This document shows positions 1 through 64,000 of a DNA stretch of 64,000 bases, piece by piece. Where the stretch lies: positions 74,510 to 138,509 of IMG/VR virus record IMGVR_UViG_3300021256_002629; one strand, given 5' to 3'. Every line of letters begins with the position of its first letter. The first letter of the stretch is position 1. Position numbers and translations under genes: made by a program. Source of the stretch: a virus (taxonomy: Duplodnaviria; Caudoviricetes). Below the pieces are notes generated by a model that searched no databases, was not told the origin of the DNA, and saw only the letters and a list, made by a program, of their open reading frames with translations.

Positions 1-5
1 CTATA

Positions 6-440
6 TTGACAGAATGGATTGATAATTATTTTATTGGAAAGTTTAGGATCCTTTTGGTTTGTGCAGAAGGATTTATCTATTATGACTTGGAAGGAAATAA
101 AACTAAATTAAATCTTTCAGAAAGTTGTGAAAAGATAAAGAATAATGAAGTTGATATAATTCCATCTACTTCTTCAGGTTATCGTGCATTAGATTTCCCT
201 AATCTTGAAAATATTCTTTTGATACAAGGAAAAGTTGCTGGTGTTGTTCTTCAATCTGTAGGCCGTGTCGCTAGAGGAAAACACATGAATATAATTACAT
301 TAGAAAGTAAGTCTGATAAAAATATTCCAGTGTTTACTAAAGGATGTGCTGAAAGAAATGAGATGATTCATGGATATTATAAGTATTGTGAAGTAGTAGA
401 CAGTGTTATATATGAAGAACAGCTAAATAAAGAAGATTAA
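6..440 (+). CDS. C-terminal part of a superfamily 2 helicase (gene begins before the window)
   Basis: STSSGYRALDFPNL resembles SF2 motif V and LQSVGRVARG resembles motif VI (QxxGRxxR); frame is open to the window edge. Confidence 0.7.
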   Translation: MTEWIDNYFIGKFRILLVCAEGFIYYDLEGNKTKLNLSESCEKIKNNEVDIIPSTSSGYRALDFPNLENILLIQGKVAGVVLQSVGRVARGKHMNIITLESKSDKNIPVFTKGCAERNEMIHGYYKYCEVVDSVIYEEQLNKED

Positions 441-447
441 AAAAAAC

Positions 448-493
448 AAAAATAAATAAAGAGAGTTTTGTATATTCTCTTTATTTATTTTTT
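448..493. terminator. Bidirectional intrinsic terminator between convergent genes
   Basis: Inverted repeat aaaaataaataaagaga ... tctctttatttattttt with A/T tails on both sides. Confidence 0.7.
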
Positions 494-495
494 AA

Positions 496-1176
496 TCAAC
501 TCCAACTATTCAAGACTTCCGTTACCCATTCTTTAATTTCTTCCAAATCTGTCCCTATCATTCGGGGTTCTATAAATTTGTTTTTCATAGACTGAGCTTG
601 ACGTACGAATATGCAGTCCGGTACAGTAGGGCCCATTGGAGCAAGTTCTATGGATTTTATTTTAGATGGACCATTTATTTCAATATTCCAATAGGCTTTT
701 TGAAAATTAGTAACATGATAATTATTAACTTTATTATCAGCTGCTAAACACTCTTCTACAATACTTAACGCTTTAACTCTTTCTTCTTTTCCTTTATTAT
801 AATAATTAATAGCGGATATAAGGAATTCGTTAATCTTATTTCTTACTTTAAGCTTTAGTTTCTCGCTATTTTTAGCTAATTTGTCAGCATCAACTTCTAA
901 TATAGAAAAATCTTCCATAATTTCAGGAATATTACTCTTCATTGAGATTGTTACATGGCCTCCAACTGACGTAGGCATGATTTTTACCTCGAAGCCTAAA
1001 TGCTTTAATGATTTTTCTGTAATAGTTATCGTAAAAAAGCAATTATCTAGAAATGTTGCGTTTTGTGTCGTTATATCTATACTATCTCCGAGAAATGATT
1101 TAGTCGATTCAAATTCCTGCTCTATTGGTGAGTAAATTAGTTTCGATATTAAATCAATTAGTTCTTTTGAAGCCAT
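496..1176 (-). CDS. Hypothetical protein
   Basis: 226-aa ORF with its own CTTATATATG motif on the minus strand at 1209-1218 and a terminator downstream. Confidence 0.7.
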   Translation of the reverse strand: MASKELIDLISKLIYSPIEQEFESTKSFLGDSIDITTQNATFLDNCFFTITITEKSLKHLGFEVKIMPTSVGGHVTISMKSNIPEIMEDFSILEVDADKLAKNSEKLKLKVRNKINEFLISAINYYNKGKEERVKALSIVEECLAADNKVNNYHVTNFQKAYWNIEINGPSKIKSIELAPMGPTVPDCIFVRQAQSMKNKFIEPRMIGTDLEEIKEWVTEVLNSWS

Positions 1177-1208
1177 TTTGTTATTATATTTTAAAGTTAA
1201 TTTAACTA

Positions 1209-1280
1209 CATATATAAGTAAACTAGACCTGACTACATGTGTAAAATGCCGTATTAAAGCACAAAAAACATTATATATGA
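1209..1280. promoter_or_regulatory. Divergent pair of putative phage promoters (YTTATWWWTG)
   Basis: CTTATATATG on minus at 1209-1218 and TTATATATGA on plus at 1271-1280; the same motif recurs upstream of many operon starts. Confidence 0.55.
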
Positions 1281-1321
1281 AAGAAAAGAGAGAATGATAA
1301 ATAAATTAACAAAACACGACA

Positions 1322-2746
1322 ATGAATAATTTTGAGTTACTTTATTCACTTTTTAATCAGTATTTGTTTACGGAAGCAAAGAATAATATTTTAAACATTA
1401 AATATTATTTTGATACAAATCCTTCTACTGCTGGTAATCCATTAGTCGAGAATATGTTAGCAGCTATCAGAGATTATGAGTTTGAAGCTATAGCATTTCC
1501 ATTATTTCAGTCTATTATGATGAAGTGTGGTAAATCTGAAGCTGAGAGTTCTAATATTATGGCCGAGATTATGAAATGGAAGGGGTATTCTAAGGAACAA
1601 ATGCTTCCCGCAAAAGATTTCTTAGAAAAAGTCTGTGCTAAAGTAATATTAGATAGAATAGGAAAAGCTTGTGAAGGTTCTCCAATAGAATATATAAAGC
1701 AAATAAAGAAATTAGATCTTCAATTATCAACTCCAGACATTTTTAGTACTACGGATTTTGATAAGATTGATATTAATTCTTTAGTGGCTGAGGCTAATAA
1801 CGGCTTTATTCCTTCTCACTATTCTTGGATTAATGATACTTTTGCTCCTTATCCTGGTTATGAAAAAGGGCAGATCGTTATAGTATGTGCTGCTCCAGGA
1901 ACAGGTAAATCTCTTTTCATGATGTCAGAGGCTCTTCATATGGCTGCTGCTGGTAAAAAGGTTTTGTATGTAGGAATGGGCGATAATAAACTTAAAGATT
2001 TTGTTATACGTCTTGGAGCAATGTATACAGGCCAGACCTTTGGAGATACTATGAGACATATTGGGGATGTTTATAATTCACTAAAAGCTGTACTTAGAGG
2101 GAATCTAAAGCTTTCTATCAATCCAGCTGGAAAAGTTTCTGCTGATAAAATTGTAGAACATGTAAAAGCTAATCCGGATCTTGAAGTAGTAATTGTTGAC
2201 TATGATTCAAATATGAAGGGAGTTGATGGCGATAATATGTATTCCTCTTTTGGTTCAGTTTATGAAGAATTAACTGAACTTACTCAATTAAATAAGCTAG
2301 TGTTTATAGGATCTCAGACTAAAACGGATTCTTGGGACAAAGAGGTTATTAATATGCGAGATGTAGGTGAATCAAGTCGTAAGCAGCATTCAGCAGATAT
2401 GATTATTGGTATTGGAAAAGTTATAAGCTGTCCTAATCATGTTCATTGTTTTAATATATCTAAGAACCGACGAGGAGAGCTTGATGTTAAGTCTTATAGT
2501 ATTCGTCTCGGTAATGGTAGATTTTTTCCTATTTGTAAAGCTTTGTATGACGAGCTTAAAACAAAACAAGAAAAAATAAATTATACAGAACAGGAGATTA
2601 CAATGCTTAATGAACAGTTCCTATCTAGATCACAGAGCATATATAACGCTATTAATAATGCAATTACATCTCCTTCACCCTTAGGTAGTGCTAATAATAT
2701 TACTAGACAACAACCAAACGTAAAAAATAATCCGTTTTCTCATTAA
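1322..2746 (+). CDS. DnaB-like (SF4) replicative helicase
   Basis: Walker A AAPGTGKS, Walker B VIVDY, then GSQ, ESSRKQHSADMIIG and KNRRG motifs of DnaB/gp41-type helicases. Confidence 0.85.
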   Translation: MNNFELLYSLFNQYLFTEAKNNILNIKYYFDTNPSTAGNPLVENMLAAIRDYEFEAIAFPLFQSIMMKCGKSEAESSNIMAEIMKWKGYSKEQMLPAKDFLEKVCAKVILDRIGKACEGSPIEYIKQIKKLDLQLSTPDIFSTTDFDKIDINSLVAEANNGFIPSHYSWINDTFAPYPGYEKGQIVIVCAAPGTGKSLFMMSEALHMAAAGKKVLYVGMGDNKLKDFVIRLGAMYTGQTFGDTMRHIGDVYNSLKAVLRGNLKLSINPAGKVSADKIVEHVKANPDLEVVIVDYDSNMKGVDGDNMYSSFGSVYEELTELTQLNKLVFIGSQTKTDSWDKEVINMRDVGESSRKQHSADMIIGIGKVISCPNHVHCFNISKNRRGELDVKSYSIRLGNGRFFPICKALYDELKTKQEKINYTEQEITMLNEQFLSRSQSIYNAINNAITSPSPLGSANNITRQQPNVKNNPFSH

Positions 2747-2751
2747 GATTT

Positions 2752-3570
2752 ATGAATGAATTAAATATAGTGCTTAGTGCAAAGAAGATTCTATCAGTGA
2801 ACTCGTTGTATAGTGCAATGATAGTGAATAAGAATGGCAGAGTTTTTCCAACAATCTATAAATCTAAGGAGGCGAAATCTGTAGAAGCTTGGATAGGAGA
2901 ACAAATAAAATCCCTAAATATTCAAGATAATTTTCCTTGGATTAAAAAAGATGCGTTATATTCTTATAGTATTAATGTTATCTTTAAAAGCGGATATTTG
3001 TCTAGAGATTTGGATAATACTCTCAAATTAGTGCAGGATGGTATTTTTAGAGCACTTGAGGTTAATGATTCGAGGGTAGTTCAGATATTTGCGAAGAAGT
3101 CTTATATGCCAGGAATTGAAGAAGAAAAAATCTGTATATCATTACGAGAGTTTAGTAATCCTGATGAACTTAAATTTAACTATATTCCAACTCCAACTTT
3201 AATTTGGACCAATGATAGTAGAGTTAAAGAGTCATTAGGTTTAAATGAGTTAGGAAAGAGGAAATTGAAGAATACTAAATATACAGTTCCTTCAAAATCT
3301 CAGGCTGATACTAAAATTTATTATATTAAAAGCGATGAGATAACCTACAATACCTTTGGTGAAATTTATCTAGACGTTATGGAAAACCTAGCATCTTCTA
3401 CTGGACTGGTTTATATTGCCGTAGATGATGCTGTTAAAGACCAAGAAAAAATACAAGCTTTAGAAAATTTTTGCAAAAGGATAAAAGAGATGTCTAGTCA
3501 GTATTCTGGGATTAGAATTAGACAAGTAGGATCCATTGCTGATATTAAAACTTGGATTGAAGAAAAATGA
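2752..3570 (+). CDS. RusA-like Holliday junction resolvase with C-terminal extension
   Basis: SVNSLY near N-terminus and RDLDNTLKLVQDGI...NDSRV match the RusA DxDNxxK..D..DD signature. Confidence 0.75.
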   Translation: MNELNIVLSAKKILSVNSLYSAMIVNKNGRVFPTIYKSKEAKSVEAWIGEQIKSLNIQDNFPWIKKDALYSYSINVIFKSGYLSRDLDNTLKLVQDGIFRALEVNDSRVVQIFAKKSYMPGIEEEKICISLREFSNPDELKFNYIPTPTLIWTNDSRVKESLGLNELGKRKLKNTKYTVPSKSQADTKIYYIKSDEITYNTFGEIYLDVMENLASSTGLVYIAVDDAVKDQEKIQALENFCKRIKEMSSQYSGIRIRQVGSIADIKTWIEEK

Positions 3571-3977
3571 AAGAGAATAAGGATGAAGAAATATTTAGAA
3601 TTATAGTTTGTGGAAGTAAAGATTTTTGCAATTATGATTTATTGAAAAAGAAATGTGATTATTATATTTCATCTAGACTAGAGAAAGGGAATAAAATAGA
3701 AATTATATCAGGCGGAGCTAAAGGAGCAGAATCTTTAGGAGAAAAATATGCAAAAGAGAAAGGATATAGTTTTAAAGTTATTCCAATTCAATGGGACAAG
3801 TATGGAAAACGTGCTGGTTATCTCAGAAATTCAAAAATGGCTGAAATAAGTAATGCCTGTATAGCTTTTCTATGTAAGAATGAAGAAAGTAAAGCTAAAG
3901 GAATAGAAATGATGATAAATATAGCCAGAGAAAAACATCTTTTGGTTAGAGAGGTAATTAGCAAAAATGATAAATAA
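3567..3977 (+). CDS. YspA/DUF2493-like SLOG family protein
   Basis: IIVCGSKDF, IISGGAKGA and WDKYGKRAGYLRN motifs. Confidence 0.8.
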   Translation: MKENKDEEIFRIIVCGSKDFCNYDLLKKKCDYYISSRLEKGNKIEIISGGAKGAESLGEKYAKEKGYSFKVIPIQWDKYGKRAGYLRNSKMAEISNACIAFLCKNEESKAKGIEMMINIAREKHLLVREVISKNDK

Positions 3978-3992
3978 TATAAAGTGTTTATT

Positions 3993-4151
3993 ATGATTGA
4001 AGAATATTTATTGAAATTACTAAAAGTGTTATTAGCAGTAGCATTACCATTTATAATGCTGTTGATAATAATTATTACTCTCCCACTATTACTACTAAGT
4101 CTACCAATAATAGCAGTAGTAAGAGTGACTGGAGAAGGAGAAGATAGTTGA
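3993..4151 (+). CDS. Small membrane protein (52 aa, not in ORF track)
   Basis: ATG 3993 to TGA 4151, MIEEYLLKLLKVLLAVALPFIMLLIIIITLPLLLLSLPIIAVV..., long hydrophobic run. Confidence 0.45.
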   Translation: MIEEYLLKLLKVLLAVALPFIMLLIIIITLPLLLLSLPIIAVVRVTGEGEDS

Positions 4152-4305
4152 ATTTTAAAGGCGCAAATTCCTAAGAAGGGGTTTGCGTTTTCTTTTCTCC
4201 TAAAACTCTGATTTAATTCTTCAAAATCCTTATTCAAGATAGATATATACATTATCTATTACCGAATAAATTTAATTATAAAATCTAATAAAAGTATTAT
4301 TTATT

Positions 4306-5397
4306 ATGATGATTGATGACGATGATTTCTACATGGATGACGACGATGGTGGTGAAGGAAGTTTGCTCATTGTCCCCACAGAAGACGAAGGTGAAGGTGG
4401 AAGTGGAGAAGGCGAGACCCAGGTAGATGATCTAGGTGGAGTAGTAGGTAAAACAGATAAAAATGCATATTCAGAAGATGGTAAAATCTCTCCGTATAGT
4501 GTGGGTTTGATGATTATTTATGATAATATTAGATCACTCGCATCTAAATCAGTGGATTGGGATCAGACTATTTTCGATATAGTTACTCAGGTACTTACTG
4601 CAGACCCATCAAATACTGAAAAAGCCTATATACAGAAAGAAGTTCGAACTCTTCTTAATAGACAAGGTAAAAGCCGAATCTTATCTACTAATTATGACCC
4701 ATCGGGATTAATGACTAGTGAGGATGTCGATGAGGATTATACAAAAACTGGTGAAGGAGCAACGGCATCAGATTTAAGTGAAGATGCTAGAAATCAAGTG
4801 GCTAGATTTATTGATTATTTAGCTAAACGTGATTTGAGCAGAGATAATTTAAGCAATAAGAAACGAAAAAGAAGACATATTCCTGCTTTTATTATTTTCT
4901 TATTCAGTGCTGGTATGTATGATCTAATAATAAATTGTCCAACTTTGCCTGAACTATATAAGAAGGAAGTTGACAATGCCTTTAAATCTCTAACTAAATC
5001 GAAACTTGATATGGTTGAACTTTTAGCTAGAAGATATGAAGAGAAAGGTCGACCTGCGGTAGCTGAAAGAGTTCGAAAGATGGGAATTTCTTGGTTTGAA
5101 AGAGAACCTTCTGAAATTAGAACCTTAGCTTCTTATCGTGATTTGGACTTGACTTCAGAGGATGTCATGATTTACAAGGAATATAAGAATAAGTTTTCAA
5201 ATATTTCAAGAAACATTACTCAAGAGGTTATGTCTAAGCTGATTGCAGTCTATCAAGAGGACGGCACTTTCGAAACATTGAAAGATAAAACAAGGCAAGA
5301 GGCTGTGGATGAAGTTAAGAGATTATTTACAGAATGGTCTAAAAGTAATCCGATTGATTCTGAAATGGCACGAAATATTATCTGGAAGAAAATTTAA
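4306..5397 (+). CDS. Hypothetical protein with acidic N-terminus, first gene of RNA polymerase operon
   Basis: 363-aa ORF, D/E/G-rich first 45 aa, ends 18 nt before beta' start. Confidence 0.75.
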   Translation: MMIDDDDFYMDDDDGGEGSLLIVPTEDEGEGGSGEGETQVDDLGGVVGKTDKNAYSEDGKISPYSVGLMIIYDNIRSLASKSVDWDQTIFDIVTQVLTADPSNTEKAYIQKEVRTLLNRQGKSRILSTNYDPSGLMTSEDVDEDYTKTGEGATASDLSEDARNQVARFIDYLAKRDLSRDNLSNKKRKRRHIPAFIIFLFSAGMYDLIINCPTLPELYKKEVDNAFKSLTKSKLDMVELLARRYEEKGRPAVAERVRKMGISWFEREPSEIRTLASYRDLDLTSEDVMIYKEYKNKFSNISRNITQEVMSKLIAVYQEDGTFETLKDKTRQEAVDEVKRLFTEWSKSNPIDSEMARNIIWKKI

Positions 5398-5415
5398 TAA
5401 ACAATAAAAATTATT

Positions 5416-6548
5416 ATGGCAGTTTCTCTAGAATTACTAACAGATGATGCTATTCTTGACTACACCAGATCAAATGGTGAAGATCATATTATTTATGACT
5501 GGCATGATGTCGAGTTGATGAAAACTAGCAGCATCCATTGTACGCAAGGAGGTATTTATGATCCTGTAACATTTGGATCTCCTATTGCCGATAGATGCGT
5601 TTGTGGTAAAATTCGAACTCCTACCCCTTATCCATGTCCAAACTGCGGAACCCGAGTTTTTTCAAAGGAGGAAGCTCTCAGAAGGTTTGGAAGAATAGAA
5701 TTGCCCTTTTATTATTTAAATGAGCTTAGATTTGACGTTTTTAAAAATTTATTTGATGATATTTTTAAAGACAGCGTAATAGATCTAAAGTTCTCTGGAA
5801 ATTTAAAGGCAGGCGGATATTCGAGTGATAGGGCTGGTAGAAAGTTGGGTATTAAGGTATTTGATTCTTGTCAGTTTGAATATGACGGAAAGAAGAAAAT
5901 CCTTACTATCACAGAATTTATTACTGATCTAGATAAGTGTTCTTATGAAGGATTGTATAGTATTATAAACGAGCATTTTCCTTCTAGATTACCAGAATAT
6001 AGACAGTTAATAAATAAATATTATCTAGTTTTACCATCTATCATGAGACCTCCACGGGTATCAAGAGTTAACGGAAAGGCTAAGATGAATGTTCCTGGAC
6101 TAAGCCAATGGTATAGTTTGGTTGTTCGTCTTTGCTGTGGAGATTGTGAAGTTGGTAAAAAGAATTTTAATACAGTACTAGATTCTATAGATGATGTTGG
6201 CGTTAAGGCTAGATATATTGCAATTTTACGAGCTTTCTTGAATTCAGGAAAGAAAATTGCAACTAACCTTCTTAATTCTTCTAAGGAGAATTTCGCCAGA
6301 GAGGTTTATGCGGTACGAACAAAGAACTCTGCAAGATGTCCAATTGTTCCATCTACAACACTGCCGATAGATGAACTTGGAGTACCTAGACATATTGCTT
6401 ATGAGATGTGTCGAGAGGGATTCATGAAATACTTAGTTGATGAATTGAATTTCACTCCAAAACAGGCTGAAACTTCAGTTAAGGAAGAAAGTGATAATGA
6501 AGAACTCCAAAAATTGTTTAAGGAGTATGCAGAGAAACAAATCGTGCT
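5416..6548 (+). CDS. rpoC: RNA polymerase beta' subunit, exon 1
   Basis: Zn finger CVCG...CPNC, RFGRIELP, MRPP, SARCPIVP; exon ends at U6548 by P1 pairing. Confidence 0.9.
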
Positions 6549-7398
6549 AGGGCTTTATGACGATAGAGGCCTCATGGTACGTTAGGTGAAAATCCTACGT
6601 TAGAGCTGGCTTGATGCTGGTTAATAATGAATTTCGGGAATTGCTGGAAAGAGTCGAATACACTCAATCAGCAGCTAAGACTAAAAGTGAAGATTAATTA
6701 AAACCACTTCTAATATGATAACAAGCAATAGTAATCAATACTTTAATTGCAATCTCAGTGGTACTTCTTCTCCATTCAACAGATCTGAACACATGAAACA
6801 ACTTCACGCTTCTGGTAGATATCTAGGAACGTCAAAGATTGGAATTTGGAATCAGTCTGATGAAAAAAGAGAAAGAATGAAAGAGATTCGTGAAAGAAAT
6901 CTCTTAGATAAATCTTCTCATGGATATGGTAGTGAGTATCATATGAGACTTGCTAATAAAACTTTATTACATAACAAATTTCAGGGGAATGATGGTTTTT
7001 TATACCTACTTGATTTCCCTGATAGTATTAAAGTAGGATTTTCTAAAGATTGGGAAAGAAGAACATCAAGAGAATTATTCCATACTTATTTAGGAGGAAA
7101 AGTTATTTTGATTATTTCAGGACCAACTAGTGAATTAGCAGATTTGGAATTTGATACTATGATTGAATTTCAGAAATATACTAAACTAGATCCTACTAAT
7201 ACTAGGTATACTGAATTCTTAGATAAACGTGAAAAAAGAAAGGTATATGATTTTCTTTTAAAGAGTGTACAACAGAATCCAAATTTAAAATTAGAAATAA
7301 AGAATTCACTTTAGTTTTAGTTCAACGACTATGTACGAAACTTATAAGAATTATAAGAAGATATAGTCTATGCAAGATGGAAACACCTTGAAAAACAG
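6549..7398 (+). mobile_element. Group I intron 1 in beta' gene (850 nt)
   Basis: P1: exon cgtgct (6543-6548) pairs with ggtacg (6576-6581) including U-G; P gaattgctggaaa ~6638, Q aatcagcag ~6666, R ttcaacgacta 7321, S gaagatatagtct 7357; terminal G7398; splicing restores IVL-VNRQPTLH. Confidence 0.88.
6715..7314 (+). CDS. Intron-encoded putative homing endonuclease (GIY-YIG superfamily, T5orf172-like C-terminal domain)
   Basis: Lies between Q and R of intron 1; FLYLLDFPDSIKVGFSKDWERR...LE resembles the YxxxxKIGxxxxxxR pattern. Confidence 0.6.
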   Translation: MITSNSNQYFNCNLSGTSSPFNRSEHMKQLHASGRYLGTSKIGIWNQSDEKRERMKEIRERNLLDKSSHGYGSEYHMRLANKTLLHNKFQGNDGFLYLLDFPDSIKVGFSKDWERRTSRELFHTYLGGKVILIISGPTSELADLEFDTMIEFQKYTKLDPTNTRYTEFLDKREKRKVYDFLLKSVQQNPNLKLEIKNSL

Positions 7399-7510
7399 AG
7401 TAAATCGTCAGCCAACACTCCACGAATATGGTATGTTTGCTATGAAAATGAAATTAGTGGATGATTATGCTATTCACTTCCCAATAGCCGTATGTCAACC
7501 ACTTAACGCT
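7399..7510 (+). CDS. rpoC: RNA polymerase beta' subunit, exon 2 (112 nt, missed by ORF track)
   Basis: Encodes VNRQPTLHEYGMFAMKMKLVDDYAIHFPIAVCQPLNA, the conserved NRxPTLH...NA segment before DFDGD. Confidence 0.92.
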
Positions 7511-7647
7511 AAACAAAAATTGGTGTTATAAAATTCCGTTAAATGCTGGAAAATCTTGTTAAGTCTATAATAGGAGGTTAATATAGGATTTAGTCACCTA
7601 TCCTGAAAATTTATAGAATAGAGACAATCAGCAGGTTAGTAAAAATT

Positions 7648-8166
7648 ATGAAATCAATATCTTTTAAAAGATTACTAGAAATCTCAGAAGGATCCGCAAT
7701 GGATAGCTCTGAGGAAGAAGAATTAACTCGTAAAAATGCAGTTTATATAATATATAATGATTTATTAAATAAGATTTATATAGGAGAGACTGATGACGTT
7801 TATATTAGACTATTTTCATTTTGGAAAGAGGATAAAAGACACGTTACTGGTTCAAATGCTCCGATAAATAGAAAATTTAATAGTGATTATGAAAATACAT
7901 ATTTTAAAGTAGTAGAATATAATTGTAAGAATACGGAAAGAGAGTATTATTGGCATGATTATTATAGAGATAAGTATAATTATGTAATAATAAGTCATCC
8001 TGGAAGGCATGCATGTACTGAATCTGGAAATAAAGGGCTAAAAGCTATCAATAAAGACGGTATTCAGACTTATGTAAGTCCAAAAGATATTCAATTATTT
8101 TTAAATGATGGGTGGTCTTTAGGTGGGGAAATTTACAGTCTCCAAGAACGGATGATCAAAAATTAA
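7648..8166 (+). CDS. Intron-encoded GIY-YIG homing endonuclease, N-terminal catalytic part
   Basis: AVYIIYNDLLNKIYIGETDDVYIRL...EREYYW GIY-YIG pattern. Confidence 0.75.
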   Translation: MKSISFKRLLEISEGSAMDSSEEEELTRKNAVYIIYNDLLNKIYIGETDDVYIRLFSFWKEDKRHVTGSNAPINRKFNSDYENTYFKVVEYNCKNTEREYYWHDYYRDKYNYVIISHPGRHACTESGNKGLKAINKDGIQTYVSPKDIQLFLNDGWSLGGEIYSLQERMIKN

Positions 8167-8531
8167 AAATGTCTATTTCTCATTTAAAAAAGATTCCTTG
8201 GAATAAAGGAATAAGTTTAACTGAGGAACAAAAGTCTCATTATAGAGGGATTAAGAAGAACATTATTAACAAAAGAACTTTTTCAGTAGAGCAATTAAAT
8301 GTTTTATCAAAGATAAATATTGGTAGAGTTAAAATACATAAAAATTTAATTGAAAAACAGGTTCTAAAAGGTGAAGTAGACTCCTATTTATCTAATGGTT
8401 GGATATTAGGAGTAGTAAAGAAAATGGTAAGAGTTTTAGATGATAATGGACGAAAGATAGAGCTTAGAAAATCATCTTGGTCAAGGTATCATAAAAACTG
8501 GATATTAATAGAAGAATTTCTATCTGACTAA
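8112..8531 (+). CDS. NUMOD3-like DNA-binding C-terminal part of the same endonuclease (in the -1 frame)
   Basis: RTDDQKLKMSISHLKKIPWNKG and YLSNGWILG motifs typical of GIY-YIG/HNH homing endonuclease tails; overlaps previous ORF. Confidence 0.6.
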   Translation: MVFRWGNLQSPRTDDQKLKMSISHLKKIPWNKGISLTEEQKSHYRGIKKNIINKRTFSVEQLNVLSKINIGRVKIHKNLIEKQVLKGEVDSYLSNGWILGVVKKMVRVLDDNGRKIELRKSSWSRYHKNWILIEEFLSD

Positions 8532-8724
8532 TAGAAATTTACTAACCCCAACGACTATCCCGTAGAAGTCTCTTATAAGAGGCGGAGGGAGTACACTAGA
8601 AGTCTAGTGGAAATGCGGAACCCTAAGTAAGAAATTAGGTGAAGATATAGTCTCAACTATACAGAAATGTATAGCAGTTCATAAGAGAACGTATATAGAG
8701 TAACGACCTATATAGAAGAAATTG

Positions 8725-10827
8725 GATTTTGACGGCGATACTTGTGCTCTACAGTTAGTTCCAGAGGAGGCAGCTCAGGATACTTATGAAAAGATGAGCC
8801 CAAGATTTGTAAATGTTTATAAGAAAAACAATAAACCAATTTATCCTTTTAATCTTGAAACTTTAAATGGCTTAAACGTAGCTACTGAAGTTACTCCAGA
8901 TGATCCTAAAGATATTGAAGAGCCTAGATATTTCTACAATGACTATGCAACCCTTTTGAAGGATGTAGAAGTTGAGAAGAAGATAAAGATAGGTACTCCA
9001 ATTGTCTTTACTGGAAAATTAGGGGGAGTTGATTTTAAGGAAAAGAAAACTACTTACGGAAGATTGAGAATAAGCAAAATCCTAGAAACAGATTTGGATA
9101 AGACTAAGATTCTTGACAGTCCTACAGAAGCTATTAGGGCTAAATCTGCCGGTAAGTTAAGTGAATGGATGAATGGTGATCCTAAGGGTGTTGAAAAGAG
9201 ATTAGCACTTCAGAAATTTGCACTTCGAGCTGTAACACTTGCTGGAGTAGTAACCTTTGATTACAAGACCCTATTTGTAGATACTAACACAGATCTTTAT
9301 AAAGAAATTTGTAAAATTGCTGATTCTAAGGATTACACAGATCAACAGAAGATTGCTATTCTTACTGAAAAATATGCAGCTTATGAGAAGGAGATTGAAA
9401 GCAAATTCTCAGAAGATCTTAAAGTTGAGTTGGATCGAGCTGGTAAGATTAAGCTGTCTTCTATCTCAGCTTTGAATATGCCACAGTTGATTCTATCTGG
9501 TGTTGATGAGATTCCTATTATTACTAGAGGTTCACTTCTTCAGGGTTATAGTGAAAAAGATATGATTTACCACTCTGTAGAAAATAGAAGCCTTCAGTCT
9601 ATTAAACAATCAGGTACTCCTACGTCAGGTTGGTTAACTCGTCAGATAACCTTCATTTTGAATAGTTTCGTTTATCATGAGGGTGTTGATGTAAATAATC
9701 CTGGTATCTTACTTCCAAGATATAAAGCTGGAGGTAGAACTGCACCAGACGGGACGTTATATCCAGAAAAGAATATAAAGGCTACTGCAGAGAGTGAGAA
9801 TGATCTAGTTCCTGTTCGTTCAATTATTTCAAAGAATACTGGGGATTTGAGTACAGTAACTCCAGACCTCATTGGAACAAAATTTAAAGACTTAACTGAT
9901 GGAACTGCAATTGGCTTGTCTTTTGCAACTTCTCTTACCGAGGGTTCTACCCAGAGTGCATTAGGTTTGAAACATGGAGGTCATGAACGAATATTGGACA
10001 AGAGTTTCTATTTAAAAGCTCCTGAAAAATGTGACTTTAGAGAAGAGGGTACTTGGCTTTACCTAAAATCAAAGAAAGGTGAGCTTAAATATCCTAGACC
10101 TATAAATTTCGTTAATGTAGGGAAAGATAAATTTGAAAAGGGTGAAAGTGTTGGTGTAGCTTATCAAACAGTTTCTCCAATTTCACAGGTTAATACATTA
10201 ATTGACTTTATAGGCGCACGTAGATCTGCTGGTTCACGTTATTATGAAAAGGACACCGTAATTATTTCAGACTGCTATGCATACGAAGATGGTGTTATCA
10301 ACTATGTAGAGGAGGGTGGTTCAATAGTAGAAGTAAGGATTGGAAGTAAGTCTTACCAATACAATCCTAAATGTATATACTACTATCCTGAAGGCTCTCA
10401 AGTGAAGAAATTTGATAGAATCTGTTCTGGAGTGGTTAATATGAGCCGCGTGATTTCAGGTTTGGGTAATAATCTATCAGATATCTATCTAATTTTTAGA
10501 AAGCAGTTTTTAACTATTTCAGATAAAGATTTCCAAAAGACTGGAGTTAGTTCTTTGTCTGGAACTCAGGAAGAACTTATAGAATTGTTATTTAGAGGCC
10601 TTACTTTAATCGAGTATGACCCTAAGAAATTGGAGATTGAGTCAATTGAATATAAAGGATCTCAGAGAAGTATCACTAGTAGAAACTCATTCTTTACCGT
10701 ATTGTCTTATGGTTATGGTAGCCAGGTTGTTAATAGAGCTATAAAAGGCGAAATTGAATTAACGGGTGATATCATGGCAGAAACAGTTCTTGGATTGCTC
10801 CTGAATAATAAGTTGGATGAAAAATAA
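8725..10827 (+). CDS. rpoC: RNA polymerase beta' subunit, exon 3 (spliced product about 1115 aa)
   Basis: Starts DFDGD; bridge helix TPTSGWLTRQ; trigger loop ATSLTEGSTQSALGLKHGG. Confidence 0.92.
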   Translation, partial: DFDGDTCALQLVPEEAAQDTYEKMSPRFVNVYKKNNKPIYPFNLETLNGLNVATEVTPDDPKDIEEPRYFYNDYATLLKDVEVEKKIKIGTPIVFTGKLGGVDFKEKKTTYGRLRISKILETDLDKTKILDSPTEAIRAKSAGKLSEWMNGDPKGVEKRLALQKFALRAVTLAGVVTFDYKTLFVDTNTDLYKEICKIADSKDYTDQQKIAILTEKYAAYEKEIESKFSEDLKVELDRAGKIKLSSISALNMPQLILSGVDEIPIITRGSLLQGYSEKDMIYHSVENRSLQSIKQSGTPTSGWLTRQITFILNSFVYHEGVDVNNPGILLPRYKAGGRTAPDGTLYPEKNIKATAESENDLVPVRSIISKNTGDLSTVTPDLIGTKFKDLTDGTAIGLSFATSLTEGSTQSALGLKHGGHERILDKSFYLKAPEKCDFREEGTWLYLKSKKGELKYPRPINFVNVGKDKFEKGESVGVAYQTVSPISQVNTLIDFIGARRSAGSRYYEKDTVIISDCYAYEDGVINYVEEGGSIVEVRIGSKSYQYNPKCIYYYPEGSQVKKFDRICSGVVNMSRVISGLGNNLSDIYLIFRKQFLTISDKDFQKTGVSSLSGTQEELIELLFRGLTLIEYDPKKLEIESIEYKGSQRSITSRNSFFTVLSYGYGSQVVNRAIKGEIELTGDIMAETVLGLLLNNKLDEK

Positions 10828-10855
10828 AATATTAAAACAAACAATTAAAACAGTT

Positions 10856-11194
10856 ATGGGAACTATTAAAATTGAACTAGACTTACCAGAGTTTGATAAT
10901 AATCTTGATATAAACATTTCTTTGAAAAAGGATAATGATGGGGTTATGAAAGTATGTCCTTCTTGGACTACTACGCCAATTCCTACTACTGATCCTTATC
11001 CTTACGTTGACCCAAATATTACTGAACCTTATTGTAATAGTAACGAACATGTAACTATATCGGGTCCAGCAAGTGGCAATGTAACGGTTACAATGGGAAA
11101 TTCAGAATCAAATCCAATTGCTGAGTCTAAGAAAGCATCAACTACTGCTAAAAAGAAATCTAGCGGCAATTTGATGGAATCCGATCTGTTTTGA
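10856..11194 (+). CDS. Hypothetical protein between RNAP subunits
   Basis: ORF track 10817-11194; ATG 10856 follows an A-rich leader. Confidence 0.6.
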   Translation: MGTIKIELDLPEFDNNLDINISLKKDNDGVMKVCPSWTTTPIPTTDPYPYVDPNITEPYCNSNEHVTISGPASGNVTVTMGNSESNPIAESKKASTTAKKKSSGNLMESDLF

Positions 11195-11208
11195 AAACTT
11201 TTTTAAAA

Positions 11209-11571
11209 ATGAAAGGTGTAAACGAAGATTATTATTATAAAATTTCAATATCCTATGAAGTTCCTTACAACATATTGGATAGTGAAGAACCTGCTGCAGT
11301 CCAAGCTAAAGAGACTCTGTATGAAAACTTGAAAACTATCATTCCTGAAAAGTATGAAAAGTTTTCTGCTAAGCTAGTTTTACATCAACTTAAAGATACT
11401 TACAATTATTTGGTTACTTATGATGCTTTTATTCGAGTTTCAGATGAACTTCCTATGGCCAGTTTAGTTGAAGCAAGAGAAGTAAGAGACAAAATAAAGG
11501 CGGAGCTAGAGGAATTCTTTAGCTCTGCTGATTGTGAGTATAAGCAAGTTAATATTAAAGCATTATTATAA
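11209..11571 (+). CDS. Hypothetical protein between RNAP subunits
   Basis: ORF track 11191-11571; first ATG at 11209. Confidence 0.65.
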   Translation: MKGVNEDYYYKISISYEVPYNILDSEEPAAVQAKETLYENLKTIIPEKYEKFSAKLVLHQLKDTYNYLVTYDAFIRVSDELPMASLVEAREVRDKIKAELEEFFSSADCEYKQVNIKALL

Positions 11572-11580
11572 ATTTAAAAG

Positions 11581-14500
11581 ATGAGTAATTTCAACGAATT
11601 CTTTAAATCAAGAGGAGCAAAATTACTGGTAGATAAATTCTTAAGCAATATTGATATTTATAGTAAAAATAAAATTACTTCATATACCTTCAATATTGAG
11701 GAAGAAAATTACCCTTTCTCTTACTATACCGAGAATGCACTTACTGCTACGTTTAAAGTAGTAATAAATTATATCTTGAATGGTGAAGAAGAAAAGGTAA
11801 CCGAATTTGAAGTTCCTAGAGAGGTCGATGGAGTATTTATTATTGAAGGAAAATTTAGAATTCCTACCAATACTTTAGGGCCAGATTTTGATATCCGCTT
11901 TAGAACTGTTGGAGCTGGAGACCACTTAATCATCTTTGATTACAATAGAAAATACCATATCTCTAAGAAGATTTTGCGTATTGAAAGAAGAGGTGATAGT
12001 GAGCTTACTCTAGTAGAACAGAGATTAGAGATAAAGTATGATAATATTGATAAAGTAGAAGGAGAGAAAAAGGAATTACTTAAGCTTACTCAAAGTCAAT
12101 CCCAAAAACTTCAGATAAAACTGGATTTGGATTATCAGCCTGAATATATTACGACAGAACTGATAGATAAGTGTATAGAATTTGGCGATGACCGAATGAA
12201 AGACTTGATTATCGACAAAACTATTGATACGGTTTCTACTAGTTTCGTAAAATTCATGATTAAGGGTGGTGCTGCAGGTCCTAGAAAGTTTATTATGGCA
12301 AAAAGACAGTTATCCGATTCCATGATAAAACAAGGACAGCTAGCAAATGAATTAACCTGTATTACTAACTTGGCTAATAGATTCTTTAAAGGTTCTTCCG
12401 ATAAAGAGGCTAAAGGAAAGCAAGGAGGTGATTCTAATTTGCAGGTTCCTCCAGGCATCAATGCAATAAATTTAGGATCATTAGGTGATAAAATCTCTAT
12501 TCCAAAAACTGTTGCATATAATCCTACTTATTCGGATTTGATTGATTTGGCAGATACCCCGATAAATCAGAATACAAATTTACAGAACTCACTTACTGTA
12601 TCTACTCATATAACTGATAGCGGTGTTTTATTTGATGTTTATGATAAGAATTTCCAAAAGATCACTATTAAATATTTAGATTATCTTAATTTAAAAGTAT
12701 GTTCTAGTGATTATGTAGATTACGATCATAAAAAGATAAAACCAAATGCTGATGGTCAGGTAGAGGTTAAGTACAGAATGAGGAGAAAAATGGTAAATGC
12801 GAATGAAATAGATCTAATTGATTTACATCCTGATTATAGATTATCTTCTGTAACTAGAAATATTCCATTCGTCAATTCTACCGACTCTGTTCGTATTTCA
12901 ATGGGTACTAGTATGCTTAAGCAGTCAATTCCTCTTGCTAATTCTCAAAGACCTTTAGTTGATACTGGTAGAAATGAGGAGTTGGCTAATAACGTCTTGA
13001 ATGAAAAATATGACGAAGAATCTGGTACAGTAACTTCTATAACTGAAGATAAAATTACTATTAAGAGCAAGTCAGGAAAAATTAGCGAATATCTAAGAAA
13101 GACGGCAATTAAGTCTCAGAATGATGTGGCTGTATTTACCGAGCCTAAAGTTAAAGTAGGTCAGAAAGTTAAAAGAGGTGACATCATTACTGGAGAGATT
13201 GGTAATACTTTCGAAGCTTATAAATCCGGGGTTAATGCATTAGTCTTATTCCATGCTTATTTTGGTTTAGTTAATGAGGATGCTCTAGTAGTTTCTGAAT
13301 CCTTAGCAAATAGGATGACTTCTTACAGTATAATCGATTACTCAATAAATATAACTGATCAAAAGTGTCTTAAATGGATTGCTCCTATAGGCACTAAAGT
13401 TAAGTCTAAAGATGCTATTGTTTCTTTATATCGTGCTGTCAGACTAGATAACGTGATTAAAGCTCTTAATGATAAACTTGGTGGTTTTTATGGAGAATCT
13501 GATTTAAATACTGCTTGTACTGTTGAAGATCTTACTGTAGGAAATAATATAGATGAGGGTTATGTATCTGATGTAATGATACAATATAATGCTAATCCAA
13601 TTATTTCAACAAAAGATAAAAAACCAGACTATACTTTTGCACTTAGCTCTCAAAAAGAGATTGATGATTATATGAGCGATTTCGATAAAAAGAGAAAGGT
13701 AATATATGATCAATTTCCGGAGTATGTAGCAGCAGATAGACTTCGCCCAATTAATATGAACCCAAGCGAGTTTAAGACCGTATATACAGTTCGTGTTAGG
13801 ATTATTAAGAAAACTATAGCAATGATTGGTTCTAAAATTACCAATCGTTATGGTGGTAAAGGTGTGGTTTCTGCGGTTAAGCCTGATGAACTTATGCCAA
13901 TTATGGTAGAAAAATCAACTGGCAAACAATATCGTGTAGAAGCTATCATGAATCCTTACTCAACTATTAGCCGTAAAATCGCTGGTGTACTTTGGGAACA
14001 GGATTTAGGTAATATCGCACATAGACTTTACGATCTTGTTGATGAATATAAAAAGACTAAAACTGGACAGAAGAAAATCATGCCTTTGTTGGAAAAATAT
14101 TATCCAGGAAGGTTTACTGATTTAACTGTTGAAGAGTTTATACATCTACATGAGACTAAGCCTATTGAAGAGAATTATCACTTTAGTGTAGGTTGCTATT
14201 CAGAATATACTGGAGAAAAAATTGAAAAGATGATGGAGGAATTAGGAGTTGATTCTAAATCCGATATATTAATGCCAGAGATTGAAATAGCAGACTTAGA
14301 AGAGCTGAAGGAAACCTTAAGTCCTGAGGAGTATAAGAAGACAGTAGATAACATGAAGGGTAAGTTTAGGAAAATAGAAAAGCCTCTTCAGTGTGGTTGG
14401 ATGACCCTTGAAGAACTTTATCATATTCCAAGTTACTCTAATAAAGTTACTACTAGTTTATATGGTAATGGAATCAGTTTTAGAAAAGATCAACCAACCT

Positions 14501-14766
14501 TAGGAAGAGGTTTGTATCGTGAAACTGGACAGAAGATAGGCGAAATGGAGCTTTGGGCATTATTGTCACGAAATGCTAAACAATATATTCAAGCTGCTCG
14601 TGGTGAAACTGCTAAAGAAGATAACCAAAAATTCCTTAATAATTTGTTAGGCTTAGGTTTAACTATTAAAGATGATAAAGGATATAATCAAGGTGGTTCT
14701 GATTTCAAAGCTCAACTCGCTGGACTTAAAACTAAATTTAGACTTAAAACAACTCCTAAGATATGA
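11581..14766 (+). CDS. rpoB: RNA polymerase beta subunit (phage-encoded, divergent)
   Basis: MGTSMLKQSIPL, NEDALVVSE, GSKITNRYGGKGVVS, MNPYSTISR and GQKIGEMELWAL correspond to conserved beta motifs. Confidence 0.93.
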   Translation: MSNFNEFFKSRGAKLLVDKFLSNIDIYSKNKITSYTFNIEEENYPFSYYTENALTATFKVVINYILNGEEEKVTEFEVPREVDGVFIIEGKFRIPTNTLGPDFDIRFRTVGAGDHLIIFDYNRKYHISKKILRIERRGDSELTLVEQRLEIKYDNIDKVEGEKKELLKLTQSQSQKLQIKLDLDYQPEYITTELIDKCIEFGDDRMKDLIIDKTIDTVSTSFVKFMIKGGAAGPRKFIMAKRQLSDSMIKQGQLANELTCITNLANRFFKGSSDKEAKGKQGGDSNLQVPPGINAINLGSLGDKISIPKTVAYNPTYSDLIDLADTPINQNTNLQNSLTVSTHITDSGVLFDVYDKNFQKITIKYLDYLNLKVCSSDYVDYDHKKIKPNADGQVEVKYRMRRKMVNANEIDLIDLHPDYRLSSVTRNIPFVNSTDSVRISMGTSMLKQSIPLANSQRPLVDTGRNEELANNVLNEKYDEESGTVTSITEDKITIKSKSGKISEYLRKTAIKSQNDVAVFTEPKVKVGQKVKRGDIITGEIGNTFEAYKSGVNALVLFHAYFGLVNEDALVVSESLANRMTSYSIIDYSINITDQKCLKWIAPIGTKVKSKDAIVSLYRAVRLDNVIKALNDKLGGFYGESDLNTACTVEDLTVGNNIDEGYVSDVMIQYNANPIISTKDKKPDYTFALSSQKEIDDYMSDFDKKRKVIYDQFPEYVAADRLRPINMNPSEFKTVYTVRVRIIKKTIAMIGSKITNRYGGKGVVSAVKPDELMPIMVEKSTGKQYRVEAIMNPYSTISRKIAGVLWEQDLGNIAHRLYDLVDEYKKTKTGQKKIMPLLEKYYPGRFTDLTVEEFIHLHETKPIEENYHFSVGCYSEYTGEKIEKMMEELGVDSKSDILMPEIEIADLEELKETLSPEEYKKTVDNMKGKFRKIEKPLQCGWMTLEELYHIPSYSNKVTTSLYGNGISFRKDQPTLGRGLYRETGQKIGEMELWALLSRNAKQYIQAARGETAKEDNQKFLNNLLGLGLTIKDDKGYNQGGSDFKAQLAGLKTKFRLKTTPKI

Positions 14767-15410
14767 TGGAAAATAATAGCAGCTGCCTTCTATGGGGTGT
14801 TGGATTATATACTCCAGTAGACTTAGGCAGTGTGTTTAGTATAAATGATTTGGAGGGAGAGGGTGTTCAACTTGACTCCCATATAACTGTATTGTACGCA
14901 GGTGATAAACTTCTGCCTAGAGAATCAATGATGGAAGATATCTCAACTATTCTTGGCGAAGAAAAGTTCTCAGAATTTATTAGTTATTGTAAAGATGAGC
15001 AATTTAGAAATGTATTTGATCTTTTTGAATTGGACAAATTTAGCAATGACAGTGATTATGTAATTTTGAAACTTAAAAAGAATAATGAGTTCTTTGGGAT
15101 ATTAAATCTTTTAAATAAAGGTTTACGAACAAAGTATAGAGTTAGTTCTGATTTCGATGGGTATACTCCACACATCACACTTGCAGAATTGCGTAAGGGC
15201 GAGGCTAATAAATATTTGGCAACTCCAGAATTACATCAAATTCTAGCAGATAGTAAAGTGGATTTTGAAGATTTGATATTTTCAATACCTCAAGATGATG
15301 ACTGGAAACAATTCTTTTTAACGAATTTTAAGAATGTCGATAGGTTTTTTAGAATTGAGGAACTGAAAAAGTACAATAAAGAGGTGCTTAATTCTGAAGG
15401 GTTAATTTAA
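14763..15410 (+). CDS. 2H phosphoesterase (2'-5' RNA ligase / Acb1-like)
   Basis: Two HxT motifs: SHITVLY and TPHITLA. Confidence 0.8.
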   Translation: MMENNSSCLLWGVGLYTPVDLGSVFSINDLEGEGVQLDSHITVLYAGDKLLPRESMMEDISTILGEEKFSEFISYCKDEQFRNVFDLFELDKFSNDSDYVILKLKKNNEFFGILNLLNKGLRTKYRVSSDFDGYTPHITLAELRKGEANKYLATPELHQILADSKVDFEDLIFSIPQDDDWKQFFLTNFKNVDRFFRIEELKKYNKEVLNSEGLI

Positions 15411-15521
15411 TTAAACCTAAAAGAGTATAAATAAAATAGAGGGGAATTTAAATCCTCTCTATTTTTTGCTTCGTCTAAATGCTTTATATATGATAGAATT
15501 AATAATTAAAACACAAATAAC

Positions 15522-15695
15522 ATGAAACAAGATTTAAAAGGAGAAGTAATTGTCAAAGATGAACTCAAAATTACGATAGAGTTGATCAACAATGATGACA
15601 CCAAAGTTGAACAAACAGCAATGGTAGTAAACCCATTCCAAGAGGTTATCGATTCTGATCAATCTTGGAAAGAAGATTTTGCCATAAGGCATTAA
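15522..15695 (+). CDS. 57-aa ORF MKQDLKGEVIVKDELKITI..., probable relic of a DUF285 cassette
   Basis: Promoter and first ~19 codons closely similar to 22506 gene; followed at 15700-15722 by caattcaatggagatatctcaa, a DUF285 repeat fragment (QFNGDIS). Confidence 0.5.
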   Translation: MKQDLKGEVIVKDELKITIELINNDDTKVEQTAMVVNPFQEVIDSDQSWKEDFAIRH

Positions 15696-15840
15696 TCAAT
15701 CAATTCAATGGAGATATCTCAATTTAGAAAGGTATATAACTTTTAGAAAGTTTTTGCCTTTCTTTTTTGCTATTTTTCTGATTTTGCCTTAATTTCTTAT
15801 ATATGATAACCGAATTCTAACAATTAAAAACACAAATAAA

Positions 15841-16272
15841 ATGAAAAAACGGTTCGTATTTGCAGAATTATGCAAAACTAATGATGTCTCTTTCTTCTTA
15901 GTTGATGAAATGCAGACAAAACTTGTAGGAAAATCAAGATGGCATGAAGGCGAGAAAAGAGTTGAAGATGCTAGAAAAGCAGGAATTGAATTAAGTCTAG
16001 AGTATGTAGTAATACCTGCTGTAGTTATTAATTCTACAGAGTTTCCAGTTGAGGGAATAGTATCGAAAGATTGGGAAAGAGCTATTCTCCAATTTGATTT
16101 AGAGGACGAAGGGTACGTACTTACTGATAGTTCTAAGTCCTCTTTTATGATCTATTCAAGAGAAGACGGCTTGGACTTATGTGACTCTGAAGAAAGTTTA
16201 TCAGAATTTACGCCAGAAGAACTTGATGTTTTCCAAAATGTTTTAAAGGAATGGGTTAAAATTCATTCTTAA
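15841..16272 (+). CDS. Hypothetical protein
   Basis: 143-aa ORF with CTTATATATGA at 15796 and hairpin terminator after. Confidence 0.7.
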   Translation: MKKRFVFAELCKTNDVSFFLVDEMQTKLVGKSRWHEGEKRVEDARKAGIELSLEYVVIPAVVINSTEFPVEGIVSKDWERAILQFDLEDEGYVLTDSSKSSFMIYSREDGLDLCDSEESLSEFTPEELDVFQNVLKEWVKIHS

Positions 16273-16399
16273 AATTATTAAAATCTTAGAAATAACTTTA
16301 ATTTCTAAGATTTTTTGTTTCGCCATGATCCCTTATGTATGATAATTAAGTAAAAACGAAAAAGGTGTATGATCTTATTGATAGAGAAAGGAGGATAGA

Positions 16400-16618
16400 A
16401 TGAAAAAGAGACAGATGATTAAACTAGCGAGTGCTGAGCAAAAAGGACCCTTTGGCAGAAGTTACGATGTTAGAATGTATTATAGGCTTATCCATACATT
16501 AATACATAATAATTTTTTTGGAACAATAAATACTCTTCACCGACTTAGTGATGATAAATCATTTAGGTTGGCGTATAAACTTTATAAACTCTATCGTAAA
16601 AATAAAAAACGATCATGA
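16400..16618 (+). CDS. Hypothetical protein
   Basis: ORF downstream of CTTATGTATG motif at 16332. Confidence 0.5.
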   Translation: MKKRQMIKLASAEQKGPFGRSYDVRMYYRLIHTLIHNNFFGTINTLHRLSDDKSFRLAYKLYKLYRKNKKRS

Positions 16619-16869
16619 TAGACAAATACGGAAATGATTGGTTTTGGCCTACTTTAATTTATGCGCTTGGTTGTTTGATTAATATTCTATTTTCAATCCC
16701 TAAAATAAAGTCTTTACATAAGGATGAGATGAATGATTTTAAATATTTTGACCCATCGAAATATGTTATTATATGTCTATGGCTTATAATTTCATCTTGG
16801 ATTTGTGTAATTTATACTATTGTGGAAATTCTAATAGAATATTATAAATCTAAAAAAGAAAATAGATGA
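16615..16869 (+). CDS. Small membrane protein (paralog of next gene)
   Basis: Two hydrophobic segments; SSWICV...IEYYKSK. Confidence 0.65.
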   Translation: MIDKYGNDWFWPTLIYALGCLINILFSIPKIKSLHKDEMNDFKYFDPSKYVIICLWLIISSWICVIYTIVEILIEYYKSKKENR

Positions 16870-17156
16870 TGGATATTATTTGGTCAGGCTTGTTTTATAT
16901 ATTTGGCTGTGGATTTAGTACTCTACTTTCAGTGTGCAAATTTAAAGCTAAGATCGATAATAGTGAGGTTGATTTTGGTCAGACAGCAAAATTCGCTTTA
17001 ATATCAACTTTTACGATAATAGTCTATATGGTCTCATCTTGGATTGGTGTAGTTGACATTATTATAGACTCTACCATAGAATATTGTAAGTCCAAAACTA
17101 AAAATAAAAAGAGAAAGATCTCTGACGAGAAGATTTCAGGATGGTTTAAAAAATAA
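16866..17156 (+). CDS. Small membrane protein (paralog of previous gene)
   Basis: Two hydrophobic segments; SSWIGV...IEYCKSK. Confidence 0.65.
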   Translation: MMDIIWSGLFYIFGCGFSTLLSVCKFKAKIDNSEVDFGQTAKFALISTFTIIVYMVSSWIGVVDIIIDSTIEYCKSKTKNKKRKISDEKISGWFKK

Positions 17157-17166
17157 AAACAAAACA

Positions 17167-17256
17167 ACGGAAAAGAATTATAAAACAGAAAAAGAAGGCA
17201 AGATGTTAAGAATTATCGCTCTTAAAGATTTCTTCGATGTCAAAAAAAAGAAATAA
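17167..17256 (+). pseudogene. Truncated remnant of hexapeptide-repeat gene family
   Basis: ACG in place of ATG, then EKNYKTEKEGKMLRIIALKDFFDVKK matching N-termini of 18249/18920/19548, then stop. Confidence 0.7.
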
Positions 17257-17268
17257 AGAAGAATTAAT

Positions 17269-17517
17269 ATGATTATGACTTTAGGAAGGCTGATGGAACT
17301 TTACCAAGCAGAGCAGCAAGGTAAACAAATAATGGTGAGGGTTTTTGAGCATGGATACTACAAGTCTCGTGAATACATTTCAAAAATCAATTTATTGGAC
17401 GAAGAGCTAAAAAATTTAGTTCTTGAACGTGACGATGATACGACTTATACTTATACATATTTCATCAAGGATGAAGAAGATGAATATGGAAATAAATTAA
17501 ATCATAAAAATGAATAG
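17269..17517 (+). CDS. Hypothetical protein
   Basis: ORF in tightly packed + strand run. Confidence 0.55.
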   Translation: MIMTLGRLMELYQAEQQGKQIMVRVFEHGYYKSREYISKINLLDEELKNLVLERDDDTTYTYTYFIKDEEDEYGNKLNHKNE

Positions 17518-17671
17518 AGAAGAAGTAAAAATCAAGTGTTTGGAGCTCGCTGTTGACTATATGAATCATCTGAAGCAACACCAAGACGCTTATCACACAG
17601 AAGAGAGTGTAATAATAAAAATAGCCGAAAAATTCGAGAATTATATAACAAAAGAAGAAAAAGAAGATTAA
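17510..17671 (+). CDS. Small hypothetical protein (53 aa, not in ORF track)
   Basis: MNREEVKIKCLELAVDY...AEKFENYITKEEKED fills the gap between neighbours. Confidence 0.55.
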   Translation: MNREEVKIKCLELAVDYMNHLKQHQDAYHTEESVIIKIAEKFENYITKEEKED

Positions 17672-17683
17672 ATATAAAAAACA

Positions 17684-17896
17684 ATGAAAAAATACAGAAT
17701 TTTAAAACTAGAATACGATAATTATATTCATTATTGCATTCAGAAGAGATTTTTGTTCTTTTGGTGGATTAGCCTTGATTCTATTGGAAATTATGTATCA
17801 TCATATTGTATTCCTACATATTATGATTCTCTTGACGAGGCAATGAATGCAATCAAAAGGTTTAATCCAAAGAAAATAGTAGTTAAAGAAATATGA
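17684..17896 (+). CDS. Hypothetical protein
   Basis: MKKYRI...YCIQKRFLFFWW type small phage protein. Confidence 0.6.
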   Translation: MKKYRILKLEYDNYIHYCIQKRFLFFWWISLDSIGNYVSSYCIPTYYDSLDEAMNAIKRFNPKKIVVKEI

Positions 17897-18225
17897 AGAA
17901 ATTTGAAGACCTTCAAGTTGGAGATGATATATATGTCGGGTTTGAAAAGAAAACTGTCACTAGAGTTAGACTAATAGATGACGACGACTATCCTTATTCT
18001 GACGATATGTTAGTATACACAAGTAAAGATAAATATTATTTGGTTAAAAGTCACTTATCTTCTGATTTCTATTGTGACTCCCGTAATCCGGATGAATGGA
18101 TTTTTACGGAGAAAGATGCTATAATAGAGCATTTAACAAAAGAGCTAAGAGATTTAAAACTTGATTACGAAGACAATAAAGCTTTTTATGAAAAATGGCT
18201 TGAAAGAGCGAAAAACCTGGAATAA
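17893..18225 (+). CDS. Hypothetical protein, distant relative of 21683/21997 family
   Basis: MKKFEDLQVGDDIY...IFTEKDAI versus MKRFKDLKEGDPVY...IFSDKEAI. Confidence 0.6.
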   Translation: MKKFEDLQVGDDIYVGFEKKTVTRVRLIDDDDYPYSDDMLVYTSKDKYYLVKSHLSSDFYCDSRNPDEWIFTEKDAIIEHLTKELRDLKLDYEDNKAFYEKWLERAKNLE

Positions 18226-18248
18226 AATATTAACTAATCTATACAATA

Positions 18249-18872
18249 ATGAAAAAGTATAAAACAGAAAAAGAAGGCAGTATGTTAAGAATTATTGCTT
18301 TAAAAGATTTTTCTGATGTTATGAAAGGAGATGTCGGAGGATTGATAGAAAAAGAAGAAAATCTCTCACAAGAAGGTAGGTGTTGGGTTTATGAGGGTGC
18401 TCGAGTCTCCGAAAATGCCCAGGTTTATGGGAGTGTTAAGATTAGTGGAAATGCTCAAGTTTATGGAGATGCCAGAGTTTGTGGGAAAGTTCAGATTCAT
18501 AATAATGCCCGTGTTTTTGGAAATGCTCAAGTTTATGGAGAGGCTAAGATTTGTGGAGATGCTGAAGTTTATGACAACGCTACAATTTATGATACTGCTA
18601 GTGTTGAAGAAAACGCTAAGGTCTATGGAAATGCCAAAGTTTATGGAGATGCTTTGATTAATGGGGAGGCTAAGATCTATGGAAATGCCAGGATTTACGG
18701 GAATGCTCTTGTCTCTGATAATGTTAGCGTTTACGGTAATGCCCAGGTCTATGAGGAGGCTGCGGTCTATGGTAATGTTAGCGTCTGTGACAATGCTAAA
18801 GTTTATGGGTATGCTGAATTTGCTTACGGTTGCGAAGCTATCATTTCCGGTAACGAAGAAATTGACCTGTAA
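18249..18872 (+). CDS. Hexapeptide-repeat (left-handed beta-helix) protein, copy 1
   Basis: RIIALKDF...GGLIEKEENLSQEG.CWV followed by (A-x-V-Y-G-N)n. Confidence 0.85.
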   Translation: MKKYKTEKEGSMLRIIALKDFSDVMKGDVGGLIEKEENLSQEGRCWVYEGARVSENAQVYGSVKISGNAQVYGDARVCGKVQIHNNARVFGNAQVYGEAKICGDAEVYDNATIYDTASVEENAKVYGNAKVYGDALINGEAKIYGNARIYGNALVSDNVSVYGNAQVYEEAAVYGNVSVCDNAKVYGYAEFAYGCEAIISGNEEIDL

Positions 18873-18919
18873 TGATTCAGGTTTACACAATTAATTAAAT
18901 ATAAAAACATAAAATAACA

Positions 18920-19495
18920 ATGGAAAAGAAGTATAAAACTGTAAAGGAAGGCAATATGTTGAGAATTATTGCTTTGAAACGTCTTGGCGAGTTTGACCAG
19001 GTTGTAGAAGGTGATAAAGGTGGATTGATAGAAAAAGAAGAAAACCTTTCTCAAGAGGGTGATTGCTGGGTTTTTGAAGATGCCCAGGTTTCAGGAAATG
19101 CTCAGGTTTATGAGGATGCTTTTGTTTTAGAAAGTGCCTGTGTTTCCGGAAATGCTAAGGTTTATGGAAATGCTTGTGTTTCTGAAAAAGCTCAAATTTC
19201 TGGTAATGCTCGGGTTTATGGAGAGGCTTTGATTTGTGATAATGCGATGGTTTATGAGAATGCTCGTGTTTTTGGAGATGCTTATATTTTTGGAAATGCT
19301 CAGGTTTATGGGAAGGCAAGGGTTTATGGAGATTCTAAGGTTTATGAAGATGCCAGAGTATATGACAATGCTAAGGTTTTTGGGAAGGCAGAAGTTTGTG
19401 GGCATACTGAGATTAAGGAAGACGTCAAGGTTTCTGGAAAGGCCTGTATTAGTGGAAAAACCGAGATTAAGGGATATAAAAATACAGAGGGTTAG
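18920..19495 (+). CDS. Hexapeptide-repeat (left-handed beta-helix) protein, copy 2
   Basis: Same N-terminal domain and 6-aa repeats. Confidence 0.85.
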   Translation: MEKKYKTVKEGNMLRIIALKRLGEFDQVVEGDKGGLIEKEENLSQEGDCWVFEDAQVSGNAQVYEDAFVLESACVSGNAKVYGNACVSEKAQISGNARVYGEALICDNAMVYENARVFGDAYIFGNAQVYGKARVYGDSKVYEDARVYDNAKVFGKAEVCGHTEIKEDVKVSGKACISGKTEIKGYKNTEG

Positions 19496-19547
19496 CCTGT
19501 AGTGATTCGAATTTACACAATTAAATAAACATAAAACTAAAACAACA

Positions 19548-20225
19548 ATGGAAAAGAAGTATAAAACAGAAAAAGAAGGCAATATGTTAAGAATTATTGC
19601 TTTAAAAGATTTTGACGATGTTAAAAAAGGTGACGAAGGCGGTTTAATAGAAAAAGAAGAAAATCTGTCACAAGAAGGAGATTGCTGGGTTTTTGGGGAT
19701 GCTAAAGTTTATGAAGATGCCAGGGTTTTAGGAAATGCTTCTATTGGAGGAGATGCCGAAGTTTACGGAAATGCTAGAATCTCTGGAAAGGCTTTGATTG
19801 ATGATTCTGCTAAAGTTTATGGAAAGGCTAGGATTTACGGAAATGCTGAAATTTGTATGAATGCTCAGATCTATGACAACGCTAAAGTTTATGGAAATGC
19901 TGAAATTTACGGAGGCGCTGAGATCTATGGAAATGCTAAGGTTTATGGAGAAGCTAAAGTTTGTGGAAATGCTCAGGTTTGTGATAATGCGAAGGTTTTT
20001 GGACAGGCTTTGGTTGATTGGGAGGCTAAGATTTATGGAGAGGCTAAGGTTTATGAAAATGCTTACGTCTCCGATAATGCTAGTGTTTATGATAATGCCT
20101 CGGTTTATGGAAGTGCTAAGATCTCCAAGAGGGCCAAGGTTTATGGAAATGCTAAGATTGATGGTAATACTGAGATTAGGGGATGGGCTAAGGTTTCCGG
20201 CAATACAGATGTTAAACAACAGTAG
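19548..20225 (+). CDS. Hexapeptide-repeat (left-handed beta-helix) protein, copy 3
   Basis: Same N-terminal domain and 6-aa repeats. Confidence 0.85.
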   Translation: MEKKYKTEKEGNMLRIIALKDFDDVKKGDEGGLIEKEENLSQEGDCWVFGDAKVYEDARVLGNASIGGDAEVYGNARISGKALIDDSAKVYGKARIYGNAEICMNAQIYDNAKVYGNAEIYGGAEIYGNAKVYGEAKVCGNAQVCDNAKVFGQALVDWEAKIYGEAKVYENAYVSDNASVYDNASVYGSAKISKRAKVYGNAKIDGNTEIRGWAKVSGNTDVKQQ

Positions 20226-20261
20226 TGATTCGAGTTTACATAATTAAATAAACATAAAAAA

Positions 20262-20471
20262 ATGAAACATACACGATGGATTGGAATATTTGATTATTGC
20301 TCTGGAAAGGCCTATGCAGTCAAAGTGGAAATTGATGATGATTCTTGGGAGTCTTGGGGTAGTGAGGAAATAGAAAATTTTCTTGTAGACCATGGAATCG
20401 GATTGTCCAATATTGAATGGATGGCTTTTGATCAAAAACCTGAATTTGAAATAATTAATCCGATAAAATAA
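20262..20471 (+). CDS. Hypothetical protein
   Basis: 69-aa ORF after A-rich leader. Confidence 0.6.
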   Translation: MKHTRWIGIFDYCSGKAYAVKVEIDDDSWESWGSEEIENFLVDHGIGLSNIEWMAFDQKPEFEIINPIK

Positions 20472-20489
20472 AAACAAAATATTAAAATT

Positions 20490-20906
20490 ATGACAGAAGT
20501 TGAAATTCTAAATTCGCAGCTATCATCGTGCAGATTATTCATTGTTATCTTAATTACAGCATTAGGAGTAATGGTAATATTAACTCTCAGTGATTGGAGC
20601 ATGAAGGATGGTATTAGAAAAAGTATTATCAAAAAAGGCTGGTTTTTTAGGAAACATAAATACAAGATAATTGAGAGTGAAGAGGACGGAAGATATCCTA
20701 GTAAGCGATATAATATATATCAGCAGTCTAAGATAGGTGTATGGTTCTTTTTAGATTATTATGGTACCAGAGAACAAGCCACTTCTTTTATCCGTAATAG
20801 GTATAATAAGTATAGTAGTGTCACCAAAAAACATACTGAATATATAGATCCGACAAAACTTATTGAATCAGATACAGAAGATGAAAAAGAAAATAGCATC
20901 ACTTGA
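20490..20906 (+). CDS. Hypothetical membrane-anchored protein
   Basis: N-terminal hydrophobic helix LFIVILITALGVMVILTL. Confidence 0.6.
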   Translation: MTEVEILNSQLSSCRLFIVILITALGVMVILTLSDWSMKDGIRKSIIKKGWFFRKHKYKIIESEEDGRYPSKRYNIYQQSKIGVWFFLDYYGTREQATSFIRNRYNKYSSVTKKHTEYIDPTKLIESDTEDEKENSIT

Positions 20907-21096
20907 AGATTTAAAAATTGAAGCTTGGTTGAGGGCAAGAGAGAAAGGTGAAATTGTCTGGAAAACCAAGAATGGGGAGGTTATTCCTATTAAAGACATG
21001 AATGATTCTCATCTTTTAAACACGATAAGAATGCTAGAAAAGCAAGAAGACGTGGATGAGATTTTATTAGATGCTTTAGATGCCAATAATTATTGA
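20881..21096 (+). CDS. Hypothetical protein
   Basis: WKTKNGEVIPIKDMNDSHLLNTIRML, a recurrent small phage protein pattern; start uncertain (20863 or 20881). Confidence 0.6.
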   Translation: MKKKIASLEDLKIEAWLRAREKGEIVWKTKNGEVIPIKDMNDSHLLNTIRMLEKQEDVDEILLDALDANNY

Positions 21097-21397
21097 CAAA
21101 AAATTAAAAAGAAGTATGGGAAAAGAGAAAAAAGTAAACAATATGACAATAGAAAAAAGAAGCGAAGCCTACGTAAAGTCTATAGGCAATTATCCTGAAG
21201 AAATCATCAATATGGTGAAGAAAGCTTATGTTCAGGGAGCAAAAGACCAGAGAAAGCTTGATATTGATGAAGGATGTGAGTGGATTTTAAATAACTTTGT
21301 GTGTAATGGTTATCAATTCCCACTATATTATCGTAGAGTTCTATACCAGCCGAAATATATTGCAGAAGATTTTCGTGAAGACATGGAAAAAGAATAA
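21080..21397 (+). CDS. Hypothetical protein
   Basis: ORF; KAYVQGAK pattern common in gut phage small proteins; start uncertain. Confidence 0.55.
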   Translation: MPIIIDKKLKRSMGKEKKVNNMTIEKRSEAYVKSIGNYPEEIINMVKKAYVQGAKDQRKLDIDEGCEWILNNFVCNGYQFPLYYRRVLYQPKYIAEDFREDMEKE

Positions 21398-21419
21398 AAA
21401 AGAATCAAATTAAGAGAAT

Positions 21420-21662
21420 TTGTCAAAAAGTACAATGAAAGCAAGACTCTTTAAGAAGTTTATAAAGAAGTTGCTGAAGAAAGGGGCAACTCTTTGGGCT
21501 GACTGTGAAGTTAAAGATAGAAAGGGCTACAGGTACTATGTAGACTTTATAAGATTTCCAACTCCAACCCTAAAAAAGAAACCGAAATGGTGGATTGAAG
21601 AAGAGAAAATAAAGAAAAAGTTAGAAGCTAAAAGAATTGATAATATTAAAACTAACGAATAA
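21420..21662 (+). CDS. Hypothetical basic protein
   Basis: ORF in packed run. Confidence 0.5.
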   Translation: MSKSTMKARLFKKFIKKLLKKGATLWADCEVKDRKGYRYYVDFIRFPTPTLKKKPKWWIEEEKIKKKLEAKRIDNIKTNE

Positions 21663-21682
21663 GAGTTTAAAATACAAGAAAA

Positions 21683-21979
21683 ATGAAACGATTTAAAGAT
21701 TTAAAAGAGGGCGATCCTGTTTATTTCTACAGTAATAAGGATGGATTTTTCGAAGCTACAATTATAAATATTCATGCAGATATGAGTAATCCTGAAATCA
21801 TGTATCTTGTAGAGACTAATTCTCCTTATCCAATTATAGTGTACGCAAATAACTACGCAGTAAATAATTGTATTTTTTCTGACAAAGAAGCGATAGACCT
21901 ATTTATAGCTGAGAGACAAAGATTCTTCAGCAAAATGAAAAATGACGCTTGTATATTTTTAAAAGAGAATAACAATTAA
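21683..21979 (+). CDS. Hypothetical protein, tandem paralog 1
   Basis: Near-duplicate of 21997-22287. Confidence 0.7.
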   Translation: MKRFKDLKEGDPVYFYSNKDGFFEATIINIHADMSNPEIMYLVETNSPYPIIVYANNYAVNNCIFSDKEAIDLFIAERQRFFSKMKNDACIFLKENNN

Positions 21980-21996
21980 TTAAAAACAAAAAAGAT

Positions 21997-22287
21997 ATGA
22001 AACGATTTAGAGATTTAAAAGAGGGTGATCTTGTTTATTTCTACAATAATAATGATAGATTTTTCAAAACTACAGTTGCTACAGTTGTACAAATATTTGC
22101 AGATACAACGGATCCTGAAATCATGTATCTTGTGAATTCCATTATTCCTTATCCAGTTACTGTATACGCAAGTGAATACGCAAAATACGCAAAAGATTAT
22201 TGTATTTTTTCTGATAAAGAAGCGGTAGACCTATTTATAGCTGAGAGACAACAATTCCTCAGAAAAATGACGCTTGTATATTTTTAA
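21997..22287 (+). CDS. Hypothetical protein, tandem paralog 2 (3' end frameshifted)
   Basis: Near-duplicate of 21683; small deletion before atgacgcttg changes the last residues. Confidence 0.65.
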   Translation: MKRFRDLKEGDLVYFYNNNDRFFKTTVATVVQIFADTTDPEIMYLVNSIIPYPVTVYASEYAKYAKDYCIFSDKEAVDLFIAERQQFLRKMTLVYF

Positions 22288-22320
22288 AAGAGAATAACAA
22301 TTAATTAAAAACAAAAAGAT

Positions 22321-22400
22321 ATGAAACGATTTAAAGATTTGAAAGAAGGGCGATTCTGTTTATCTCTACGATAATAACGAATTTTCAAACCTATTGTCGC
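22321..22400 (+). pseudogene. Third, frameshifted and truncated copy of 21683 family
   Basis: atgaaacgatttaaagatttgaaagaagggcgattctg has one extra base relative to the paralogs and stops at 22374. Confidence 0.7.
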
Positions 22401-22505
22401 AAATTATAATAAAAAAAAGAAGAAGGTAAATTATGCCTTTCTTCTTTTTTTGTTTCGCCTAAATGTTTTATATATGATAAAATTAATAATTAAAATACAA
22501 ATAAC

Positions 22506-22790
22506 ATGAAACAAGATTTAGAAGGAAAAGTAGTTACCAAAGACAAGCTTAAAATCACAGTTCAGCCTAAAACAAAGAAAGAACTGGAGGACATTATTAA
22601 GAAAACCATTGAAGAGAAAGGCGATAGTTGCGATTTGAATTTTATCGACACCTCTCTGATAACCGACATGAGTGAGTTGTTTCTGAGGTCTTCTTTTAAT
22701 GGGAATATCTCTAAGTGGGACACCTCTACCCAAAAAGCCAAGCAAAGAAGTAGTAGATGTTGTGGATCTTTCAAAAGAACAATAAAATAA
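22506..22790 (+). CDS. Truncated DUF285-like repeat protein (cap plus one repeat)
   Basis: QPKTKKELEDII...DLNFIDTSLITDMSELF..SSFNGNISKWDTS, then unrelated tail. Confidence 0.65.
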   Translation: MKQDLEGKVVTKDKLKITVQPKTKKELEDIIKKTIEEKGDSCDLNFIDTSLITDMSELFLRSSFNGNISKWDTSTQKAKQRSSRCCGSFKRTIK

Positions 22791-22795
22791 ATAAT

Positions 22796-23161
22796 ATGAG
22801 AACATATAAAATTTGTTTCAAGGAAGAATATGCCAAGAAAGGAGCTGTTGTCGAAACAGAGTGTGGTTATCCTGTAAAAATAGTTGATTACAATGCGACA
22901 TGTAAAAACTACCCAATTCTCGCTCTAATTAATAAAAATGGGAGAGAAATTCCAGTTCAGTATACAAAAGACGGATACACAGATATGCACATTGACAATG
23001 ACAAATTAAACTTAGTAATAATAGCGGAAGTTGTAAGGGAACACCTGGGAACTCATGACATTCTTGATTGGAATAGTGGAGATCATCGTCAAAAAGAATA
23101 TGGAATGGGGGCTACAGCTCTCCATTATGAGGCTGAAAACCTGGTCTTAGCGAGATATTAA
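22796..23161 (+). CDS. Modular family protein (A domain)
   Basis: AKKGAVVETECGYPVKIVDY...YPILAL shared with downstream paralogs. Confidence 0.7.
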   Translation: MRTYKICFKEEYAKKGAVVETECGYPVKIVDYNATCKNYPILALINKNGREIPVQYTKDGYTDMHIDNDKLNLVIIAEVVREHLGTHDILDWNSGDHRQKEYGMGATALHYEAENLVLARY

Positions 23162-23218
23162 TTGGTTTAGTTACAGAACTGACAGAAAGTAAAAAAATAT
23201 AAACTAAAAGAATTAAGT

Positions 23219-24814
23219 ATGAAAACAAAGTTAATTCCATTCGATATAGAGAAAGCAAAAGCTGGTGCTAAGATTGTTACCAGATGTGGCTATTCAGCGG
23301 AGGTTAAATTTCATAATGTGAAGGTATTTCCTCCAATTATTTGTTTAGTAGAAATGGAGGGTCCTTATGCTTATACACTGGATGGAAAGTATACTGAGTC
23401 CAATGAAGATAGTGATATGGACCTTTTTATTGAGGAAGAAGTTGAGAATGACTCTAATAATCAAGATGAAACTATTAGAAAAGCTCTTATAAGTTATTTC
23501 CAGTCATTCCCGTATAATAGTCTTGAAGATGCAGGCATAAATGCAAAGGATGCTATTGCTTGGCTCGAAAAGCAAGGCGAACAAGAAACTCTTTGTGCTA
23601 AATGCAAGAAATCACAACCTTCTCATTCTTGCCAGGACATAACAGCATTAGGAAGGTGTGCTGTTGAACATGAACAGAAGCCTGCTGATAATAAGCCCAG
23701 GTTCCAGGAAGGTGATTGGGTAATAGACGGACTAGGTATTGTTCATCAAATTATTCGTGTTGTAGAGAATCTTGGTAGCCACACCTACGGTTATGATACT
23801 GATGATGGTTTCTATATACATGATAGCGAATCAGGTGTAAGACTTTGGAACATCACTGATGCAAAGGATGGTGATGTTCTTATGAAAGGTGAAGTTATAT
23901 TTATTTTCAACAAAATGCTTGGAGAATGGATATATTGTCATAGTAGTATATCGTATAAAGATGGTAGTTCTATTAATCTTAACAATTGCGGTTTAATCAA
24001 CAATGAAGTATATCCTGCAACCAAAGAACAACGTGACTTCTTATTCCAAAAAATGAAAGAGGCAGGATATGAATGGGATCCTGTCAAGAAAGAGTTGAGG
24101 AAGATTGAGAGTGAAGAGAAGAAAGAGTTGAAGAAGGTTAAGCCAAAGTTCCAGAAAGGTAATTGGGTGATAGATAAACAAGGCACAGTACATCAAATTG
24201 CCAATGTTATCGAAAATGTCACCAACCATACTTATGGCTATGATGTTGTTGGTGGCGGCTATTTTAATGAGAATGTGGAAGGTATAAGATTTTGGACTAT
24301 TCAAGATGCAAGGAATGGTATTGTGCTTGCTTGTGACACATGTATTGTGTTATTTAAAGAAATTGATGGTCTTAATATTAAATGTCATTGTACATATCAT
24401 TTCATGGATACTCCAATGTTTTTTGTAGATACGTTACAGAATAAGACTGCTTTTTACCCTGCTACCAAAGAACAGCGTGACCTTCTCTTCCAAAAAATTA
24501 AAGAAGAAGGTTATCAGTGGGATTCCGAAAGAAAGGAGTTGAAGAAGATTAAGTATAAAGATGATATGGCTGAAAAGGAAGTAAAGCAGAAATCTTCTTT
24601 TAATGAATTTGGATTTCGAAGAATGACTAACCAGGAACTTTCTTGGTGGCTTCGTGATCATCCTGAAGAGTGTAGGGAATTTAAGTATGAGGGAGGAGGT
24701 GACTATGTTTATAGTTCTTACGACTATACAATCAACCAAGCAAATACTCAAGTTTGGGGAAAATTAATCCGTCGAAATGGAGGAGAATGGCAAGAACCGT
24801 TAGTAGAAATTTAA
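23219..24814 (+). CDS. Modular family protein (A + two B + C domains)
   Basis: PFDIEKAKAGAK; two KPxFxxGxWV...W(N/T)IxDAxxG...PATKEQRD units; RRMTNQELSWWL...NGGEWQEPL. Confidence 0.8.
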   Translation: MKTKLIPFDIEKAKAGAKIVTRCGYSAEVKFHNVKVFPPIICLVEMEGPYAYTLDGKYTESNEDSDMDLFIEEEVENDSNNQDETIRKALISYFQSFPYNSLEDAGINAKDAIAWLEKQGEQETLCAKCKKSQPSHSCQDITALGRCAVEHEQKPADNKPRFQEGDWVIDGLGIVHQIIRVVENLGSHTYGYDTDDGFYIHDSESGVRLWNITDAKDGDVLMKGEVIFIFNKMLGEWIYCHSSISYKDGSSINLNNCGLINNEVYPATKEQRDFLFQKMKEAGYEWDPVKKELRKIESEEKKELKKVKPKFQKGNWVIDKQGTVHQIANVIENVTNHTYGYDVVGGGYFNENVEGIRFWTIQDARNGIVLACDTCIVLFKEIDGLNIKCHCTYHFMDTPMFFVDTLQNKTAFYPATKEQRDLLFQKIKEEGYQWDSERKELKKIKYKDDMAEKEVKQKSSFNEFGFRRMTNQELSWWLRDHPEECREFKYEGGGDYVYSSYDYTINQANTQVWGKLIRRNGGEWQEPLVEI

Positions 24815-24829
24815 TTAAAAATAAACAAC

Positions 24830-25264
24830 ATGGCAAATAAAACAAAACATGTGCCTTTTGACATTGAAAAGGCAAAACAAGGAGCAAAGGTTGTTACTAA
24901 AGATGGAAACCCCGTTAGAATAGTATCTTACGACAGAAAATCACTATCAGGAGATTTCCCTATATGTGCTCTAATAGATGTTGGGGAATATGAAATGGAT
25001 TTATTCTTCAGAAAAGACGGTACAAGAGACGTTGAAACTTATAACCTCTATATTGAAGAAGAAATCAAAACGCAAAGAATGACCAATAAAGAATTAGCAA
25101 ATTGGATTTCGCCAATTCATGGAGTTTATAGGCAAGTACTAGACAATGGATGTGTTTATAGTGATTGGCCATTTATTGCTAAAGAAGAGAACGATGAAGT
25201 TAAACCAGGTGTAATGATTCGTGAAGAGTATGGAGAATGGCTAGAACCGTTAGTAGAAATTTAA
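24830..25264 (+). CDS. Modular family protein (A + C)
   Basis: PFDIEKAKQGAK and RMTNKELANW...GEWLEPLVEI. Confidence 0.75.
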   Translation: MANKTKHVPFDIEKAKQGAKVVTKDGNPVRIVSYDRKSLSGDFPICALIDVGEYEMDLFFRKDGTRDVETYNLYIEEEIKTQRMTNKELANWISPIHGVYRQVLDNGCVYSDWPFIAKEENDEVKPGVMIREEYGEWLEPLVEI

Positions 25265-25275
25265 TTAAAAACAGT

Positions 25276-25689
25276 ATGGCAAAAACAATAGCAATCCCTT
25301 TTGACATAGAAAGAGCCAAACAAGGAGCTAAGATTATTACCAGGAATGGACTTAATGTGAAAATTGTTGCGTATGACAAAAAGAATAAGTCTTATCCAAT
25401 TATTGCTCTCGTTGAAAGAACAGACGGGGTTGAGTTACTCATAGAGTATGCGGAAAACGGTTGTTATAATGAAAGTGGTTTAAGTAATAATTATGACCTC
25501 TTTATCGAAGAAGAGAATCCCTCTTCCCCTTCAATTATTCAAGCATGGTGGAGGGAGATGCGTTTTGAGGTTTATGCTCAGGCAAGTGGTAATATGCATA
25601 AACCTAATTGTTCTGATGAATGTACAAAGATGTTTTCACTTAGTGATATTGATGAATTAATTGAAAAACTAAGTGAACGGGGATATTAA
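25276..25689 (+). CDS. Modular family protein (A + unique tail)
   Basis: PFDIERAKQGAK; ATG 25276 preferred over 25237. Confidence 0.75.
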   Translation: MAKTIAIPFDIERAKQGAKIITRNGLNVKIVAYDKKNKSYPIIALVERTDGVELLIEYAENGCYNESGLSNNYDLFIEEENPSSPSIIQAWWREMRFEVYAQASGNMHKPNCSDECTKMFSLSDIDELIEKLSERGY

Positions 25690-25723
25690 CAAGATTAATC
25701 CTAAATTTAAATAGATAAACAAC

Positions 25724-26833
25724 ATGACAAAAACAAGATTAGTGCCTTTTGATATTGAGAAGGCTAAAAATGGTGCAAAGGTTGTTACCCGAAACGGACT
25801 GCCTGTGAAAATAGTGGATTATCCTATAAAAAACGAGGATTGCCCAATTTTAGGTCTTGTACTAATTGAAGGGGAAGAATTTCCCTTGATTTTCACAAAG
25901 ACTGGAAATCAGTATAATAATACAGAAAGCTGTTATGATCTCTTTATCGAAAAAGAAGTCGAGGAGGATGATTCGGATTACAACCCATATAAAGCAACAG
26001 TGGAATCTATTGCTGATATGGTTGAAAGATACTCTGAATTGCAATCCATCGAAGAATTGAAAGACTTCTATAACAACGTCAGAGTCAAATGCCAAGATGC
26101 TTTTGATTACGGGAAAGTTTGTATGATAAATCTAGATGAGGAGCCTGATGATAATAAACCAAAGTTCAAGGTAGGAGATTGGATAGTACAAGAAAATGCT
26201 GGAGTTTACAAGGTCACAGAAATATGTAAATCTTGGTATGAGGTAATAGATTCTCATGAATTACATTATTCAATCGGTTTCGACCAAGAGTCTATGTGCT
26301 ATCTTTGGACTATCCAGGATGCAAAACATGGAGATGTACTACATGCAGTCGGACAGCATAATGATTGTATTTTTATCTTCAATAAACTCAACAATGATGT
26401 GTCAGACAGAGATATAGTATTTGCAACAGGATATTGTTGTCTGGATATAACTGCAGATAAAATGGAGTTCTGCGTACAAGGTCCAGATAGCATAGAAGTC
26501 AGTGATGTTAATGTTAAGCCTGCTACTAAAATTCAGTGTGACCTTCTATTTCTAAAAATGAAAGAGACTGGATATGAATGGAACTTCGATAAGAAGGAGC
26601 TAAAGAAGATTGAAAAAGTCAAAACTCGTAGAATGACTCACCGAGAACTTGCTTGGTGGTTGCGTGACAAACCCGAGGAACATCGAGAACTTAAGATGTC
26701 AGTCGATGACCCAATTATTGACAGCCTTTATTACTATGACAATGAAACGAATGAAACAGTTAACAAAGACATTATCATTCGCAGAAATGGAGGAGAATGG
26801 ATAGAGCCTCTAATTGAAGAAATGGAGGACTAG
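25724..26833 (+). CDS. Modular family protein (A + B + C)
   Basis: PFDIEKAKNGAK; KPKFKVGDW...WTIQDAKHGDVL...PATKIQ; RRMTHRELAWWL. Confidence 0.8.
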   Translation: MTKTRLVPFDIEKAKNGAKVVTRNGLPVKIVDYPIKNEDCPILGLVLIEGEEFPLIFTKTGNQYNNTESCYDLFIEKEVEEDDSDYNPYKATVESIADMVERYSELQSIEELKDFYNNVRVKCQDAFDYGKVCMINLDEEPDDNKPKFKVGDWIVQENAGVYKVTEICKSWYEVIDSHELHYSIGFDQESMCYLWTIQDAKHGDVLHAVGQHNDCIFIFNKLNNDVSDRDIVFATGYCCLDITADKMEFCVQGPDSIEVSDVNVKPATKIQCDLLFLKMKETGYEWNFDKKELKKIEKVKTRRMTHRELAWWLRDKPEEHRELKMSVDDPIIDSLYYYDNETNETVNKDIIIRRNGGEWIEPLIEEMED

Positions 26834-26834
26834 T

Positions 26835-27194
26835 ATGATGGGACTTGTAATATTTTTTACCAGTCTATTAGTAGCAATCCTCATCTTAGTTATATACCTT
26901 TTTTATATAATTATAAAATGGGGAGAGAATCCGCCAATAAAAGTAATTATAAAAAAGACAGAATTAATCCCATTCGACATTAAAAAGGCAAAAGCTGGAG
27001 CGAATGTAGTTACTCGTGAAGGGAGACCTGTAAGTATAGAGACTTATGATGGCATGGATAATTACTATCCAATTCTTGGTTGGGTGACAGTTAATGACAT
27101 GAAACTTCTCTATTCTTTCTCGAAAGATGGAAAAGCTTCTATGGGTTTTGGTAAAGATTGTAAACTTGACCTTTTTATTAAAGAGCTAGTATGA
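26835..27194 (+). CDS. Modular family protein (TM + A)
   Basis: N-terminal hydrophobic helix then PFDIKKAKAGA. Confidence 0.7.
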   Translation: MMGLVIFFTSLLVAILILVIYLFYIIIKWGENPPIKVIIKKTELIPFDIKKAKAGANVVTREGRPVSIETYDGMDNYYPILGWVTVNDMKLLYSFSKDGKASMGFGKDCKLDLFIKELV

Positions 27195-27745
27195 TTGAAT
27201 TTCTTAAACTTCTTGGTATTTGTATTATACCTGCTATAGTATATTATTTACTTTGTTCTATTTTAGGATGTAGAAAAATTAAGAAAAAGACAAAATTGAT
27301 TCCATTTGATGTTAATAAAGCCAAAGCTGGAGCAAAAGTAGTTACTAAAAATGGATTTGACGTGAGAATTGTTGCGTATGACAGAGAGGACAAGTCTTAT
27401 CCAATTATCGCTCTTGTTAAGAAATCAGATGGTTTTGAAAAAGTCATGAAGTATACAGAGTGTGGGTATTGTAATTGGCCAACTTGTAATGGTGAGCTTG
27501 ATCTTTTTATTAAGGAAGAAATAAAGACTAGACGCATGACTAACCAGGAACTTTCTTGGTGGTTAAGGGATCATCTGGAAGAACACAGAGAGTACTATTT
27601 TGACGGCAAATATTATCGAGGCGTTGTTCGTTCACAGTTCGATTATAATAAAGGCTCAGAAGATAAAGAAGTTCGTGCTGGTTATTATATTCGTAAAAAT
27701 GGTGGAGAATGGCAAGAACCCGAATTGGAGTTAGACGACCGTTAA
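27191..27745 (+). CDS. Modular family protein (TM + A + C)
   Basis: Hydrophobic N-terminus, PFDVNKAKAGAK, RRMTNQELSWWL...NGGEWQEP. Confidence 0.75.
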   Translation: MIEFLKLLGICIIPAIVYYLLCSILGCRKIKKKTKLIPFDVNKAKAGAKVVTKNGFDVRIVAYDREDKSYPIIALVKKSDGFEKVMKYTECGYCNWPTCNGELDLFIKEEIKTRRMTNQELSWWLRDHLEEHREYYFDGKYYRGVVRSQFDYNKGSEDKEVRAGYYIRKNGGEWQEPELELDDR

Positions 27746-27861
27746 TTGAAATTAGAAAGGCGTAATAACTTTATTTAAAAAGAGTTTTATGTCTTTCTTT
27801 TTTTCAAAATTATCTTTAGTCTGACCTAATTCTCTTTTATATGAGAATAAAAACAATTTAT

Positions 27862-29361
27862 ATGACAGAGGAACTTTTATTAAAAAAGTGGGAAACTTTA
27901 ATTACGGCTTGTAAAAATTATTATGTAGATTCTATTCCTACTGGGATGTTAGATTCCCAATATGATGAATTAGAAAGACGGGCTGCTATTGAAGATAAAT
28001 TTTACGTTAGGGATTATGTTTTCAGAACTTTCTTAATGGGTACAAAAACTAAAAACCATTATATAGAAGAGATATCTAAAACAAAGGTCTCTAGTGGTAC
28101 AATGATCGATGCTATAAGTAAGGTTGAAGCTAATTTAGGCAAAAAATTATACTGTGACCTTAAATATGATGGCACCAGTTTAGCAATATATGTTGACCCA
28201 GATACCGGAGTTCCTAGACGAATTGTAACTGTTGGAAATTTGAACTTAAAAGATTTTGGTGTAGATCAAACATGGAAACTAATCAATTTCTTACCAGCTA
28301 GATTTCCAAAAGGTATTGTAGCAATTCAAGCTGAGGGATTAGTAGATATCAACAGATTTAGTGATGGAAATCCTGAAAGAGCTAGACAGAAAGCTAATGG
28401 CCTAATAAATTCGAAATATTGCGAGCGTGAAGTTAGTAATCTACTCACAATCAGAGCTTATAGATATTATACAGCCGAGACAGTAGAAGGACTAGCTTTG
28501 AGAAATTCGGACTATAGAGAAGTATTAAAAACATTTCCTGTAGTTCAATCTCCAATTGACGGACATATCTTATTTGCTCCGGCACAAACGTGGACAGTTG
28601 AAGAATTGAAAAAGATGCCTGGATTTTGTGAGATTGATAGAACATCTACAAATACCGGAACTTTCTTGAATGATGGTTGGGTTTTGTATGATGAAAACGG
28701 CATTTGTCAAGGAGCTTTGAAATATTCTGGAGCTGGAAGCGGTGAAGTAATTAAAACCACAGTAAGAAGCATACAGTGGAATAATCAAGTAACTAAGGGC
28801 AAAGATAGCTGGTCTGCAAATGTAATAATTGATCCAGTTGAAATTAAAGGCTCAGTTATTAAAAAACCCAGTGCTGGTTCAGTAAGTAAAATGGTAAAGA
28901 ATAAAATTACTCCAGGAGCGGAAGTTAGTATTATTCTAGCCAATAGTACAATTCCTATGGTTGGAGAATCATTTACTTCAGGCAATGGAGATTTTATGTG
29001 GCCTACTTGTAGTTGTGGGTATTCCATGACTGATAAAGATGTCTATGGCTCTAATTTGAAATGTGGAAATCCTATGTGTTCTGAAAGAATTTCACGAATG
29101 AGAGGAGTTATTTCAAAGTATAAAGACATTCACAAAGAACTAAATTTATCAGAATTATTAGTAATTGATAGATTTAAGAATTGGGAAAATATAGATGTAG
29201 ATACTTTATTAGAATTCGTGGAAAATAATAATAAAGAGGAATTTTCTAAATATTTAATGAAGTACATGACAACGGATCTTCAAAAGAAAAATATGGAATT
29301 AGTTTGGAGACCTGCCTTCCTAGTATTAAAAGAAGTATATGATCAAAACAAAAAAATCTAA
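27862..29361 (+). CDS. ligA: NAD-dependent DNA ligase (no BRCT domain evident)
   Basis: YY...DSQYDEL domain Ia, KYDG adenylation motif, NDG, ALKY, C4 zinc finger CSC...C...C. Confidence 0.85.
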   Translation: MTEELLLKKWETLITACKNYYVDSIPTGMLDSQYDELERRAAIEDKFYVRDYVFRTFLMGTKTKNHYIEEISKTKVSSGTMIDAISKVEANLGKKLYCDLKYDGTSLAIYVDPDTGVPRRIVTVGNLNLKDFGVDQTWKLINFLPARFPKGIVAIQAEGLVDINRFSDGNPERARQKANGLINSKYCEREVSNLLTIRAYRYYTAETVEGLALRNSDYREVLKTFPVVQSPIDGHILFAPAQTWTVEELKKMPGFCEIDRTSTNTGTFLNDGWVLYDENGICQGALKYSGAGSGEVIKTTVRSIQWNNQVTKGKDSWSANVIIDPVEIKGSVIKKPSAGSVSKMVKNKITPGAEVSIILANSTIPMVGESFTSGNGDFMWPTCSCGYSMTDKDVYGSNLKCGNPMCSERISRMRGVISKYKDIHKELNLSELLVIDRFKNWENIDVDTLLEFVENNNKEEFSKYLMKYMTTDLQKKNMELVWRPAFLVLKEVYDQNKKI

Positions 29362-29725
29362 AGACTTTACAGAGACAACTCTATTAGTATATAATAATCT
29401 AACTAAAAAGTATGGATTTTCAGCTAGATTATCAGATATTTGGGATCTACTGAGAGATGCATTTTCGATTGATGATTTTGATATTTTAGACACAAGATTT
29501 ATTGATGTCGTAAAACTTCAAAATTATCTTATCAAAGTACAGAGAGATTGGCAAGCAGGATTGGACGTTGATTTTGGTGAATTTGCTAAAACTTTGCTAG
29601 AAATAGGCGACTTTTCTAGAGGTGAGAAAACAATGTTCACAGATGGAGCAATCGAAGAAAGACTTTGGGGAATTTTGCTTGCTGTAACTAGACCCAGAGA
29701 AGATTTAAAAGTAGAAAACTTATAA
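29339..29725 (+). CDS. Hypothetical protein
   Basis: 128-aa ORF in operon. Confidence 0.65.
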   Translation: MIKTKKSKDFTETTLLVYNNLTKKYGFSARLSDIWDLLRDAFSIDDFDILDTRFIDVVKLQNYLIKVQRDWQAGLDVDFGEFAKTLLEIGDFSRGEKTMFTDGAIEERLWGILLAVTRPREDLKVENL

Positions 29726-29748
29726 TTATAAAATAAACATTATTAATA

Positions 29749-30375
29749 ATGATCGAAGTTAATTTGTATTCAATTCCAGCTGGTGAAGTTACAGCTAGAG
29801 TTGGTAAATGTATTGCACGTAACAGATTTGATAGAGATGCAATGGGAACTACTCCAGAAGAATTTTTGAAAGGATTCTTGAGAAATAATTTTGATAAGAT
29901 TGAAGGCGGTCTTAATGCTGTAAATGATCAGTTAATAGATGCTATCAATTCTAATAAAGTCTTGTCTCGTCGTGATTTGGCTTGCATTAATCACTATTTG
30001 ATTCAGTCTGGATATATGTTTCAGATTATTAATGTAGCAGATGACGAAGAGAATCCTGTTGGTGTACCTAGTGGAGAAGTTAGTGAATGGAATGTAATCG
30101 ACAAAAATTTTATACAGAACGATTACCCTACCGCTACTAAAATTATCCCTGGAAATAAAGACCATGCACAAATTCTCAAACAAGTCGTAGAGCAGTCTGG
30201 TTTATTTGATAAAGATAAATTTAGTGGCTTGAAAAATCCATTTACAGAACTCCTTAACAATCTAGAAATGATTAAGAAAGAGTCTGGCCAGATTAACGCA
30301 AATATCGTAACTAAGATTTATGCTTTGTTAGATGAATGCGGGATTGAAATATTCTGTGCTGTAAGTGAGGATTAA
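29749..30375 (+). CDS. Hypothetical protein
   Basis: 208-aa ORF in operon. Confidence 0.75.
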   Translation: MIEVNLYSIPAGEVTARVGKCIARNRFDRDAMGTTPEEFLKGFLRNNFDKIEGGLNAVNDQLIDAINSNKVLSRRDLACINHYLIQSGYMFQIINVADDEENPVGVPSGEVSEWNVIDKNFIQNDYPTATKIIPGNKDHAQILKQVVEQSGLFDKDKFSGLKNPFTELLNNLEMIKKESGQINANIVTKIYALLDECGIEIFCAVSED

Positions 30376-30662
30376 TGAGAACCATATTTTCGATTAAAAG
30401 GCTGTTGTTTTTATTGACAGCCTTTCTTTTTAGCAAGATATTAGTCGTAGCTAGCGAACCTAATACATCTATTCTTATTTTAGATGATTGTGGTGCTGAA
30501 CTTTCTGTAGTAAAGGATGATAGTTATGTGGTTTATCATTCAGACAGCGCTTGTATGATAGATTGTAGTACTTGGGCTGACGGTACTTATTCTGCAAAAA
30601 TTTGTGAAAAAGAAATTATTTTTGAAATAAAAGATGGCATCATTACAAACAGACATAATTGA
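30375..30662 (+). CDS. Hypothetical protein with signal-peptide-like N-terminus
   Basis: MRTIFSIKRLLFLLTAFLFSKILVVA. Confidence 0.55.
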   Translation: MRTIFSIKRLLFLLTAFLFSKILVVASEPNTSILILDDCGAELSVVKDDSYVVYHSDSACMIDCSTWADGTYSAKICEKEIIFEIKDGIITNRHN

Positions 30663-31083
30663 AATCTATAATGCGTTATCGGTATTTAGTAAACAAGTAA
30701 TAGAAAGTGAAGAGCCAAGACCAATAAATGTTTGGTTTGATGAAGAATTTAACTCATTTGCTTTCGAACTAGAGGGTAAATCTGTTCGAATTCGGAGTTT
30801 AAGCTATTATTGTCTTGATCTTCCTAAATTAAAGAACAAAACTTTCTTACTTCCAGAAGATTATGATGTTTTAATGTCTTCCCTTCTGAAATTAATTAAA
30901 TCCGGTAAATTAATAGAGGATAGACTTTGTGTCAGTCCTGAGAATTTGGGATTTAAGGTCTTTTTGGCGAATCCTAACATTATTAAAGGAGGTCCACGTA
31001 TCATTGGAAGTTTCAAATTCGTATCAGGAAAATCTTGGTTGTTTAAAGCTCTAACTAAATTTAAATACGGTTTATGGGATTAA
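30634..31083 (+). CDS. Hypothetical protein
   Basis: 149-aa ORF in operon. Confidence 0.65.
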   Translation: MASLQTDIIEIYNALSVFSKQVIESEEPRPINVWFDEEFNSFAFELEGKSVRIRSLSYYCLDLPKLKNKTFLLPEDYDVLMSSLLKLIKSGKLIEDRLCVSPENLGFKVFLANPNIIKGGPRIIGSFKFVSGKSWLFKALTKFKYGLWD

Positions 31084-31523
31084 TAATCAAATTTAAAAAA
31101 CTAGCGGACTCTGCAACATTGCCTCAGTATGTACATAAAGGTGATGCTGGAATGGACGTTAGTACTACAATCAAAGAACCAATTACGTTACAACCCCTTC
31201 AACGTTACTTATTTTCTACTGGCCTTTGTGCAGATATACCTTTAGGAGCAGAAATTCAAGTAAGACCGAGAAGTGGTTTAGCAGCTAAGCACGGAATCAC
31301 TGTTTTAAATTCTCCTGGAACAATAGATAGTGGGTATAAAGATGAAATTAAAATAATATTAATAAATCTTTCAAATGAACCCTTTACTATTAATCCAGGT
31401 GATCGTATTGCGCAATTCGTTATTAGTGAAATCAAAGATGTTACTGTTTTAGAAGCGACAGAAATTGATGAAACTGATAATCGTGGTGGAGGATTCGGAC
31501 ATTCTGGTATTGAAAAATTATGA
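31074..31523 (+). CDS. dut: dUTPase (trimeric)
   Basis: AGMD, PRSGLA, NSPGTIDSGY, GDRIAQ, RGGGFGHSG motifs. Confidence 0.95.
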   Translation: MGLIIKFKKLADSATLPQYVHKGDAGMDVSTTIKEPITLQPLQRYLFSTGLCADIPLGAEIQVRPRSGLAAKHGITVLNSPGTIDSGYKDEIKIILINLSNEPFTINPGDRIAQFVISEIKDVTVLEATEIDETDNRGGGFGHSGIEKL

Positions 31524-31834
31524 AACTATTTGGCTGGTTAAATCCAAATCAAGCGGCAGAAGAAGTATGGTGTTCTATTCACAGTTCACTTCTCTCTGGT
31601 GAATTGTTACTTGGATATAAAAATACTAGTAGTGGTGATATTTCCAGATTAGTAATAGTATTAAACAAGGACAATAGTTATGGAATTGGATTAATTACTT
31701 CTGGTTATACTGAGTTACTACCTAGTGTTCCATTAGAGTTTCTTTCAATCCTACATGAAGATCTGAAAGCGCAAAAATTAGATAAAAAAGTTTTAGAGGA
31801 TATTAAATACATTATTGATAATAAAAGAATATGA
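31520..31834 (+). CDS. Hypothetical protein
   Basis: ORF overlapping both neighbours by ATGA. Confidence 0.65.
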   Translation: MKLFGWLNPNQAAEEVWCSIHSSLLSGELLLGYKNTSSGDISRLVIVLNKDNSYGIGLITSGYTELLPSVPLEFLSILHEDLKAQKLDKKVLEDIKYIIDNKRI

Positions 31835-32853
31835 GATTTTTAGCAATTGATTTAGGTTACTCAAATGTAAAAGTGGCTTATTATAATGAGTCGGGAATTC
31901 TGCAGTTTGATAAATATATTTCTGCAGTAGCGAAAGTAGATCAACCTATGGAAGCAGATGATGATGTTATGTTTCGATTAGGACCAAACTACTATATTAT
32001 TGGACCAGCAGCATTGAAAACATCTAGATCTAATATAATTAAGTTGGAAACTTTTGAAGATCTTAAGAATGTTTATCCTGTTTGGGTTTCATATCTATTG
32101 AAAAAGTATGGTGGAATGGAGAAATTTGATAAGGTAGTAATAGGTTTGTCAATGGCATTCTCAGAAAAAGCAGAAGAATTGTTAACCTACCTATGCGACT
32201 CCCTTATGATACGTGATGATAGTTATTTCATGTGTCTTCCACAAGGATTAAGCTGTAAATTGGCTTATTATGAAAAAGGTCTTGATATTAAAGATCCTAA
32301 AAATGAGCCAAAACTTAAGAACTTTATTATAGTAGATGGTGGATTCTTGACTGTGGATTGCTGTGCAGTTATTTCATCTAAATCTAGTTCTGGCTCTGCG
32401 ACTGGTATAGCAAATACTGGGGTTATTAGAATCGTATATAATATTGTAGATTATATCTTTAAAGAGTACGAATTAAAGATTTCAGTAAAAGAAGGTCAGA
32501 AAATACTAGATCAAGGAGGAATATTTAACAGAAGAGGCGTTAAATATGATATTTCAGAACAAGTAAAGCAATTTACTAAAGAATATCTTAACTCAGTCTT
32601 GGATTTACTTGAGAAAAATTATAGTGAACAGCTTGATGTAGTAGATGGAGTTCTTATTCTTGGGGGATTGGCCTATTTCTTTCAAAAATATATATCTGAA
32701 AACGATAGTGATGTGATAAAAATGATAAGCAAGCATTTCCCTGTTGATTTTATCCACTATCCATTGTATGACAGCGAGTTCTTCAATGCGTATTCATATT
32801 TAATAGCCGCTGAGAAGGTTACTGCTAACGCTGCTAATGAAAATTCAAAATAA
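31831..32853 (+). CDS. ParM/StbA-like actin-family ATPase
   Basis: Phosphate 1 AIDLGYSNVK, connect PQG, phosphate 2 IVDGGFLTVD, adenosine LILGGLA. Confidence 0.8.
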   Translation: MRFLAIDLGYSNVKVAYYNESGILQFDKYISAVAKVDQPMEADDDVMFRLGPNYYIIGPAALKTSRSNIIKLETFEDLKNVYPVWVSYLLKKYGGMEKFDKVVIGLSMAFSEKAEELLTYLCDSLMIRDDSYFMCLPQGLSCKLAYYEKGLDIKDPKNEPKLKNFIIVDGGFLTVDCCAVISSKSSSGSATGIANTGVIRIVYNIVDYIFKEYELKISVKEGQKILDQGGIFNRRGVKYDISEQVKQFTKEYLNSVLDLLEKNYSEQLDVVDGVLILGGLAYFFQKYISENDSDVIKMISKHFPVDFIHYPLYDSEFFNAYSYLIAAEKVTANAANENSK

Positions 32854-32917
32854 GAAAATAATAAAAAGGTATGATAGATAATATATTCTAATATTATTTA
32901 TTATACCTTTTATTTAA

Positions 32918-33376
32918 ATGATATATATGAGTGATTATTCAACAATAAAGGGGCAGGCATGGATTTATAAGGATACTTCACTTGTTCAAGATGAGATCAG
33001 GATTTATGACAATTCTATAACTTCAAATGTAATAGTAACTTTAATTGATAATATTTGGAACGATCTCCTAAGTTCTGCAGGCCAATGGAAAAAATCCGGT
33101 GAAAAGTTTTTTTATTGGGAGTACGAACAAACGGCTATTTCAGATGGAGTCAATTTTTTTACGAAGGTGAAAATAGAGTGTCCACATCCTAAACCAGGGC
33201 TTATAAAATCGTTGTTTCCCTCAGATATAGATCCTAAAGACTGGGATTTATCTACGTTAGAGTCAGATTGGGCTAAATATTGGGCTGAAGTAGAGAAAAG
33301 AAGCTCAAGTATAAATCAAGAGGTAATTAAGAATCGTAACATTACTGAAGAAAATATTAACTTATTATTACTATGA
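32918..33376 (+). CDS. Hypothetical protein, paralog of 33373
   Basis: Shares IKGQAWI..TSLVQD, FFYWEYE, ECP.P, IDPKDWDLSTL.SDWAKYWA. Confidence 0.7.
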   Translation: MIYMSDYSTIKGQAWIYKDTSLVQDEIRIYDNSITSNVIVTLIDNIWNDLLSSAGQWKKSGEKFFYWEYEQTAISDGVNFFTKVKIECPHPKPGLIKSLFPSDIDPKDWDLSTLESDWAKYWAEVEKRSSSINQEVIKNRNITEENINLLLL

Positions 33377-33981
33377 GTAGAATTATAAAAGGACAAGCTT
33401 GGATTCATGAAAATACTTCGCTTGTTCAAGACATGACTATTGTATATGATAATGGAAGAAGGGTATCTTGTCCAGCGCAAATATTAATTTCTGATATTTG
33501 GAGTGATCTAGATAAGGCCACTGGAAATGAGTGGAAACGATTAGATGTGGACAGTAGCTTTTTCTATTGGGAGTATGAATACACAAATCTAGAGACTTTT
33601 GTAGATGAAGTAACTAAATTTGAATGTCCTAAGCCTACAAAAGAGTACTATGATGAAAAATTTCCAAATATAGACCCTAAAGACTGGGATTTATCTACAT
33701 TAGATTCAGACTGGGCTAAATATTGGGCTGGATTGGTGAAGATTTCAAATATAAATTACTCAAATCTCTCTGTTTGGAAAGATACAAGTACTTCTTTAGG
33801 TGGAGTTCCAAACGTAAATGACTGGAGTGGTGTAGGAAGATTAAAATTTGGAACTACACAAGATAGGCCTGATTTCCCAATTGGATCTGGACAAGGTTTT
33901 CAATATTTTGATACAACTATAGATAAACCTATATGGTGGACTGGATCTAAATGGGTTAATGCAACGGGGTCTACTGTTTAA
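33373..33981 (+). CDS. Hypothetical protein with C-terminal GTTxxRP...G.QYFDTT..KPIWW.G..W motif (seen on phage tail-associated proteins)
   Basis: C-terminal motif recognised by eye; paralog of 32918. Confidence 0.6.
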   Translation: MSRIIKGQAWIHENTSLVQDMTIVYDNGRRVSCPAQILISDIWSDLDKATGNEWKRLDVDSSFFYWEYEYTNLETFVDEVTKFECPKPTKEYYDEKFPNIDPKDWDLSTLDSDWAKYWAGLVKISNINYSNLSVWKDTSTSLGGVPNVNDWSGVGRLKFGTTQDRPDFPIGSGQGFQYFDTTIDKPIWWTGSKWVNATGSTV

Positions 33982-34094
33982 TAGACTTCTACATAAAGGT
34001 GTGGTTTATATAGCCACACTTTTTATTTATCATTTAGCCTAGATTTTTATTTTCTCCTCAAAATCTTATTTATGAAACCTTTAATGATTTTATT

Positions 34095-34703
34095 ATGACA
34101 GAAAAAGAAGCTGAAGATTTGTGTAGAATGATAAGAGTAGGAGTAGATTTAAGTAAGCCCAAGTACAATTATCATCCAAAAACAAAAGATGAATTAAAAT
34201 ATTTAGTTGAAAAACTAATTGAAGAAAGGGGAAATGAGGCAGATTTGAATGATGTTGACGTTTCCCAAATTAAAGATATGAGTTTGATATTTTATCAATC
34301 TAAATTTAACGGCGATATTTCTAATTGGGACGTTAGTAGAGTTGAGAATATGTGGTCGATGTTTAATAGTTCTCAATTTAATGGGGATATCTCAAAATGG
34401 AATGTTAGTAAAGTGAAGTGGATGAATGGAATGTTTTCTTGCTCTAAATTTAATGGTGATATTTCAAATTGGGATGTTAGTGGAGTGTGGAGGATGAGTG
34501 GGATGTTCTACAAGTCTCAATTTAATAGTGATATTTCAAAGTGGGATGTTAGTGGAGTGAAGGATATGGAAGTGATGTTTTACGGTTCTAAATTTAATGG
34601 GGATATTTCAAATTGGGATGTTAGTGGAGTTGAGAATATGGGTGGAATGTTTTGGGAATCTAAATTTAACGGCGATATCTCTAAATGGACTAAGAAACCA
34701 TAA
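34095..34703 (+). CDS. DUF285/BspA-like 24-aa repeat protein (6 repeats)
   Basis: MTEKEAEDLC leader, PKTK.EL...GNEADLND.DVS cap, (SxFNGDISxWxVSxVxxMxxMFxx)n. Confidence 0.9.
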   Translation: MTEKEAEDLCRMIRVGVDLSKPKYNYHPKTKDELKYLVEKLIEERGNEADLNDVDVSQIKDMSLIFYQSKFNGDISNWDVSRVENMWSMFNSSQFNGDISKWNVSKVKWMNGMFSCSKFNGDISNWDVSGVWRMSGMFYKSQFNSDISKWDVSGVKDMEVMFYGSKFNGDISNWDVSGVENMGGMFWESKFNGDISKWTKKP

Positions 34704-34780
34704 TAAAAAGAAACCCGGATTAATCTGGGTTTTTATTTTCTCCTCAAAATCTTATTTATGAAACCTTTAATAATTTTATC

Positions 34781-35320
34781 ATGACGGAAAAAGAAGCTGA
34801 AGAGTTGTGTAAGATGGTAAGAATAGGTGTAGATTTAAGCAAACCTAAATATAATTATCAACCAAAGACAAAAGAGGAATTAGAAGATCTTATTAAGAAA
34901 TTAATTAAGGAAAGGGGAAATGAGGCAGATTTGAATGATATAGACGTTTCCCAAATTACGGATATGGGTTTGGTATTTTATGATTCTCAATTTAATGGCG
35001 ATATTTCTAATTGGAATGTTAGTGGGGTTGAGGATATGTGGTCGATGTTTAATAGTTCTCAATTTAATGGGGATATCTCAAATTGGGACGTTAGTAGAGT
35101 TAAGGATATGAGTGGAATGTTTTCTTGCTCTAAATTTAATGGCGATATTTCTAAATGGAATGTTAGTGGAGTGAAGAATATGGGGCGTATGTTCTACAAG
35201 TCTCAATTTAATGGGGACATTTCAAATTGGGATGTTAGGAAGGTGAGGGATATGAGCTGGATGTTTGAAAGTTCTCAATTTAAAGGCGATATTTCTAAAT
35301 GGACCAAGAAACCGGAATAA
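34781..35320 (+). CDS. DUF285/BspA-like repeat protein (5 repeats)
   Basis: Same architecture. Confidence 0.9.
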   Translation: MTEKEAEELCKMVRIGVDLSKPKYNYQPKTKEELEDLIKKLIKERGNEADLNDIDVSQITDMGLVFYDSQFNGDISNWNVSGVEDMWSMFNSSQFNGDISNWDVSRVKDMSGMFSCSKFNGDISKWNVSGVKNMGRMFYKSQFNGDISNWDVRKVRDMSWMFESSQFKGDISKWTKKPE

Positions 35321-35398
35321 AAGAAAGACCTGGATAAATTTATCTGGGTTTTATTTTCTCCTCAAAATCTTATTATTGAAACCTTTAATAATTTTATT

Positions 35399-36373
35399 AT
35401 GACGGAAAAAGAAGCCGAAGATTTGTGCAGAATGGTAAGAGTAGGAGTAGATTTAAGTAAACCCAATTATAAATATTATCCAGAAACAAGAGATGAATTA
35501 AAAGATCTAATCAACAAACTACTTGAAGAAAGAGGAATTGAGGCGGATTTGAATGATGTTGATGTTTCCAAAATTACGGATATGAGAGAAGTGTTTGCTT
35601 GGTCTCTGTTCAATGGAAATATTTCAAAATGGGATGTGAGTAAAGTGAGGAATATGTGGGGAATGTTTAGAAATTCTCAATTCAATGGAGATATATCTAA
35701 TTGGGATGTTAGTGGGGTTGAGGAGATGAGAGGAATGTTTTGGTATTCTCAATTTAATGGTGATATTTCAAATTGGGATGTTAGTGGGGTTGAGAGTATG
35801 AGTTGTATGTTTGCTTCTTCTGAATTTAATGGCGATATCTCAAATTGGAATGTTAGTAATGTGAATAGTATGTGGGAGATGTTCCGTAATTCTCAATTTA
35901 ATGGAGATATTTCAAAATGGAATGTTAGTAGGGTTGAGAATATGTGTGAAATGTTTTCTCGTTCTCAATTTAATGGCGATATCTCAAAATGGAATGTTAG
36001 TAAAGTGAAGTGGATGAATGGAATGTTTTCTCGTTCTCAATTTAATGGGGATATCTCAAATTGGAATGTTAGTAGTGTGGAGGATATGGAAGGAATGTTT
36101 GAATGTTCTGAATTTAATGGAGATATCTCAAAATGGAATGTTAAGGAGGTTGTAAATATGAAAAAAATGTTCGCTAATAATAAATCTGCTAATATTCCTG
36201 ACTGGTGTCCTAATGAAAGTTTACTACGCAGAGTACTATCATTCTTAATGTGTAGGTATCCCGATCCTGAAAAAAGTTTTTGGAGGCCACTATATACAGT
36301 ATTACTGTTCTTAATAGGTATAGTAATGCTAGCGTTATTAGAATATTATGATCCAATGGGTAAGTATAAATAA
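35399..36373 (+). CDS. DUF285/BspA-like repeat protein (8 repeats) with C-terminal TM helix
   Basis: Repeats then LYTVLLFLIGIVMLALL. Confidence 0.9.
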   Translation: MTEKEAEDLCRMVRVGVDLSKPNYKYYPETRDELKDLINKLLEERGIEADLNDVDVSKITDMREVFAWSLFNGNISKWDVSKVRNMWGMFRNSQFNGDISNWDVSGVEEMRGMFWYSQFNGDISNWDVSGVESMSCMFASSEFNGDISNWNVSNVNSMWEMFRNSQFNGDISKWNVSRVENMCEMFSRSQFNGDISKWNVSKVKWMNGMFSRSQFNGDISNWNVSSVEDMEGMFECSEFNGDISKWNVKEVVNMKKMFANNKSANIPDWCPNESLLRRVLSFLMCRYPDPEKSFWRPLYTVLLFLIGIVMLALLEYYDPMGKYK

Positions 36374-36397
36374 TTATTAATTTAATTAATTTTTATT

Positions 36398-37651
36398 ATG
36401 ACGGAAAAAGAAGCTGAAGATTTATGCAAAATGATAAGAATAGGAGTAGATCTAAGCAAACCTAAATATAATTATCAACCAAAGACAAAAGAGGAATTAG
36501 AAGATCTTATTAAGAAATTAATTGAAGAAAGGGGAAATGAGGCAGATTTGAATGATGTTGATGTTTCCCGAATTACGGACATGAGAGAATTGTTTGCTAA
36601 TTTTCCTCAATTCAACGGAGATATATCTAATTGGGATGTTAGTGGAGTTGAGGATATGAGTTTTATGTTTAATGGTTCTGATTTTAATGGTGATATTTCA
36701 AAATGGGACGTGAGTAAAGTTGAGGATATGCATTTTATGTTTGCTTATTCTGAATTCAATGGAGATATTTCTAGTTGGAATGTTAGTAGAGTGTGGAATA
36801 TGAGTGGAATGTTTAAAGATTCTAAATTTAATGAGGATATTTCAAATTGGAGTGTTAGTAAGGTGGAGAATATGAGTTATATGTTTTATGAGTCTCAATT
36901 TAATGAAAATATTTCAAATTGGGATGTTAGTGGGGTGGAGAATATGAGTTATATGTTTTCCTATTCTCAATTCAATGGAAATATTTCAAATTGGGATGTT
37001 AGGAGAGTTGGAGAGATGAGTAATATGTTTTCCTGTTCTCAATTCAATGGAGATATTTCTAATTGGGACGTTAGTGGAGTTGAGGATATGAGCTGGATGT
37101 TTGCCTCTTCTCAATTTAATAGGGATATTTCAAAATGGAATGTTAGTAAAGTATGGGATATGAGGGGAATGTTTAATAGTTCTCAATTTAACAGCGATAT
37201 CTCTGAATGGAATGTTAGTAATGTTGAGGATATGGGTTGGATGTTTCAGTATTCTAAATTTAATGGAGATATCTCAAATTGGGACGTTAGTAGAGTTAAG
37301 GATATGAGTGGGATGTTTGCTGGCTCTCAATTTAATGGAGATATATCTAATTGGGACGTTAGTAGAGTTGAGAATATGAGTAAAACGTTTTATCTATCAT
37401 TTAAATTTGATGGAGATATTTCTAAATGGGATGTTAGTGGTGTTAAGTGTATGGATGAAATGTTTGATAACTATAAACCTACTGATGGTATCCCAAAATG
37501 GTATCTTAGTAAAAAAGATAATAAAGAATGTGTAGTAAAGAGTGTAACAACCACTCCTGCTAACGACTCCTATAATAGTATTCTTAGTGCTATTATAAAG
37601 CAGCTACTATTTATTGTAATAATGTTAGCAATATTTTATTTCATTAAATAA
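36398..37651 (+). CDS. DUF285/BspA-like repeat protein (12 repeats) with C-terminal TM helix
   Basis: Repeats then LLFIVIMLAIFYFIK. Confidence 0.9.
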   Translation: MTEKEAEDLCKMIRIGVDLSKPKYNYQPKTKEELEDLIKKLIEERGNEADLNDVDVSRITDMRELFANFPQFNGDISNWDVSGVEDMSFMFNGSDFNGDISKWDVSKVEDMHFMFAYSEFNGDISSWNVSRVWNMSGMFKDSKFNEDISNWSVSKVENMSYMFYESQFNENISNWDVSGVENMSYMFSYSQFNGNISNWDVRRVGEMSNMFSCSQFNGDISNWDVSGVEDMSWMFASSQFNRDISKWNVSKVWDMRGMFNSSQFNSDISEWNVSNVEDMGWMFQYSKFNGDISNWDVSRVKDMSGMFAGSQFNGDISNWDVSRVENMSKTFYLSFKFDGDISKWDVSGVKCMDEMFDNYKPTDGIPKWYLSKKDNKECVVKSVTTTPANDSYNSILSAIIKQLLFIVIMLAIFYFIK

Positions 37652-37693
37652 TATGACGTTTTTAAATTATTAACTTAAAATTATCTATTAATT

Positions 37694-37972
37694 ATGAAGT
37701 ATATCATGTCAACAGTTGTTATTTGTTTAGCAATTTTTTGTGGGATTTTCTGCTATAATAAAATCAGAGAATCTAAAATTATGTCAGATGTTATTGAAAA
37801 CGACATAGTAATTTATAAAGAAATCTCTCCCAACCTTTTAGGAAGCCCAACTTTTTACATACAAACGCTCAATGGGGGAGGAGAAGTTGATGAAAAATCC
37901 TATCAATCCATCAATATTGGAGATAGAATTAATTATCGAAACGTCGGTAATAAAATTTTAATAGTCTATTAA
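37694..37972 (+). CDS. Small membrane-anchored hypothetical protein
   Basis: N-terminal hydrophobic helix; VDEKSYQSINIGD tail. Confidence 0.65.
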   Translation: MKYIMSTVVICLAIFCGIFCYNKIRESKIMSDVIENDIVIYKEISPNLLGSPTFYIQTLNGGGEVDEKSYQSINIGDRINYRNVGNKILIVY

Positions 37973-38079
37973 ATACAATTAAGCCTAGAAGATCAAATTC
38001 TAGGTTTATTTTTCTTTTTCCACCTAATTAACTTATATATGAAAGAAAAATATATTTAAACCCTATTTTAGATAAATTT

Positions 38080-38433
38080 ATGAATAATCTCAATAGTATT
38101 TTATTAATTTTAGTAATGATAGTGACTTCTGCTTGTTGTAATTGTCCAGTAGAAGAAGTGAGATCCCCAATTGGTGTAGTGAAAGATAAATATGAACAAA
38201 CTATCCGCCACCGTAGAACTGTTTATAATCATTACAGTCATAGCCACACTTTTTATATAGCACCAATTACTCATTATAAAATAGTAATAGAAGAAGATAG
38301 TAGTAACACGAAAATAATAACAGTTGATGTTTCAGAAAAAGAGTATAAATCAATCCGTATTAAAGATACTATTTATAAAAACACGTTTATAAAAAAACAT
38401 ACTAATAAATGTAAATACAACAAAAATAAATAA
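38080..38433 (+). CDS. Putative lipoprotein/membrane-anchored protein
   Basis: ILLILVMIVTSAC lipobox-like; VSEKEYKSIRIKD tail resembles previous gene; own CTTATATATGA at 38032. Confidence 0.6.
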   Translation: MNNLNSILLILVMIVTSACCNCPVEEVRSPIGVVKDKYEQTIRHRRTVYNHYSHSHTFYIAPITHYKIVIEEDSSNTKIITVDVSEKEYKSIRIKDTIYKNTFIKKHTNKCKYNKNK

Positions 38434-38526
38434 ATAAAGTATGTTATCAACCTAGATTAATTAATTTTAATCTGGGTTTTATTTTCTCCTCAAACTCTTA
38501 TTTATGAAACCTTTAATAATTTTATT

Positions 38527-39423
38527 ATGACAGAAAAAGAAGCTGAAGATTTGTGTAGAATGATAAGAATAGGAGTAGATTTAAGTCCTAAATATCAACC
38601 AAGAACGAAAGAAAAGTTAAAAGATCTCATCGAAGATTTAATTGAAGAAAGGGGAAATGAGGCAGACTTGAATGATGTTGATGTTTCTCAAATTACGAAT
38701 ATGGAGTTGTTATTTGCCCATTCTAAATTCAATGGCGATATCTCTAAGTGGGATATTAGGAAGGTTGAAAGTATGGAAGGAATGTTTTATGATTCCGAAT
38801 TTAATGGAGATATTTCGGGTTGGAATGTTAGTAATGTAAAGAATATGAATAGTACGTTCTATGAATCTCGATTTAATGGTGATATCTCTAAGTGGAATGT
38901 TAGTGAAGTGAGGGACATGAAGGGAATGTTTGATTGCTCTCAATTCAATGGAGATATTTCTAATTGGGATGTTAGTAAGGTAGAAGATATGAGTTGGATA
39001 TTTTCCGGTTCTCAATTCAATGGAAATATCTCAAAATGGAATGTTAGGGGAGTATGGAATATGTTTAGAATGTTTGCTTCTTCTAAATTTAATGGAAATA
39101 TATCTAATTGGGATGTTAGTAATGTTGAGTGTATGAGTGAGATGTTTTACTATTCTCAATTCAATAGTGATATCTCTAATTGGAATGTTAGTGGGGTGAA
39201 GGATATGAGCGGGATGTTTTATGGATCTCAATTTAACGGTGATATTTCAAAATGGGATGTTAGTAATGTTGAGAATATGAGTCGCATGTTTGAAAGCTCT
39301 CAATTCAATGGAGATATTTCTGATTGGGATGTTAGTGGGGTTGAGAGTATGGATGATATGTTTTGGAATTCTCAATTCAAAGGAGATATTTCAAAATGGG
39401 CTAAGAAACCAGATTTATTTTAA
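38527..39423 (+). CDS. DUF285/BspA-like repeat protein (10 repeats)
   Basis: Same architecture. Confidence 0.9.
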   Translation: MTEKEAEDLCRMIRIGVDLSPKYQPRTKEKLKDLIEDLIEERGNEADLNDVDVSQITNMELLFAHSKFNGDISKWDIRKVESMEGMFYDSEFNGDISGWNVSNVKNMNSTFYESRFNGDISKWNVSEVRDMKGMFDCSQFNGDISNWDVSKVEDMSWIFSGSQFNGNISKWNVRGVWNMFRMFASSKFNGNISNWDVSNVECMSEMFYYSQFNSDISNWNVSGVKDMSGMFYGSQFNGDISKWDVSNVENMSRMFESSQFNGDISDWDVSGVESMDDMFWNSQFKGDISKWAKKPDLF

Positions 39424-39510
39424 AAGAAAAGACCTAGATTATTAATTTTAGTCTAGGTTTTCTTTTCCCCAAAATGCCTTGTACATGAAAATAATTAAAA
39501 TTTATATATT

Positions 39511-40998
39511 ATGACAAAGTACGATTATCAACCAAAAACAAAAGAAGAATTAAAAAATCTTATTAAGAAGTTGATTAAAGAGAGGGGAAACGAGGCGGAT
39601 TTGAATGATGTTGATGTCTCTCTGATCACGGATATGAGCAGTCTATTTGCTAAATCCAAATTTAATGGAAATATATCTAATTGGGATGTTAGCAGGGTTG
39701 TGGATATGAGTAGAATGTTCACTAATTCTCAATTCAATAATGATATCTCAAAATGGAACGTTAGCAGGGTTGTGAATATGGGTTTTATGTTTGCTAACTC
39801 TCAATTTAACGGAGATATATCTAATTGGGATGTGAGTAAGGTTGAAAGTATGAGTTTTATGTTTAATGGTTCTGAATTTAATGGAGATATTTCAAATTGG
39901 AATGTTAGTGGGGTTGAGAGTATGAGCTGGATGTTCGCTAATTCTCAATTCAACAGTGACATCTCAAAATGGAATGTTAGTAAGGTGAAAGATATGTATG
40001 GGATGTTTATGGGTTCTAAATTCAACAGCGACATCTCAAAATGGAATGTTGGTAAGGTGAAGGATATGAGTTATATGTTTCAGGAATCTCAATTTAATGG
40101 GGATATTTCGAATTGGAATGTTAGTAAGGTTAATAATATGGAAGGAATGTTCGAAAAATCTCAATTTAATGGAGTTATTTCTAACTGGGATGTTAGTAGA
40201 GTAAGGAATATGCGTGATATGTTTTCTTACACTCAATTCAATAATGATATCTCAAAATGGGATGTTGGTAGTGTTGAGAATATGATGGGTATGTTTTCTC
40301 ATTCCCAATTCAATAGCGATATCTCTAATTGGGATGTTAGTGAAGTTAAGGATATGGGCTGGATGTTTGATGGTTCTGAATTTAATGGGGATATTTCGAA
40401 ATGGGATGTTAGTGATGTGAGGTATACGCGTGATATGTTTTGTGATTCTAAATTCAATGGAGATATTTCAAATTGGAATGTTAGTGGAGTGAAGGATATG
40501 CAATGTATGTTTGAACGTTCTCAATTCAATAACGATATTTCAAAATGGGATGTTAGTGGGGTGAAGGACATGTTGGGAATGTTTTGTGATTCTAAATTCA
40601 ATGGAGATATTTCAAAATGGAATGTTAGTAAAGTGAAGTTGATGAGTGGGATGTTCGAAAATTCTATATTTAACGGAGACATTTCTAAATGGGATGTTAG
40701 TAATGTTGAGAATATGCAAAACATGTTTATGGGTTCTCAATTCAATAATGATATCTCAAACTGGAATGTTAATAAGGTAGAGGATATGAGGTGGATGTTT
40801 CAAAACTCCCAATTCAATAACGATATCTCTAATTGGGACGTTAGCAAGGTGGAAAATATGACTAGTATGTTTCAAAATTCTCAATTCAATGGGAATATCT
40901 CAGAGTGGAACGTTAATAGTGTGAAGTATATGAGCTGTATGTTTAAAAATTCCAAATTTAATGGAGATATTTCAAAATGGGCTAAGAAACCGAAATAA
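39511..40998 (+). CDS. DUF285/BspA-like repeat protein (~19 repeats, no MTEKEA leader)
   Basis: Starts directly at YQPKT cap. Confidence 0.9.
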   Translation: MTKYDYQPKTKEELKNLIKKLIKERGNEADLNDVDVSLITDMSSLFAKSKFNGNISNWDVSRVVDMSRMFTNSQFNNDISKWNVSRVVNMGFMFANSQFNGDISNWDVSKVESMSFMFNGSEFNGDISNWNVSGVESMSWMFANSQFNSDISKWNVSKVKDMYGMFMGSKFNSDISKWNVGKVKDMSYMFQESQFNGDISNWNVSKVNNMEGMFEKSQFNGVISNWDVSRVRNMRDMFSYTQFNNDISKWDVGSVENMMGMFSHSQFNSDISNWDVSEVKDMGWMFDGSEFNGDISKWDVSDVRYTRDMFCDSKFNGDISNWNVSGVKDMQCMFERSQFNNDISKWDVSGVKDMLGMFCDSKFNGDISKWNVSKVKLMSGMFENSIFNGDISKWDVSNVENMQNMFMGSQFNNDISNWNVNKVEDMRWMFQNSQFNNDISNWDVSKVENMTSMFQNSQFNGNISEWNVNSVKYMSCMFKNSKFNGDISKWAKKPK

Positions 40999-41101
40999 AA
41001 AAAAATAAAAAGAAGCCTGGATTAATTAATTTTAGTCTAGGTTTTTATTTTCTCCTCAAAATCTTATTACTGAATGTTATAAACCTTTAAATTAAATTCA
41101 T

Positions 41102-42298
41102 ATGAAGTACAATTATCAACCAAAAACGAAAAAGGAATTAAAAAGTCTTATCAAAAAATTAATTAAAAAAAGAGGAAATAAGGCAGATTTGAATGATGTT
41201 GATGTTTCTCAGATCACAGATATGAGTGGGTTGTTTACTAATTTTCAGTTTAATGGAAACATCTCAAATTGGAATGTTAGTAATGTTGAGGATATGAGTA
41301 ATATGTTTGAAGAGTCTAGATTTAATGGAGATATTTCAAAATGGGATGTTAGTAAGGTAAAGGATATGGGTGGAATGTTTAACTATTCTGAATTTAATGG
41401 AGATATTTCAAATTGGAATGTTATGAGGGTGGAGAATATGTCGATGATGTTCTATAATTCTGAATTTAATGGTGACATCTCAAATTGGAATGTGAGTAAG
41501 GTGGAAGATATGGGAGGAATGTTTTACGGTTCTCGATTTGACGGGGATATTTCTAACTGGGATGTTAGGAATGTGAAGAATATGTATGAGATGTTTATGG
41601 CATCTCGATTTAACGGAGATATTTCGAAATGGAACGTTAGTAATGTTGAGGATATGGGAGGAATGTTTGATAATTCTGAATTTAGTGGAGATATTTCAAA
41701 TTGGGATGTTAGTAGAGTTGAGAATATGTGGAGGATGTTTAATTGGTCTAAATTTAATGGAGATATCTCTAATTGGAATGTTAGTAAAGTTGAGGAGATG
41801 AATGAGATGTTTGCTTATTCTAAATTTAATGGAGATATTTCTAAGTGGAACGTTAGTAAGGTGGAGAACATGTGGGAAATGTTTGCTGGTTCTAAATTTA
41901 ACAAAGATATTTCAAAGTGGAATGTTAGTAATGTAAAGAATATGGGTGGGATGTTTCGAGAATCTAAATTCAACAAAGATATCTCAAAATGGGATGTTAG
42001 TAATGTTGAGAATATGGATGAGATGTTTATGACATCTCAATTCAATGGAAATATCTCTAATTGGAATGTTAGTAGAGTTGAAGATATGGAGGATATGTTT
42101 TGTGAGTCTAAATTTAACGGGGATATTTCAAAATGGGATGTTAGTAGGGTGAAGAATATGAGTTGTATGTTTCAGAGTTCTAAATTTAATGGAGACATTT
42201 CAAATTGGAATGTAAGTAAGGTTGAGGATATGGAGGATATGTTTGAAGATTCTCAATTTAATGGGGATATCTCTAGATGGACTAAGAAACCAGAATAA
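41102..42298 (+). CDS. DUF285/BspA-like repeat protein (~15 repeats, no MTEKEA leader)
   Basis: Starts MKYNYQPKT. Confidence 0.9.
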   Translation: MKYNYQPKTKKELKSLIKKLIKKRGNKADLNDVDVSQITDMSGLFTNFQFNGNISNWNVSNVEDMSNMFEESRFNGDISKWDVSKVKDMGGMFNYSEFNGDISNWNVMRVENMSMMFYNSEFNGDISNWNVSKVEDMGGMFYGSRFDGDISNWDVRNVKNMYEMFMASRFNGDISKWNVSNVEDMGGMFDNSEFSGDISNWDVSRVENMWRMFNWSKFNGDISNWNVSKVEEMNEMFAYSKFNGDISKWNVSKVENMWEMFAGSKFNKDISKWNVSNVKNMGGMFRESKFNKDISKWDVSNVENMDEMFMTSQFNGNISNWNVSRVEDMEDMFCESKFNGDISKWDVSRVKNMSCMFQSSKFNGDISNWNVSKVEDMEDMFEDSQFNGDISRWTKKPE

Positions 42299-42395
42299 AA
42301 AAAATAAAAAGAAGCCTGAATTAATTAATTTTAGTCCAGGTTTTATTTTCTTCTCAAAATCTTATTATTGAATATAAACTTTAAATTAAATTTAT

Positions 42396-43041
42396 ATGAA
42401 GTACAATTATCAACCAAAAGCGAAAAAGGAATTAAAGGATATTATTAAAAAACAGAACAAGTATGGTTATTTCTCTTATAGTTGCCGTTGCCGATAACGG
42501 AATCATCGGCAAGGAAAACGGGTTGCCATGGCATATTGGCGCCGACCTGAAGCGCTTTAAGGCCATTACAACGGGCCACACCATTCTGATGGGTAAGAAT
42601 ACCTATCTTTCTATAGGACGCCCGTTGCCTAACCGCCGCAATGTGGTGCTGAGCAGAAGCCTGACCGCTGCCGATGTGCCCGGCTGTGAGCTGATTGCCA
42701 GTTTGGACGAACTCGATAAACTGGGGTTGGAACCCGACGAAGAACTGTTCGTTATAGGCGGTGCCCGTGTGTATGAGCAGTTGATGCCCAAGGCCGACAA
42801 ACTGTATCTGACCAGGGTCCGTACACAGGCCGATGGGGACGTGAAATTCCCTGAAGTGGACTGGGACGAGTGGCAGCTTTGTAGCGAGACACACGGATTT
42901 GCAGACGAAAAAAACGATTTCGACTACTGCTTCCAAAACTATGAACGGAAGAAATGATAATGTCAAAAATGCCACTGTATGTGTTGGGAATCTAAATTTA
43001 ATGGAGACATTTCAAAATGGGCTAAGAAATCGACAGAATAA
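42396..43041 (+). pseudogene. DUF285 cassette whose interior is replaced by a foreign DHFR gene
   Basis: 42396-42452 encodes MKYNYQPKAKKELKDIIKK; ~42985-43041 encodes WESKFNGDISKWAKKSTE-stop. Confidence 0.85.
42463..42957 (+). CDS. folA: Dihydrofolate reductase, bacterial type, GC-rich
   Basis: LIVAVADNGIIG..NGLPWH...DLKRFK..T.G..ILMGKNTY.SIGRPLPNRRNVVLS, VIGGA.VY, GDVKFP; GC-ending codons unlike the rest of the window. Confidence 0.95.
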   Translation: MVISLIVAVADNGIIGKENGLPWHIGADLKRFKAITTGHTILMGKNTYLSIGRPLPNRRNVVLSRSLTAADVPGCELIASLDELDKLGLEPDEELFVIGGARVYEQLMPKADKLYLTRVRTQADGDVKFPEVDWDEWQLCSETHGFADEKNDFDYCFQNYERKK

Positions 43042-43123
43042 GATAAACCTAGATTAATTAATTTTAATCTGGGTTTTATTTTCTCCTCAAACTCTTATTT
43101 ATGAAACCTTTAATAATTTTATT

Positions 43124-44662
43124 ATGACAGAAAAAGAAGCAGAAGATTTGTGTAAAATGATAAGAGTAGGAGTAGATTTAAGTCCTAAAAAATATCAACC
43201 AAGAACAAAAGAAAAGTTAAAAGATCTCATTGAGAAACTAATTGAAGAAAGGGGAAATGAAGCAGACTTGAATGATATAGACGTTTCCCAAATTGAAGAC
43301 ATGAGTGAGGTGTTTGCTCATTCTCAATTTAATGGGGATATTTCTAATTGGGATGTTAGTGGAGTTGAGAAGATGAATTATATGTTTGCTGATTCTCAAT
43401 TCAAGGGAGATATTTCAAAATGGAACGTTAGTAAGGTGAAGGAAATGGGCGGAATGTTTTATAGTTCTGAATTTAATAGGGATATTTCAAGTTGGGATGT
43501 GAGTAATGTTGAGTATATGTTTGGAATGTTTTGCGGATCTAAATTTAATGGCGATATCTCTAATTGGAATGTAAGTAAAGTGAAGGATATGAATAGGATG
43601 TTTGAAGGTTCTGAATTTAATAGAGATATTCCTAGTTGGGACGTTAGTGGGGTTGAGTTTATGAATGAAATGTTTTCCAGTTCTCAATTCAATGGAGACA
43701 TTTCAAATTGGAATGTGAGTAGGGTGAAGGACATGAGTTATATGTTTAAAAAATCTCAATTTAATGGGGATATCTCAAAATGGAATGTTAGTGGAGTTGA
43801 GGATATGAGAGGGATGTTTACCTTTTCTCAATTTAATGGGGATATCTCAAAATGGAATGTTAGTGGAGTTGAGGATATGGGAAGAATGTTTTATAGTTCT
43901 CAATTTAATGGTGATATTTCTAGTTGGGATGTTAGTAATGTTAAGTATATGGGCGAGATGTTCGATAGTTCTCAATTCAATGGAAACATTTCGAATTGGG
44001 ATGTTAGTAATGTGAAGAGTATGATGGGCATGTTCCGAGATTCTCAGTTCAATGGAAATATTTCTAATTGGAACATTAGTAGCGTTGAGAATATGGATGA
44101 AATGTTTTATAGTTCTCAATTTAATGGTGATATTTCTAGTTGGGACGTTAGTGGAGTAAAGAGGATGAGTTATATGTTTGGTTTTTCTAACTTTAATGGA
44201 GATATCTCTAAATGGAATGTTAGTGGAGTTGAGGATATGTACAAAATGTTTTGCGGTTCTAAATTCAATGAGGATATTTCTAATTGGGATGTTAGAAAAG
44301 TGAAGAGTATGGTTGGAATGTTTTCCTACACTAAATTTAATGGAGATATCTCTAAATGGGATGTTAGTGGAGTTGAAGATATGGAGGAGATGTTTGCTAA
44401 TTCCGAATTCAATGGAGATATTTCAAATTGGAATGTTAGTAGGGTGAAGAAGATGGAAAGAATGTTTTATAAGTCTAAATTCAACGGTGATATCTCAAAA
44501 TGGGATGTTAGTAATGTTGAGAATATGTATGGAATGTTTGAAAGCTCTAAATTTAATGGGGATATTTCTAATTGGAATGTTAGTAGGGTGAAGTACATAT
44601 TTGGGATATTTGATAATTCTCAATTCAAAGGAGATATTTCAAAATGGGCTAAGAAACCATAA
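43124..44662 (+). CDS. DUF285/BspA-like repeat protein (~19 repeats)
   Basis: Same architecture. Confidence 0.9.
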   Translation: MTEKEAEDLCKMIRVGVDLSPKKYQPRTKEKLKDLIEKLIEERGNEADLNDIDVSQIEDMSEVFAHSQFNGDISNWDVSGVEKMNYMFADSQFKGDISKWNVSKVKEMGGMFYSSEFNRDISSWDVSNVEYMFGMFCGSKFNGDISNWNVSKVKDMNRMFEGSEFNRDIPSWDVSGVEFMNEMFSSSQFNGDISNWNVSRVKDMSYMFKKSQFNGDISKWNVSGVEDMRGMFTFSQFNGDISKWNVSGVEDMGRMFYSSQFNGDISSWDVSNVKYMGEMFDSSQFNGNISNWDVSNVKSMMGMFRDSQFNGNISNWNISSVENMDEMFYSSQFNGDISSWDVSGVKRMSYMFGFSNFNGDISKWNVSGVEDMYKMFCGSKFNEDISNWDVRKVKSMVGMFSYTKFNGDISKWDVSGVEDMEEMFANSEFNGDISNWNVSRVKKMERMFYKSKFNGDISKWDVSNVENMYGMFESSKFNGDISNWNVSRVKYIFGIFDNSQFKGDISKWAKKP

Positions 44663-44744
44663 TAAAAAGAAACCTGGATTAATTTTATCTGGGTTTTATT
44701 TTCTCCTCGAAATCTTATTATTGAAAACTTTTAATAATTTTATT

Positions 44745-46499
44745 ATGACAGAAAAAGAAGCAGAAGATCTATGTAGAATGATAAGAATAGGAGTAGATTT
44801 AAGTCCTAAATATCAACCAAGAACGAAAGAAAAGTTAAAAGATCTCATCGAAGATTTAATTAAAGAAAGGGGAAATGAGGCAGATTTGAATGATGTTGAT
44901 GTTTCCCAAATTGAGGACATGAGTTACGTGTTTCATAGATCTAAATTTAACGGGAATATTTCTAAATGGAATGTTAGTAGGGTGAAGAGTATGGAAGGAA
45001 TGTTCGCCTATTCTGACTTTAATGGGGATATTTCTAAATGGAATGTTAGTAATGCGGAGAATATGAATTGTATGTTTGATAGTTCTCAATTTAGTGGGGA
45101 TATCTCAAAATGGAATGTTAATGGAGTTAAGGATATGAGTTATATGTTTTTTAATTCTAAATTTAATGGGGATATTTCTAATTGGGACGTTAGTAAGGTG
45201 GAGTGTATGGGAGGAATATTCCGGGAATCTCAATTTAATGGAGATATCTCAAGCTGGAATGTTAGTAGGGTAAAGGGCATGGATTGTATGTTTGCTGATT
45301 CTCAATTTAATGGAGATATTTCTAGTTGGGATGTTAGTGGAGTTGAGGATATGAGTCATATGTTTTCTAGCTCTCAATTTAATGGGGATATCTCAAAATG
45401 GAATGTGAGTAAGGTGAAGGATATGGCTTGGATGTTTAAAGAATCTAAATTTGATGGAGATATTTCAAAATGGGACGTTAGTAAGGTCGAAGATATGATG
45501 GGGATGTTTGCTGATTCTCAATTTAACGGAGATATATTAAATTGGGATGTTAGTAAGGTAAAGAACATGAACTGGATGTTTGCTGATTCTAAGTTTAATG
45601 GGGATATCTCTAAATGGGATGTTAGTAATGTTGAGGGTATGTGTGGGATGTTTAATACGTCTCAATTCAACAAAGACATTTCTAAATGGAATGTTGGTAA
45701 GGTTGAGAATATGTGTAAAATGTTCCGAGGTTCTCAATTTAATGGCGATATTTCTAATTGGAACATTAGTAGTAGTGTTGAGAGTATGGATGAAATGTTT
45801 TATAGTTCTCAATTTAATGGTAATATCTCAAACTGGGATGTTAGTAATGTTAAAGAGATGAATTATATGTTTGCTTATTCTCAATTCAACGGTGATATTT
45901 CGAAATGGGATGTTAGTGGAGTTAAGAGTATGTATAAAATGTTTTGGTATTCTCAATTCAATGAGGATATTTCTAATTGGGATGTTAGTAGTGTTGGGGA
46001 TATGAGTGGGATGTTTGCCCATTCTAAATTTAATGGAGATATCTCGAAATGGAATGTGAGTAAGGTGGAGAACATGGGTTGGATGTTTTCTGAATCTCAA
46101 TTTAACGGGGATATCTCAAATTGGGATGTTAGTAATGTTGAGAATATGTGTGAAATGTTTTCTCGTTCTCAATTTAATGGCGATATCTCAAATTGGGATG
46201 TTAGTGGAGTGAAGGATATGAGAGGAATGTTTTATGGATCTCAATTTAACAGTAATATCTCAAAATGGGATGTTAGTAAGGTGGAGAATATGAGTGAGAT
46301 GTTTGAAGAGTCTCAATTCAATGGTGATATCTCAAAATGGGATGTTAGTAAGGTGTGGGATATGCAGAATATGTTTTATGGTTCTCAATTTAACGGTGAT
46401 ATATCAAAATGGGATGTTAGTGGAGTTGTGAATATGGGAGGAATGTTTGTTCGTTCTCAATTCAATGGTGATATTTCAAAATGGGCTAAGAAACCGTAA
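44745..46499 (+). CDS. DUF285/BspA-like repeat protein (~22 repeats)
   Basis: True start is MTEKEA at 44745, not 44601. Confidence 0.9.
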   Translation: MTEKEAEDLCRMIRIGVDLSPKYQPRTKEKLKDLIEDLIKERGNEADLNDVDVSQIEDMSYVFHRSKFNGNISKWNVSRVKSMEGMFAYSDFNGDISKWNVSNAENMNCMFDSSQFSGDISKWNVNGVKDMSYMFFNSKFNGDISNWDVSKVECMGGIFRESQFNGDISSWNVSRVKGMDCMFADSQFNGDISSWDVSGVEDMSHMFSSSQFNGDISKWNVSKVKDMAWMFKESKFDGDISKWDVSKVEDMMGMFADSQFNGDILNWDVSKVKNMNWMFADSKFNGDISKWDVSNVEGMCGMFNTSQFNKDISKWNVGKVENMCKMFRGSQFNGDISNWNISSSVESMDEMFYSSQFNGNISNWDVSNVKEMNYMFAYSQFNGDISKWDVSGVKSMYKMFWYSQFNEDISNWDVSSVGDMSGMFAHSKFNGDISKWNVSKVENMGWMFSESQFNGDISNWDVSNVENMCEMFSRSQFNGDISNWDVSGVKDMRGMFYGSQFNSNISKWDVSKVENMSEMFEESQFNGDISKWDVSKVWDMQNMFYGSQFNGDISKWDVSGVVNMGGMFVRSQFNGDISKWAKKP

Positions 46500-46583
46500 T
46501 AAAAAAGAAAGACCTGGATAAATTTATCTGGGTTTTTATTTTCTCCTCAAAATCTTATTTATGAAACCTTTAATAATTTTATT

Positions 46584-47408
46584 ATGACAGAAAAAGAAGC
46601 AGAAGAGTTATGTAGAATGATAAGAGTAGGGGTAGATTTAAGTTCTAAGAAATACCGACCAAAAACAAAAGAAAAGTTAAAAGATCTCATTGAAGATTTA
46701 ATTGAAATAAGAGGAAATGAGGCGGATTTGAATGATATAGACGTTTCCCAAATTACAGATATGAGTTGGTTATTTCACATATCTCAATTTAATGGAGACA
46801 TTTCAAAATGGGACGTGAGTAAAGTTGAGAATATGCATGCTATGTTTTATGGGTCTCAATTCAACAAAGACATTTCTAAATGGAATGTTAGTAATGTTAG
46901 GGAGATGAGTTTTATGTTTTATAATTCTAAATTTAATGGTGATATCTCAAACTGGGATGTTAGTAAGGTTGAGGATATGTGGACGATGTTTTCTGATTCT
47001 CAATTTAATGGGGATATTTCAAACTGGGATGTTAGGAAGGTGGAGTGTATGAATAATATGTTTGGGGGTTCTCAATTCAATGGGAATATTTCAAAATGGG
47101 ATGTTAGTGGGGTGAAGAATATGGGTTACATGTTTACTGATTCTCAATTTAATGGGGATATTTCTAAATGGGATGTTAGTAGGGTGGAGAGTATGTATGG
47201 GATGTTTTGGGGTTCTCAGTTCAATGGGGATATCTCAAACTGGGATGTTAGTAAGGTAAAGGATATGAGTTACATGTTTACTGATTCTCAATTTAATGGG
47301 AATATTTCAAAATGGGATGTTAGTGGGGTTGAGAATATGGAGAATATGTTTTATGGCTCTCAATTTAATGGGAATATCTCAGAATGGGCTAAGAAACCGA
47401 CAATATAA
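46584..47408 (+). CDS. DUF285/BspA-like repeat protein (9 repeats)
   Basis: Same architecture. Confidence 0.9.
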   Translation: MTEKEAEELCRMIRVGVDLSSKKYRPKTKEKLKDLIEDLIEIRGNEADLNDIDVSQITDMSWLFHISQFNGDISKWDVSKVENMHAMFYGSQFNKDISKWNVSNVREMSFMFYNSKFNGDISNWDVSKVEDMWTMFSDSQFNGDISNWDVRKVECMNNMFGGSQFNGNISKWDVSGVKNMGYMFTDSQFNGDISKWDVSRVESMYGMFWGSQFNGDISNWDVSKVKDMSYMFTDSQFNGNISKWDVSGVENMENMFYGSQFNGNISEWAKKPTI

Positions 47409-47494
47409 AAAGAAAGACCTAGATTAATTTTAGTCTGGGTTTTATTTTCTCCTCAAGATCTTATTATTGAATATAAATCTTAAATTAAATTTAT

Positions 47495-48274
47495 ATGACG
47501 TACAATTATCAACCAAAAACGAAAGAGGAATTAAAAGATCTTATTAAAAAACTAATTGAAGAGAGGGGAAATTGGGCAAGTTTAAATGATATAGACGTTT
47601 CCCAAATTACGGATATGAGTGAATTATTTTATAAGTCTCAATTTAAAGGGACTATCTCTGATTGGAATGTTAGTAATGTGAAGGATATGCATAGTATGTT
47701 TGAAGATTCTCAATTTAACGATGACCTCTCTAAATGGGACGTTAGTAAGGTTGAGGATATGAGTAGAATGTTTTGGAATTCTAAATTTGATGGAGATATT
47801 TCTAATTGGAATACAAGTAAGGCGTTAAACTTATCTGGCAGTACTGCAATGAGATTAAATTGTGGACGTTTAAAAGCTGAAAAAATTGCACAATTGCCAA
47901 AAATTATTGAAAATAATTTTATTGAATCCACTAATAAAATTGATTTTAATAAACTTTTCACAATTCTTGAAATACCACTATGTGATCATTTTGAATTTCT
48001 TGCTACTCTCGAGGATTTTTCAACAGACACTGCTTTGCTGAAAAAGAAGTCAATCTATAAAGAAATAGTGAATATAGCAATGTTTAATGTGAGGTGCTAC
48101 ACTATTTATGACCTAATAAAAGAGGTGATAAGAGAGGATAAGTTGAGAGATGTATGGTGGCAGGATTTTAAGTTTGAACGCAGTAGTGCTTACAATTATA
48201 CATATAGGAAAGCTGCAATTACGATAATAAGTATGATAGTTACTATTGAATGCGTTATTAAAATGCCACTATAA
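47495..48274 (+). CDS. Chimeric protein: DUF285 cap + 3 repeats fused to unrelated ~150-aa domain
   Basis: Repeat pattern ends at ISNWNTSK (~47820), frame continues without repeats. Confidence 0.8.
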   Translation: MTYNYQPKTKEELKDLIKKLIEERGNWASLNDIDVSQITDMSELFYKSQFKGTISDWNVSNVKDMHSMFEDSQFNDDLSKWDVSKVEDMSRMFWNSKFDGDISNWNTSKALNLSGSTAMRLNCGRLKAEKIAQLPKIIENNFIESTNKIDFNKLFTILEIPLCDHFEFLATLEDFSTDTALLKKKSIYKEIVNIAMFNVRCYTIYDLIKEVIREDKLRDVWWQDFKFERSSAYNYTYRKAAITIISMIVTIECVIKMPL

Positions 48275-48276
48275 TC

Positions 48277-48786
48277 ATGGAAAGCGAAGAAATCTGTGCA
48301 AAATATCTACAATTAAACGATATTATATTGTATAATGGAAATAAATATAGAGTAAGTGAGCTGGACTTTTCTGCAATTGTTTTAGAAAGTATTGATCATT
48401 CACAAAAGATAACCGTTCCTGGAATTATTAATGGAACAGTTATAGAAGCCCCTAAAGAAGATACAGCAATAATCTCAGCAGAACAACTTATGCTTGATGA
48501 TTTAGTTTATCTTCCTGGAAACAATCTAAGACAATATAGGGTAAAGAAATTAAAAACTAACTCAATTACGCTAAAAGATGGTGACAGTGAATTTATAATA
48601 AGTAAGGTAAACGGAATTCCACTAAGAGAGGATATTATACGAGATTATGAATACCCTTTTATAGAAATTGAAGGCAATAACTTTTTTATCTTTAGCAAAA
48701 ATAATGAGTTCCCTTCACCAAAAAATATACGCTACCTTCATGAATTTCAGCATATACTCAATGAATTCGATGTAAATAGTCTATAA
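48277..48786 (+). CDS. Hypothetical protein (internal duplication, YopX-like flavour)
   Basis: AKYLQLNDII...YRV and AEQLMLDDLV...YRV halves; C-terminal IRYLHEFQHIL. Confidence 0.6.
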   Translation: MESEEICAKYLQLNDIILYNGNKYRVSELDFSAIVLESIDHSQKITVPGIINGTVIEAPKEDTAIISAEQLMLDDLVYLPGNNLRQYRVKKLKTNSITLKDGDSEFIISKVNGIPLREDIIRDYEYPFIEIEGNNFFIFSKNNEFPSPKNIRYLHEFQHILNEFDVNSL

Positions 48787-48869
48787 TCATTAACAAAACC
48801 TGGATAAATTTATCTAGGTTTTTATTTTCTCCTCAAAATCTTATTCATGAAACCTTTAATAATTTTATT

Positions 48870-49688
48870 ATGACAGAAAAAGAAGTCGAAGATTTGTGTA
48901 GAATGATAAGGGTAGGAGTAGATTTAAGCAAAAAATATCAACCAAGAACAAAAGAAAAGTTAGAAGATCTAATCAAAGAACTAGTTAAAAAAAGGGGAAA
49001 TGAAGCAAATTTGAATGATATTGATGTTTCCCAAATTGAAGATATGAGTTATTTGTTTTTTGATTCTAAATTTAATGGAAATATATCTAAATGGAATGTT
49101 AGTAATGTGAAGAATATGACAGGAATGTTCGATAATTCCCAATTCAATGGGGATATTTCTAATTGGGACGTTAGTGGAGTTGAGGATATGTGGGGGATGT
49201 TTAATGACTCTGAATTTAATGGAGATATCTCAAATTGGAATGTTAGTAGTGTGAAGAATATGGGTATGATGTTTGATAATTCCCAATTCAATGGTGATAT
49301 TTCAAAATGGGATGTTAGTAGTGTAAAAGATATGAAGTGGATGTTTAAAGCTTCTAAATTCAACGGGGATATTTCTAAATGGAACGTTAGTGAGGTGAGG
49401 AGTATGTTGGGGATGTTTGACAGTTCTCAATTTAGTGGAGATATTTCTAATTGGAATGTTAGTAATGTTGAGAATATGAGTTGGATGTTTGCTCATTCCA
49501 TATTTAGTGGAGATATTTCTAATTGGAATGTTAGTAATGTTGAGAATATGAGTTGGATGTTTACTTCTTCTGAATTTAATGGCGATATCTCAAATTGGAA
49601 TGTTAGTAATGTGAATAGTATGTGGGAGATGTTCTGTAATTCTGAATTTAAAGGCGATATCTCAAAATGGGCTAAGAAACCAAAATAA
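48870..49688 (+). CDS. DUF285/BspA-like repeat protein (9 repeats)
   Basis: Same architecture. Confidence 0.9.
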   Translation: MTEKEVEDLCRMIRVGVDLSKKYQPRTKEKLEDLIKELVKKRGNEANLNDIDVSQIEDMSYLFFDSKFNGNISKWNVSNVKNMTGMFDNSQFNGDISNWDVSGVEDMWGMFNDSEFNGDISNWNVSSVKNMGMMFDNSQFNGDISKWDVSSVKDMKWMFKASKFNGDISKWNVSEVRSMLGMFDSSQFSGDISNWNVSNVENMSWMFAHSIFSGDISNWNVSNVENMSWMFTSSEFNGDISNWNVSNVNSMWEMFCNSEFKGDISKWAKKPK

Positions 49689-49769
49689 AAAAAAAGACCT
49701 GGATAAAATTTATCTGGGTTTTTATTTTCTCCTCAAAATCTTATTCATGAAACCTTTAATAATTTTATT

Positions 49770-50525
49770 ATGACAAAAAAAGAAGCCGAAGATTTGTGTA
49801 GAATGATAAGGATAGGAGTAGATCTAAGCAAGCCTAAATACCAACCAAAAACAAAAAAGGAATTAAAAAATCTAGTCAAAGAACTGATTAAAGAAAGAGG
49901 AAATAAAGCAGATTTGAATGATATAGACGTTTCTCAAATTACGAGTATGAGCGAACTATTTTATAAATCTGAATTTAATGGGGATATCTCAAAATGGAAT
50001 GTTAGTAAAGTGAAGTGGATGAATGGAATGTTCTATAAGTCTCAATTCAATGGAGACATATCTAATTGGGATGTTAGTGGAGTTGAGGATATGGCAGTGA
50101 TGTTTTCTGGGTCTCAATTCAATGGGAATATCTCAAAATGGAATGTTGGTAGAGTGAAAAGTATGAGTTGGATGTTTGAAAGTTCTCTATTTAATGGGGA
50201 TATCTCAAAATGGGATGTTAGTGGGGTTGAGTGGATGCACAAGATGTTTGCTTATTCTAAATTTAATGGAGACATTTCAAATTGGAATGTTAGTAATGTG
50301 GAGGATATGAAAGGAATGTTTTTTTGTTCTAAATTTAATGGTGATATCTCTAGTTGGGATGTCAGTAAGGTTGAGAAGATGGATTGGATGTTTTATTGTT
50401 CTAAATTCAATGGGGATATCTCAAAATGGAATGTTAGTAATGTTGAGAGTATGGAAGATATGTTTTATTGTTCTAAATTCAATGGGGATATCTCAAAATG
50501 GACTAAGAAACCAGCCCCATTTTAA
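49770..50525 (+). CDS. DUF285/BspA-like repeat protein (8 repeats)
   Basis: Same architecture. Confidence 0.9.
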   Translation: MTKKEAEDLCRMIRIGVDLSKPKYQPKTKKELKNLVKELIKERGNKADLNDIDVSQITSMSELFYKSEFNGDISKWNVSKVKWMNGMFYKSQFNGDISNWDVSGVEDMAVMFSGSQFNGNISKWNVGRVKSMSWMFESSLFNGDISKWDVSGVEWMHKMFAYSKFNGDISNWNVSNVEDMKGMFFCSKFNGDISSWDVSKVEKMDWMFYCSKFNGDISKWNVSNVESMEDMFYCSKFNGDISKWTKKPAPF

Positions 50526-50610
50526 AAGAATAAACCTGGATTAATTAATCTTAATCTGGGTCTATTTTCTCCTCAAAATCCTTATTATTGAAACCTTTAA
50601 TAATTTTATT

Positions 50611-51504
50611 ATGACGGAAAAAGAAGCGGAAGACCTATGTAGGATGGTAAGAATAGGAGTAGATTTAAGTAAGCCTAAGTTCAGACCAAAAACAAAAGAG
50701 GAGTTAAAAGATCTCATTGAGAAACTAATTGAAGAAAGGGGAAATGAAGCAGATTTGAATGATGTTGATGTTTCCCGAATTACAAGCATGAGCGAACTGT
50801 TTGCCTACACTAACTTTAATGGGGATATCTCAAAATGGAATGTTAGTAGAGTGAAGTGGATGAAAGATATGTTTCGTAGTTCTAAATTCAACGGTAATAT
50901 TTCTAATTGGAATGTTAGTAAGGTTGAAGATATGGAAGGAATGTTTGCCTACACTAACTTTAATGGAGATATTTCTAAATGGAATGTTAGTAGGGTTAAG
51001 AATATGAATCATTTGTTTACTGGTTCTCAATTCAATGGCAATATTTCAAATTGGAATGTTAGTGGAGTTGAGGATATGAGAGGATTGTTTTATTATTCTC
51101 AATTTAATGGAGATATCTCAGGTTGGGATGTTGGGGGAGTGAAGAATATGATCGGGATGTTCCGAAATTCTCAATTTAATGGCGATATCTCAAGTTGGAA
51201 TGTTAGTAAAGTTAAGTGGATGGAAGTTATGTTTGAAGGTTCTAAATTTAACGGTAATATCTCAAATTGGAATGTTAGTGGAGTGAAGAATATGAGAAGT
51301 ATGTTTGAAAACTCCCAATTTAATAATGATATTTCAAATTGGGATGTGAGTAAGGTTGAGAATATGTGGTGTATGTTTAGAAATTCCCAATTTAATGGAG
51401 ACGTCTCTAAGTGGAATGTTAGTAAGGTGGGGAATATGTGGGGGATGTTTCGGGGTTCTAAATTTAATGGGGATATTTCAAAATGGACTAATAAACCAAC
51501 ATAA
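50611..51504 (+). CDS. DUF285/BspA-like repeat protein (10 repeats)
   Basis: Same architecture. Confidence 0.9.
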   Translation: MTEKEAEDLCRMVRIGVDLSKPKFRPKTKEELKDLIEKLIEERGNEADLNDVDVSRITSMSELFAYTNFNGDISKWNVSRVKWMKDMFRSSKFNGNISNWNVSKVEDMEGMFAYTNFNGDISKWNVSRVKNMNHLFTGSQFNGNISNWNVSGVEDMRGLFYYSQFNGDISGWDVGGVKNMIGMFRNSQFNGDISSWNVSKVKWMEVMFEGSKFNGNISNWNVSGVKNMRSMFENSQFNNDISNWDVSKVENMWCMFRNSQFNGDVSKWNVSKVGNMWGMFRGSKFNGDISKWTNKPT

Positions 51505-51558
51505 TAAAAAGAAAATAAAGAGAATAATATAGTAATAAACTATTATTCTCTCTATTTT

Positions 51559-52071
51559 TTAGTCTTCTTTATCTTTTCTTCGACCTTTTAAATACATACC
51601 ACCTCCTGCGGCAGCTGAAGCGGCTGAGATACCCATTCCCCAGCGTGCTTTTCGTAATGCTTTATCAATCTTTTTATTCTCAGCAAGCACCTTCTCTACT
51701 GGCACACGATTCTCGTCCATAATCTTATGATAAGATTCCTCATAGAGTCTACCAAGTTGATCTTTCTTTATATTAAACCATGCAGGTGACTTTCTTCCCC
51801 TTTTGGCTCCTTCCCGTGCCAGCCATTTTAATCTCTGAATTTCTTCTTTTTCTTTAGCAGCGAGTTCTTTTTTAGCTAGCGAATTTTTAATGTCCGCCTC
51901 GGCAGCTGCTACATCAAGCTCTTTCTTACCTTTTTTTTGTGCTTCTTTCAGGTCTTTAGCCAACATAGAACTTGAATAAACCCCTACTCCGCCAAGTAGA
52001 GCGAGTCCTTCTCCGACATTAGAAAGATTGTTATTTTCTTCACTGAAGAATCTTTGTCTTATAATTCTCAT
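51559..52071 (-). CDS. Basic hypothetical protein with MRIIRQRFF N-terminus and Gly/Ala-rich hydrophobic segments
   Basis: ORF; shared N-terminal motif with two neighbours. Confidence 0.75.
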   Translation of the reverse strand: MRIIRQRFFSEENNNLSNVGEGLALLGGVGVYSSSMLAKDLKEAQKKGKKELDVAAAEADIKNSLAKKELAAKEKEEIQRLKWLAREGAKRGRKSPAWFNIKKDQLGRLYEESYHKIMDENRVPVEKVLAENKKIDKALRKARWGMGISAASAAAGGGMYLKGRRKDKED

Positions 52072-52085
52072 AAACTACACTTTTT

Positions 52086-52451
52086 TTATCTACACCGTCT
52101 GTATATCATACCTCCGGATTCTTTAGGATTTTTCATTGCTGCTAAGACTGCCTGTTCCTTAGTAAGATAACGTTCTACTTCTCCAAGCTCTTTATCGTTT
52201 ATAAAAAATGGTTTAACATTTCCTTGAATTCGATGTTCTATCATAGCAGCTTCCCCTGGACTACCAAATACAGAAGCGATACCTTTCTTTACTTTATGTT
52301 TGAATTTATTAAAGCCAGTCATAGGAACTCCCCAAGGCCTACTAACAACGTCAAGAGCTGTTCCTGATATTTTAGATCCAGACGCAGACTTCCATGCATT
52401 AAAAAGAGCATCCGTCTTAGCATTAAATACCTTCTGTCTAACTATTCTCAT
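52086..52451 (-). CDS. Basic hypothetical protein with MRIVRQKVF N-terminus
   Basis: ORF; shared N-terminal motif; LTKEQ also in neighbour. Confidence 0.75.
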   Translation of the reverse strand: MRIVRQKVFNAKTDALFNAWKSASGSKISGTALDVVSRPWGVPMTGFNKFKHKVKKGIASVFGSPGEAAMIEHRIQGNVKPFFINDKELGEVERYLTKEQAVLAAMKNPKESGGMIYRRCR

Positions 52452-52455
52452 ATTA

Positions 52456-52785
52456 TTAAAAAATTCCCACTCCTAAAGAGACAGCTTTGTTTTTCTTTTC
52501 TTTTATCTCTTTTAAAAGTTGTTTTTTAGCCTGCTTATCATGTAAAGGGTCTCTATATCCTATATGTTCCTTAGCAAAAGTATTATTCAAGCGCAAATTA
52601 CCTCTTCTTATTTGTCTTAGGGCTATCTGCTCTTTTGTTAGCTCTCTACCAAGCTTATCTATACCAGTTCCTGAATTTTTGACTGCTTTAGATATTTTAA
52701 GTTTATCTCGTAATCCTGCATTTTTAATAGCCTTCAAATTTAACTCAGTAGCTAAAGTAAAAGTTCTTTGTCGTAATATTCTCAT
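52456..52785 (-). CDS. Basic hypothetical protein with MRILRQRTF N-terminus
   Basis: ORF; shared N-terminal motif. Confidence 0.75.
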   Translation of the reverse strand: MRILRQRTFTLATELNLKAIKNAGLRDKLKISKAVKNSGTGIDKLGRELTKEQIALRQIRRGNLRLNNTFAKEHIGYRDPLHDKQAKKQLLKEIKEKKNKAVSLGVGIF

Positions 52786-52801
52786 AGTCTATAAAATTTA
52801 G

Positions 52802-52874
52802 TGGACCGTGTCGGATTTGAACCGCTTCTTCTCGGTGCAAACGAGATGTAATAAGCCATTATACTACACAGCCC
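52802..52874 (-). tRNA. tRNA-Ala(TGC)
   Basis: Reverse complement GGGCTGT...TCTCG-TTTGCAC-CGAGA...GGTTCAAATCC...ACGGTCCA; G3-U70 Ala identity pair; no encoded CCA. Confidence 0.85.
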
Positions 52875-52897
52875 TGTATTTACAAATCAATAAAAAG

Positions 52898-52970
52898 AGG
52901 CCTCACCCAGATTCGAACTGAGGTTTCAAGATTACAAATCTAGTGCTCTAACCAACTAAACTATAAGGCC
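52898..52970 (-). tRNA. tRNA-Thr(TGT)
   Basis: Reverse complement GGCCTTA-TA-GTTT...GAGC-A-CTAGA-TTTGTAA-TCTTG...CTCAG-TTCGAAT-CTGGG-TGAGGCC-T; one mismatch in anticodon stem. Confidence 0.75.
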
Positions 52971-53010
52971 TAAAATTTAATAAAAGCTAACTCCTTAATG
53001 TTAACCAATA

Positions 53011-53020
53011 CATACATAAG
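53011..53020 (-). promoter_or_regulatory. Putative promoter motif CTTATGTATG for the inverted tRNA/ORF block
   Basis: Matches recurrent YTTATWWWTG-like motif, 40 nt upstream of tRNA-Thr. Confidence 0.5.
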
Positions 53021-53128
53021 AAGTTTGTTAAAAAATAATAAGAATAGTGGTAGTGGTGTGTTTAATTTTAATCTAGGTTTTTATTTTCTCCTCAAACTCT
53101 TATTTATGAAACTTTTAGTAATTTTATT

Positions 53129-53746
53129 ATGACGGAAAAAGAAGCAGAGGATTTATGTAGAATGGTGAGAATAGGGGTAGATTTAAGTAAGAATAAGTAT
53201 AATTATCATCCAAAAACAAGAGAGGAATTAAAAGATCTAATTGGAAAACTAATTAAAGAAAGGGGAAATGAGGCAGATTTGAATGATATAGACGTTTCCG
53301 GAATTACAGATATGACTCATATGTTTTATGGGTCTGAATTTAATGGAGATATTTCAGAATGGGACGTTAGAGGAGTAAAGAATATGCAAGGAATGTTTTA
53401 TGGGTCTGAATTTAATGGCGATATCTCTGGCTGGAATGTTAGGAAGGTTGAGGATATGGACGGAATGTTTGAGAGTTCTAAATTTAATGGTGATATTTCA
53501 GGATGGAATGTTAGTAATGTTGCGGATATGGGTTATATGTTCTACAAGTCTCAATTTAATGGAGATATTTCAGAATGGGGCGTTAGTAAGGTTGAGAATA
53601 TGGAATGGATGTTTTATGGATCTGAATTTAATGGTAATATTTCTAATTGGGACGTTAGTAATGTTAGGTATATGAGTGGGATGTTCAGTGATTCTAAATT
53701 TAATGGAGATATCTCAAAATGGGCTAAGAAACCAACAGATTATTAA
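53129..53746 (+). CDS. DUF285/BspA-like repeat protein (6 repeats)
   Basis: Same architecture. Confidence 0.9.
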   Translation: MTEKEAEDLCRMVRIGVDLSKNKYNYHPKTREELKDLIGKLIKERGNEADLNDIDVSGITDMTHMFYGSEFNGDISEWDVRGVKNMQGMFYGSEFNGDISGWNVRKVEDMDGMFESSKFNGDISGWNVSNVADMGYMFYKSQFNGDISEWGVSKVENMEWMFYGSEFNGNISNWDVSNVRYMSGMFSDSKFNGDISKWAKKPTDY

Positions 53747-53766
53747 AAACCTTTAATAATTTTACT

Positions 53767-54666
53767 ATGACAGAAAAAGAAGCGGAAGATTTGTGTAAAA
53801 TGGTACGAGTGGGAGTAGATTCAAGTAAGAAATATTATCCAAAAACAAAAGAAGAACTAATGGATCTTATTAAGGAACTAGTTAAAGAAAGAGGAAATGA
53901 AGCAAATTTGAATGATATTGATGTTTCCCAAATTAAAGATATGAGTAAATTATTTTATGAATCTAATTTTAATGGAAACATTTCAAAATGGGATGTTAGT
54001 GGAGTTGTGGATATGAGTTGGATGTTTCGGGGATCTGGATTTAATGGTGATATTTCAGAATGGGATGTTAGTGGGGTTGAGAGTATGAGCTGGATGTTTG
54101 CTTTTTCTCAGTTTAATGGTAATATTTCAGAATGGAACGTTAGTGGAGTTATGGATATGAGTTTGATGTTTTATTATTCTAAATTTAATGGTGACATTTC
54201 AAATTGGAATGTTAATGAGGTGAAAAGTATGTATGGGATGTTTGAAAGTTCTCAATTCAATGGAGATATCTCAAATTGGGATGTTAGTGGAGTAAGATTT
54301 ATGAGTAGTATGTTTTATAAATCTAAATTCAACGGTGATATCTCAAAATGGAACGTTAGCAAGGTGAAGAAGATGAATGAAATGTTTACTCATTCTGAAT
54401 TTAATGGAGATATCTCAAAATGGAATGTTAGTGGAGTTGAAAGTATGGAAGGAATGTTCAGTGATTCTAAATTTAACGGCGATATTTCTAATTGGGATGT
54501 TAGTGGGGTTGAGTTTATGGATTATATGTTTCTAGACTCTCAATTTAATGGGGACATTTCAAATTGGGATGTGAGTAAGGTTAAGAGTATGGATGATATG
54601 TTTGAAAATTCTCAATTTAGTGGGGATATCTCAAAATGGGCTAAGAAACCAAAAAGAAGAAGATAA
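53767..54666 (+). CDS. DUF285/BspA-like repeat protein (10 repeats)
   Basis: Same architecture; retains only the last ~20 nt of the intergenic unit. Confidence 0.9.
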   Translation: MTEKEAEDLCKMVRVGVDSSKKYYPKTKEELMDLIKELVKERGNEANLNDIDVSQIKDMSKLFYESNFNGNISKWDVSGVVDMSWMFRGSGFNGDISEWDVSGVESMSWMFAFSQFNGNISEWNVSGVMDMSLMFYYSKFNGDISNWNVNEVKSMYGMFESSQFNGDISNWDVSGVRFMSSMFYKSKFNGDISKWNVSKVKKMNEMFTHSEFNGDISKWNVSGVESMEGMFSDSKFNGDISNWDVSGVEFMDYMFLDSQFNGDISNWDVSKVKSMDDMFENSQFSGDISKWAKKPKRRR

Positions 54667-54746
54667 AAAAGAAAAACTTGGATAAAATTTATCTGGGTTT
54701 ATTTTCTCTTCAAAATCTTATTTATGAAACCTTTAATAATTTTACT

Positions 54747-55421
54747 ATGACAGAAAAAGAAGCAGAAGATTTGTGTAGAATGGTAAGGGTAGGAGTAGAT
54801 TTAAGCAAGAAATATCAACCAAAAACAAAAGAGGAATTAATGGATCTAATTGAGGAGCTAATTAAAGAAAGAGGAAATAAGGCAAATTTGAATGATATTG
54901 ATGTTTCCCAAATTACGGACATGAGTGGATTATTCTGGTATTCTCAATTTAATGGGAATATTTCAAGATGGAATGTTAGTAAGGTGGAGAATATGTATCT
55001 GATGTTTAAGGGTTCTCTATTTAATGGGGATATTTCTAATTGGGATGTTAGTGGAGTGAAGAGTATGAGGTGTATGTTCCTAGACTCTCAATTTAATGGG
55101 AATATTTCTAAATGGGATGTTAGTGGAGTGAAGGATATGAATGGGATGTTTCATGGATCTCAATTCAATGGAGATATCTCAAAATGGGATGTTGGTAGTG
55201 TTGAGAATATGGAATATATGTTTACTCGCTCTCAGTTTAATGGCGATATTTCAAAGTGGAATGTTAGTAAGGTGAGGAATATGAACTGGATGTTTGAAGG
55301 TTCTAAATTTAATGGAGATATCTCAGAGTGGAACGTTAGTAATGTGAGGGATAATATGTATGATATGTTTAAGAACTCTAAATTCAACGGCGATATTTCA
55401 AAATGGGCTAAGAAACCATAA
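54747..55421 (+). CDS. DUF285/BspA-like repeat protein (7 repeats)
   Basis: True start MTEKEA at 54747, not 54678. Confidence 0.9.
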   Translation: MTEKEAEDLCRMVRVGVDLSKKYQPKTKEELMDLIEELIKERGNKANLNDIDVSQITDMSGLFWYSQFNGNISRWNVSKVENMYLMFKGSLFNGDISNWDVSGVKSMRCMFLDSQFNGNISKWDVSGVKDMNGMFHGSQFNGDISKWDVGSVENMEYMFTRSQFNGDISKWNVSKVRNMNWMFEGSKFNGDISEWNVSNVRDNMYDMFKNSKFNGDISKWAKKP

Positions 55422-55514
55422 TAAAAAGAAAGACCTGGATTAATAATTTTAGCCTGGGTTTTTATTTTCTCCTCAAAATCTTATTTATGAAGAAACCTTT
55501 TAATTAATTTTATT

Positions 55515-56411
55515 ATGATTGTTACAAGAAAGAAGCTCAATGATTTGTGTAGAATGGTAAAAGTGGGAGTAGATTCAAATAAGAAATATCATCCAGAAAC
55601 AAGAGAGGGATTAGAATATCTTATTAAGGAACTAATTAAGGAAAGAGGAAATAAGGCAGATTTGAATGATATAGACGTTTCCCAAATTATAGATATGAGA
55701 GGATTGTTTTATAAATCCCAGTTTAATGGAGATATTTCTGATTGGGATGTTAGTAGTGTGAGGGGTATGTTTGGAATGTTCTGTGAGTCTCAATTTAATG
55801 GAGATATCTCGAAATGGAATGTTAGTAAGGTTGATAATATGGGTACTATGTTTGCTGATTCTCAATTCAATGGGGATATTTCAAATTGGAATGTTAGTAG
55901 AGTGGAAAATATGGAAGAAATGTTTGCTGGCTCTCAATTTAATGGAGATATTTCAAGATGGGATGTTAGTAAGGTAGAGGATATGTTTGGGATGTTTGCC
56001 AGTTCTAAGTTTAATGGAAATATTTCAGGTTGGAATGTTGGAAAGGTGAAAGATATGAAGTGCATGTTTGACCGCTCTCAATTCAATGGAGATATTTCTA
56101 GTTGGAACGTTAGTAAGGTTGAGAGGATGAGTGGAATGTTTTTTAAATCTCAATTTAATGGGGATATTTCAAAGTGGAATGTTAGTAAAGTAAAGGACAT
56201 GAGTGAAATGTTTACCGGCTCTCAATTTAATGGGGATATTTCAAAGTGGGATGTTAGTGGAGTTGAAGATATGAGCGGAATGTTTGCTCAATCTCAATTC
56301 AATGGTGATATTTCTAGCTGGGATGTTAGGAAGGTGAAAGATATGAATTGGATGTTCCGAAATTCTCAGTTCAATGGAGATATCTCAAAATGGGCTAAGA
56401 AACCAGAATAA
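55515..56411 (+). CDS. DUF285/BspA-like repeat protein (10 repeats), variant leader
   Basis: MIVTRKKLNDLCRMVKVGVD leader. Confidence 0.9.
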   Translation: MIVTRKKLNDLCRMVKVGVDSNKKYHPETREGLEYLIKELIKERGNKADLNDIDVSQIIDMRGLFYKSQFNGDISDWDVSSVRGMFGMFCESQFNGDISKWNVSKVDNMGTMFADSQFNGDISNWNVSRVENMEEMFAGSQFNGDISRWDVSKVEDMFGMFASSKFNGNISGWNVGKVKDMKCMFDRSQFNGDISSWNVSKVERMSGMFFKSQFNGDISKWNVSKVKDMSEMFTGSQFNGDISKWDVSGVEDMSGMFAQSQFNGDISSWDVRKVKDMNWMFRNSQFNGDISKWAKKPE

Positions 56412-56504
56412 AAAAAAGAAAGACCTAGATTAATAATTTTAGTCTGGGTTTTTATTTTCTCCTCAAAATCTTATTTATGAAGAAACCTTTTAATTAATTT
56501 TATT

Positions 56505-58418
56505 ATGATTATTATGATTGTTACAGAAAAAGAATTTTATGATTTGTGTAAAAAACTAGGAGTAAAAGAGTCAAACGAGTACAATTATCACCCAAAAACA
56601 AATAAGGAGTTAAAGGATCTCATTAAGAAATTAATTAAAGAGAGGGGAAATGAGGCGGATTTGAATGATGTTGATGTTTCCCAAATTGAAGACATGAGTG
56701 AGATATTTAAAGGCTCTCAATTCAATGGCGACATTTCAAAGTGGGATGTTAGTGGGGTGAAAAAGATGTTTTATATGTTTGCCCATTCTAAATTCAATGG
56801 CGACATTTCAAAGTGGGATGTTAGTGGAGTGAAGGATATGTGTGGAATGTTTTGTGGATCTCAATTTAACGGGGATATTTCTAATTGGGATGTTAGTAAT
56901 GTTGAGGATATGTGTCATATGTTTCGAAATTCTCAATTTAACGGAGATATCTCTAATTGGGATGTTAGTGGGGTTGAGTGTATGGTTTGGATGTTTATGG
57001 GATCTCAATTTAATGGGGATATTTCGAATTGGAATGTTGAGGATACAGATATAATGTTTGACGGTTCTCAACTTGATAAAAGCAATATTTCAGATTGGAG
57101 AAATGTTAGCAAATTCGAAGATATATTACGTAAAAGGCCAGAAATAAAAGATCCCAATAATAAGTATAAATATCAACCAAAAACAAATAAGGAGTTAAAA
57201 AATCTCATCGAAAAACTAATTAAAGAGAGGGGAAATAAGGCAGATTTGAATGATGTTGATGTTTCCCAAATTACAGATATGAGTCAGTTGTTTGCTTGGT
57301 CTGAATTTAATGGAGATATTTCGAATTGGGATGTTAGTGGAGTGAAGGATATGAGTGAGATATTTTGGAATTCTCAATTTAATGGAGATATTTCAAAATG
57401 GGATGTTAGTGGAGTGGAGAATATGTATAGAATGTTTTATAGTTCTCAATTTAACGGAGATATTTCAAAATGGAATGTAAGTAAGGTTGAGAGTATGAGT
57501 CATATGTTTTCTGGCTCTCAATTTAATGGCGACATTTCAAAGTGGGATGTTAGTGGGGTGAATGATATGAGTGGGATGTTTGAATGTTCTCCATTTAATG
57601 GAGATATCTCTAGCTGGGATGTTAGTGAGGTTGAGAAGATGGAAGGAATGTTTTGGTGTTCTAAATTTAACGGCGATATCTCTAAATGGAATGTTAGTAA
57701 GGTGAAAGATATGGCTTGGATGTTTTATAAATCTAAATTCAGCGGGGATATTTCTAAGTGGAATGTTGGTAGTGTGGAGGAGATGTTTGGAATGTTTGAA
57801 GAATCTCAATTTAATGGAGATATTTCGAAATGGGATGTTAGTAATGTTGAAGATATGGGTGGAATGTTTCGTAAATCTCAATTTAATAGTGATATCTCAA
57901 ATTGGAATGTTAGTAATGTTAAGAATATGCAGGATATGTTTAAAGAGTCTGAATTTAATGGAAATATCTCAAAATGGGATGTTAGTGGGGTTGTGGATAT
58001 GGAAGGGATATTTTGTAAGTCCCAATTTAATAAAGACATTTCTAATTGGAACGTTAGTAATGTGAAAGATATGAGTTTTATGTTTACCAAATCTCAATTT
58101 AATGGGAATATCTCTAATTGGAACGTTAGTAAGGTTGAGAGGATGAAATATACGTTTGCTAACTCTCTATTTAACGGTGACATCTCTAAATGGGATGTTA
58201 GTAAAGTTGAGGAGATGGAAGGAATGTTTACTGAATCTCAATTTAATGGTGATATCTCAAATTGGAATGTTAGTAAAGTGAAGCATATGGAGGGAATGTT
58301 TTATAATTCTCAATTTAACGGCGATATCTCAAAATGGGACGTTAGGAAGGTGAAGGATATAAGTAAAATATTTGATGATATTAGTGAAAAATATGTCATC
58401 AAATTTGAAAAAAGTTGA
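56505..58418 (+). CDS. Double DUF285/BspA-like repeat protein (cap + 5 repeats, second cap + ~15 repeats)
   Basis: PKTNKELK...ADLNDVDVSQI cap occurs twice. Confidence 0.9.
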   Translation: MIIMIVTEKEFYDLCKKLGVKESNEYNYHPKTNKELKDLIKKLIKERGNEADLNDVDVSQIEDMSEIFKGSQFNGDISKWDVSGVKKMFYMFAHSKFNGDISKWDVSGVKDMCGMFCGSQFNGDISNWDVSNVEDMCHMFRNSQFNGDISNWDVSGVECMVWMFMGSQFNGDISNWNVEDTDIMFDGSQLDKSNISDWRNVSKFEDILRKRPEIKDPNNKYKYQPKTNKELKNLIEKLIKERGNKADLNDVDVSQITDMSQLFAWSEFNGDISNWDVSGVKDMSEIFWNSQFNGDISKWDVSGVENMYRMFYSSQFNGDISKWNVSKVESMSHMFSGSQFNGDISKWDVSGVNDMSGMFECSPFNGDISSWDVSEVEKMEGMFWCSKFNGDISKWNVSKVKDMAWMFYKSKFSGDISKWNVGSVEEMFGMFEESQFNGDISKWDVSNVEDMGGMFRKSQFNSDISNWNVSNVKNMQDMFKESEFNGNISKWDVSGVVDMEGIFCKSQFNKDISNWNVSNVKDMSFMFTKSQFNGNISNWNVSKVERMKYTFANSLFNGDISKWDVSKVEEMEGMFTESQFNGDISNWNVSKVKHMEGMFYNSQFNGDISKWDVRKVKDISKIFDDISEKYVIKFEKS

Positions 58419-58466
58419 GGATATTATCCAATAATATCATAGATCAAAAACAACGATGATCTATTA

Positions 58467-58516
58467 AAAATGTATATATACGTATATATTTAGCGTATAT
58501 ATACATTTTATTTTTT
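58467..58516 (+). terminator. Long hairpin terminator closing the repeat-gene array
   Basis: 16-bp stem aaaatgtatatatacg / cgtatatatacatttt followed by T tract. Confidence 0.7.
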
Positions 58517-58593
58517 CTTAAACCCTAAAAATGCCAAAATAGTGAGGAAGATTCCTTATTCCTGAATCCGAACTTCAAAATTTAAGTTATATA

Positions 58594-58785
58594 GTGATGA
58601 AAAACAAAGTATTTGTATTTAACAAGACCGGAAATAGTTATCTGGTTCTTGAGGAAGGTGAAATGAAAGACCCCTCCACTAGAGAATGGCTTAAAAGTGT
58701 GGTGTATAAATCCCTAGAAACTGGGAATATTTATACAAGAGAGTTGAATGACTTTTTAAATAAATTTAGTATAAAGAATGATTAA
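58594..58785 (+). CDS. DUF1653-like small protein
   Basis: Y.V...VVYKSL...IYTR....F..KF pattern. Confidence 0.6.
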   Translation: MMKNKVFVFNKTGNSYLVLEEGEMKDPSTREWLKSVVYKSLETGNIYTRELNDFLNKFSIKND

Positions 58786-60967
58786 TAAGCAGGACATAAC
58801 GGTTAACAAAAAAAGAAAAGGATTTACAGAACCCTTTGATGAAACCAAAATTCATGCAGCAATTAGAAAAAGTGCTGAAAGAATTCTTCAAGTGATGTCG
58901 GATGACGATTGTAAAAAAGTATCACAGAGAGTATTGGAGTTAATAACTGATAAAGAAATTGGTGTTAAAAAGCTCCACAGATTAGTTGAAGTAGCTCTTG
59001 ATGATACTGGATTTTATAAGGTAGCGGAATCCTACAGACAATATCGAAATTACAAGGAGGATTCTCAAAGAATTATGGAGGCTGTTGATGCCAAAACATT
59101 GGAACTTTCTTATAAAGAAGATAGATCTAATGCCAATTGTGACAGTACATTAGTAAGTACTAAGCGAAGTATTTTGTATGGTGAGATGCAGAAAGAGAAG
59201 TATGAACGAATTTTCCTTTCTGTAGAGGAACTTGAAGCTATTAAAGATGGTTATTTGTACATTCATGACAGATCTGCTCGTTGGGATACTTATAATTGTT
59301 CAGTTCAAAATTATAAGAATATCTTGAAAGGCGGGTTCACTTTGTCAAATACTGAGTACAATGAACCACAATCAGCTGCTGCGGCTATTGCAGTATTGTC
59401 TGACGTAATGAACGTGATAGCAAGTAATCAGTATGGAGGTAATACGGTACCTGAGATAGATGATATTCTGGACGAATATTGTGAAAAGTCTTATCAGTTC
59501 TATCTTAAACAGTATTATGAAATAAGAGAAGGACTAGATGTGGACCCTGAGAAAGCTGATAAATTTGCTGAAGAAAGGGTAAGGAGAGAACTTGCACAAG
59601 GATTTCAGTCTATCGAGCTAACCTTTAATAGCGTTAGTTCTAGTCGAGGTGATTTCCCATTCATAGCAGTAACCTTCGGACATCGTACTTCTAGATGGGC
59701 AGCACTAGTTTCGTCCGTAATTCTTCAAGTTAGAAAAGAGGGACAAGGAAAACCAGGACATAAAATTCCTGTGGTATTTCCTAAACTGATATTTATTTAT
59801 GATTCAGAACTTCACGGACCAGGCAAAGAACTTGAGTGGTTATTTAAAGAGGCAGTGGAATGTACAAAAATAGCCCAATATCCAGACTACTTGAGCCTAG
59901 ATTTGCCAGCTGAAGGAGAATCTCCTAACTATATTGGAGAGGTTTATCATAAATGGGGCTGTGTGGTTTCTCCAATGGGCTGCAGAAGTTTTATTAGTCC
60001 GATGTTCAAAAACTCAGGAACTTGGGAACCAGCAGATGATAATGATGAATTCCTATACCACAGATGTAATTTAGGTGTTATAGCTTTGAATCTTCCTATG
60101 ATTTATCAAAAATCCAAGGTAGAACAAAAGGAATATCATGAAGTTCTTGATTATTACTTGGAACTTACTAGAGGAATTCATAAAAGAACCTTTGATTATC
60201 TCTGCAAGCTTAAAGCATCTTCTAGTCCACTTGCTTTCTGTGAAGGAGGTCTTGACGGAGGATACCTTAACCCAGATGACTGTATAGCACCAGTATTAAA
60301 GAACTCAACTCTTAGTTTCGGCTATGGAGGACTTAATGAATTATCTTTATTAGCTACCGGAAAACCATTACACGAATTTCAAGACTTTGCTGTAGCTGAA
60401 TTAAAGTATATTTCAGACAAGTGTGCAGAATTTAAGAAACAAGATGGTCTTCTTTACGCTGCTTATGGAATTCCTGGAGAAACAGCTCTTCCATTAATGA
60501 ATGATCAGTTTATTAAGAAGTATGGAGAAGTTCCAGGAATCATTAAGAAAGGAGGATACTTGAGCAATAGTTTTCATTGTCATGTCACTGCAGATGTAAC
60601 CCCAATAGAAAAGATGGATATTGAGAGTAAGTTCTGGAATTACTCTAACGGCGGAAAGATTTCTCATATCTCTATAAATAATATCAAGAATACAGAAGGA
60701 ATCATTTCTCTAATTCGTTATGGAATGTCTAAGGGATTGTATCTAGGTGTAAATCATCCAGAGAATCATTGTATAGATTGTTCAAGTCACTGGGAAGGAA
60801 ATGACCATGAAGACGATATTGACAGTTTGTGCCCTATTTGTGGAAGCGGAAATATAGTTAAGATAAGAAGAATGAACGGATATTTATCTTACACTAGAAC
60901 TCGCTCAGGCAAAGCAAGATTTCATGAAGGAAAACTGAAGGAAATTAAAGACAGGGTAAATATGTAA
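58778..60967 (+). CDS. nrdD: Anaerobic (class III) ribonucleoside-triphosphate reductase
   Basis: N-terminal ATP cone, YIHD, YNC, PVVFPKL, MGCRSF, CxxC...CPICGS, RRMNGYL glycyl-radical motif. Confidence 0.95.
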   Translation: MINKQDITVNKKRKGFTEPFDETKIHAAIRKSAERILQVMSDDDCKKVSQRVLELITDKEIGVKKLHRLVEVALDDTGFYKVAESYRQYRNYKEDSQRIMEAVDAKTLELSYKEDRSNANCDSTLVSTKRSILYGEMQKEKYERIFLSVEELEAIKDGYLYIHDRSARWDTYNCSVQNYKNILKGGFTLSNTEYNEPQSAAAAIAVLSDVMNVIASNQYGGNTVPEIDDILDEYCEKSYQFYLKQYYEIREGLDVDPEKADKFAEERVRRELAQGFQSIELTFNSVSSSRGDFPFIAVTFGHRTSRWAALVSSVILQVRKEGQGKPGHKIPVVFPKLIFIYDSELHGPGKELEWLFKEAVECTKIAQYPDYLSLDLPAEGESPNYIGEVYHKWGCVVSPMGCRSFISPMFKNSGTWEPADDNDEFLYHRCNLGVIALNLPMIYQKSKVEQKEYHEVLDYYLELTRGIHKRTFDYLCKLKASSSPLAFCEGGLDGGYLNPDDCIAPVLKNSTLSFGYGGLNELSLLATGKPLHEFQDFAVAELKYISDKCAEFKKQDGLLYAAYGIPGETALPLMNDQFIKKYGEVPGIIKKGGYLSNSFHCHVTADVTPIEKMDIESKFWNYSNGGKISHISINNIKNTEGIISLIRYGMSKGLYLGVNHPENHCIDCSSHWEGNDHEDDIDSLCPICGSGNIVKIRRMNGYLSYTRTRSGKARFHEGKLKEIKDRVNM

Positions 60968-61086
60968 TAGCAATTAACTAAATAAAGGCCGGTATGTATA
61001 AATTATATATACTACTGGCTTTTATTTTTTCATAACTTACCAACATGACAGTCTGGTATCCTTATTACTGTAAAATATTAGTAAAT

Positions 61087-61308
61087 ATGACTGAATTGAA
61101 GCCAGGTACAGTAGTTAGAATTGTCAAAGCGGATAATTCTACTTATCAAGCTATATATTGTGGACAAAAGGACCAGTATTTTATAGTTGGATCTAAAAAT
61201 GAAGACTTTTGTATTAAATCTTTTACGGATACAGTAACAGATTTTAATCCATGTGGGTGTTCATCATTTAGATTTGTAAAACCAAAATATGTTTACATTG
61301 AGAATTAA
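61087..61308 (+). CDS. Hypothetical protein
   Basis: ATG 61087 lies downstream of CTTATTACTG motif at 61061. Confidence 0.55.
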   Translation: MTELKPGTVVRIVKADNSTYQAIYCGQKDQYFIVGSKNEDFCIKSFTDTVTDFNPCGCSSFRFVKPKYVYIEN

Positions 61309-61326
61309 ATTAATAAATAAATCATT

Positions 61327-61860
61327 ATGAAATTAATCCAAACCTACCATGCAGATATGTTAAATGGTGTAGGTCTTCGTGAAGTTCTGTTTTTTAGCGG
61401 GTGCTCTCATCATTGTGATTCTTGTTTTAGTCCAGAAACTTGGGATCCCGACATGAAAGATGCTCACGAATGGACTGAAGCAGATTGGGAAAATTTAAAG
61501 GAACAATTATCTAAGCCTTACATTGCAGGAGTAACTTTATCTGGCGGAGATCCATTAAGTTCTTGGAATGCTCCTGGGATTTATAATCTTTGCAAGAAAA
61601 TAAAGGACGAATTTCCTGATAAAACAATTTGGGCATATACTGGATATACTTGGGAGGCTCTCTTATCTTTCCAATTCAGTGCTAGAATGGAAAATGTCTA
61701 TAAAAATAAATGTTTAGAATTTATAGATGTTTTATGTGAGGGGCCATTTCAAAAAGATAAAGTTTCACCAAATAAACCTTGGGTAGGAAGTGAAAATCAA
61801 AGAGTAATAGACGTACAAAAAAGTTTAAAACAAAGAGAGATAGTATTATGGGAAGAATAA
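61327..61860 (+). CDS. nrdG: Anaerobic RNR activating radical SAM enzyme
   Basis: NGVGLR..LFFSGCSHHCDSC, LSGGDPL, YTGY, GSENQRVID. Confidence 0.95.
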   Translation: MKLIQTYHADMLNGVGLREVLFFSGCSHHCDSCFSPETWDPDMKDAHEWTEADWENLKEQLSKPYIAGVTLSGGDPLSSWNAPGIYNLCKKIKDEFPDKTIWAYTGYTWEALLSFQFSARMENVYKNKCLEFIDVLCEGPFQKDKVSPNKPWVGSENQRVIDVQKSLKQREIVLWEE

Positions 61861-62660
61861 ATAAAAATGAGATCTATGTAATAAAACGGCCTATTAAATC
61901 AATAATGTCCGTAATTATTATGGATACTAAATTTCCAATTTCCTCAAATAGTCACGAGTATATAGAAGCATTGCAGAAAATTTCAGATACATGTTACTTG
62001 TTTTCAGATAAATTCTATGAAAGTAAAGGAATTAATAAAAGGAAATTTACTACACTATACGAAGGAAATCTCTTTATAGATTGTACGGGCGATAGTATAA
62101 TTCCTTTAATTAATAAAACGTTTGACTATTCTATTGAGATTTTTAATAGGCATGCGTCTTTTTTAGTATTTAATTTATCTGATTTAGAGACATTTCAAGA
62201 AGAGGATTTCAAGAAACTTTTATCAAATATCCAAAAAGTAAATGTATCTAATATAAAATGGCCAATTCTTAACATAAAAAGGTTAAGTAGTGAGGAAATG
62301 TACGAGTATTATAAAGAATTCCCTACTATTGATGAAGGTAGTTATTTGAATACAGATAGTTGCTTTTCTTTAACAGGAATTATTTCGAAACTTAATTTAG
62401 AGTACTTCAATTATCTAATCCTAAAAGAGAATTCGAATAATACTAAAAATACTTACGCGTCTTGGAAAACCACTAGTAGAATTCAGTTCTTTAAAAGAAT
62501 AGTTATTTCAGAGTTTTTGAAATTTCTAGAAGAGAACCCGAATTTTATAGAGACATTTTCAGGAGACAGAATAGATCAAGTTTACGCATCTATCATCAAG
62601 CGACTAAACTTAAAGAATCAAAATATAAATATTGAAGATTTAAACTTAGAAGAAATATAA
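61848..62660 (+). CDS. Hypothetical protein
   Basis: 270-aa ORF in operon. Confidence 0.65.
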   Translation: MGRINKNEIYVIKRPIKSIMSVIIMDTKFPISSNSHEYIEALQKISDTCYLFSDKFYESKGINKRKFTTLYEGNLFIDCTGDSIIPLINKTFDYSIEIFNRHASFLVFNLSDLETFQEEDFKKLLSNIQKVNVSNIKWPILNIKRLSSEEMYEYYKEFPTIDEGSYLNTDSCFSLTGIISKLNLEYFNYLILKENSNNTKNTYASWKTTSRIQFFKRIVISEFLKFLEENPNFIETFSGDRIDQVYASIIKRLNLKNQNINIEDLNLEEI

Positions 62661-62992
62661 TGAAAAAAGAAAAAGATGTTTATGTTCAATTAGGAGAGAA
62701 CTTAGATTATCCCCTTGAAGTGAAAATTTGGAGGAAGTCAGACAATACTAATCCTCCTACTTGGTTGTCAGATAAGTGTCACGTCACCGAAATTGATGAA
62801 AAAGGGAATTATGAACTTAGAACCAGAAAATTCGATAATGGAGATTATGAATATATTTCTCCAGAATTGACTTCAATTGTTAGAGTTAAGAATGATGAAG
62901 ATTATATTTGTTGTGGAAATATAAAAACAAAAAATATAATCTTCTCACTTACACCAAAACAATTCAGTCTTTTATATGTAAAAAGGGGTTAA
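62660..62992 (+). CDS. Hypothetical protein
   Basis: 110-aa ORF coupled by TAATG. Confidence 0.65.
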   Translation: MKKEKDVYVQLGENLDYPLEVKIWRKSDNTNPPTWLSDKCHVTEIDEKGNYELRTRKFDNGDYEYISPELTSIVRVKNDEDYICCGNIKTKNIIFSLTPKQFSLLYVKRG

Positions 62993-63104
62993 TGTGCTTG
63001 TTGGGCATAAAGACAGATTGACAAGATTCCAATTCAACTTCATCCGCAAGATGTTTGAAAGTTATGGTTGCAAGATTGTCGTAGTAGAAGGAGAAGACGG
63101 TTAA
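62988..63104 (+). pseudogene. Remnant of IS607-family serine transposase (TnpA)
   Basis: Frame from 62991 reads NVLVGHKDRLTRFQFNFIRKMFESYGCKIVVVEGEDG-stop, matching the KDRLxRF..F...G..I.V motif. Confidence 0.65.
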
Positions 63105-63194
63105 ATTCCCCTTTTTTATTCTCCAAAATTTTGCCGTTTTACATCCGTCACATTCCCTTATATTTGTAATAATAACCAAAAAAACACAAATAAA

Positions 63195-63815
63195 ATGAAA
63201 AAGATTTTTAACAAAAAGCCGCAAGTGGTTAAAACGCTTATTAGAGTGTCAAAGATTATCGAATGCATTGCTGCAAATGACGGACAATGCAAGTACCAAG
63301 ATATCAAAAAATATCTTGGAGACGGAAGTCAAGTTTGTACGAGAATCTTGAACTCTTACAAAAATGTGTGTAGGGGGTATAACATCCCTTTTGTGTACAC
63401 ATCGTGCAGGAGTGTTGACAGGGTAGTCGACATAACTATCTCCATGCGGCCAGACGATATGCTAGCAACCATAGCAGCAATCGAAAAAGAAACCGATGTC
63501 AAGATCGAAACTTCAACAGACGAGCTTAAAAAGCTACTCTTTGATGGCGATCGTCTAAAAGTAGTCGGTTCCTCATCACAGGTTGCCTCCAAACCAGATG
63601 ATGATGAAAAGAAAGAGGAGGAGAAAAAAGTTTCAAGAGTTGCTAATTTCCAACAGCAATTTCTAGAAACTCAATTACAGCTCCCTATGGATTCCATAGA
63701 TGAGTTAATCGCCCTGTTAGAAGAAAAGGGCGTGAAGATCCCTGAGTCACTAAAAAGACTGGTGGAGATCGACAAAGAACGGGAAGAGTTGCTCGCCCGT
63801 TTAAAGGTAAAATAA
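63195..63815 (+). CDS. Hypothetical protein
   Basis: 206-aa ORF with own CTTATATTTG motif at 63157 and a downstream terminator; more C-ending codons than neighbours. Confidence 0.7.
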   Translation: MKKIFNKKPQVVKTLIRVSKIIECIAANDGQCKYQDIKKYLGDGSQVCTRILNSYKNVCRGYNIPFVYTSCRSVDRVVDITISMRPDDMLATIAAIEKETDVKIETSTDELKKLLFDGDRLKVVGSSSQVASKPDDDEKKEEEKKVSRVANFQQQFLETQLQLPMDSIDELIALLEEKGVKIPESLKRLVEIDKEREELLARLKVK

Positions 63816-64000
63816 CAAAAGAGCAATATAGTTTTATATTCGATAAAGCACTAGGCAAGAGAGCTGGTGCTTTATTTTTTTTTTTTCAAAAAAGGGAGTT
63901 AGAAAGGAGTGCTATCTTTATAAATGATAGATAAATTTAATAAAACCATTTAATAATTTCTTTAATTTATACATTTTTTAAAACATTTAATTTATTATGA

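Follow-up and report, generated by a model that had tools for sequence, protein, structure and literature searches.

A phage-borne family of DUF285 LRR genes in autonomous cassettes, tentatively read as an intracellular binder repertoire

The phage DNA analysed here (the window, a 64-kb stretch of a 138.5-kb record) carries an array of a DUF285 (PARCEL, BspA-like) LRR multigene family. As the best explanation, held tentatively, we propose that this family arose by ordinary evolution and serves most likely as a repertoire of intracellular binders. The source is a large tailed phage; it probably belongs to the jumbo phages and infects a bacterium of the gut or rumen that works without Shine-Dalgarno sequences. 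The proteins would be made in the infected cell, each with its own host or competitor molecule to bind, in the service of host takeover or counter-defence, like the repeat-protein families of large eukaryotic viruses; the binding side would be a variable stripe, with many W, Y, D, N, G and S residues, on one side of a rigid scaffold. The analysis establishes family membership, fold, cassette layout, conservation pattern, conversion tracts and a patchy occurrence in relatives; that the genes are expressed, that their products bind, that they act inside the cell and what kind of target they meet is inferred, host defence proteins being a purely conjectural example.

Between positions 34095 and 58418, ORF listing and motif counting revealed 19 intact DUF285 (PF03382) genes on the plus strand, with 3-22 units of 24 aa per gene and ~208 units in total (Table 1, in 5' to 3' order). 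This agrees with the 19 intact paralogs and about 200 units of an earlier note on this DNA. Tandem Repeats Finder detected a 72-bp period across the whole array, and the assignment of the unit to DUF285/BspA-like repeats, also made in that note, was borne out by Pfam (five paralogs scanned, E 9e-27 to 2e-288, cut-off 25 bits); genome-wide, there are 119 PF03382 matches. The array is broken at 37652-38526, 42299-43123 (a DHFR gene in a gutted cassette), 48275-48869 and 51505-53128. Furthermore, a second array of 19 paralogs is located outside the window, ~50 kb upstream in the same record (record coordinates 39897-59098), so that the two arrays together occupy ~31% of it. All 38 reading frames are intact (~37 kb of coding DNA); the record is ~40% complete, and 38 genes is a minimum for this phage. 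About a third of the known phage genome is given to separately controlled genes of one repeat-protein family. A region so rich in repeats might have been mis-assembled from fewer genes, by collapse or expansion. This is extremely unlikely, as the units average 73% identity, the longest exact repeat within the arrays (95 nt) stays below the length of usual reads and of the largest assembler k-mers, no frame is broken, and the related array of another phage (G003) agrees at 100% identity between IMG/VR and ENA.

Table 1. Features of the DUF285 array in the window (positions of the window).
Feature	Position	Strand	Basis or remark
52-nt conserved upstream element, first cassette	34043..34094	+	holds promoter-like TCTTATTTATG 20 nt 5' of ATG
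DUF285 paralog, 202 aa, 6 units	34095..34703	+	Pfam E 9e-52
Terminator-like hairpin then T-run, between cassettes	34709..34734	+	example of ~13 such array sites
DUF285 paralog, 179 aa, 5 units	34781..35320	+	ORF, motif count
Further terminator-like hairpins, between cassettes	35325-35352, 41011-41046, 43045-43076, 44669-44697, 46508-46537, 47414-47443, 48795-48822, 49693-49723, 50534-50561	mostly +	
DUF285 paralog, 324 aa, 8 units, C-terminal membrane helix (tail-anchored)	35399..36373	+	mean hydropathy 2.28 from residue 298
DUF285 paralog, 417 aa, 12 units, C-terminal membrane helix (tail-anchored)	36398..37651	+	Pfam E 3e-155; mean hydropathy 2.59 from residue 395
DUF285 paralog, 298 aa, 10 units, structure-modelled member	38527..39423	+	ORF, motif count, AlphaFold2
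DUF285 paralog, 495 aa, 19 units, without leader helix, begins at N-cap	39511..40998	+	Pfam E 2e-288
DUF285 paralog, 398 aa, 15 units, without leader helix	41102..42298	+	ORF, motif count
Gutted cassette with foreign DHFR gene	42306..43040	+	DHFR_1, E 2e-57
DUF285 paralog, 512 aa, 19 units	43124..44662	+	ORF, motif count
DUF285 paralog, 584 aa, 22 units	44745..46499	+	start is the leader-bearing ATG, not TTG at 44601
DUF285 paralog, 274 aa, 9 units	46584..47408	+	ORF, motif count
Short DUF285 paralog, 259 aa: N-cap, 3 units, unrelated C-terminal part, weakly hydrophobic end	47495..48274	+	Pfam E 9e-27
DUF285 paralog, 272 aa, 9 units	48870..49688	+	ORF, motif count
DUF285 paralog, 251 aa, 8 units	49770..50525	+	ORF, motif count
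DUF285 paralog, 297 aa, 10 units	50611..51504	+	ORF, motif count
DUF285 paralog, 205 aa, 6 units	53129..53746	+	ORF, motif count
DUF285 paralog, 299 aa, 10 units	53767..54666	+	ORF, motif count
DUF285 paralog, 224 aa, 7 units	54747..55421	+	start is the leader-bearing ATG
DUF285 paralog, 298 aa, 10 units, divergent leader	55515..56411	+	ORF, motif count
In-frame fusion of two cassettes, 637 aa, 20 units, second N-cap from ~residue 225	56505..58418	+	Pfam E 2e-171

Each DUF285 gene is an autonomous cassette with its own terminator and promoter-like element, the order being terminator hairpin, 52-nt upstream element, short acidic leader helix, helical N-cap, repeats and a short basic C-cap with the KWAKKP tail. 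The leader (~20 residues) is conserved in most paralogs and absent from several intact ones. A PWM scan located the 52-nt element, which stands before almost every cassette, 34 times in the genome, always on the plus strand and at cassette heads, with a mean identity of 92% as against synonymous sites differing at 40-48%. The promoter-like motif of the cassettes is related to CTTATATATG, found upstream of ~12 other small ORFs, and is common to small ORFan genes, not to tail-fibre genes. Terminator-like sites, mostly on the plus strand and between cassettes, are threefold enriched (20 observed vs 6.4 +/- 2.3 in shuffles). The gutted cassette has kept its hairpin, upstream element and first ~22 N-cap codons; the DHFR insert (42463-42957, GC up to 56%) is followed by the last DUF285 codons, ending KWAKKSTE.

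When 319 canonical units of the two arrays are aligned, nine core positions show next to no variation: F3, W10 and F22 do not vary at all, the entropy of I7, S8, V12, V15 and M18 is at most 0.13 bits, and that of M21 is 0.38 bits. Columns 19, 20, 23 and 24 reach 3.4-3.8 bits with 17-19 residue types and column 17 reaches 2.7 bits, which confirms the fixed scaffold and the variable positions (~17, 19, 20, 23, 24) of the earlier note. Its statement that the latter take almost any amino acid does not hold: I, L, V and T are depleted 4- to 25-fold there, with a 2- to 4-fold enrichment of W, D, G and N (W 3.8-fold). As variation is limited to columns 16-24, a 9-residue stretch per turn, it would have to run along the solenoid as a single stripe; the adjacency of these positions in the sequence and the geometry of a solenoid suggest one continuous face. 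Purifying selection acts on the scaffold (pN/pS 0.15-0.23). Positive selection is not demonstrated for the variable columns, because their pN/pS of 1.0-1.3 was measured at saturated synonymous sites.

The fixed scaffold with a variable stripe rich in D, N, S, G and Y was described in 2010 for PARCELs (PMC2996958), and the same pattern was reproduced in other viral and cellular DUF285 homologues, including cell-surface ones. The stripe is a general DUF285 trait and by itself no pointer to a special function here; only the additional W and C (2-3 times as frequent as in other DUF285 proteins, with exposed Cys enriched) are special to this phage. PARCELs have also been linked to mobile elements (PMC2996958). 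Together with pN/pS ~1 in the variable columns, patchiness among relatives and the foreign gene captured in a cassette, this could point to selfish or near-neutral repeat DNA, a PARCEL 'mobilome' spread by duplication and recombination with little benefit for the phage and with unconstrained variable positions. We consider this distinctly improbable, given 38 of 38 open frames despite saturated synonymous divergence and the strong exclusion of aliphatic residues from the variable columns; the packaging-size pressure on phage genomes also speaks against it. Indeed, the intact frames, scaffold pN/pS (~0.2), conserved upstream element and enriched terminators mark the genes as functional, not junk.

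Eight pairs of units reach 95% identity or more, compared with none in column-shuffled nulls, and exact tracts of 50-95 nt recur at repeat positions that do not match, also from one array to the other; one tract extends over 114 bases at 97%. Such near-identical patches in distant paralogs and arrays indicate gene conversion, which moves unit-sized modules among paralogs. The other units lie on a plateau of ~73% identity without positional homology. Tandem LRR modules with unit-sized conversion tracts between cassettes would also suit programmed hypervariation, i.e., DGR-like mutagenesis or VLR-like copy-choice assembly making new binders within the phage population. This is highly improbable: a search of the 138 kb of the record turned up neither a reverse transcriptase nor another programmed diversifier, no pairing of a template repeat with a variable repeat was observed, recent tracts number only ~10 in 55,611 unit pairs (the rest being anciently diverged), and the G003 array is unchanged in an independent assembly. 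The likeness to lamprey VLRs drawn in the earlier note therefore rests on the LRR fold and on evolutionary gene conversion. The family would grow and vary by ordinary evolutionary processes only, with no programmed diversifier: tandem duplication, changes in repeat number, fusion and conversion patches of about one repeat, passed between paralogs and between both arrays, with cassettes seemingly shared with other phages.

The fold is confidently predicted to be an LRR solenoid. The AlphaFold2 model of one member (pLDDT 93.5, pTM 0.85), a check proposed in the note, consists of two N-terminal helices followed by the solenoid and matches LRR structures (Z 16.6/16.1, including CroV FNIP LRR 7ZAL) as well as AaV and jumbo-phage DUF285 models (TM up to 0.85, E 2e-24). 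No paralog has a hydrophobic N-terminus or signal peptide, as the note had stated; clearly cellular homologues (Paludibacteraceae, Akkermansia, Nitrosopumilaceae, others) carry signal peptides. Two members possess a C-terminal membrane helix, and a third (47495-48274) a weaker one. Judged from the sequences, the absence of export signals and the two to three tail-anchored members fit a cytoplasmic location. The enriched exposed Cys and the promoter-like motif, shared with small ORFan genes and not with tail-fibre genes, lean the same way, as do the DUF285 solenoids of AaV and Megaviridae, which sit in proteins with an E3 ligase or protein kinase annotation. The intracellular binder library proposed in the note is in part backed by the LRR fold, the fixed scaffold, the stripe and the lack of export signals, but weakened by the family-wide occurrence of the stripe and by pN/pS ~1 at saturation.

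A serious, if somewhat unlikely, rival is that the proteins are adhesins displayed on the virion. Leader and N-cap would then be a docking handle for varied LRR heads on tail, baseplate or capsid, and the particle would be surrounded by a cloud of binding specificities directed at host surface glycans or gut/rumen particles. In cells, DUF285/BspA proteins are found at the surface and carry signal peptides (PMC2996958), an observation that runs against an intracellular role, and virion proteins likewise lack signal peptides. AaV packages two DUF285 proteins in its virions (PMC7507832), and phage Goslar has virion paralogs with a shared N-terminal anchor module and LRR or carbohydrate-binding heads, proposed to form a fibre cloud (bioRxiv 10.64898/2026.04.21.720040). 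Moreover, the C-terminus of the gene directly 5' of the window array matches phrog_20787 (a 'virion structural protein' family), to which a gene in the tail-fibre cluster shows a match as well, and the upstream array lies 6 kb after tail-fibre genes. However, the leader is short and not universal, no DUF7941 or other known anchor domain was found by Pfam in five paralogs, membrane anchors would be odd in a virion fibre, the promoter-like element is not of the tail-fibre type, and a docking site would have to be very permissive to accept at least 38 different appendages.

The short leader on most paralogs might instead be a capsid-targeting tag, the solenoid mix being packaged, ejected with the DNA and acting at once on host proteins. 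In a 410-kb phage, equivalent arrays are headed by a different conserved leader, and for AaV, transcripts and particles with DUF285 proteins are recorded from 5 minutes. We regard such injected cargo as improbable, since a by-eye check found no prohead-protease site or likeness to known targeting sequences, no head protease or capsid genes were identified in the 138 kb of the record, and the tail-anchored members do not fit.

Comparison with relatives, also proposed in the note, argues for mobility of the cassettes. The closest relative (G001, with an RNAP beta that is 82% identical) lacks DUF285 throughout its 184 kb and carries at the equivalent site only an actin-like gene, a 203-aa gene, a 61-aa ORF and nrdD. 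An otherwise unrelated phage (G003/L160, a 312-kb contig) possesses the same element and leader, with almost no other common genes in the 20-kb stretch compared, and its cassettes are fully intermixed with those of this phage in a tree of 5' modules. The array is lineage-specific and patchy among relatives, and its cassettes seem to be mobile. The statement of the note that no characterised phage system is like this one holds for function, but not for occurrence: DUF285 genes are present in 109 GenBank phage records, and tandem DUF285 arrays in many IMG/VR huge-phage contigs. For the giant algal virus AaV, published DUF285 multigene arrays have, as here, a conserved upstream motif; the array design is thus known from a giant algal virus and hardly described in phages.

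The record is linear (138,509 bp) and about 40% complete according to CheckV; a full genome of ~350 kb is expected. In the window, 19 ORFs, all on the plus strand, encode products made of a 24-residue unit. Pfam assigned them to DUF285 (PF03382; E values 9e-27 to 2e-288), and the five paralogs tested scored 94-938 bits at a gathering threshold of 25 bits. Tandem Repeats Finder detected the 72-bp period across the array, and motif counting gave 3-22 units per gene and ~208 units in total. A second, equally large array of 19 paralogs with the same cassette architecture lies upstream, outside the window. Both arrays together occupy ~44 kb, i.e., 31% of the record, and the genome contains 119 DUF285 matches above the cut-off. 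Each of the 38 genes is complete and has a start, caps and a stop of its own. The window array is broken in four places; one of its paralogs has only three units, and its last gene consists of two cassettes fused in frame. None of the 38 paralogs has a hydrophobic N-terminus, unlike the cellular homologues at L080, L086, L094, L101, L106, L107 and L110, which carry a signal sequence. The description given in the earlier note, 19 intact DUF285-type genes with 3-22 units each and without signal peptides, was thus borne out. In lacking an N-terminal signal peptide or lipobox, these products depart from bacterial surface proteins of the BspA/LppQ type. The antisense ORFs running through the repeats seem to be side products of antisense frames with few stops; in the consensus, each unit contributes one stop to the antisense frame.

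Features of the array region (window positions unless stated otherwise)
Feature	Position	Strand	Remarks
Actin-like protein, ParM/Alp7A family (MreB-like_C, ALP_N)	31831-32853		just upstream of the array; orthologue in closest relative (G001) 77% identical
Two overlapping paralogous genes, 152 and 202 aa	32918-33981		precede the array; G001 has one, 203 aa
Window array of 19 DUF285 genes	34095-58418	plus	
Two adjacent array genes	35399-36373, 36398-37651		each ends with a C-terminal membrane helix
Two small ORFs with hydrophobic N-termini	37694-37972, 38080-38433		inside the array
Antisense ORFs, 90-114 aa, 24-aa periodicity	38710-39015, 43847-44119, 45537-46100, 57537-57881	minus	
DHFR, complete	42463-42957		inside gutted cassette 42306-43040
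Three paralogous ORFs starting MRI[IVL]RQ, 170/121/109 aa	51559-52970	minus	inside the array; no Pfam match
tRNA-Ala(TGC), tRNA-Thr(TGT)	within 51559-52970		after the MRI[IVL]RQ ORFs
nrdD, uninterrupted	58778-60967		
Second array of 19 DUF285 genes	39897-59098 of the whole record		outside the window

When 319 canonical units were aligned in register, F3, W10 and F22 proved invariant, I7, S8, V12, V15 and M18 almost invariant, and M21 nearly so. In contrast, columns 19, 20, 23 and 24 accept 17-19 residue types (3.4-3.8 bits) and column 17 accepts 15 (2.7 bits); columns 2, 9, 14 and 16 vary within a small alphabet. The entropy values thus confirm the opposition of a near-invariant scaffold and variable columns around 17, 19, 20, 23 and 24 that had been noticed before. 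The accompanying statement that these columns take almost any amino acid does not hold: they contain 4- to 25-fold less I, L, V and T than base composition would predict, while W (3.8-fold), D, G and N are enriched. The variable columns are therefore not neutral. However, 1,505 units of other viral loci and 869 of cellular loci show the same D/N/S/G/Y-rich, aliphatic-poor make-up at the corresponding positions. The composition is a trait of the DUF285 family; only W and C show a phage-specific excess (2-3 times).

Nei-Gojobori counts over unit pairs gave pN/pS values of 0.15-0.23 for the scaffold columns and 1.0-1.3 for the five variable columns, with synonymous differences near saturation (pS 0.5-0.58). 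The units are equidistant (~73% nucleotide identity) within a gene as well as between genes at the same or at different indices. The family is old, and with a ratio of about 1, positive selection is neither demonstrated nor ruled out; picking near-identical unit pairs biases pN/pS.

The structure of a 298-aa paralog was predicted with AlphaFold2 from an alignment of 20 paralogs. The model is confident (pLDDT 93.5, pTM 0.85); in it, two N-terminal helices lead into a regular solenoid, in which a short bridge recurs every 24 residues. Using VIA-align, the model matched Leptospira LIC11098 (Z 16.6 over 250 residues), the CroV FNIP LRR protein 7ZAL (Z 16.1) and the lamprey and hagfish VLR structures (Z 13.2-13.4). 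In a viral model library, the top matches were DUF285 proteins of AaV (Kratosvirus quantuckense), environmental Megaviridae and jumbo phages (E values down to 2e-24, TM up to 0.85), and Foldseek against the PDB returned LRR proteins only, weakly (E above 1e-3). Searches of the PDB by sequence, with one paralog and with a 21-sequence profile, gave no match. The predicted fold is an LRR solenoid with one turn per repeat. As the variable columns 16, 17, 19, 20, 23 and 24 interleave with core residues V15, M18, M21 and F22 within a 9-residue stretch of each turn, they would stack as a single variable stripe along the molecule.

The genes share more than their repeats. The 100 nt 5' of each start codon were aligned, and nearly every cassette gene was found to be preceded by a hairpin and a T-run (20 terminator-like sites observed vs 6.4 +/- 2.3 in shuffles) and by a conserved 52-nt element, whose end, TCTTATTTATG, lies 20 nt before the ATG. 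A position-weight scan found 34 copies of this element in the genome, all on the plus strand and all at cassette heads. The element is 92% identical among cassettes, whereas the adjoining codons differ at 40-48% of their synonymous sites; the element must therefore be functional and under strong purifying selection. Its core resembles CTTATATATG, a sequence that shows 16-fold enrichment at 20-40 nt 5' of some dozen further small ORFs of this phage. The element is presumably a phage promoter. A copy of CTTATATATG also lies 38 nt upstream of the second of the two small ORFs with hydrophobic N-termini, the product of which has a lipoprotein-like signal ending in ...TSAC. Sigma-70-like promoters were at chance level (110 vs 103 +/- 10).

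The promoter-like motif, (T)CTTAT(A/T)TATG(A), was seen genome-wide 20-40 nt 5' of about a dozen small ORFans, e.g. at window position 15795 and at positions 8971, 11707 and 67318 of the whole record, and intergenic upstream regions are up to 16-fold enriched in its 7-mers. The motif may define a class of promoters read by the RNA polymerase of the phage itself. No PHROG function was found for the other genes carrying the motif; all are ORFans.

The encoded proteins begin with an acidic leader helix (MTEKEAEDLCRM...), absent from five window genes, which is followed by a helical N-cap common to DUF285 proteins in general, the repeats, and a KWAKKP tail (28 of 38 members). One copy of the 52-nt element fronts DHFR, whose GC content reaches 56% (genome, 32%). 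Around it, the gutted cassette retains the hairpin, the upstream element and the first ~22 and last ~17 codons, so that the cassette promoter probably drives this foreign gene. Cassettes take up foreign genes as well, in this case DHFR.

The old family is still being reshuffled. Eight unit pairs are at least 95% identical and ten at least 93%, compared with 0 and 0.25 in column-shuffled nulls. Exact tracts of 50-95 nt are common to non-adjacent paralogs at non-matching repeat positions and also bridge the two arrays, ~50-80 kb apart; one shared tract is 114 nt long and 97% identical. These tracts are the mark of short-patch gene conversion of about one repeat, occurring as rare evolutionary events. 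A diversity-generating retroelement target was considered and rejected: no reverse transcriptase (PF00078) was matched in the 138.5 kb of this ~40% complete record, and the controls were matched. A programmed hypervariation system, in which variants would be generated by a dedicated process, is unlikely, since the 138 kb contain no reverse transcriptase, all 38 genes are complete and conversion is rare; nothing points to such a process.

The array is carried by a phage. Flanking genes match phage families of DnaB-like helicase, pieces of multisubunit RNA polymerase beta subunits, NAD-dependent ligase and actin-like (ParM/Alp7A) protein, and include anaerobic ribonucleotide reductase and its activase; tail-fibre proteins, GroEL and an Abi-alpha-like protein are encoded elsewhere in the record. 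From this gene content, the carrier is a large tailed phage and not a giant virus of eukaryotes. Among GenBank phages, no megablast match to 25 kb of the window was obtained. A Shine-Dalgarno-like tetramer precedes the start of only 5% of the genes (random rate, 14%), which fits, but does not prove, a Bacteroidota-type host. Among cellular sequences, the nearest DUF285 homologues are those of horse-faeces and rumen MAGs (Paludibacteraceae, Fibrobacter, others), making a herbivore-gut habitat likely. The actin-like protein upstream of the array may be a jumbo-phage cytoskeletal or segregation element.

In G001, the closest relative (a 184-kb contig with an 82% identical RNA polymerase subunit), DUF285 is absent from the contig. 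At the array site, it has the actin-like gene, the 203-aa gene, a 61-aa ORF and nrdD within ~1.1 kb, whereas the same neighbours are 26 kb apart here. However, loss of DUF285 from the whole G001 phage is not proven, because other contigs of the same metagenome (L021, L035) carry DUF285 genes. The nrdD gene of G001 (G001:C1:116469-121107; L007, L008) was matched in four pieces with gaps and stop codons between them, which suggests introns, inteins or homing-endonuclease insertions.

The reverse situation was found in G003, an otherwise unrelated phage (a 106-kb IMG/VR contig, also present as a 312-kb ENA contig), in which at least 10 tandem cassettes carry the upstream element and leader described above. 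In the 20-kb stretch compared, a single further gene matches our record (35% identity), with no synteny and no one-to-one cassette orthologues. A tree of the 5' modules mixes the G003 cassettes fully with the cassettes of our two arrays; its 9 changes for 9 rows are no improvement on shuffled labels. A few local clades show tandem duplication. The intermixing indicates that the cassette family is a pool common to different jumbo phages. For the sole second copy of a related array, the ENA contig of G003, the sequence is 100% identical (L160 vs L010); an explanation of the arrays as an assembly artefact is unlikely.

DUF285 matches were obtained in 109 GenBank phage records (30-41% identity), almost all of them jumbo phages, and in more than 590 stretches of IMG/VR. 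Several further huge contigs of viruses contain tandem arrays of 9-19 genes (e.g., 18 genes in L017 and 19 in L059), and a 410-kb phage has several DUF285 arrays headed by a different conserved leader. This rumen sequence, ONIZ01000001.1 (410,106 bp; L098, L100), is labelled 'uncultured Firmicutes bacterium RUG343' and contains tandem short DUF285 genes with the leader MKKLNQFI.EKFRLSKDNL. It equals in bp the IMG/VR record 2799112330_000002, rated a 97% complete virus, and is probably a huge phage binned as a bacterium. Absence of the cassettes in G001, their presence in the unrelated G003 and their intermixing in the tree amount to the patchy distribution and mobile-DNA association known for PARCELs.

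Two conclusions are firm: the arrays represent an old and functional multigene family that encodes LRR-type proteins in autonomous cassettes and recombines actively, and this family is lineage-specific in position and shared by different jumbo phages. The presence of the cassettes in unrelated jumbo phages further suggests that huge phages have a gene-exchange unit of their own. There is strong pressure on phages to keep their genomes small. That ~44 kb are nevertheless devoted to one family, with every copy and control element intact, implies a real pay-off, and the proposal that the arrays are selfish DNA is unlikely.

What the pay-off consists of can be stated only conditionally. A rigid scaffold with a variable, aromatic- and polar-rich stripe has the look of binding proteins, so a binding role may be assumed. 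The reading of the array as a library of intracellular binders is partly supported, by this architecture and by the missing export signals; it is not helped by the variable columns as such, as their composition is family-wide and their pN/pS of about 1 is uninformative. Action inside the infected cell is our tentative preference, at somewhat less than an even chance. We lean to it because export signals are absent, unlike in the cellular homologues, two to three members are tail-anchored, predicted-exposed Cys is enriched, giant-virus proteins annotated as E3 ligase or kinase contain DUF285 domains, and the promoter-like motif also fronts small ORFans. Alternatively, the proteins could be a set of adhesins displayed on the virion, for which Goslar (fibre cloud) and AaV offer precedents. 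The neighbouring genes are tail-fibre-like: the second gene of the overlapping pair before the array matches phrog_20787 ('virion structural protein') with its C-terminus, as does a gene of the tail-fibre cluster (L003:9809-11590). We regard this alternative as less probable, but as a serious rival. Packaging of the proteins as cargo could appeal to the same precedents and neighbours; it is improbable, yet likewise a rival to be taken seriously. Assuming that the solenoids do bind molecules of the host or of rival phages, they would form a new class of phage host-interaction factors and a natural library of LRR binders that share one scaffold and are small, stable and cysteine-tolerant. A far-reaching extension, which we consider improbable, is that large phages infecting gut and rumen bacteria keep a horizontally exchanged pool of autonomous LRR-binder cassettes in which module conversion creates new specificities, i.e., an antibody-like repertoire for counter-defence or host range, acting intracellularly or after injection. 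If true, such a shared, evolvable pool would be the first system of this kind in a virus of bacteria.

The solenoids had been likened to lamprey VLRs. VLR assembly is programmed and somatic; it involves cytidine deaminases (AID/APOBEC-like) and one germline gene, which is incomplete and has donor LRR cassettes on its flanks. The likeness holds for the LRR scaffold and for diversity arising from LRR modules through gene-conversion-like copying. It does not extend further, as the phage genes stand complete side by side and conversion occurs only as rare evolutionary events; a VLR-type assembly system was rejected, every one of the 38 genes having its own start, caps and stop. The FNIP LRR proteins of CroV and mimiviruses and the poxvirus ankyrin proteins ('genomic accordion') are repeat families expanded by duplication and thought to bind intracellular host factors. 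Both resemble our family as multigene repeat families, the former also in fold (7ZAL), but both consist of other repeats, belong to viruses of eukaryotic hosts and are frequently fused to F-box or E3-type adaptors, and such fusions are absent here.

For Goslar (Chimalliviridae), DUF7941 proteins with a common N-terminal module and LRR or carbohydrate-binding heads were proposed to form a virion 'fibre cloud' (bioRxiv 10.64898/2026.04.21.720040). Our paralogs similarly combine a common N-terminal module with varied heads, some of the Goslar ones being LRRs; however, our paralogs have only one short helix as a leader and form a much larger family. In the Pfam search of our paralogs, DUF285 was the only match.

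A literature search turned up no paper that describes multigene DUF285 arrays in phages, and to this extent the claim that no such phage system has been characterised stands; single phage genes and the AaV family are, however, known. Vibrio phage pir03 possesses one 19-kb PARCEL ORF (ORF200), reported as the first in a phage (PMC7765460). DUF285 domains are present in this and other cultured jumbo phages (Aeromonas D3, Pseudomonas OBP, Klebsiella N1M2, Prevotella Lak), but usually in one or a few long genes rather than in at least 38 short, separately controlled tandem genes; comparable tandem arrays were seen in uncultured contigs only. PARCEL repeats (Roske et al. 2010) have conserved hydrophobic and highly variable hydrophilic positions and a variable repeat number, are tied to mobile DNA, and were proposed to be 'reservoirs of sequence variants'; the characterised ones are exported membrane proteins or lipoproteins, including Mycoplasma LppQ and LppC, and their structure was guessed to be helical (PMC2996958). 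Our repeats belong to the same family and agree in hydrophobic/hydrophilic pattern, varying repeat number and mobile-DNA association. They differ in unit length (24 vs 25 residues), in the absence of signal peptides and in being modelled as an LRR solenoid. PARCEL-coding DNA has been described as dyad-symmetric, on the basis of MEME palindrome motifs (PMC2996958); in a simpler test for this symmetry here, the consensus 72-mer compared with its own reverse complement at all offsets was at best 39% identical, below the shuffled mean of 43%.

The closest counterpart is AaV. For this virus, PMC10720644, PMC5917014 and PMC7507832 (after Moniruzzaman 2014) describe 38 DUF285 proteins clustered in repeat-rich genome regions, a highly conserved upstream motif, an origin thought to be massive duplication, low, steady expression from early infection, and ~90 DUF285 loci in the host; two members were detected in virions (PMC7507832). 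The Pfam family, the predicted fold (TM up to 0.82), the dozens of clustered paralogs and the conserved upstream motif are common to both systems. However, AaV is a eukaryotic nucleocytoplasmic virus and some of its members are fused to effector domains, whereas our arrays belong to a tailed phage with genes for tail fibres, DnaB, split RNAP and GroEL. No member is so fused here, and the cassettes additionally possess a terminator and a leader helix and show documented gene conversion of unit size. As the same design recurs in contigs of other huge phages and in a giant virus of algae, a single functional answer would account for many unexplained genes. Virus-borne multigene families of DUF285/LRR proteins are thus already known; what is new here is the phage carrier, the unusual scale, the defined cassette and the documented exchange of modules.

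Follow-up and report, generated by a model that had tools for sequence, protein, structure and literature searches.

A host dihydrofolate reductase gene captured inside a DUF285 repeat-gene cassette of a rumen phage

Introduction

How does a complete bacterial gene come to lie between the first and the last codons of a phage repeat gene, and what has become of it there? This question is raised by a folA gene, encoding dihydrofolate reductase (DHFR), which lies within the final 64 kb of an IMG/VR virus contig of 138.5 kb. This whole stretch of 64,000 nucleotides is what was analysed; it is called the window here, and coordinates refer to it unless stated otherwise. According to CheckV the contig is about 40% complete, and the genome, that of an uncultivated jumbo phage from the rumen, probably exceeds 300 kb (about 345 kb by this estimate).

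Our account is that a phage took up the folA gene of its host by microhomology-guided joining, that the gene would be expressed as one of the phage cassettes and that its product would serve tetrahydrofolate supply. As a whole it is considered likely, and its single parts differ in strength as described below. Host-to-phage transfers that can be read base by base are rare. Here the donor locus, three joints, the stump of a neighbouring gene and the population history after the capture are all legible, and the locus offers a natural example in which to follow auxiliary metabolic genes on their way into phage genomes and to gauge the speed of their amelioration. A literature search on DUF285 in phages, on rumen jumbo phages and on microhomology capture gave nothing specific to this element.

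Structure of the folA cassette

The 138.5-kb contig carries 38 DUF285 (PF03382) genes in two arrays. As seen in the unit alignment, they are spaced by a strongly conserved unit, in which a hairpin and a T-run precede an A/T-rich leader of about 50 nt. Mean GC content of the contig is 0.329 (sd 0.044, windows of 200 nt), and the GC-rich stretch at about 42453-42987 reaches 0.575 in windows of the same size, the maximum of all 138.5 kb. The following features are distinguished in and around this stretch:

42299-42395, plus strand: standard inter-cassette unit with hairpin 42315-42340, T-run 42341-42349 and conserved A/T-rich leader up to the ATG
42396-42452, plus strand: N-terminal DUF285 stump of 19 codons, MKYNYQPKAKKELKDIIKK (from translation)
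42446-42452, plus strand: 5' junction, TAAAAAA (7 nt); the blastn match to donor locus L002 starts at 42446
42454-42983, plus strand: unambiguous donor DNA, comprising 9 nt of folA leader, folA and the start of a beta-carbonic-anhydrase gene
42463-42957, plus strand: host-derived DHFR gene folA, complete ORF of 164 aa (PF00186; 100% aa identity to FolA of UBA3297)
42908-42914, plus strand: A7 run within folA (alignment; proteins P0132, P0133, P0135)
42948-42954, plus strand: internal junction, GAAGAAA, a 7-nt direct repeat of the donor of which one copy is left
42954-42987, plus strand: remnant of the next donor gene, the first 11 signal-peptide codons of a beta-carbonic anhydrase (matches L002 3580-3613)
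42977-42987, plus strand: 3' junction, exact TTGG at 42984-42987 inside an 11-nt stretch that matches the paralogs in 10 of 11 positions
42985-43041, plus strand: C-terminal DUF285 stump, last 18 codons WESKFNGDISKWAKKSTE plus stop, in a frame with no start
43045-43123, plus strand: next inter-cassette unit, terminator-like hairpin 43045-43076 followed by a leader (terminator scan, unit alignment)

The unit in front of the cassette aligns with those upstream of other DUF285 genes (38 in the contig) and belongs to a subclass common to the genes at 41102 and 47495. A family of direct repeats (D1) ties it to 43040-43105. It is presumed to represent the terminator of the preceding gene together with the promoter and leader of the folA cassette. 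The DNA of the N-terminal stump is near-identical to that with which the paralogs at 41102, 39511 and 47495 begin. The C-terminal stump matches paralogs that end in ...MFWESKFNGDISKWAKKP..., a region with a second direct-repeat family (D2). Downstream of the cassette a DUF285 gene of 512 aa begins at 43124.

Two short reading frames result from this arrangement. The frame opened by the N-terminal stump continues to a stop at 42495-42497 (33 codons), out of frame with folA and overlapping its start. After folA a frame of 13 codons opens in the ATGA overlap at 42954-42957 and ends at a phage stop (42993-42995).

Every cassette element named in the earlier sequence-only reading, i.e. the unit, the 19-codon stump, the DHFR gene, the ATGA overlap, the C-terminal stump and the terminator, was found in its place. 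The suspicion voiced there, that the donor's next gene is represented by its first codons, is borne out: the match to L002 reveals 11 codons of a beta-carbonic-anhydrase gene. The same reading had seen no hallmarks of a mobile element, in agreement with our searches: neither inverted repeats nor a target duplication bracket the insert, and no match to tyrosine integrases (PF00589) is present in the 138.5-kb contig, which covers about 40% of the genome.

Identity of the enzyme

The folA product aligns with positions 2-159 of the 159 positions of the DHFR profile PF00186 (E 1.8e-57; 193.9 bits against a cut-off of 25), matches PHROG 316 at 2.8e-46 and, by phmmer, the solved DHFR 8uvz_A over residues 3-163 (E 2.9e-46). 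Conserved in the latter alignment are LPWH, ..DL.., IGRPLPNR and VIGGA. The ..DL.. element provides the acidic residue equivalent to Asp27 of E. coli, and the motifs for substrate and NADPH are retained. As far as profile and motif comparisons tell, we are dealing with an ordinary chromosomal DHFR of the FolA type. An acquired trimethoprim-resistant Dfr was considered and rejected: DfrI, the best NCBIfam model, gave 151.9 bits against a cut-off of 400, and DfrA, DfrD/G/K and others scored far below.

Phage DHFRs have long been known; they regenerate tetrahydrofolate for the synthesis of thymidylate and nucleotides. With T4 frd and the other members of PHROG 316 the protein shares the enzyme family and, with T4 frd, the expected role, namely tetrahydrofolate for thymidylate synthesis in phage DNA replication. 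It differs from this lineage in that its identity to any phage record does not exceed 47% aa (50,697 phage records, 1,892 of which match DHFR), and no relatives of it were found in IMG/VR. Unlike phage DHFRs such as T4 frd it is encoded by an unameliorated host allele, with no adjacent thymidylate synthase gene in the contig.

Donor locus and direction of transfer

The search for a donor covered one genome per prokaryotic species. A foreign Bacteroidales donor had been predicted from the letters, with a near-identical BLASTn match of the insert as the expected sign of it, and such a match was found on a 366.8-kb contig of the Bacteroidales MAG UBA3297 (locus L002). The two FolA proteins are identical over all 164 residues, and the DNA identity amounts to 98.4% for the window and to 99.4% for the closest phage haplotype. 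Two segments align by blastn: 42446-42954 with L002 2984-3492 (98.4% nt, 8 mismatches, no gaps), and 42945-42987 with L002 3571-3613 (95% nt). The gene order of the donor locus is dxr-rseP-folA-beta-carbonic anhydrase, the last gene (L002 3580-4305) being assigned to PF00484 (Pro_CA) and having a lipoprotein-type signal peptide. This order is kept in L002-L005, L064 and L065, and also where the bacterial FolA proteins show only 63-90% aa identity; mostly these are Paludibacteraceae-like MAGs from rumen and horse gut.

In the phylogenetic tree the phage copies of folA form a tip cluster with UBA3297 that is nested in a ladder of bacterial folA genes. The GC content at third codon positions (GC3) is 0.61 in the phage folA, 0.24-0.33 in phage genes and 0.55-0.62 in donor genes. 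Because of the nested tree, the gene order, the donor-like GC3 and the lack of a close phage DHFR, these comparisons show that the gene moved from the bacterium to the phage.

Variation at the bacterial locus itself was also observed. In two relatives (L065:4184-6336 and L067:1812-3958) two LRR_5 genes, encoding BspA-like leucine-rich repeat proteins, lie directly 3' of the carbonic-anhydrase gene, so repeat-protein genes adjoin the donor-type locus in bacterial relatives as well. A further bacterial folA (L051:287-781) is a mosaic, the ends of which resemble the L003 lineage and the middle of which resembles the UBA3297 lineage. This suggests homologous exchange at the folA locus between related Bacteroidales species.

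Distribution and age of the capture

The exact 164-aa protein is encoded on 13 ENA contigs. Junctions identical to those of the window occur in the ENA loci L044, L045, L046, L048, L049 and L050 and in the phage contigs L052 and L053, and three further ENA places with phage context carry the exact protein. The chimeric arrangement is thus present in at least eight other independent rumen assemblies, from cattle and other rumen samples, one of which belongs to the cow-rumen project PRJEB21624. At least five haplotypes can be distinguished, and their flanks differ from the window by 2-3%. Among themselves the phage copies of folA differ by 0-4 of 492 nt; compared with UBA3297 over the same 492 nt there are 3 differences in L048-50 (99.4% identity), 5 in L044-46 and 7 in the window. 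In IMG/VR a scan for the junction pattern matched only the record of the contig itself, and a search for relatives of the phage via an array ORFan found none.

Since the junctions are identical in at least five haplotypes, the capture was a single event, older than the phage population sampled, yet the gene bears no trace of amelioration. The replacement had been called very recent. This holds for composition, which is unameliorated as judged from the GC3 values given above, but not for age within the population, because the capture is older than the split of at least five haplotypes with flanks about 2% apart. The neighbourhood has changed in the meantime: upstream of the folA cassette some strains have one gene of 398 aa and others two genes of 206 aa and 223 aa, and a downstream neighbour exists in two lengths, 584 aa or 466 aa, depending on the strain. 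The folA cassette persists while the adjoining array genes vary between strains.

Two explanations that would deny a capture from the host have to be weighed against these data. That an assembler merely joined phage reads with bacterial reads is hardly credible, even though such joins do occur in this material: at the end of L047 a phage folA runs into the host rseP, and one contig of bacterial DNA stops precisely at codon 164. In the window, however, phage DNA flanks the insert on both sides, and eight assemblies made from different samples with different assemblers share the outer junctions as well as a 78-nt deletion that is absent from bacterial copies. Chimeric assembly had been named in advance as a finding that would speak against the capture; it does not hold, with eight further contigs spanning both outer junctions identically. 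The other case named in advance, namely closest homologs among long-resident phage DHFRs, does not hold either, the best phage match being at 47% aa. DHFR genes are indeed common in phages, as the 1,892 matching records show, but the best of them is this distant and IMG/VR holds no relative, whereas the bacterial relatives at 63-90% aa share a conserved gene order. Moreover, the composition of folA is host-like and it is the phage in which the bacterial neighbour gene survives as a truncated piece. Gene order and composition, together with the nested tree, refute a resident phage enzyme as well as a transfer from phage to bacterium, and we attach practically no probability to either.

The assembly breaks mentioned are instructive in themselves. 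L047:1-1500 forms the end of a phage contig of 149 kb from another sample; there a phage-type folA leads directly into a final 946 nt with 100% identity to the donor rseP. This is a true assembly chimera, the switch having been made by the assembler inside the 0.5 kb that phage and donor have in common. The other example, GCA_001684375.1, is the bacterial contig that stops precisely at folA codon 164. Near-identical segments of host and phage, as in these two contigs, break or mis-join metagenome contigs.

Joints and mode of joining

The sequence-only reading had the interior of a DUF285 gene replaced at short look-alike sequences, and such sequences were identified at both outer joints. At the 5' joint, TAAAAAA is common to the phage codons I-K-K and to the donor folA leader, the phage-side sequence being carried by the paralogs at 41102 and 47495. 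The adjacent base 42453 is ambiguous (the donor has T, every phage copy C). At the 3' joint, TTGG is common to the donor and to the MFWES codons of intact paralogs (contig position 53644, window position 34647). The ancestral phage-side sequence at these two outer joints is reconstructed from paralogs.

A third joint lies within the donor DNA. GAAGAAA is found twice in the donor, 78 nt apart (L002 3486-3492 and 3564-3570), and once in the phage (42948-42954). With the 78-nt deletion the donor spacer was lost, the DHFR became one lysine shorter (...ERKKK to ...ERKK) and the ATGA overlap, which is not native to the donor, was created. This deletion occurs in all phage copies and in no bacterial copy seen. 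At random junctions between phage and donor the microhomology averages 0.70 nt (P(>=4)=0.018, P(>=7)=0.0004), and by this measure the three joints of 7, 7 and 4 nt are far from chance.

We suggest that the phage infected a member of the Bacteroidales conspecific with UBA3297 and that a replicating or broken phage copy took up about 530 nt of the host chromosome by illegitimate, microhomology-guided joining. In this way the interior of a DUF285 gene would have been swapped for the host folA plus the first 11 codons of the carbonic-anhydrase gene. Serial template switching during recombination-dependent replication could yield all three joints, and three joints within about 0.5 kb fit such a process. 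Microhomology-mediated break-induced replication, or serial template switching, is known from bacterial and eukaryotic rearrangements. The locus resembles it in its joints of 4-7 nt, which are clustered within about 0.5 kb and one of which is a skip on the same template; it differs in that the pattern is read from the end product alone.

The joints could also have arisen by an alternative route with more than one event. Two illegitimate crossovers would then have inserted folA with the full spacer, and slippage between the GAAGAAA repeats would have removed the 78 nt afterwards, although early. Slippage between direct repeats of 7 nt is a common mutation and the deletion is internal to the donor DNA, so we give this sequence of events a little less than an even chance; against it, every phage copy seen has the deletion and none has the spacer.

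Relatives with an intact DUF285 gene at the site, which the sequence-only reading had wished to see, did not come to light. Exact-pattern scans for the N- and C-terminal stumps in IMG/VR and for the N-terminal stump in the JGI metagenomes gave no uninterrupted allele. Exact look-ups of both neighbour proteins led only to contigs that carry folA too, and a query of the joined stumps with a paralog-like linker retrieved generic DUF285 matches, none with words specific to the stumps.

Expression and use of the captured gene

Judging from its position, folA is probably transcribed like its DUF285 neighbours, starting from the upstream unit of the cassette and ending at the hairpin 43045-43076. A scan for sigma-70 promoters was uninformative here (22 found, 17.9 expected). 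Translation would start in the native A-rich context, 9-17 nt of the native leader being retained at the folA start, downstream of the leftover 33-codon ORF. This out-of-frame ORF could dampen translation. During phage replication thymidylate and nucleotide synthesis would draw on tetrahydrofolate regenerated by the enzyme. The phage has other genes of nucleotide metabolism, e.g. NrdD; thymidylate synthases (ThyA, ThyX) are absent from the 138.5 kb, i.e. from about 40% of the genome.

Among the phage haplotypes there are about 6 synonymous and 3 replacement changes in folA; where all changes of a contig are synonymous the pattern is biased, those contigs having been retrieved by exact protein identity. 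The replacement variants are T40A/I, S80N, G52V and L139R. In two contigs of one and the same project the A7 run is lengthened, to A9 in L052 and to A8 in L053, and the last residues (about 14) are frameshifted. Either one phage lineage is really decaying here, or the homopolymer length is an error of assembly or sequencing. Because of the two frameshifted haplotypes and the several replacement variants, selection for the enzyme is not demonstrated.

We lean slightly towards an expressed and useful enzyme. The capture may also be real and the gene a mere passenger, neutral or transiently useful, which hitch-hiked to high frequency and is now starting to decay. The frameshifted copies and the replacement variants just described would fit such a fate, as would the out-of-frame ORF overlapping the folA start, the lack of a thymidylate synthase in the contig and the fact that the host already supplies an identical enzyme. 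Against this, the ORF is intact and its protein identical in 13 contigs with at least three haplotypes whose flanks are about 2% apart, the changes are mostly synonymous and the cassette was kept while adjacent array genes came and went; the differences in homopolymer length could moreover be errors of assembly or sequencing. On balance the passenger explanation seems rather unlikely to us.

The likely host

The sequence-only reading expected the donor to identify a host, and the donor locus does point to one: a UBA3297-like bacterium of the Bacteroidales, related to Paludibacteraceae, is the likely host, a lead at species level drawn from the captured sequence. Such an assignment is otherwise hard to get for an uncultivated jumbo phage from the rumen in whose genome DUF285 repeat genes predominate. 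The false join in L047 shows that the phage and the donor species occur in the same sample. Shine-Dalgarno-like motifs are little used in Bacteroidota. Upstream of the phage ORFs they are depleted (3.9% against a background of 12%), which fits initiation in the style of Bacteroidota and a host from this phylum.

When window positions 1-38500 were compared with UBA3297 and three related MAGs for CRISPR spacers or other DNA links, only matches of 23 nt at chance level were obtained; the best of these falls in a normal coding sequence, where no repeat array is present. A stretch of 149 nt (31266-31414) is 73% identical to positions 936-1084 of a short contig (G003:C66) of a Paludibacteraceae MAG from horse faeces. 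This stretch possibly stems from a related phage or from a prophage fragment binned with the MAG.

Relation to known systems

The sequence-only reading regarded the array as a platform for gene capture and expression. If so, host DNA would land preferentially in the DUF285 arrays, with no integrase involved. Replication would often stall or break at the dense 72-nt repeats and repair would proceed by microhomology-guided template switching, and the terminator, promoter and leader of each unit would allow a copied-in host fragment to be expressed at once. The folA cassette would then be the one capture young enough to be recognised. This generalisation did not find support: folA is a single case, no second compositionally foreign island is present in the 138.5 kb, and the other ORFs within the arrays that are not DUF285 genes are AT-rich ORFans with no family match. 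Nor was an independent capture of folA detected elsewhere, the relatives at 84-95% aa (P0004, P0006, P0007 and P0127) all being bacterial with native gene order. P0127 (164 aa) had been a candidate for a diverged phage copy and was rejected, its contig being bacterial and a mosaic of two bacterial lineages. We therefore hold a platform role of the arrays to be improbable.

By analogy, integron cassettes are comparable, since there too an array of units bounded by promoters and terminators lends its resident signals to the expression of a foreign gene. In contrast with integrons, no integrase is found in the contig (about 40% of the genome), the junctions show no attC-like inverted repeats and lie inside coding sequence, and the two arrays of 38 genes contain a single foreign gene.

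Host-derived auxiliary genes, or morons, enter tailed phages by illegitimate recombination, and the classical moron has its own promoter and terminator. The folA cassette is similar in being a compositionally foreign single gene among phage genes, with very short homologies at its junctions, with no transposase, integrase or repeats and with a plausible metabolic benefit. It differs from the classical moron in that it has no promoter and terminator of its own, sits inside a resident gene and would use the signals of the phage cassette. Also unusual is that the donor is still identifiable at 99.4% nt and that three breakpoints and the stump of a neighbour gene are readable. Composition is foreign and matches the donor, and the gene is nested in a cellular clade with conserved gene order. 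Illegitimate recombination has been proposed as a source of phage mosaicism (PMC2327257). The folA cassette is a clear and well-resolved case of this known process, i.e. of host gene uptake by illegitimate recombination, and not a new one.

Further observations in the window

Other parts of the array are irregular, too. The cassette at 47495-48786 contains a DUF285 gene with just three repeats followed by an unrelated tail of about 150 aa, and a 169-aa ORFan adjoins this gene with no spacer between them. Both the tail and the ORFan are AT-rich, and no match to them was found in Pfam, PHROG or NCBIfam. This cassette may represent an older or phage-internal swap of a cassette interior. At 51559-52785 three small ORFan genes on the minus strand, for which no family matches were obtained, break the DUF285 array, and the local GC skew is reversed. 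Directly after the array, at 58778-60967, follows NrdD, an anaerobic ribonucleotide reductase with an ATP-cone; its presence fits an anaerobic host and a nucleotide supply driven by the phage.
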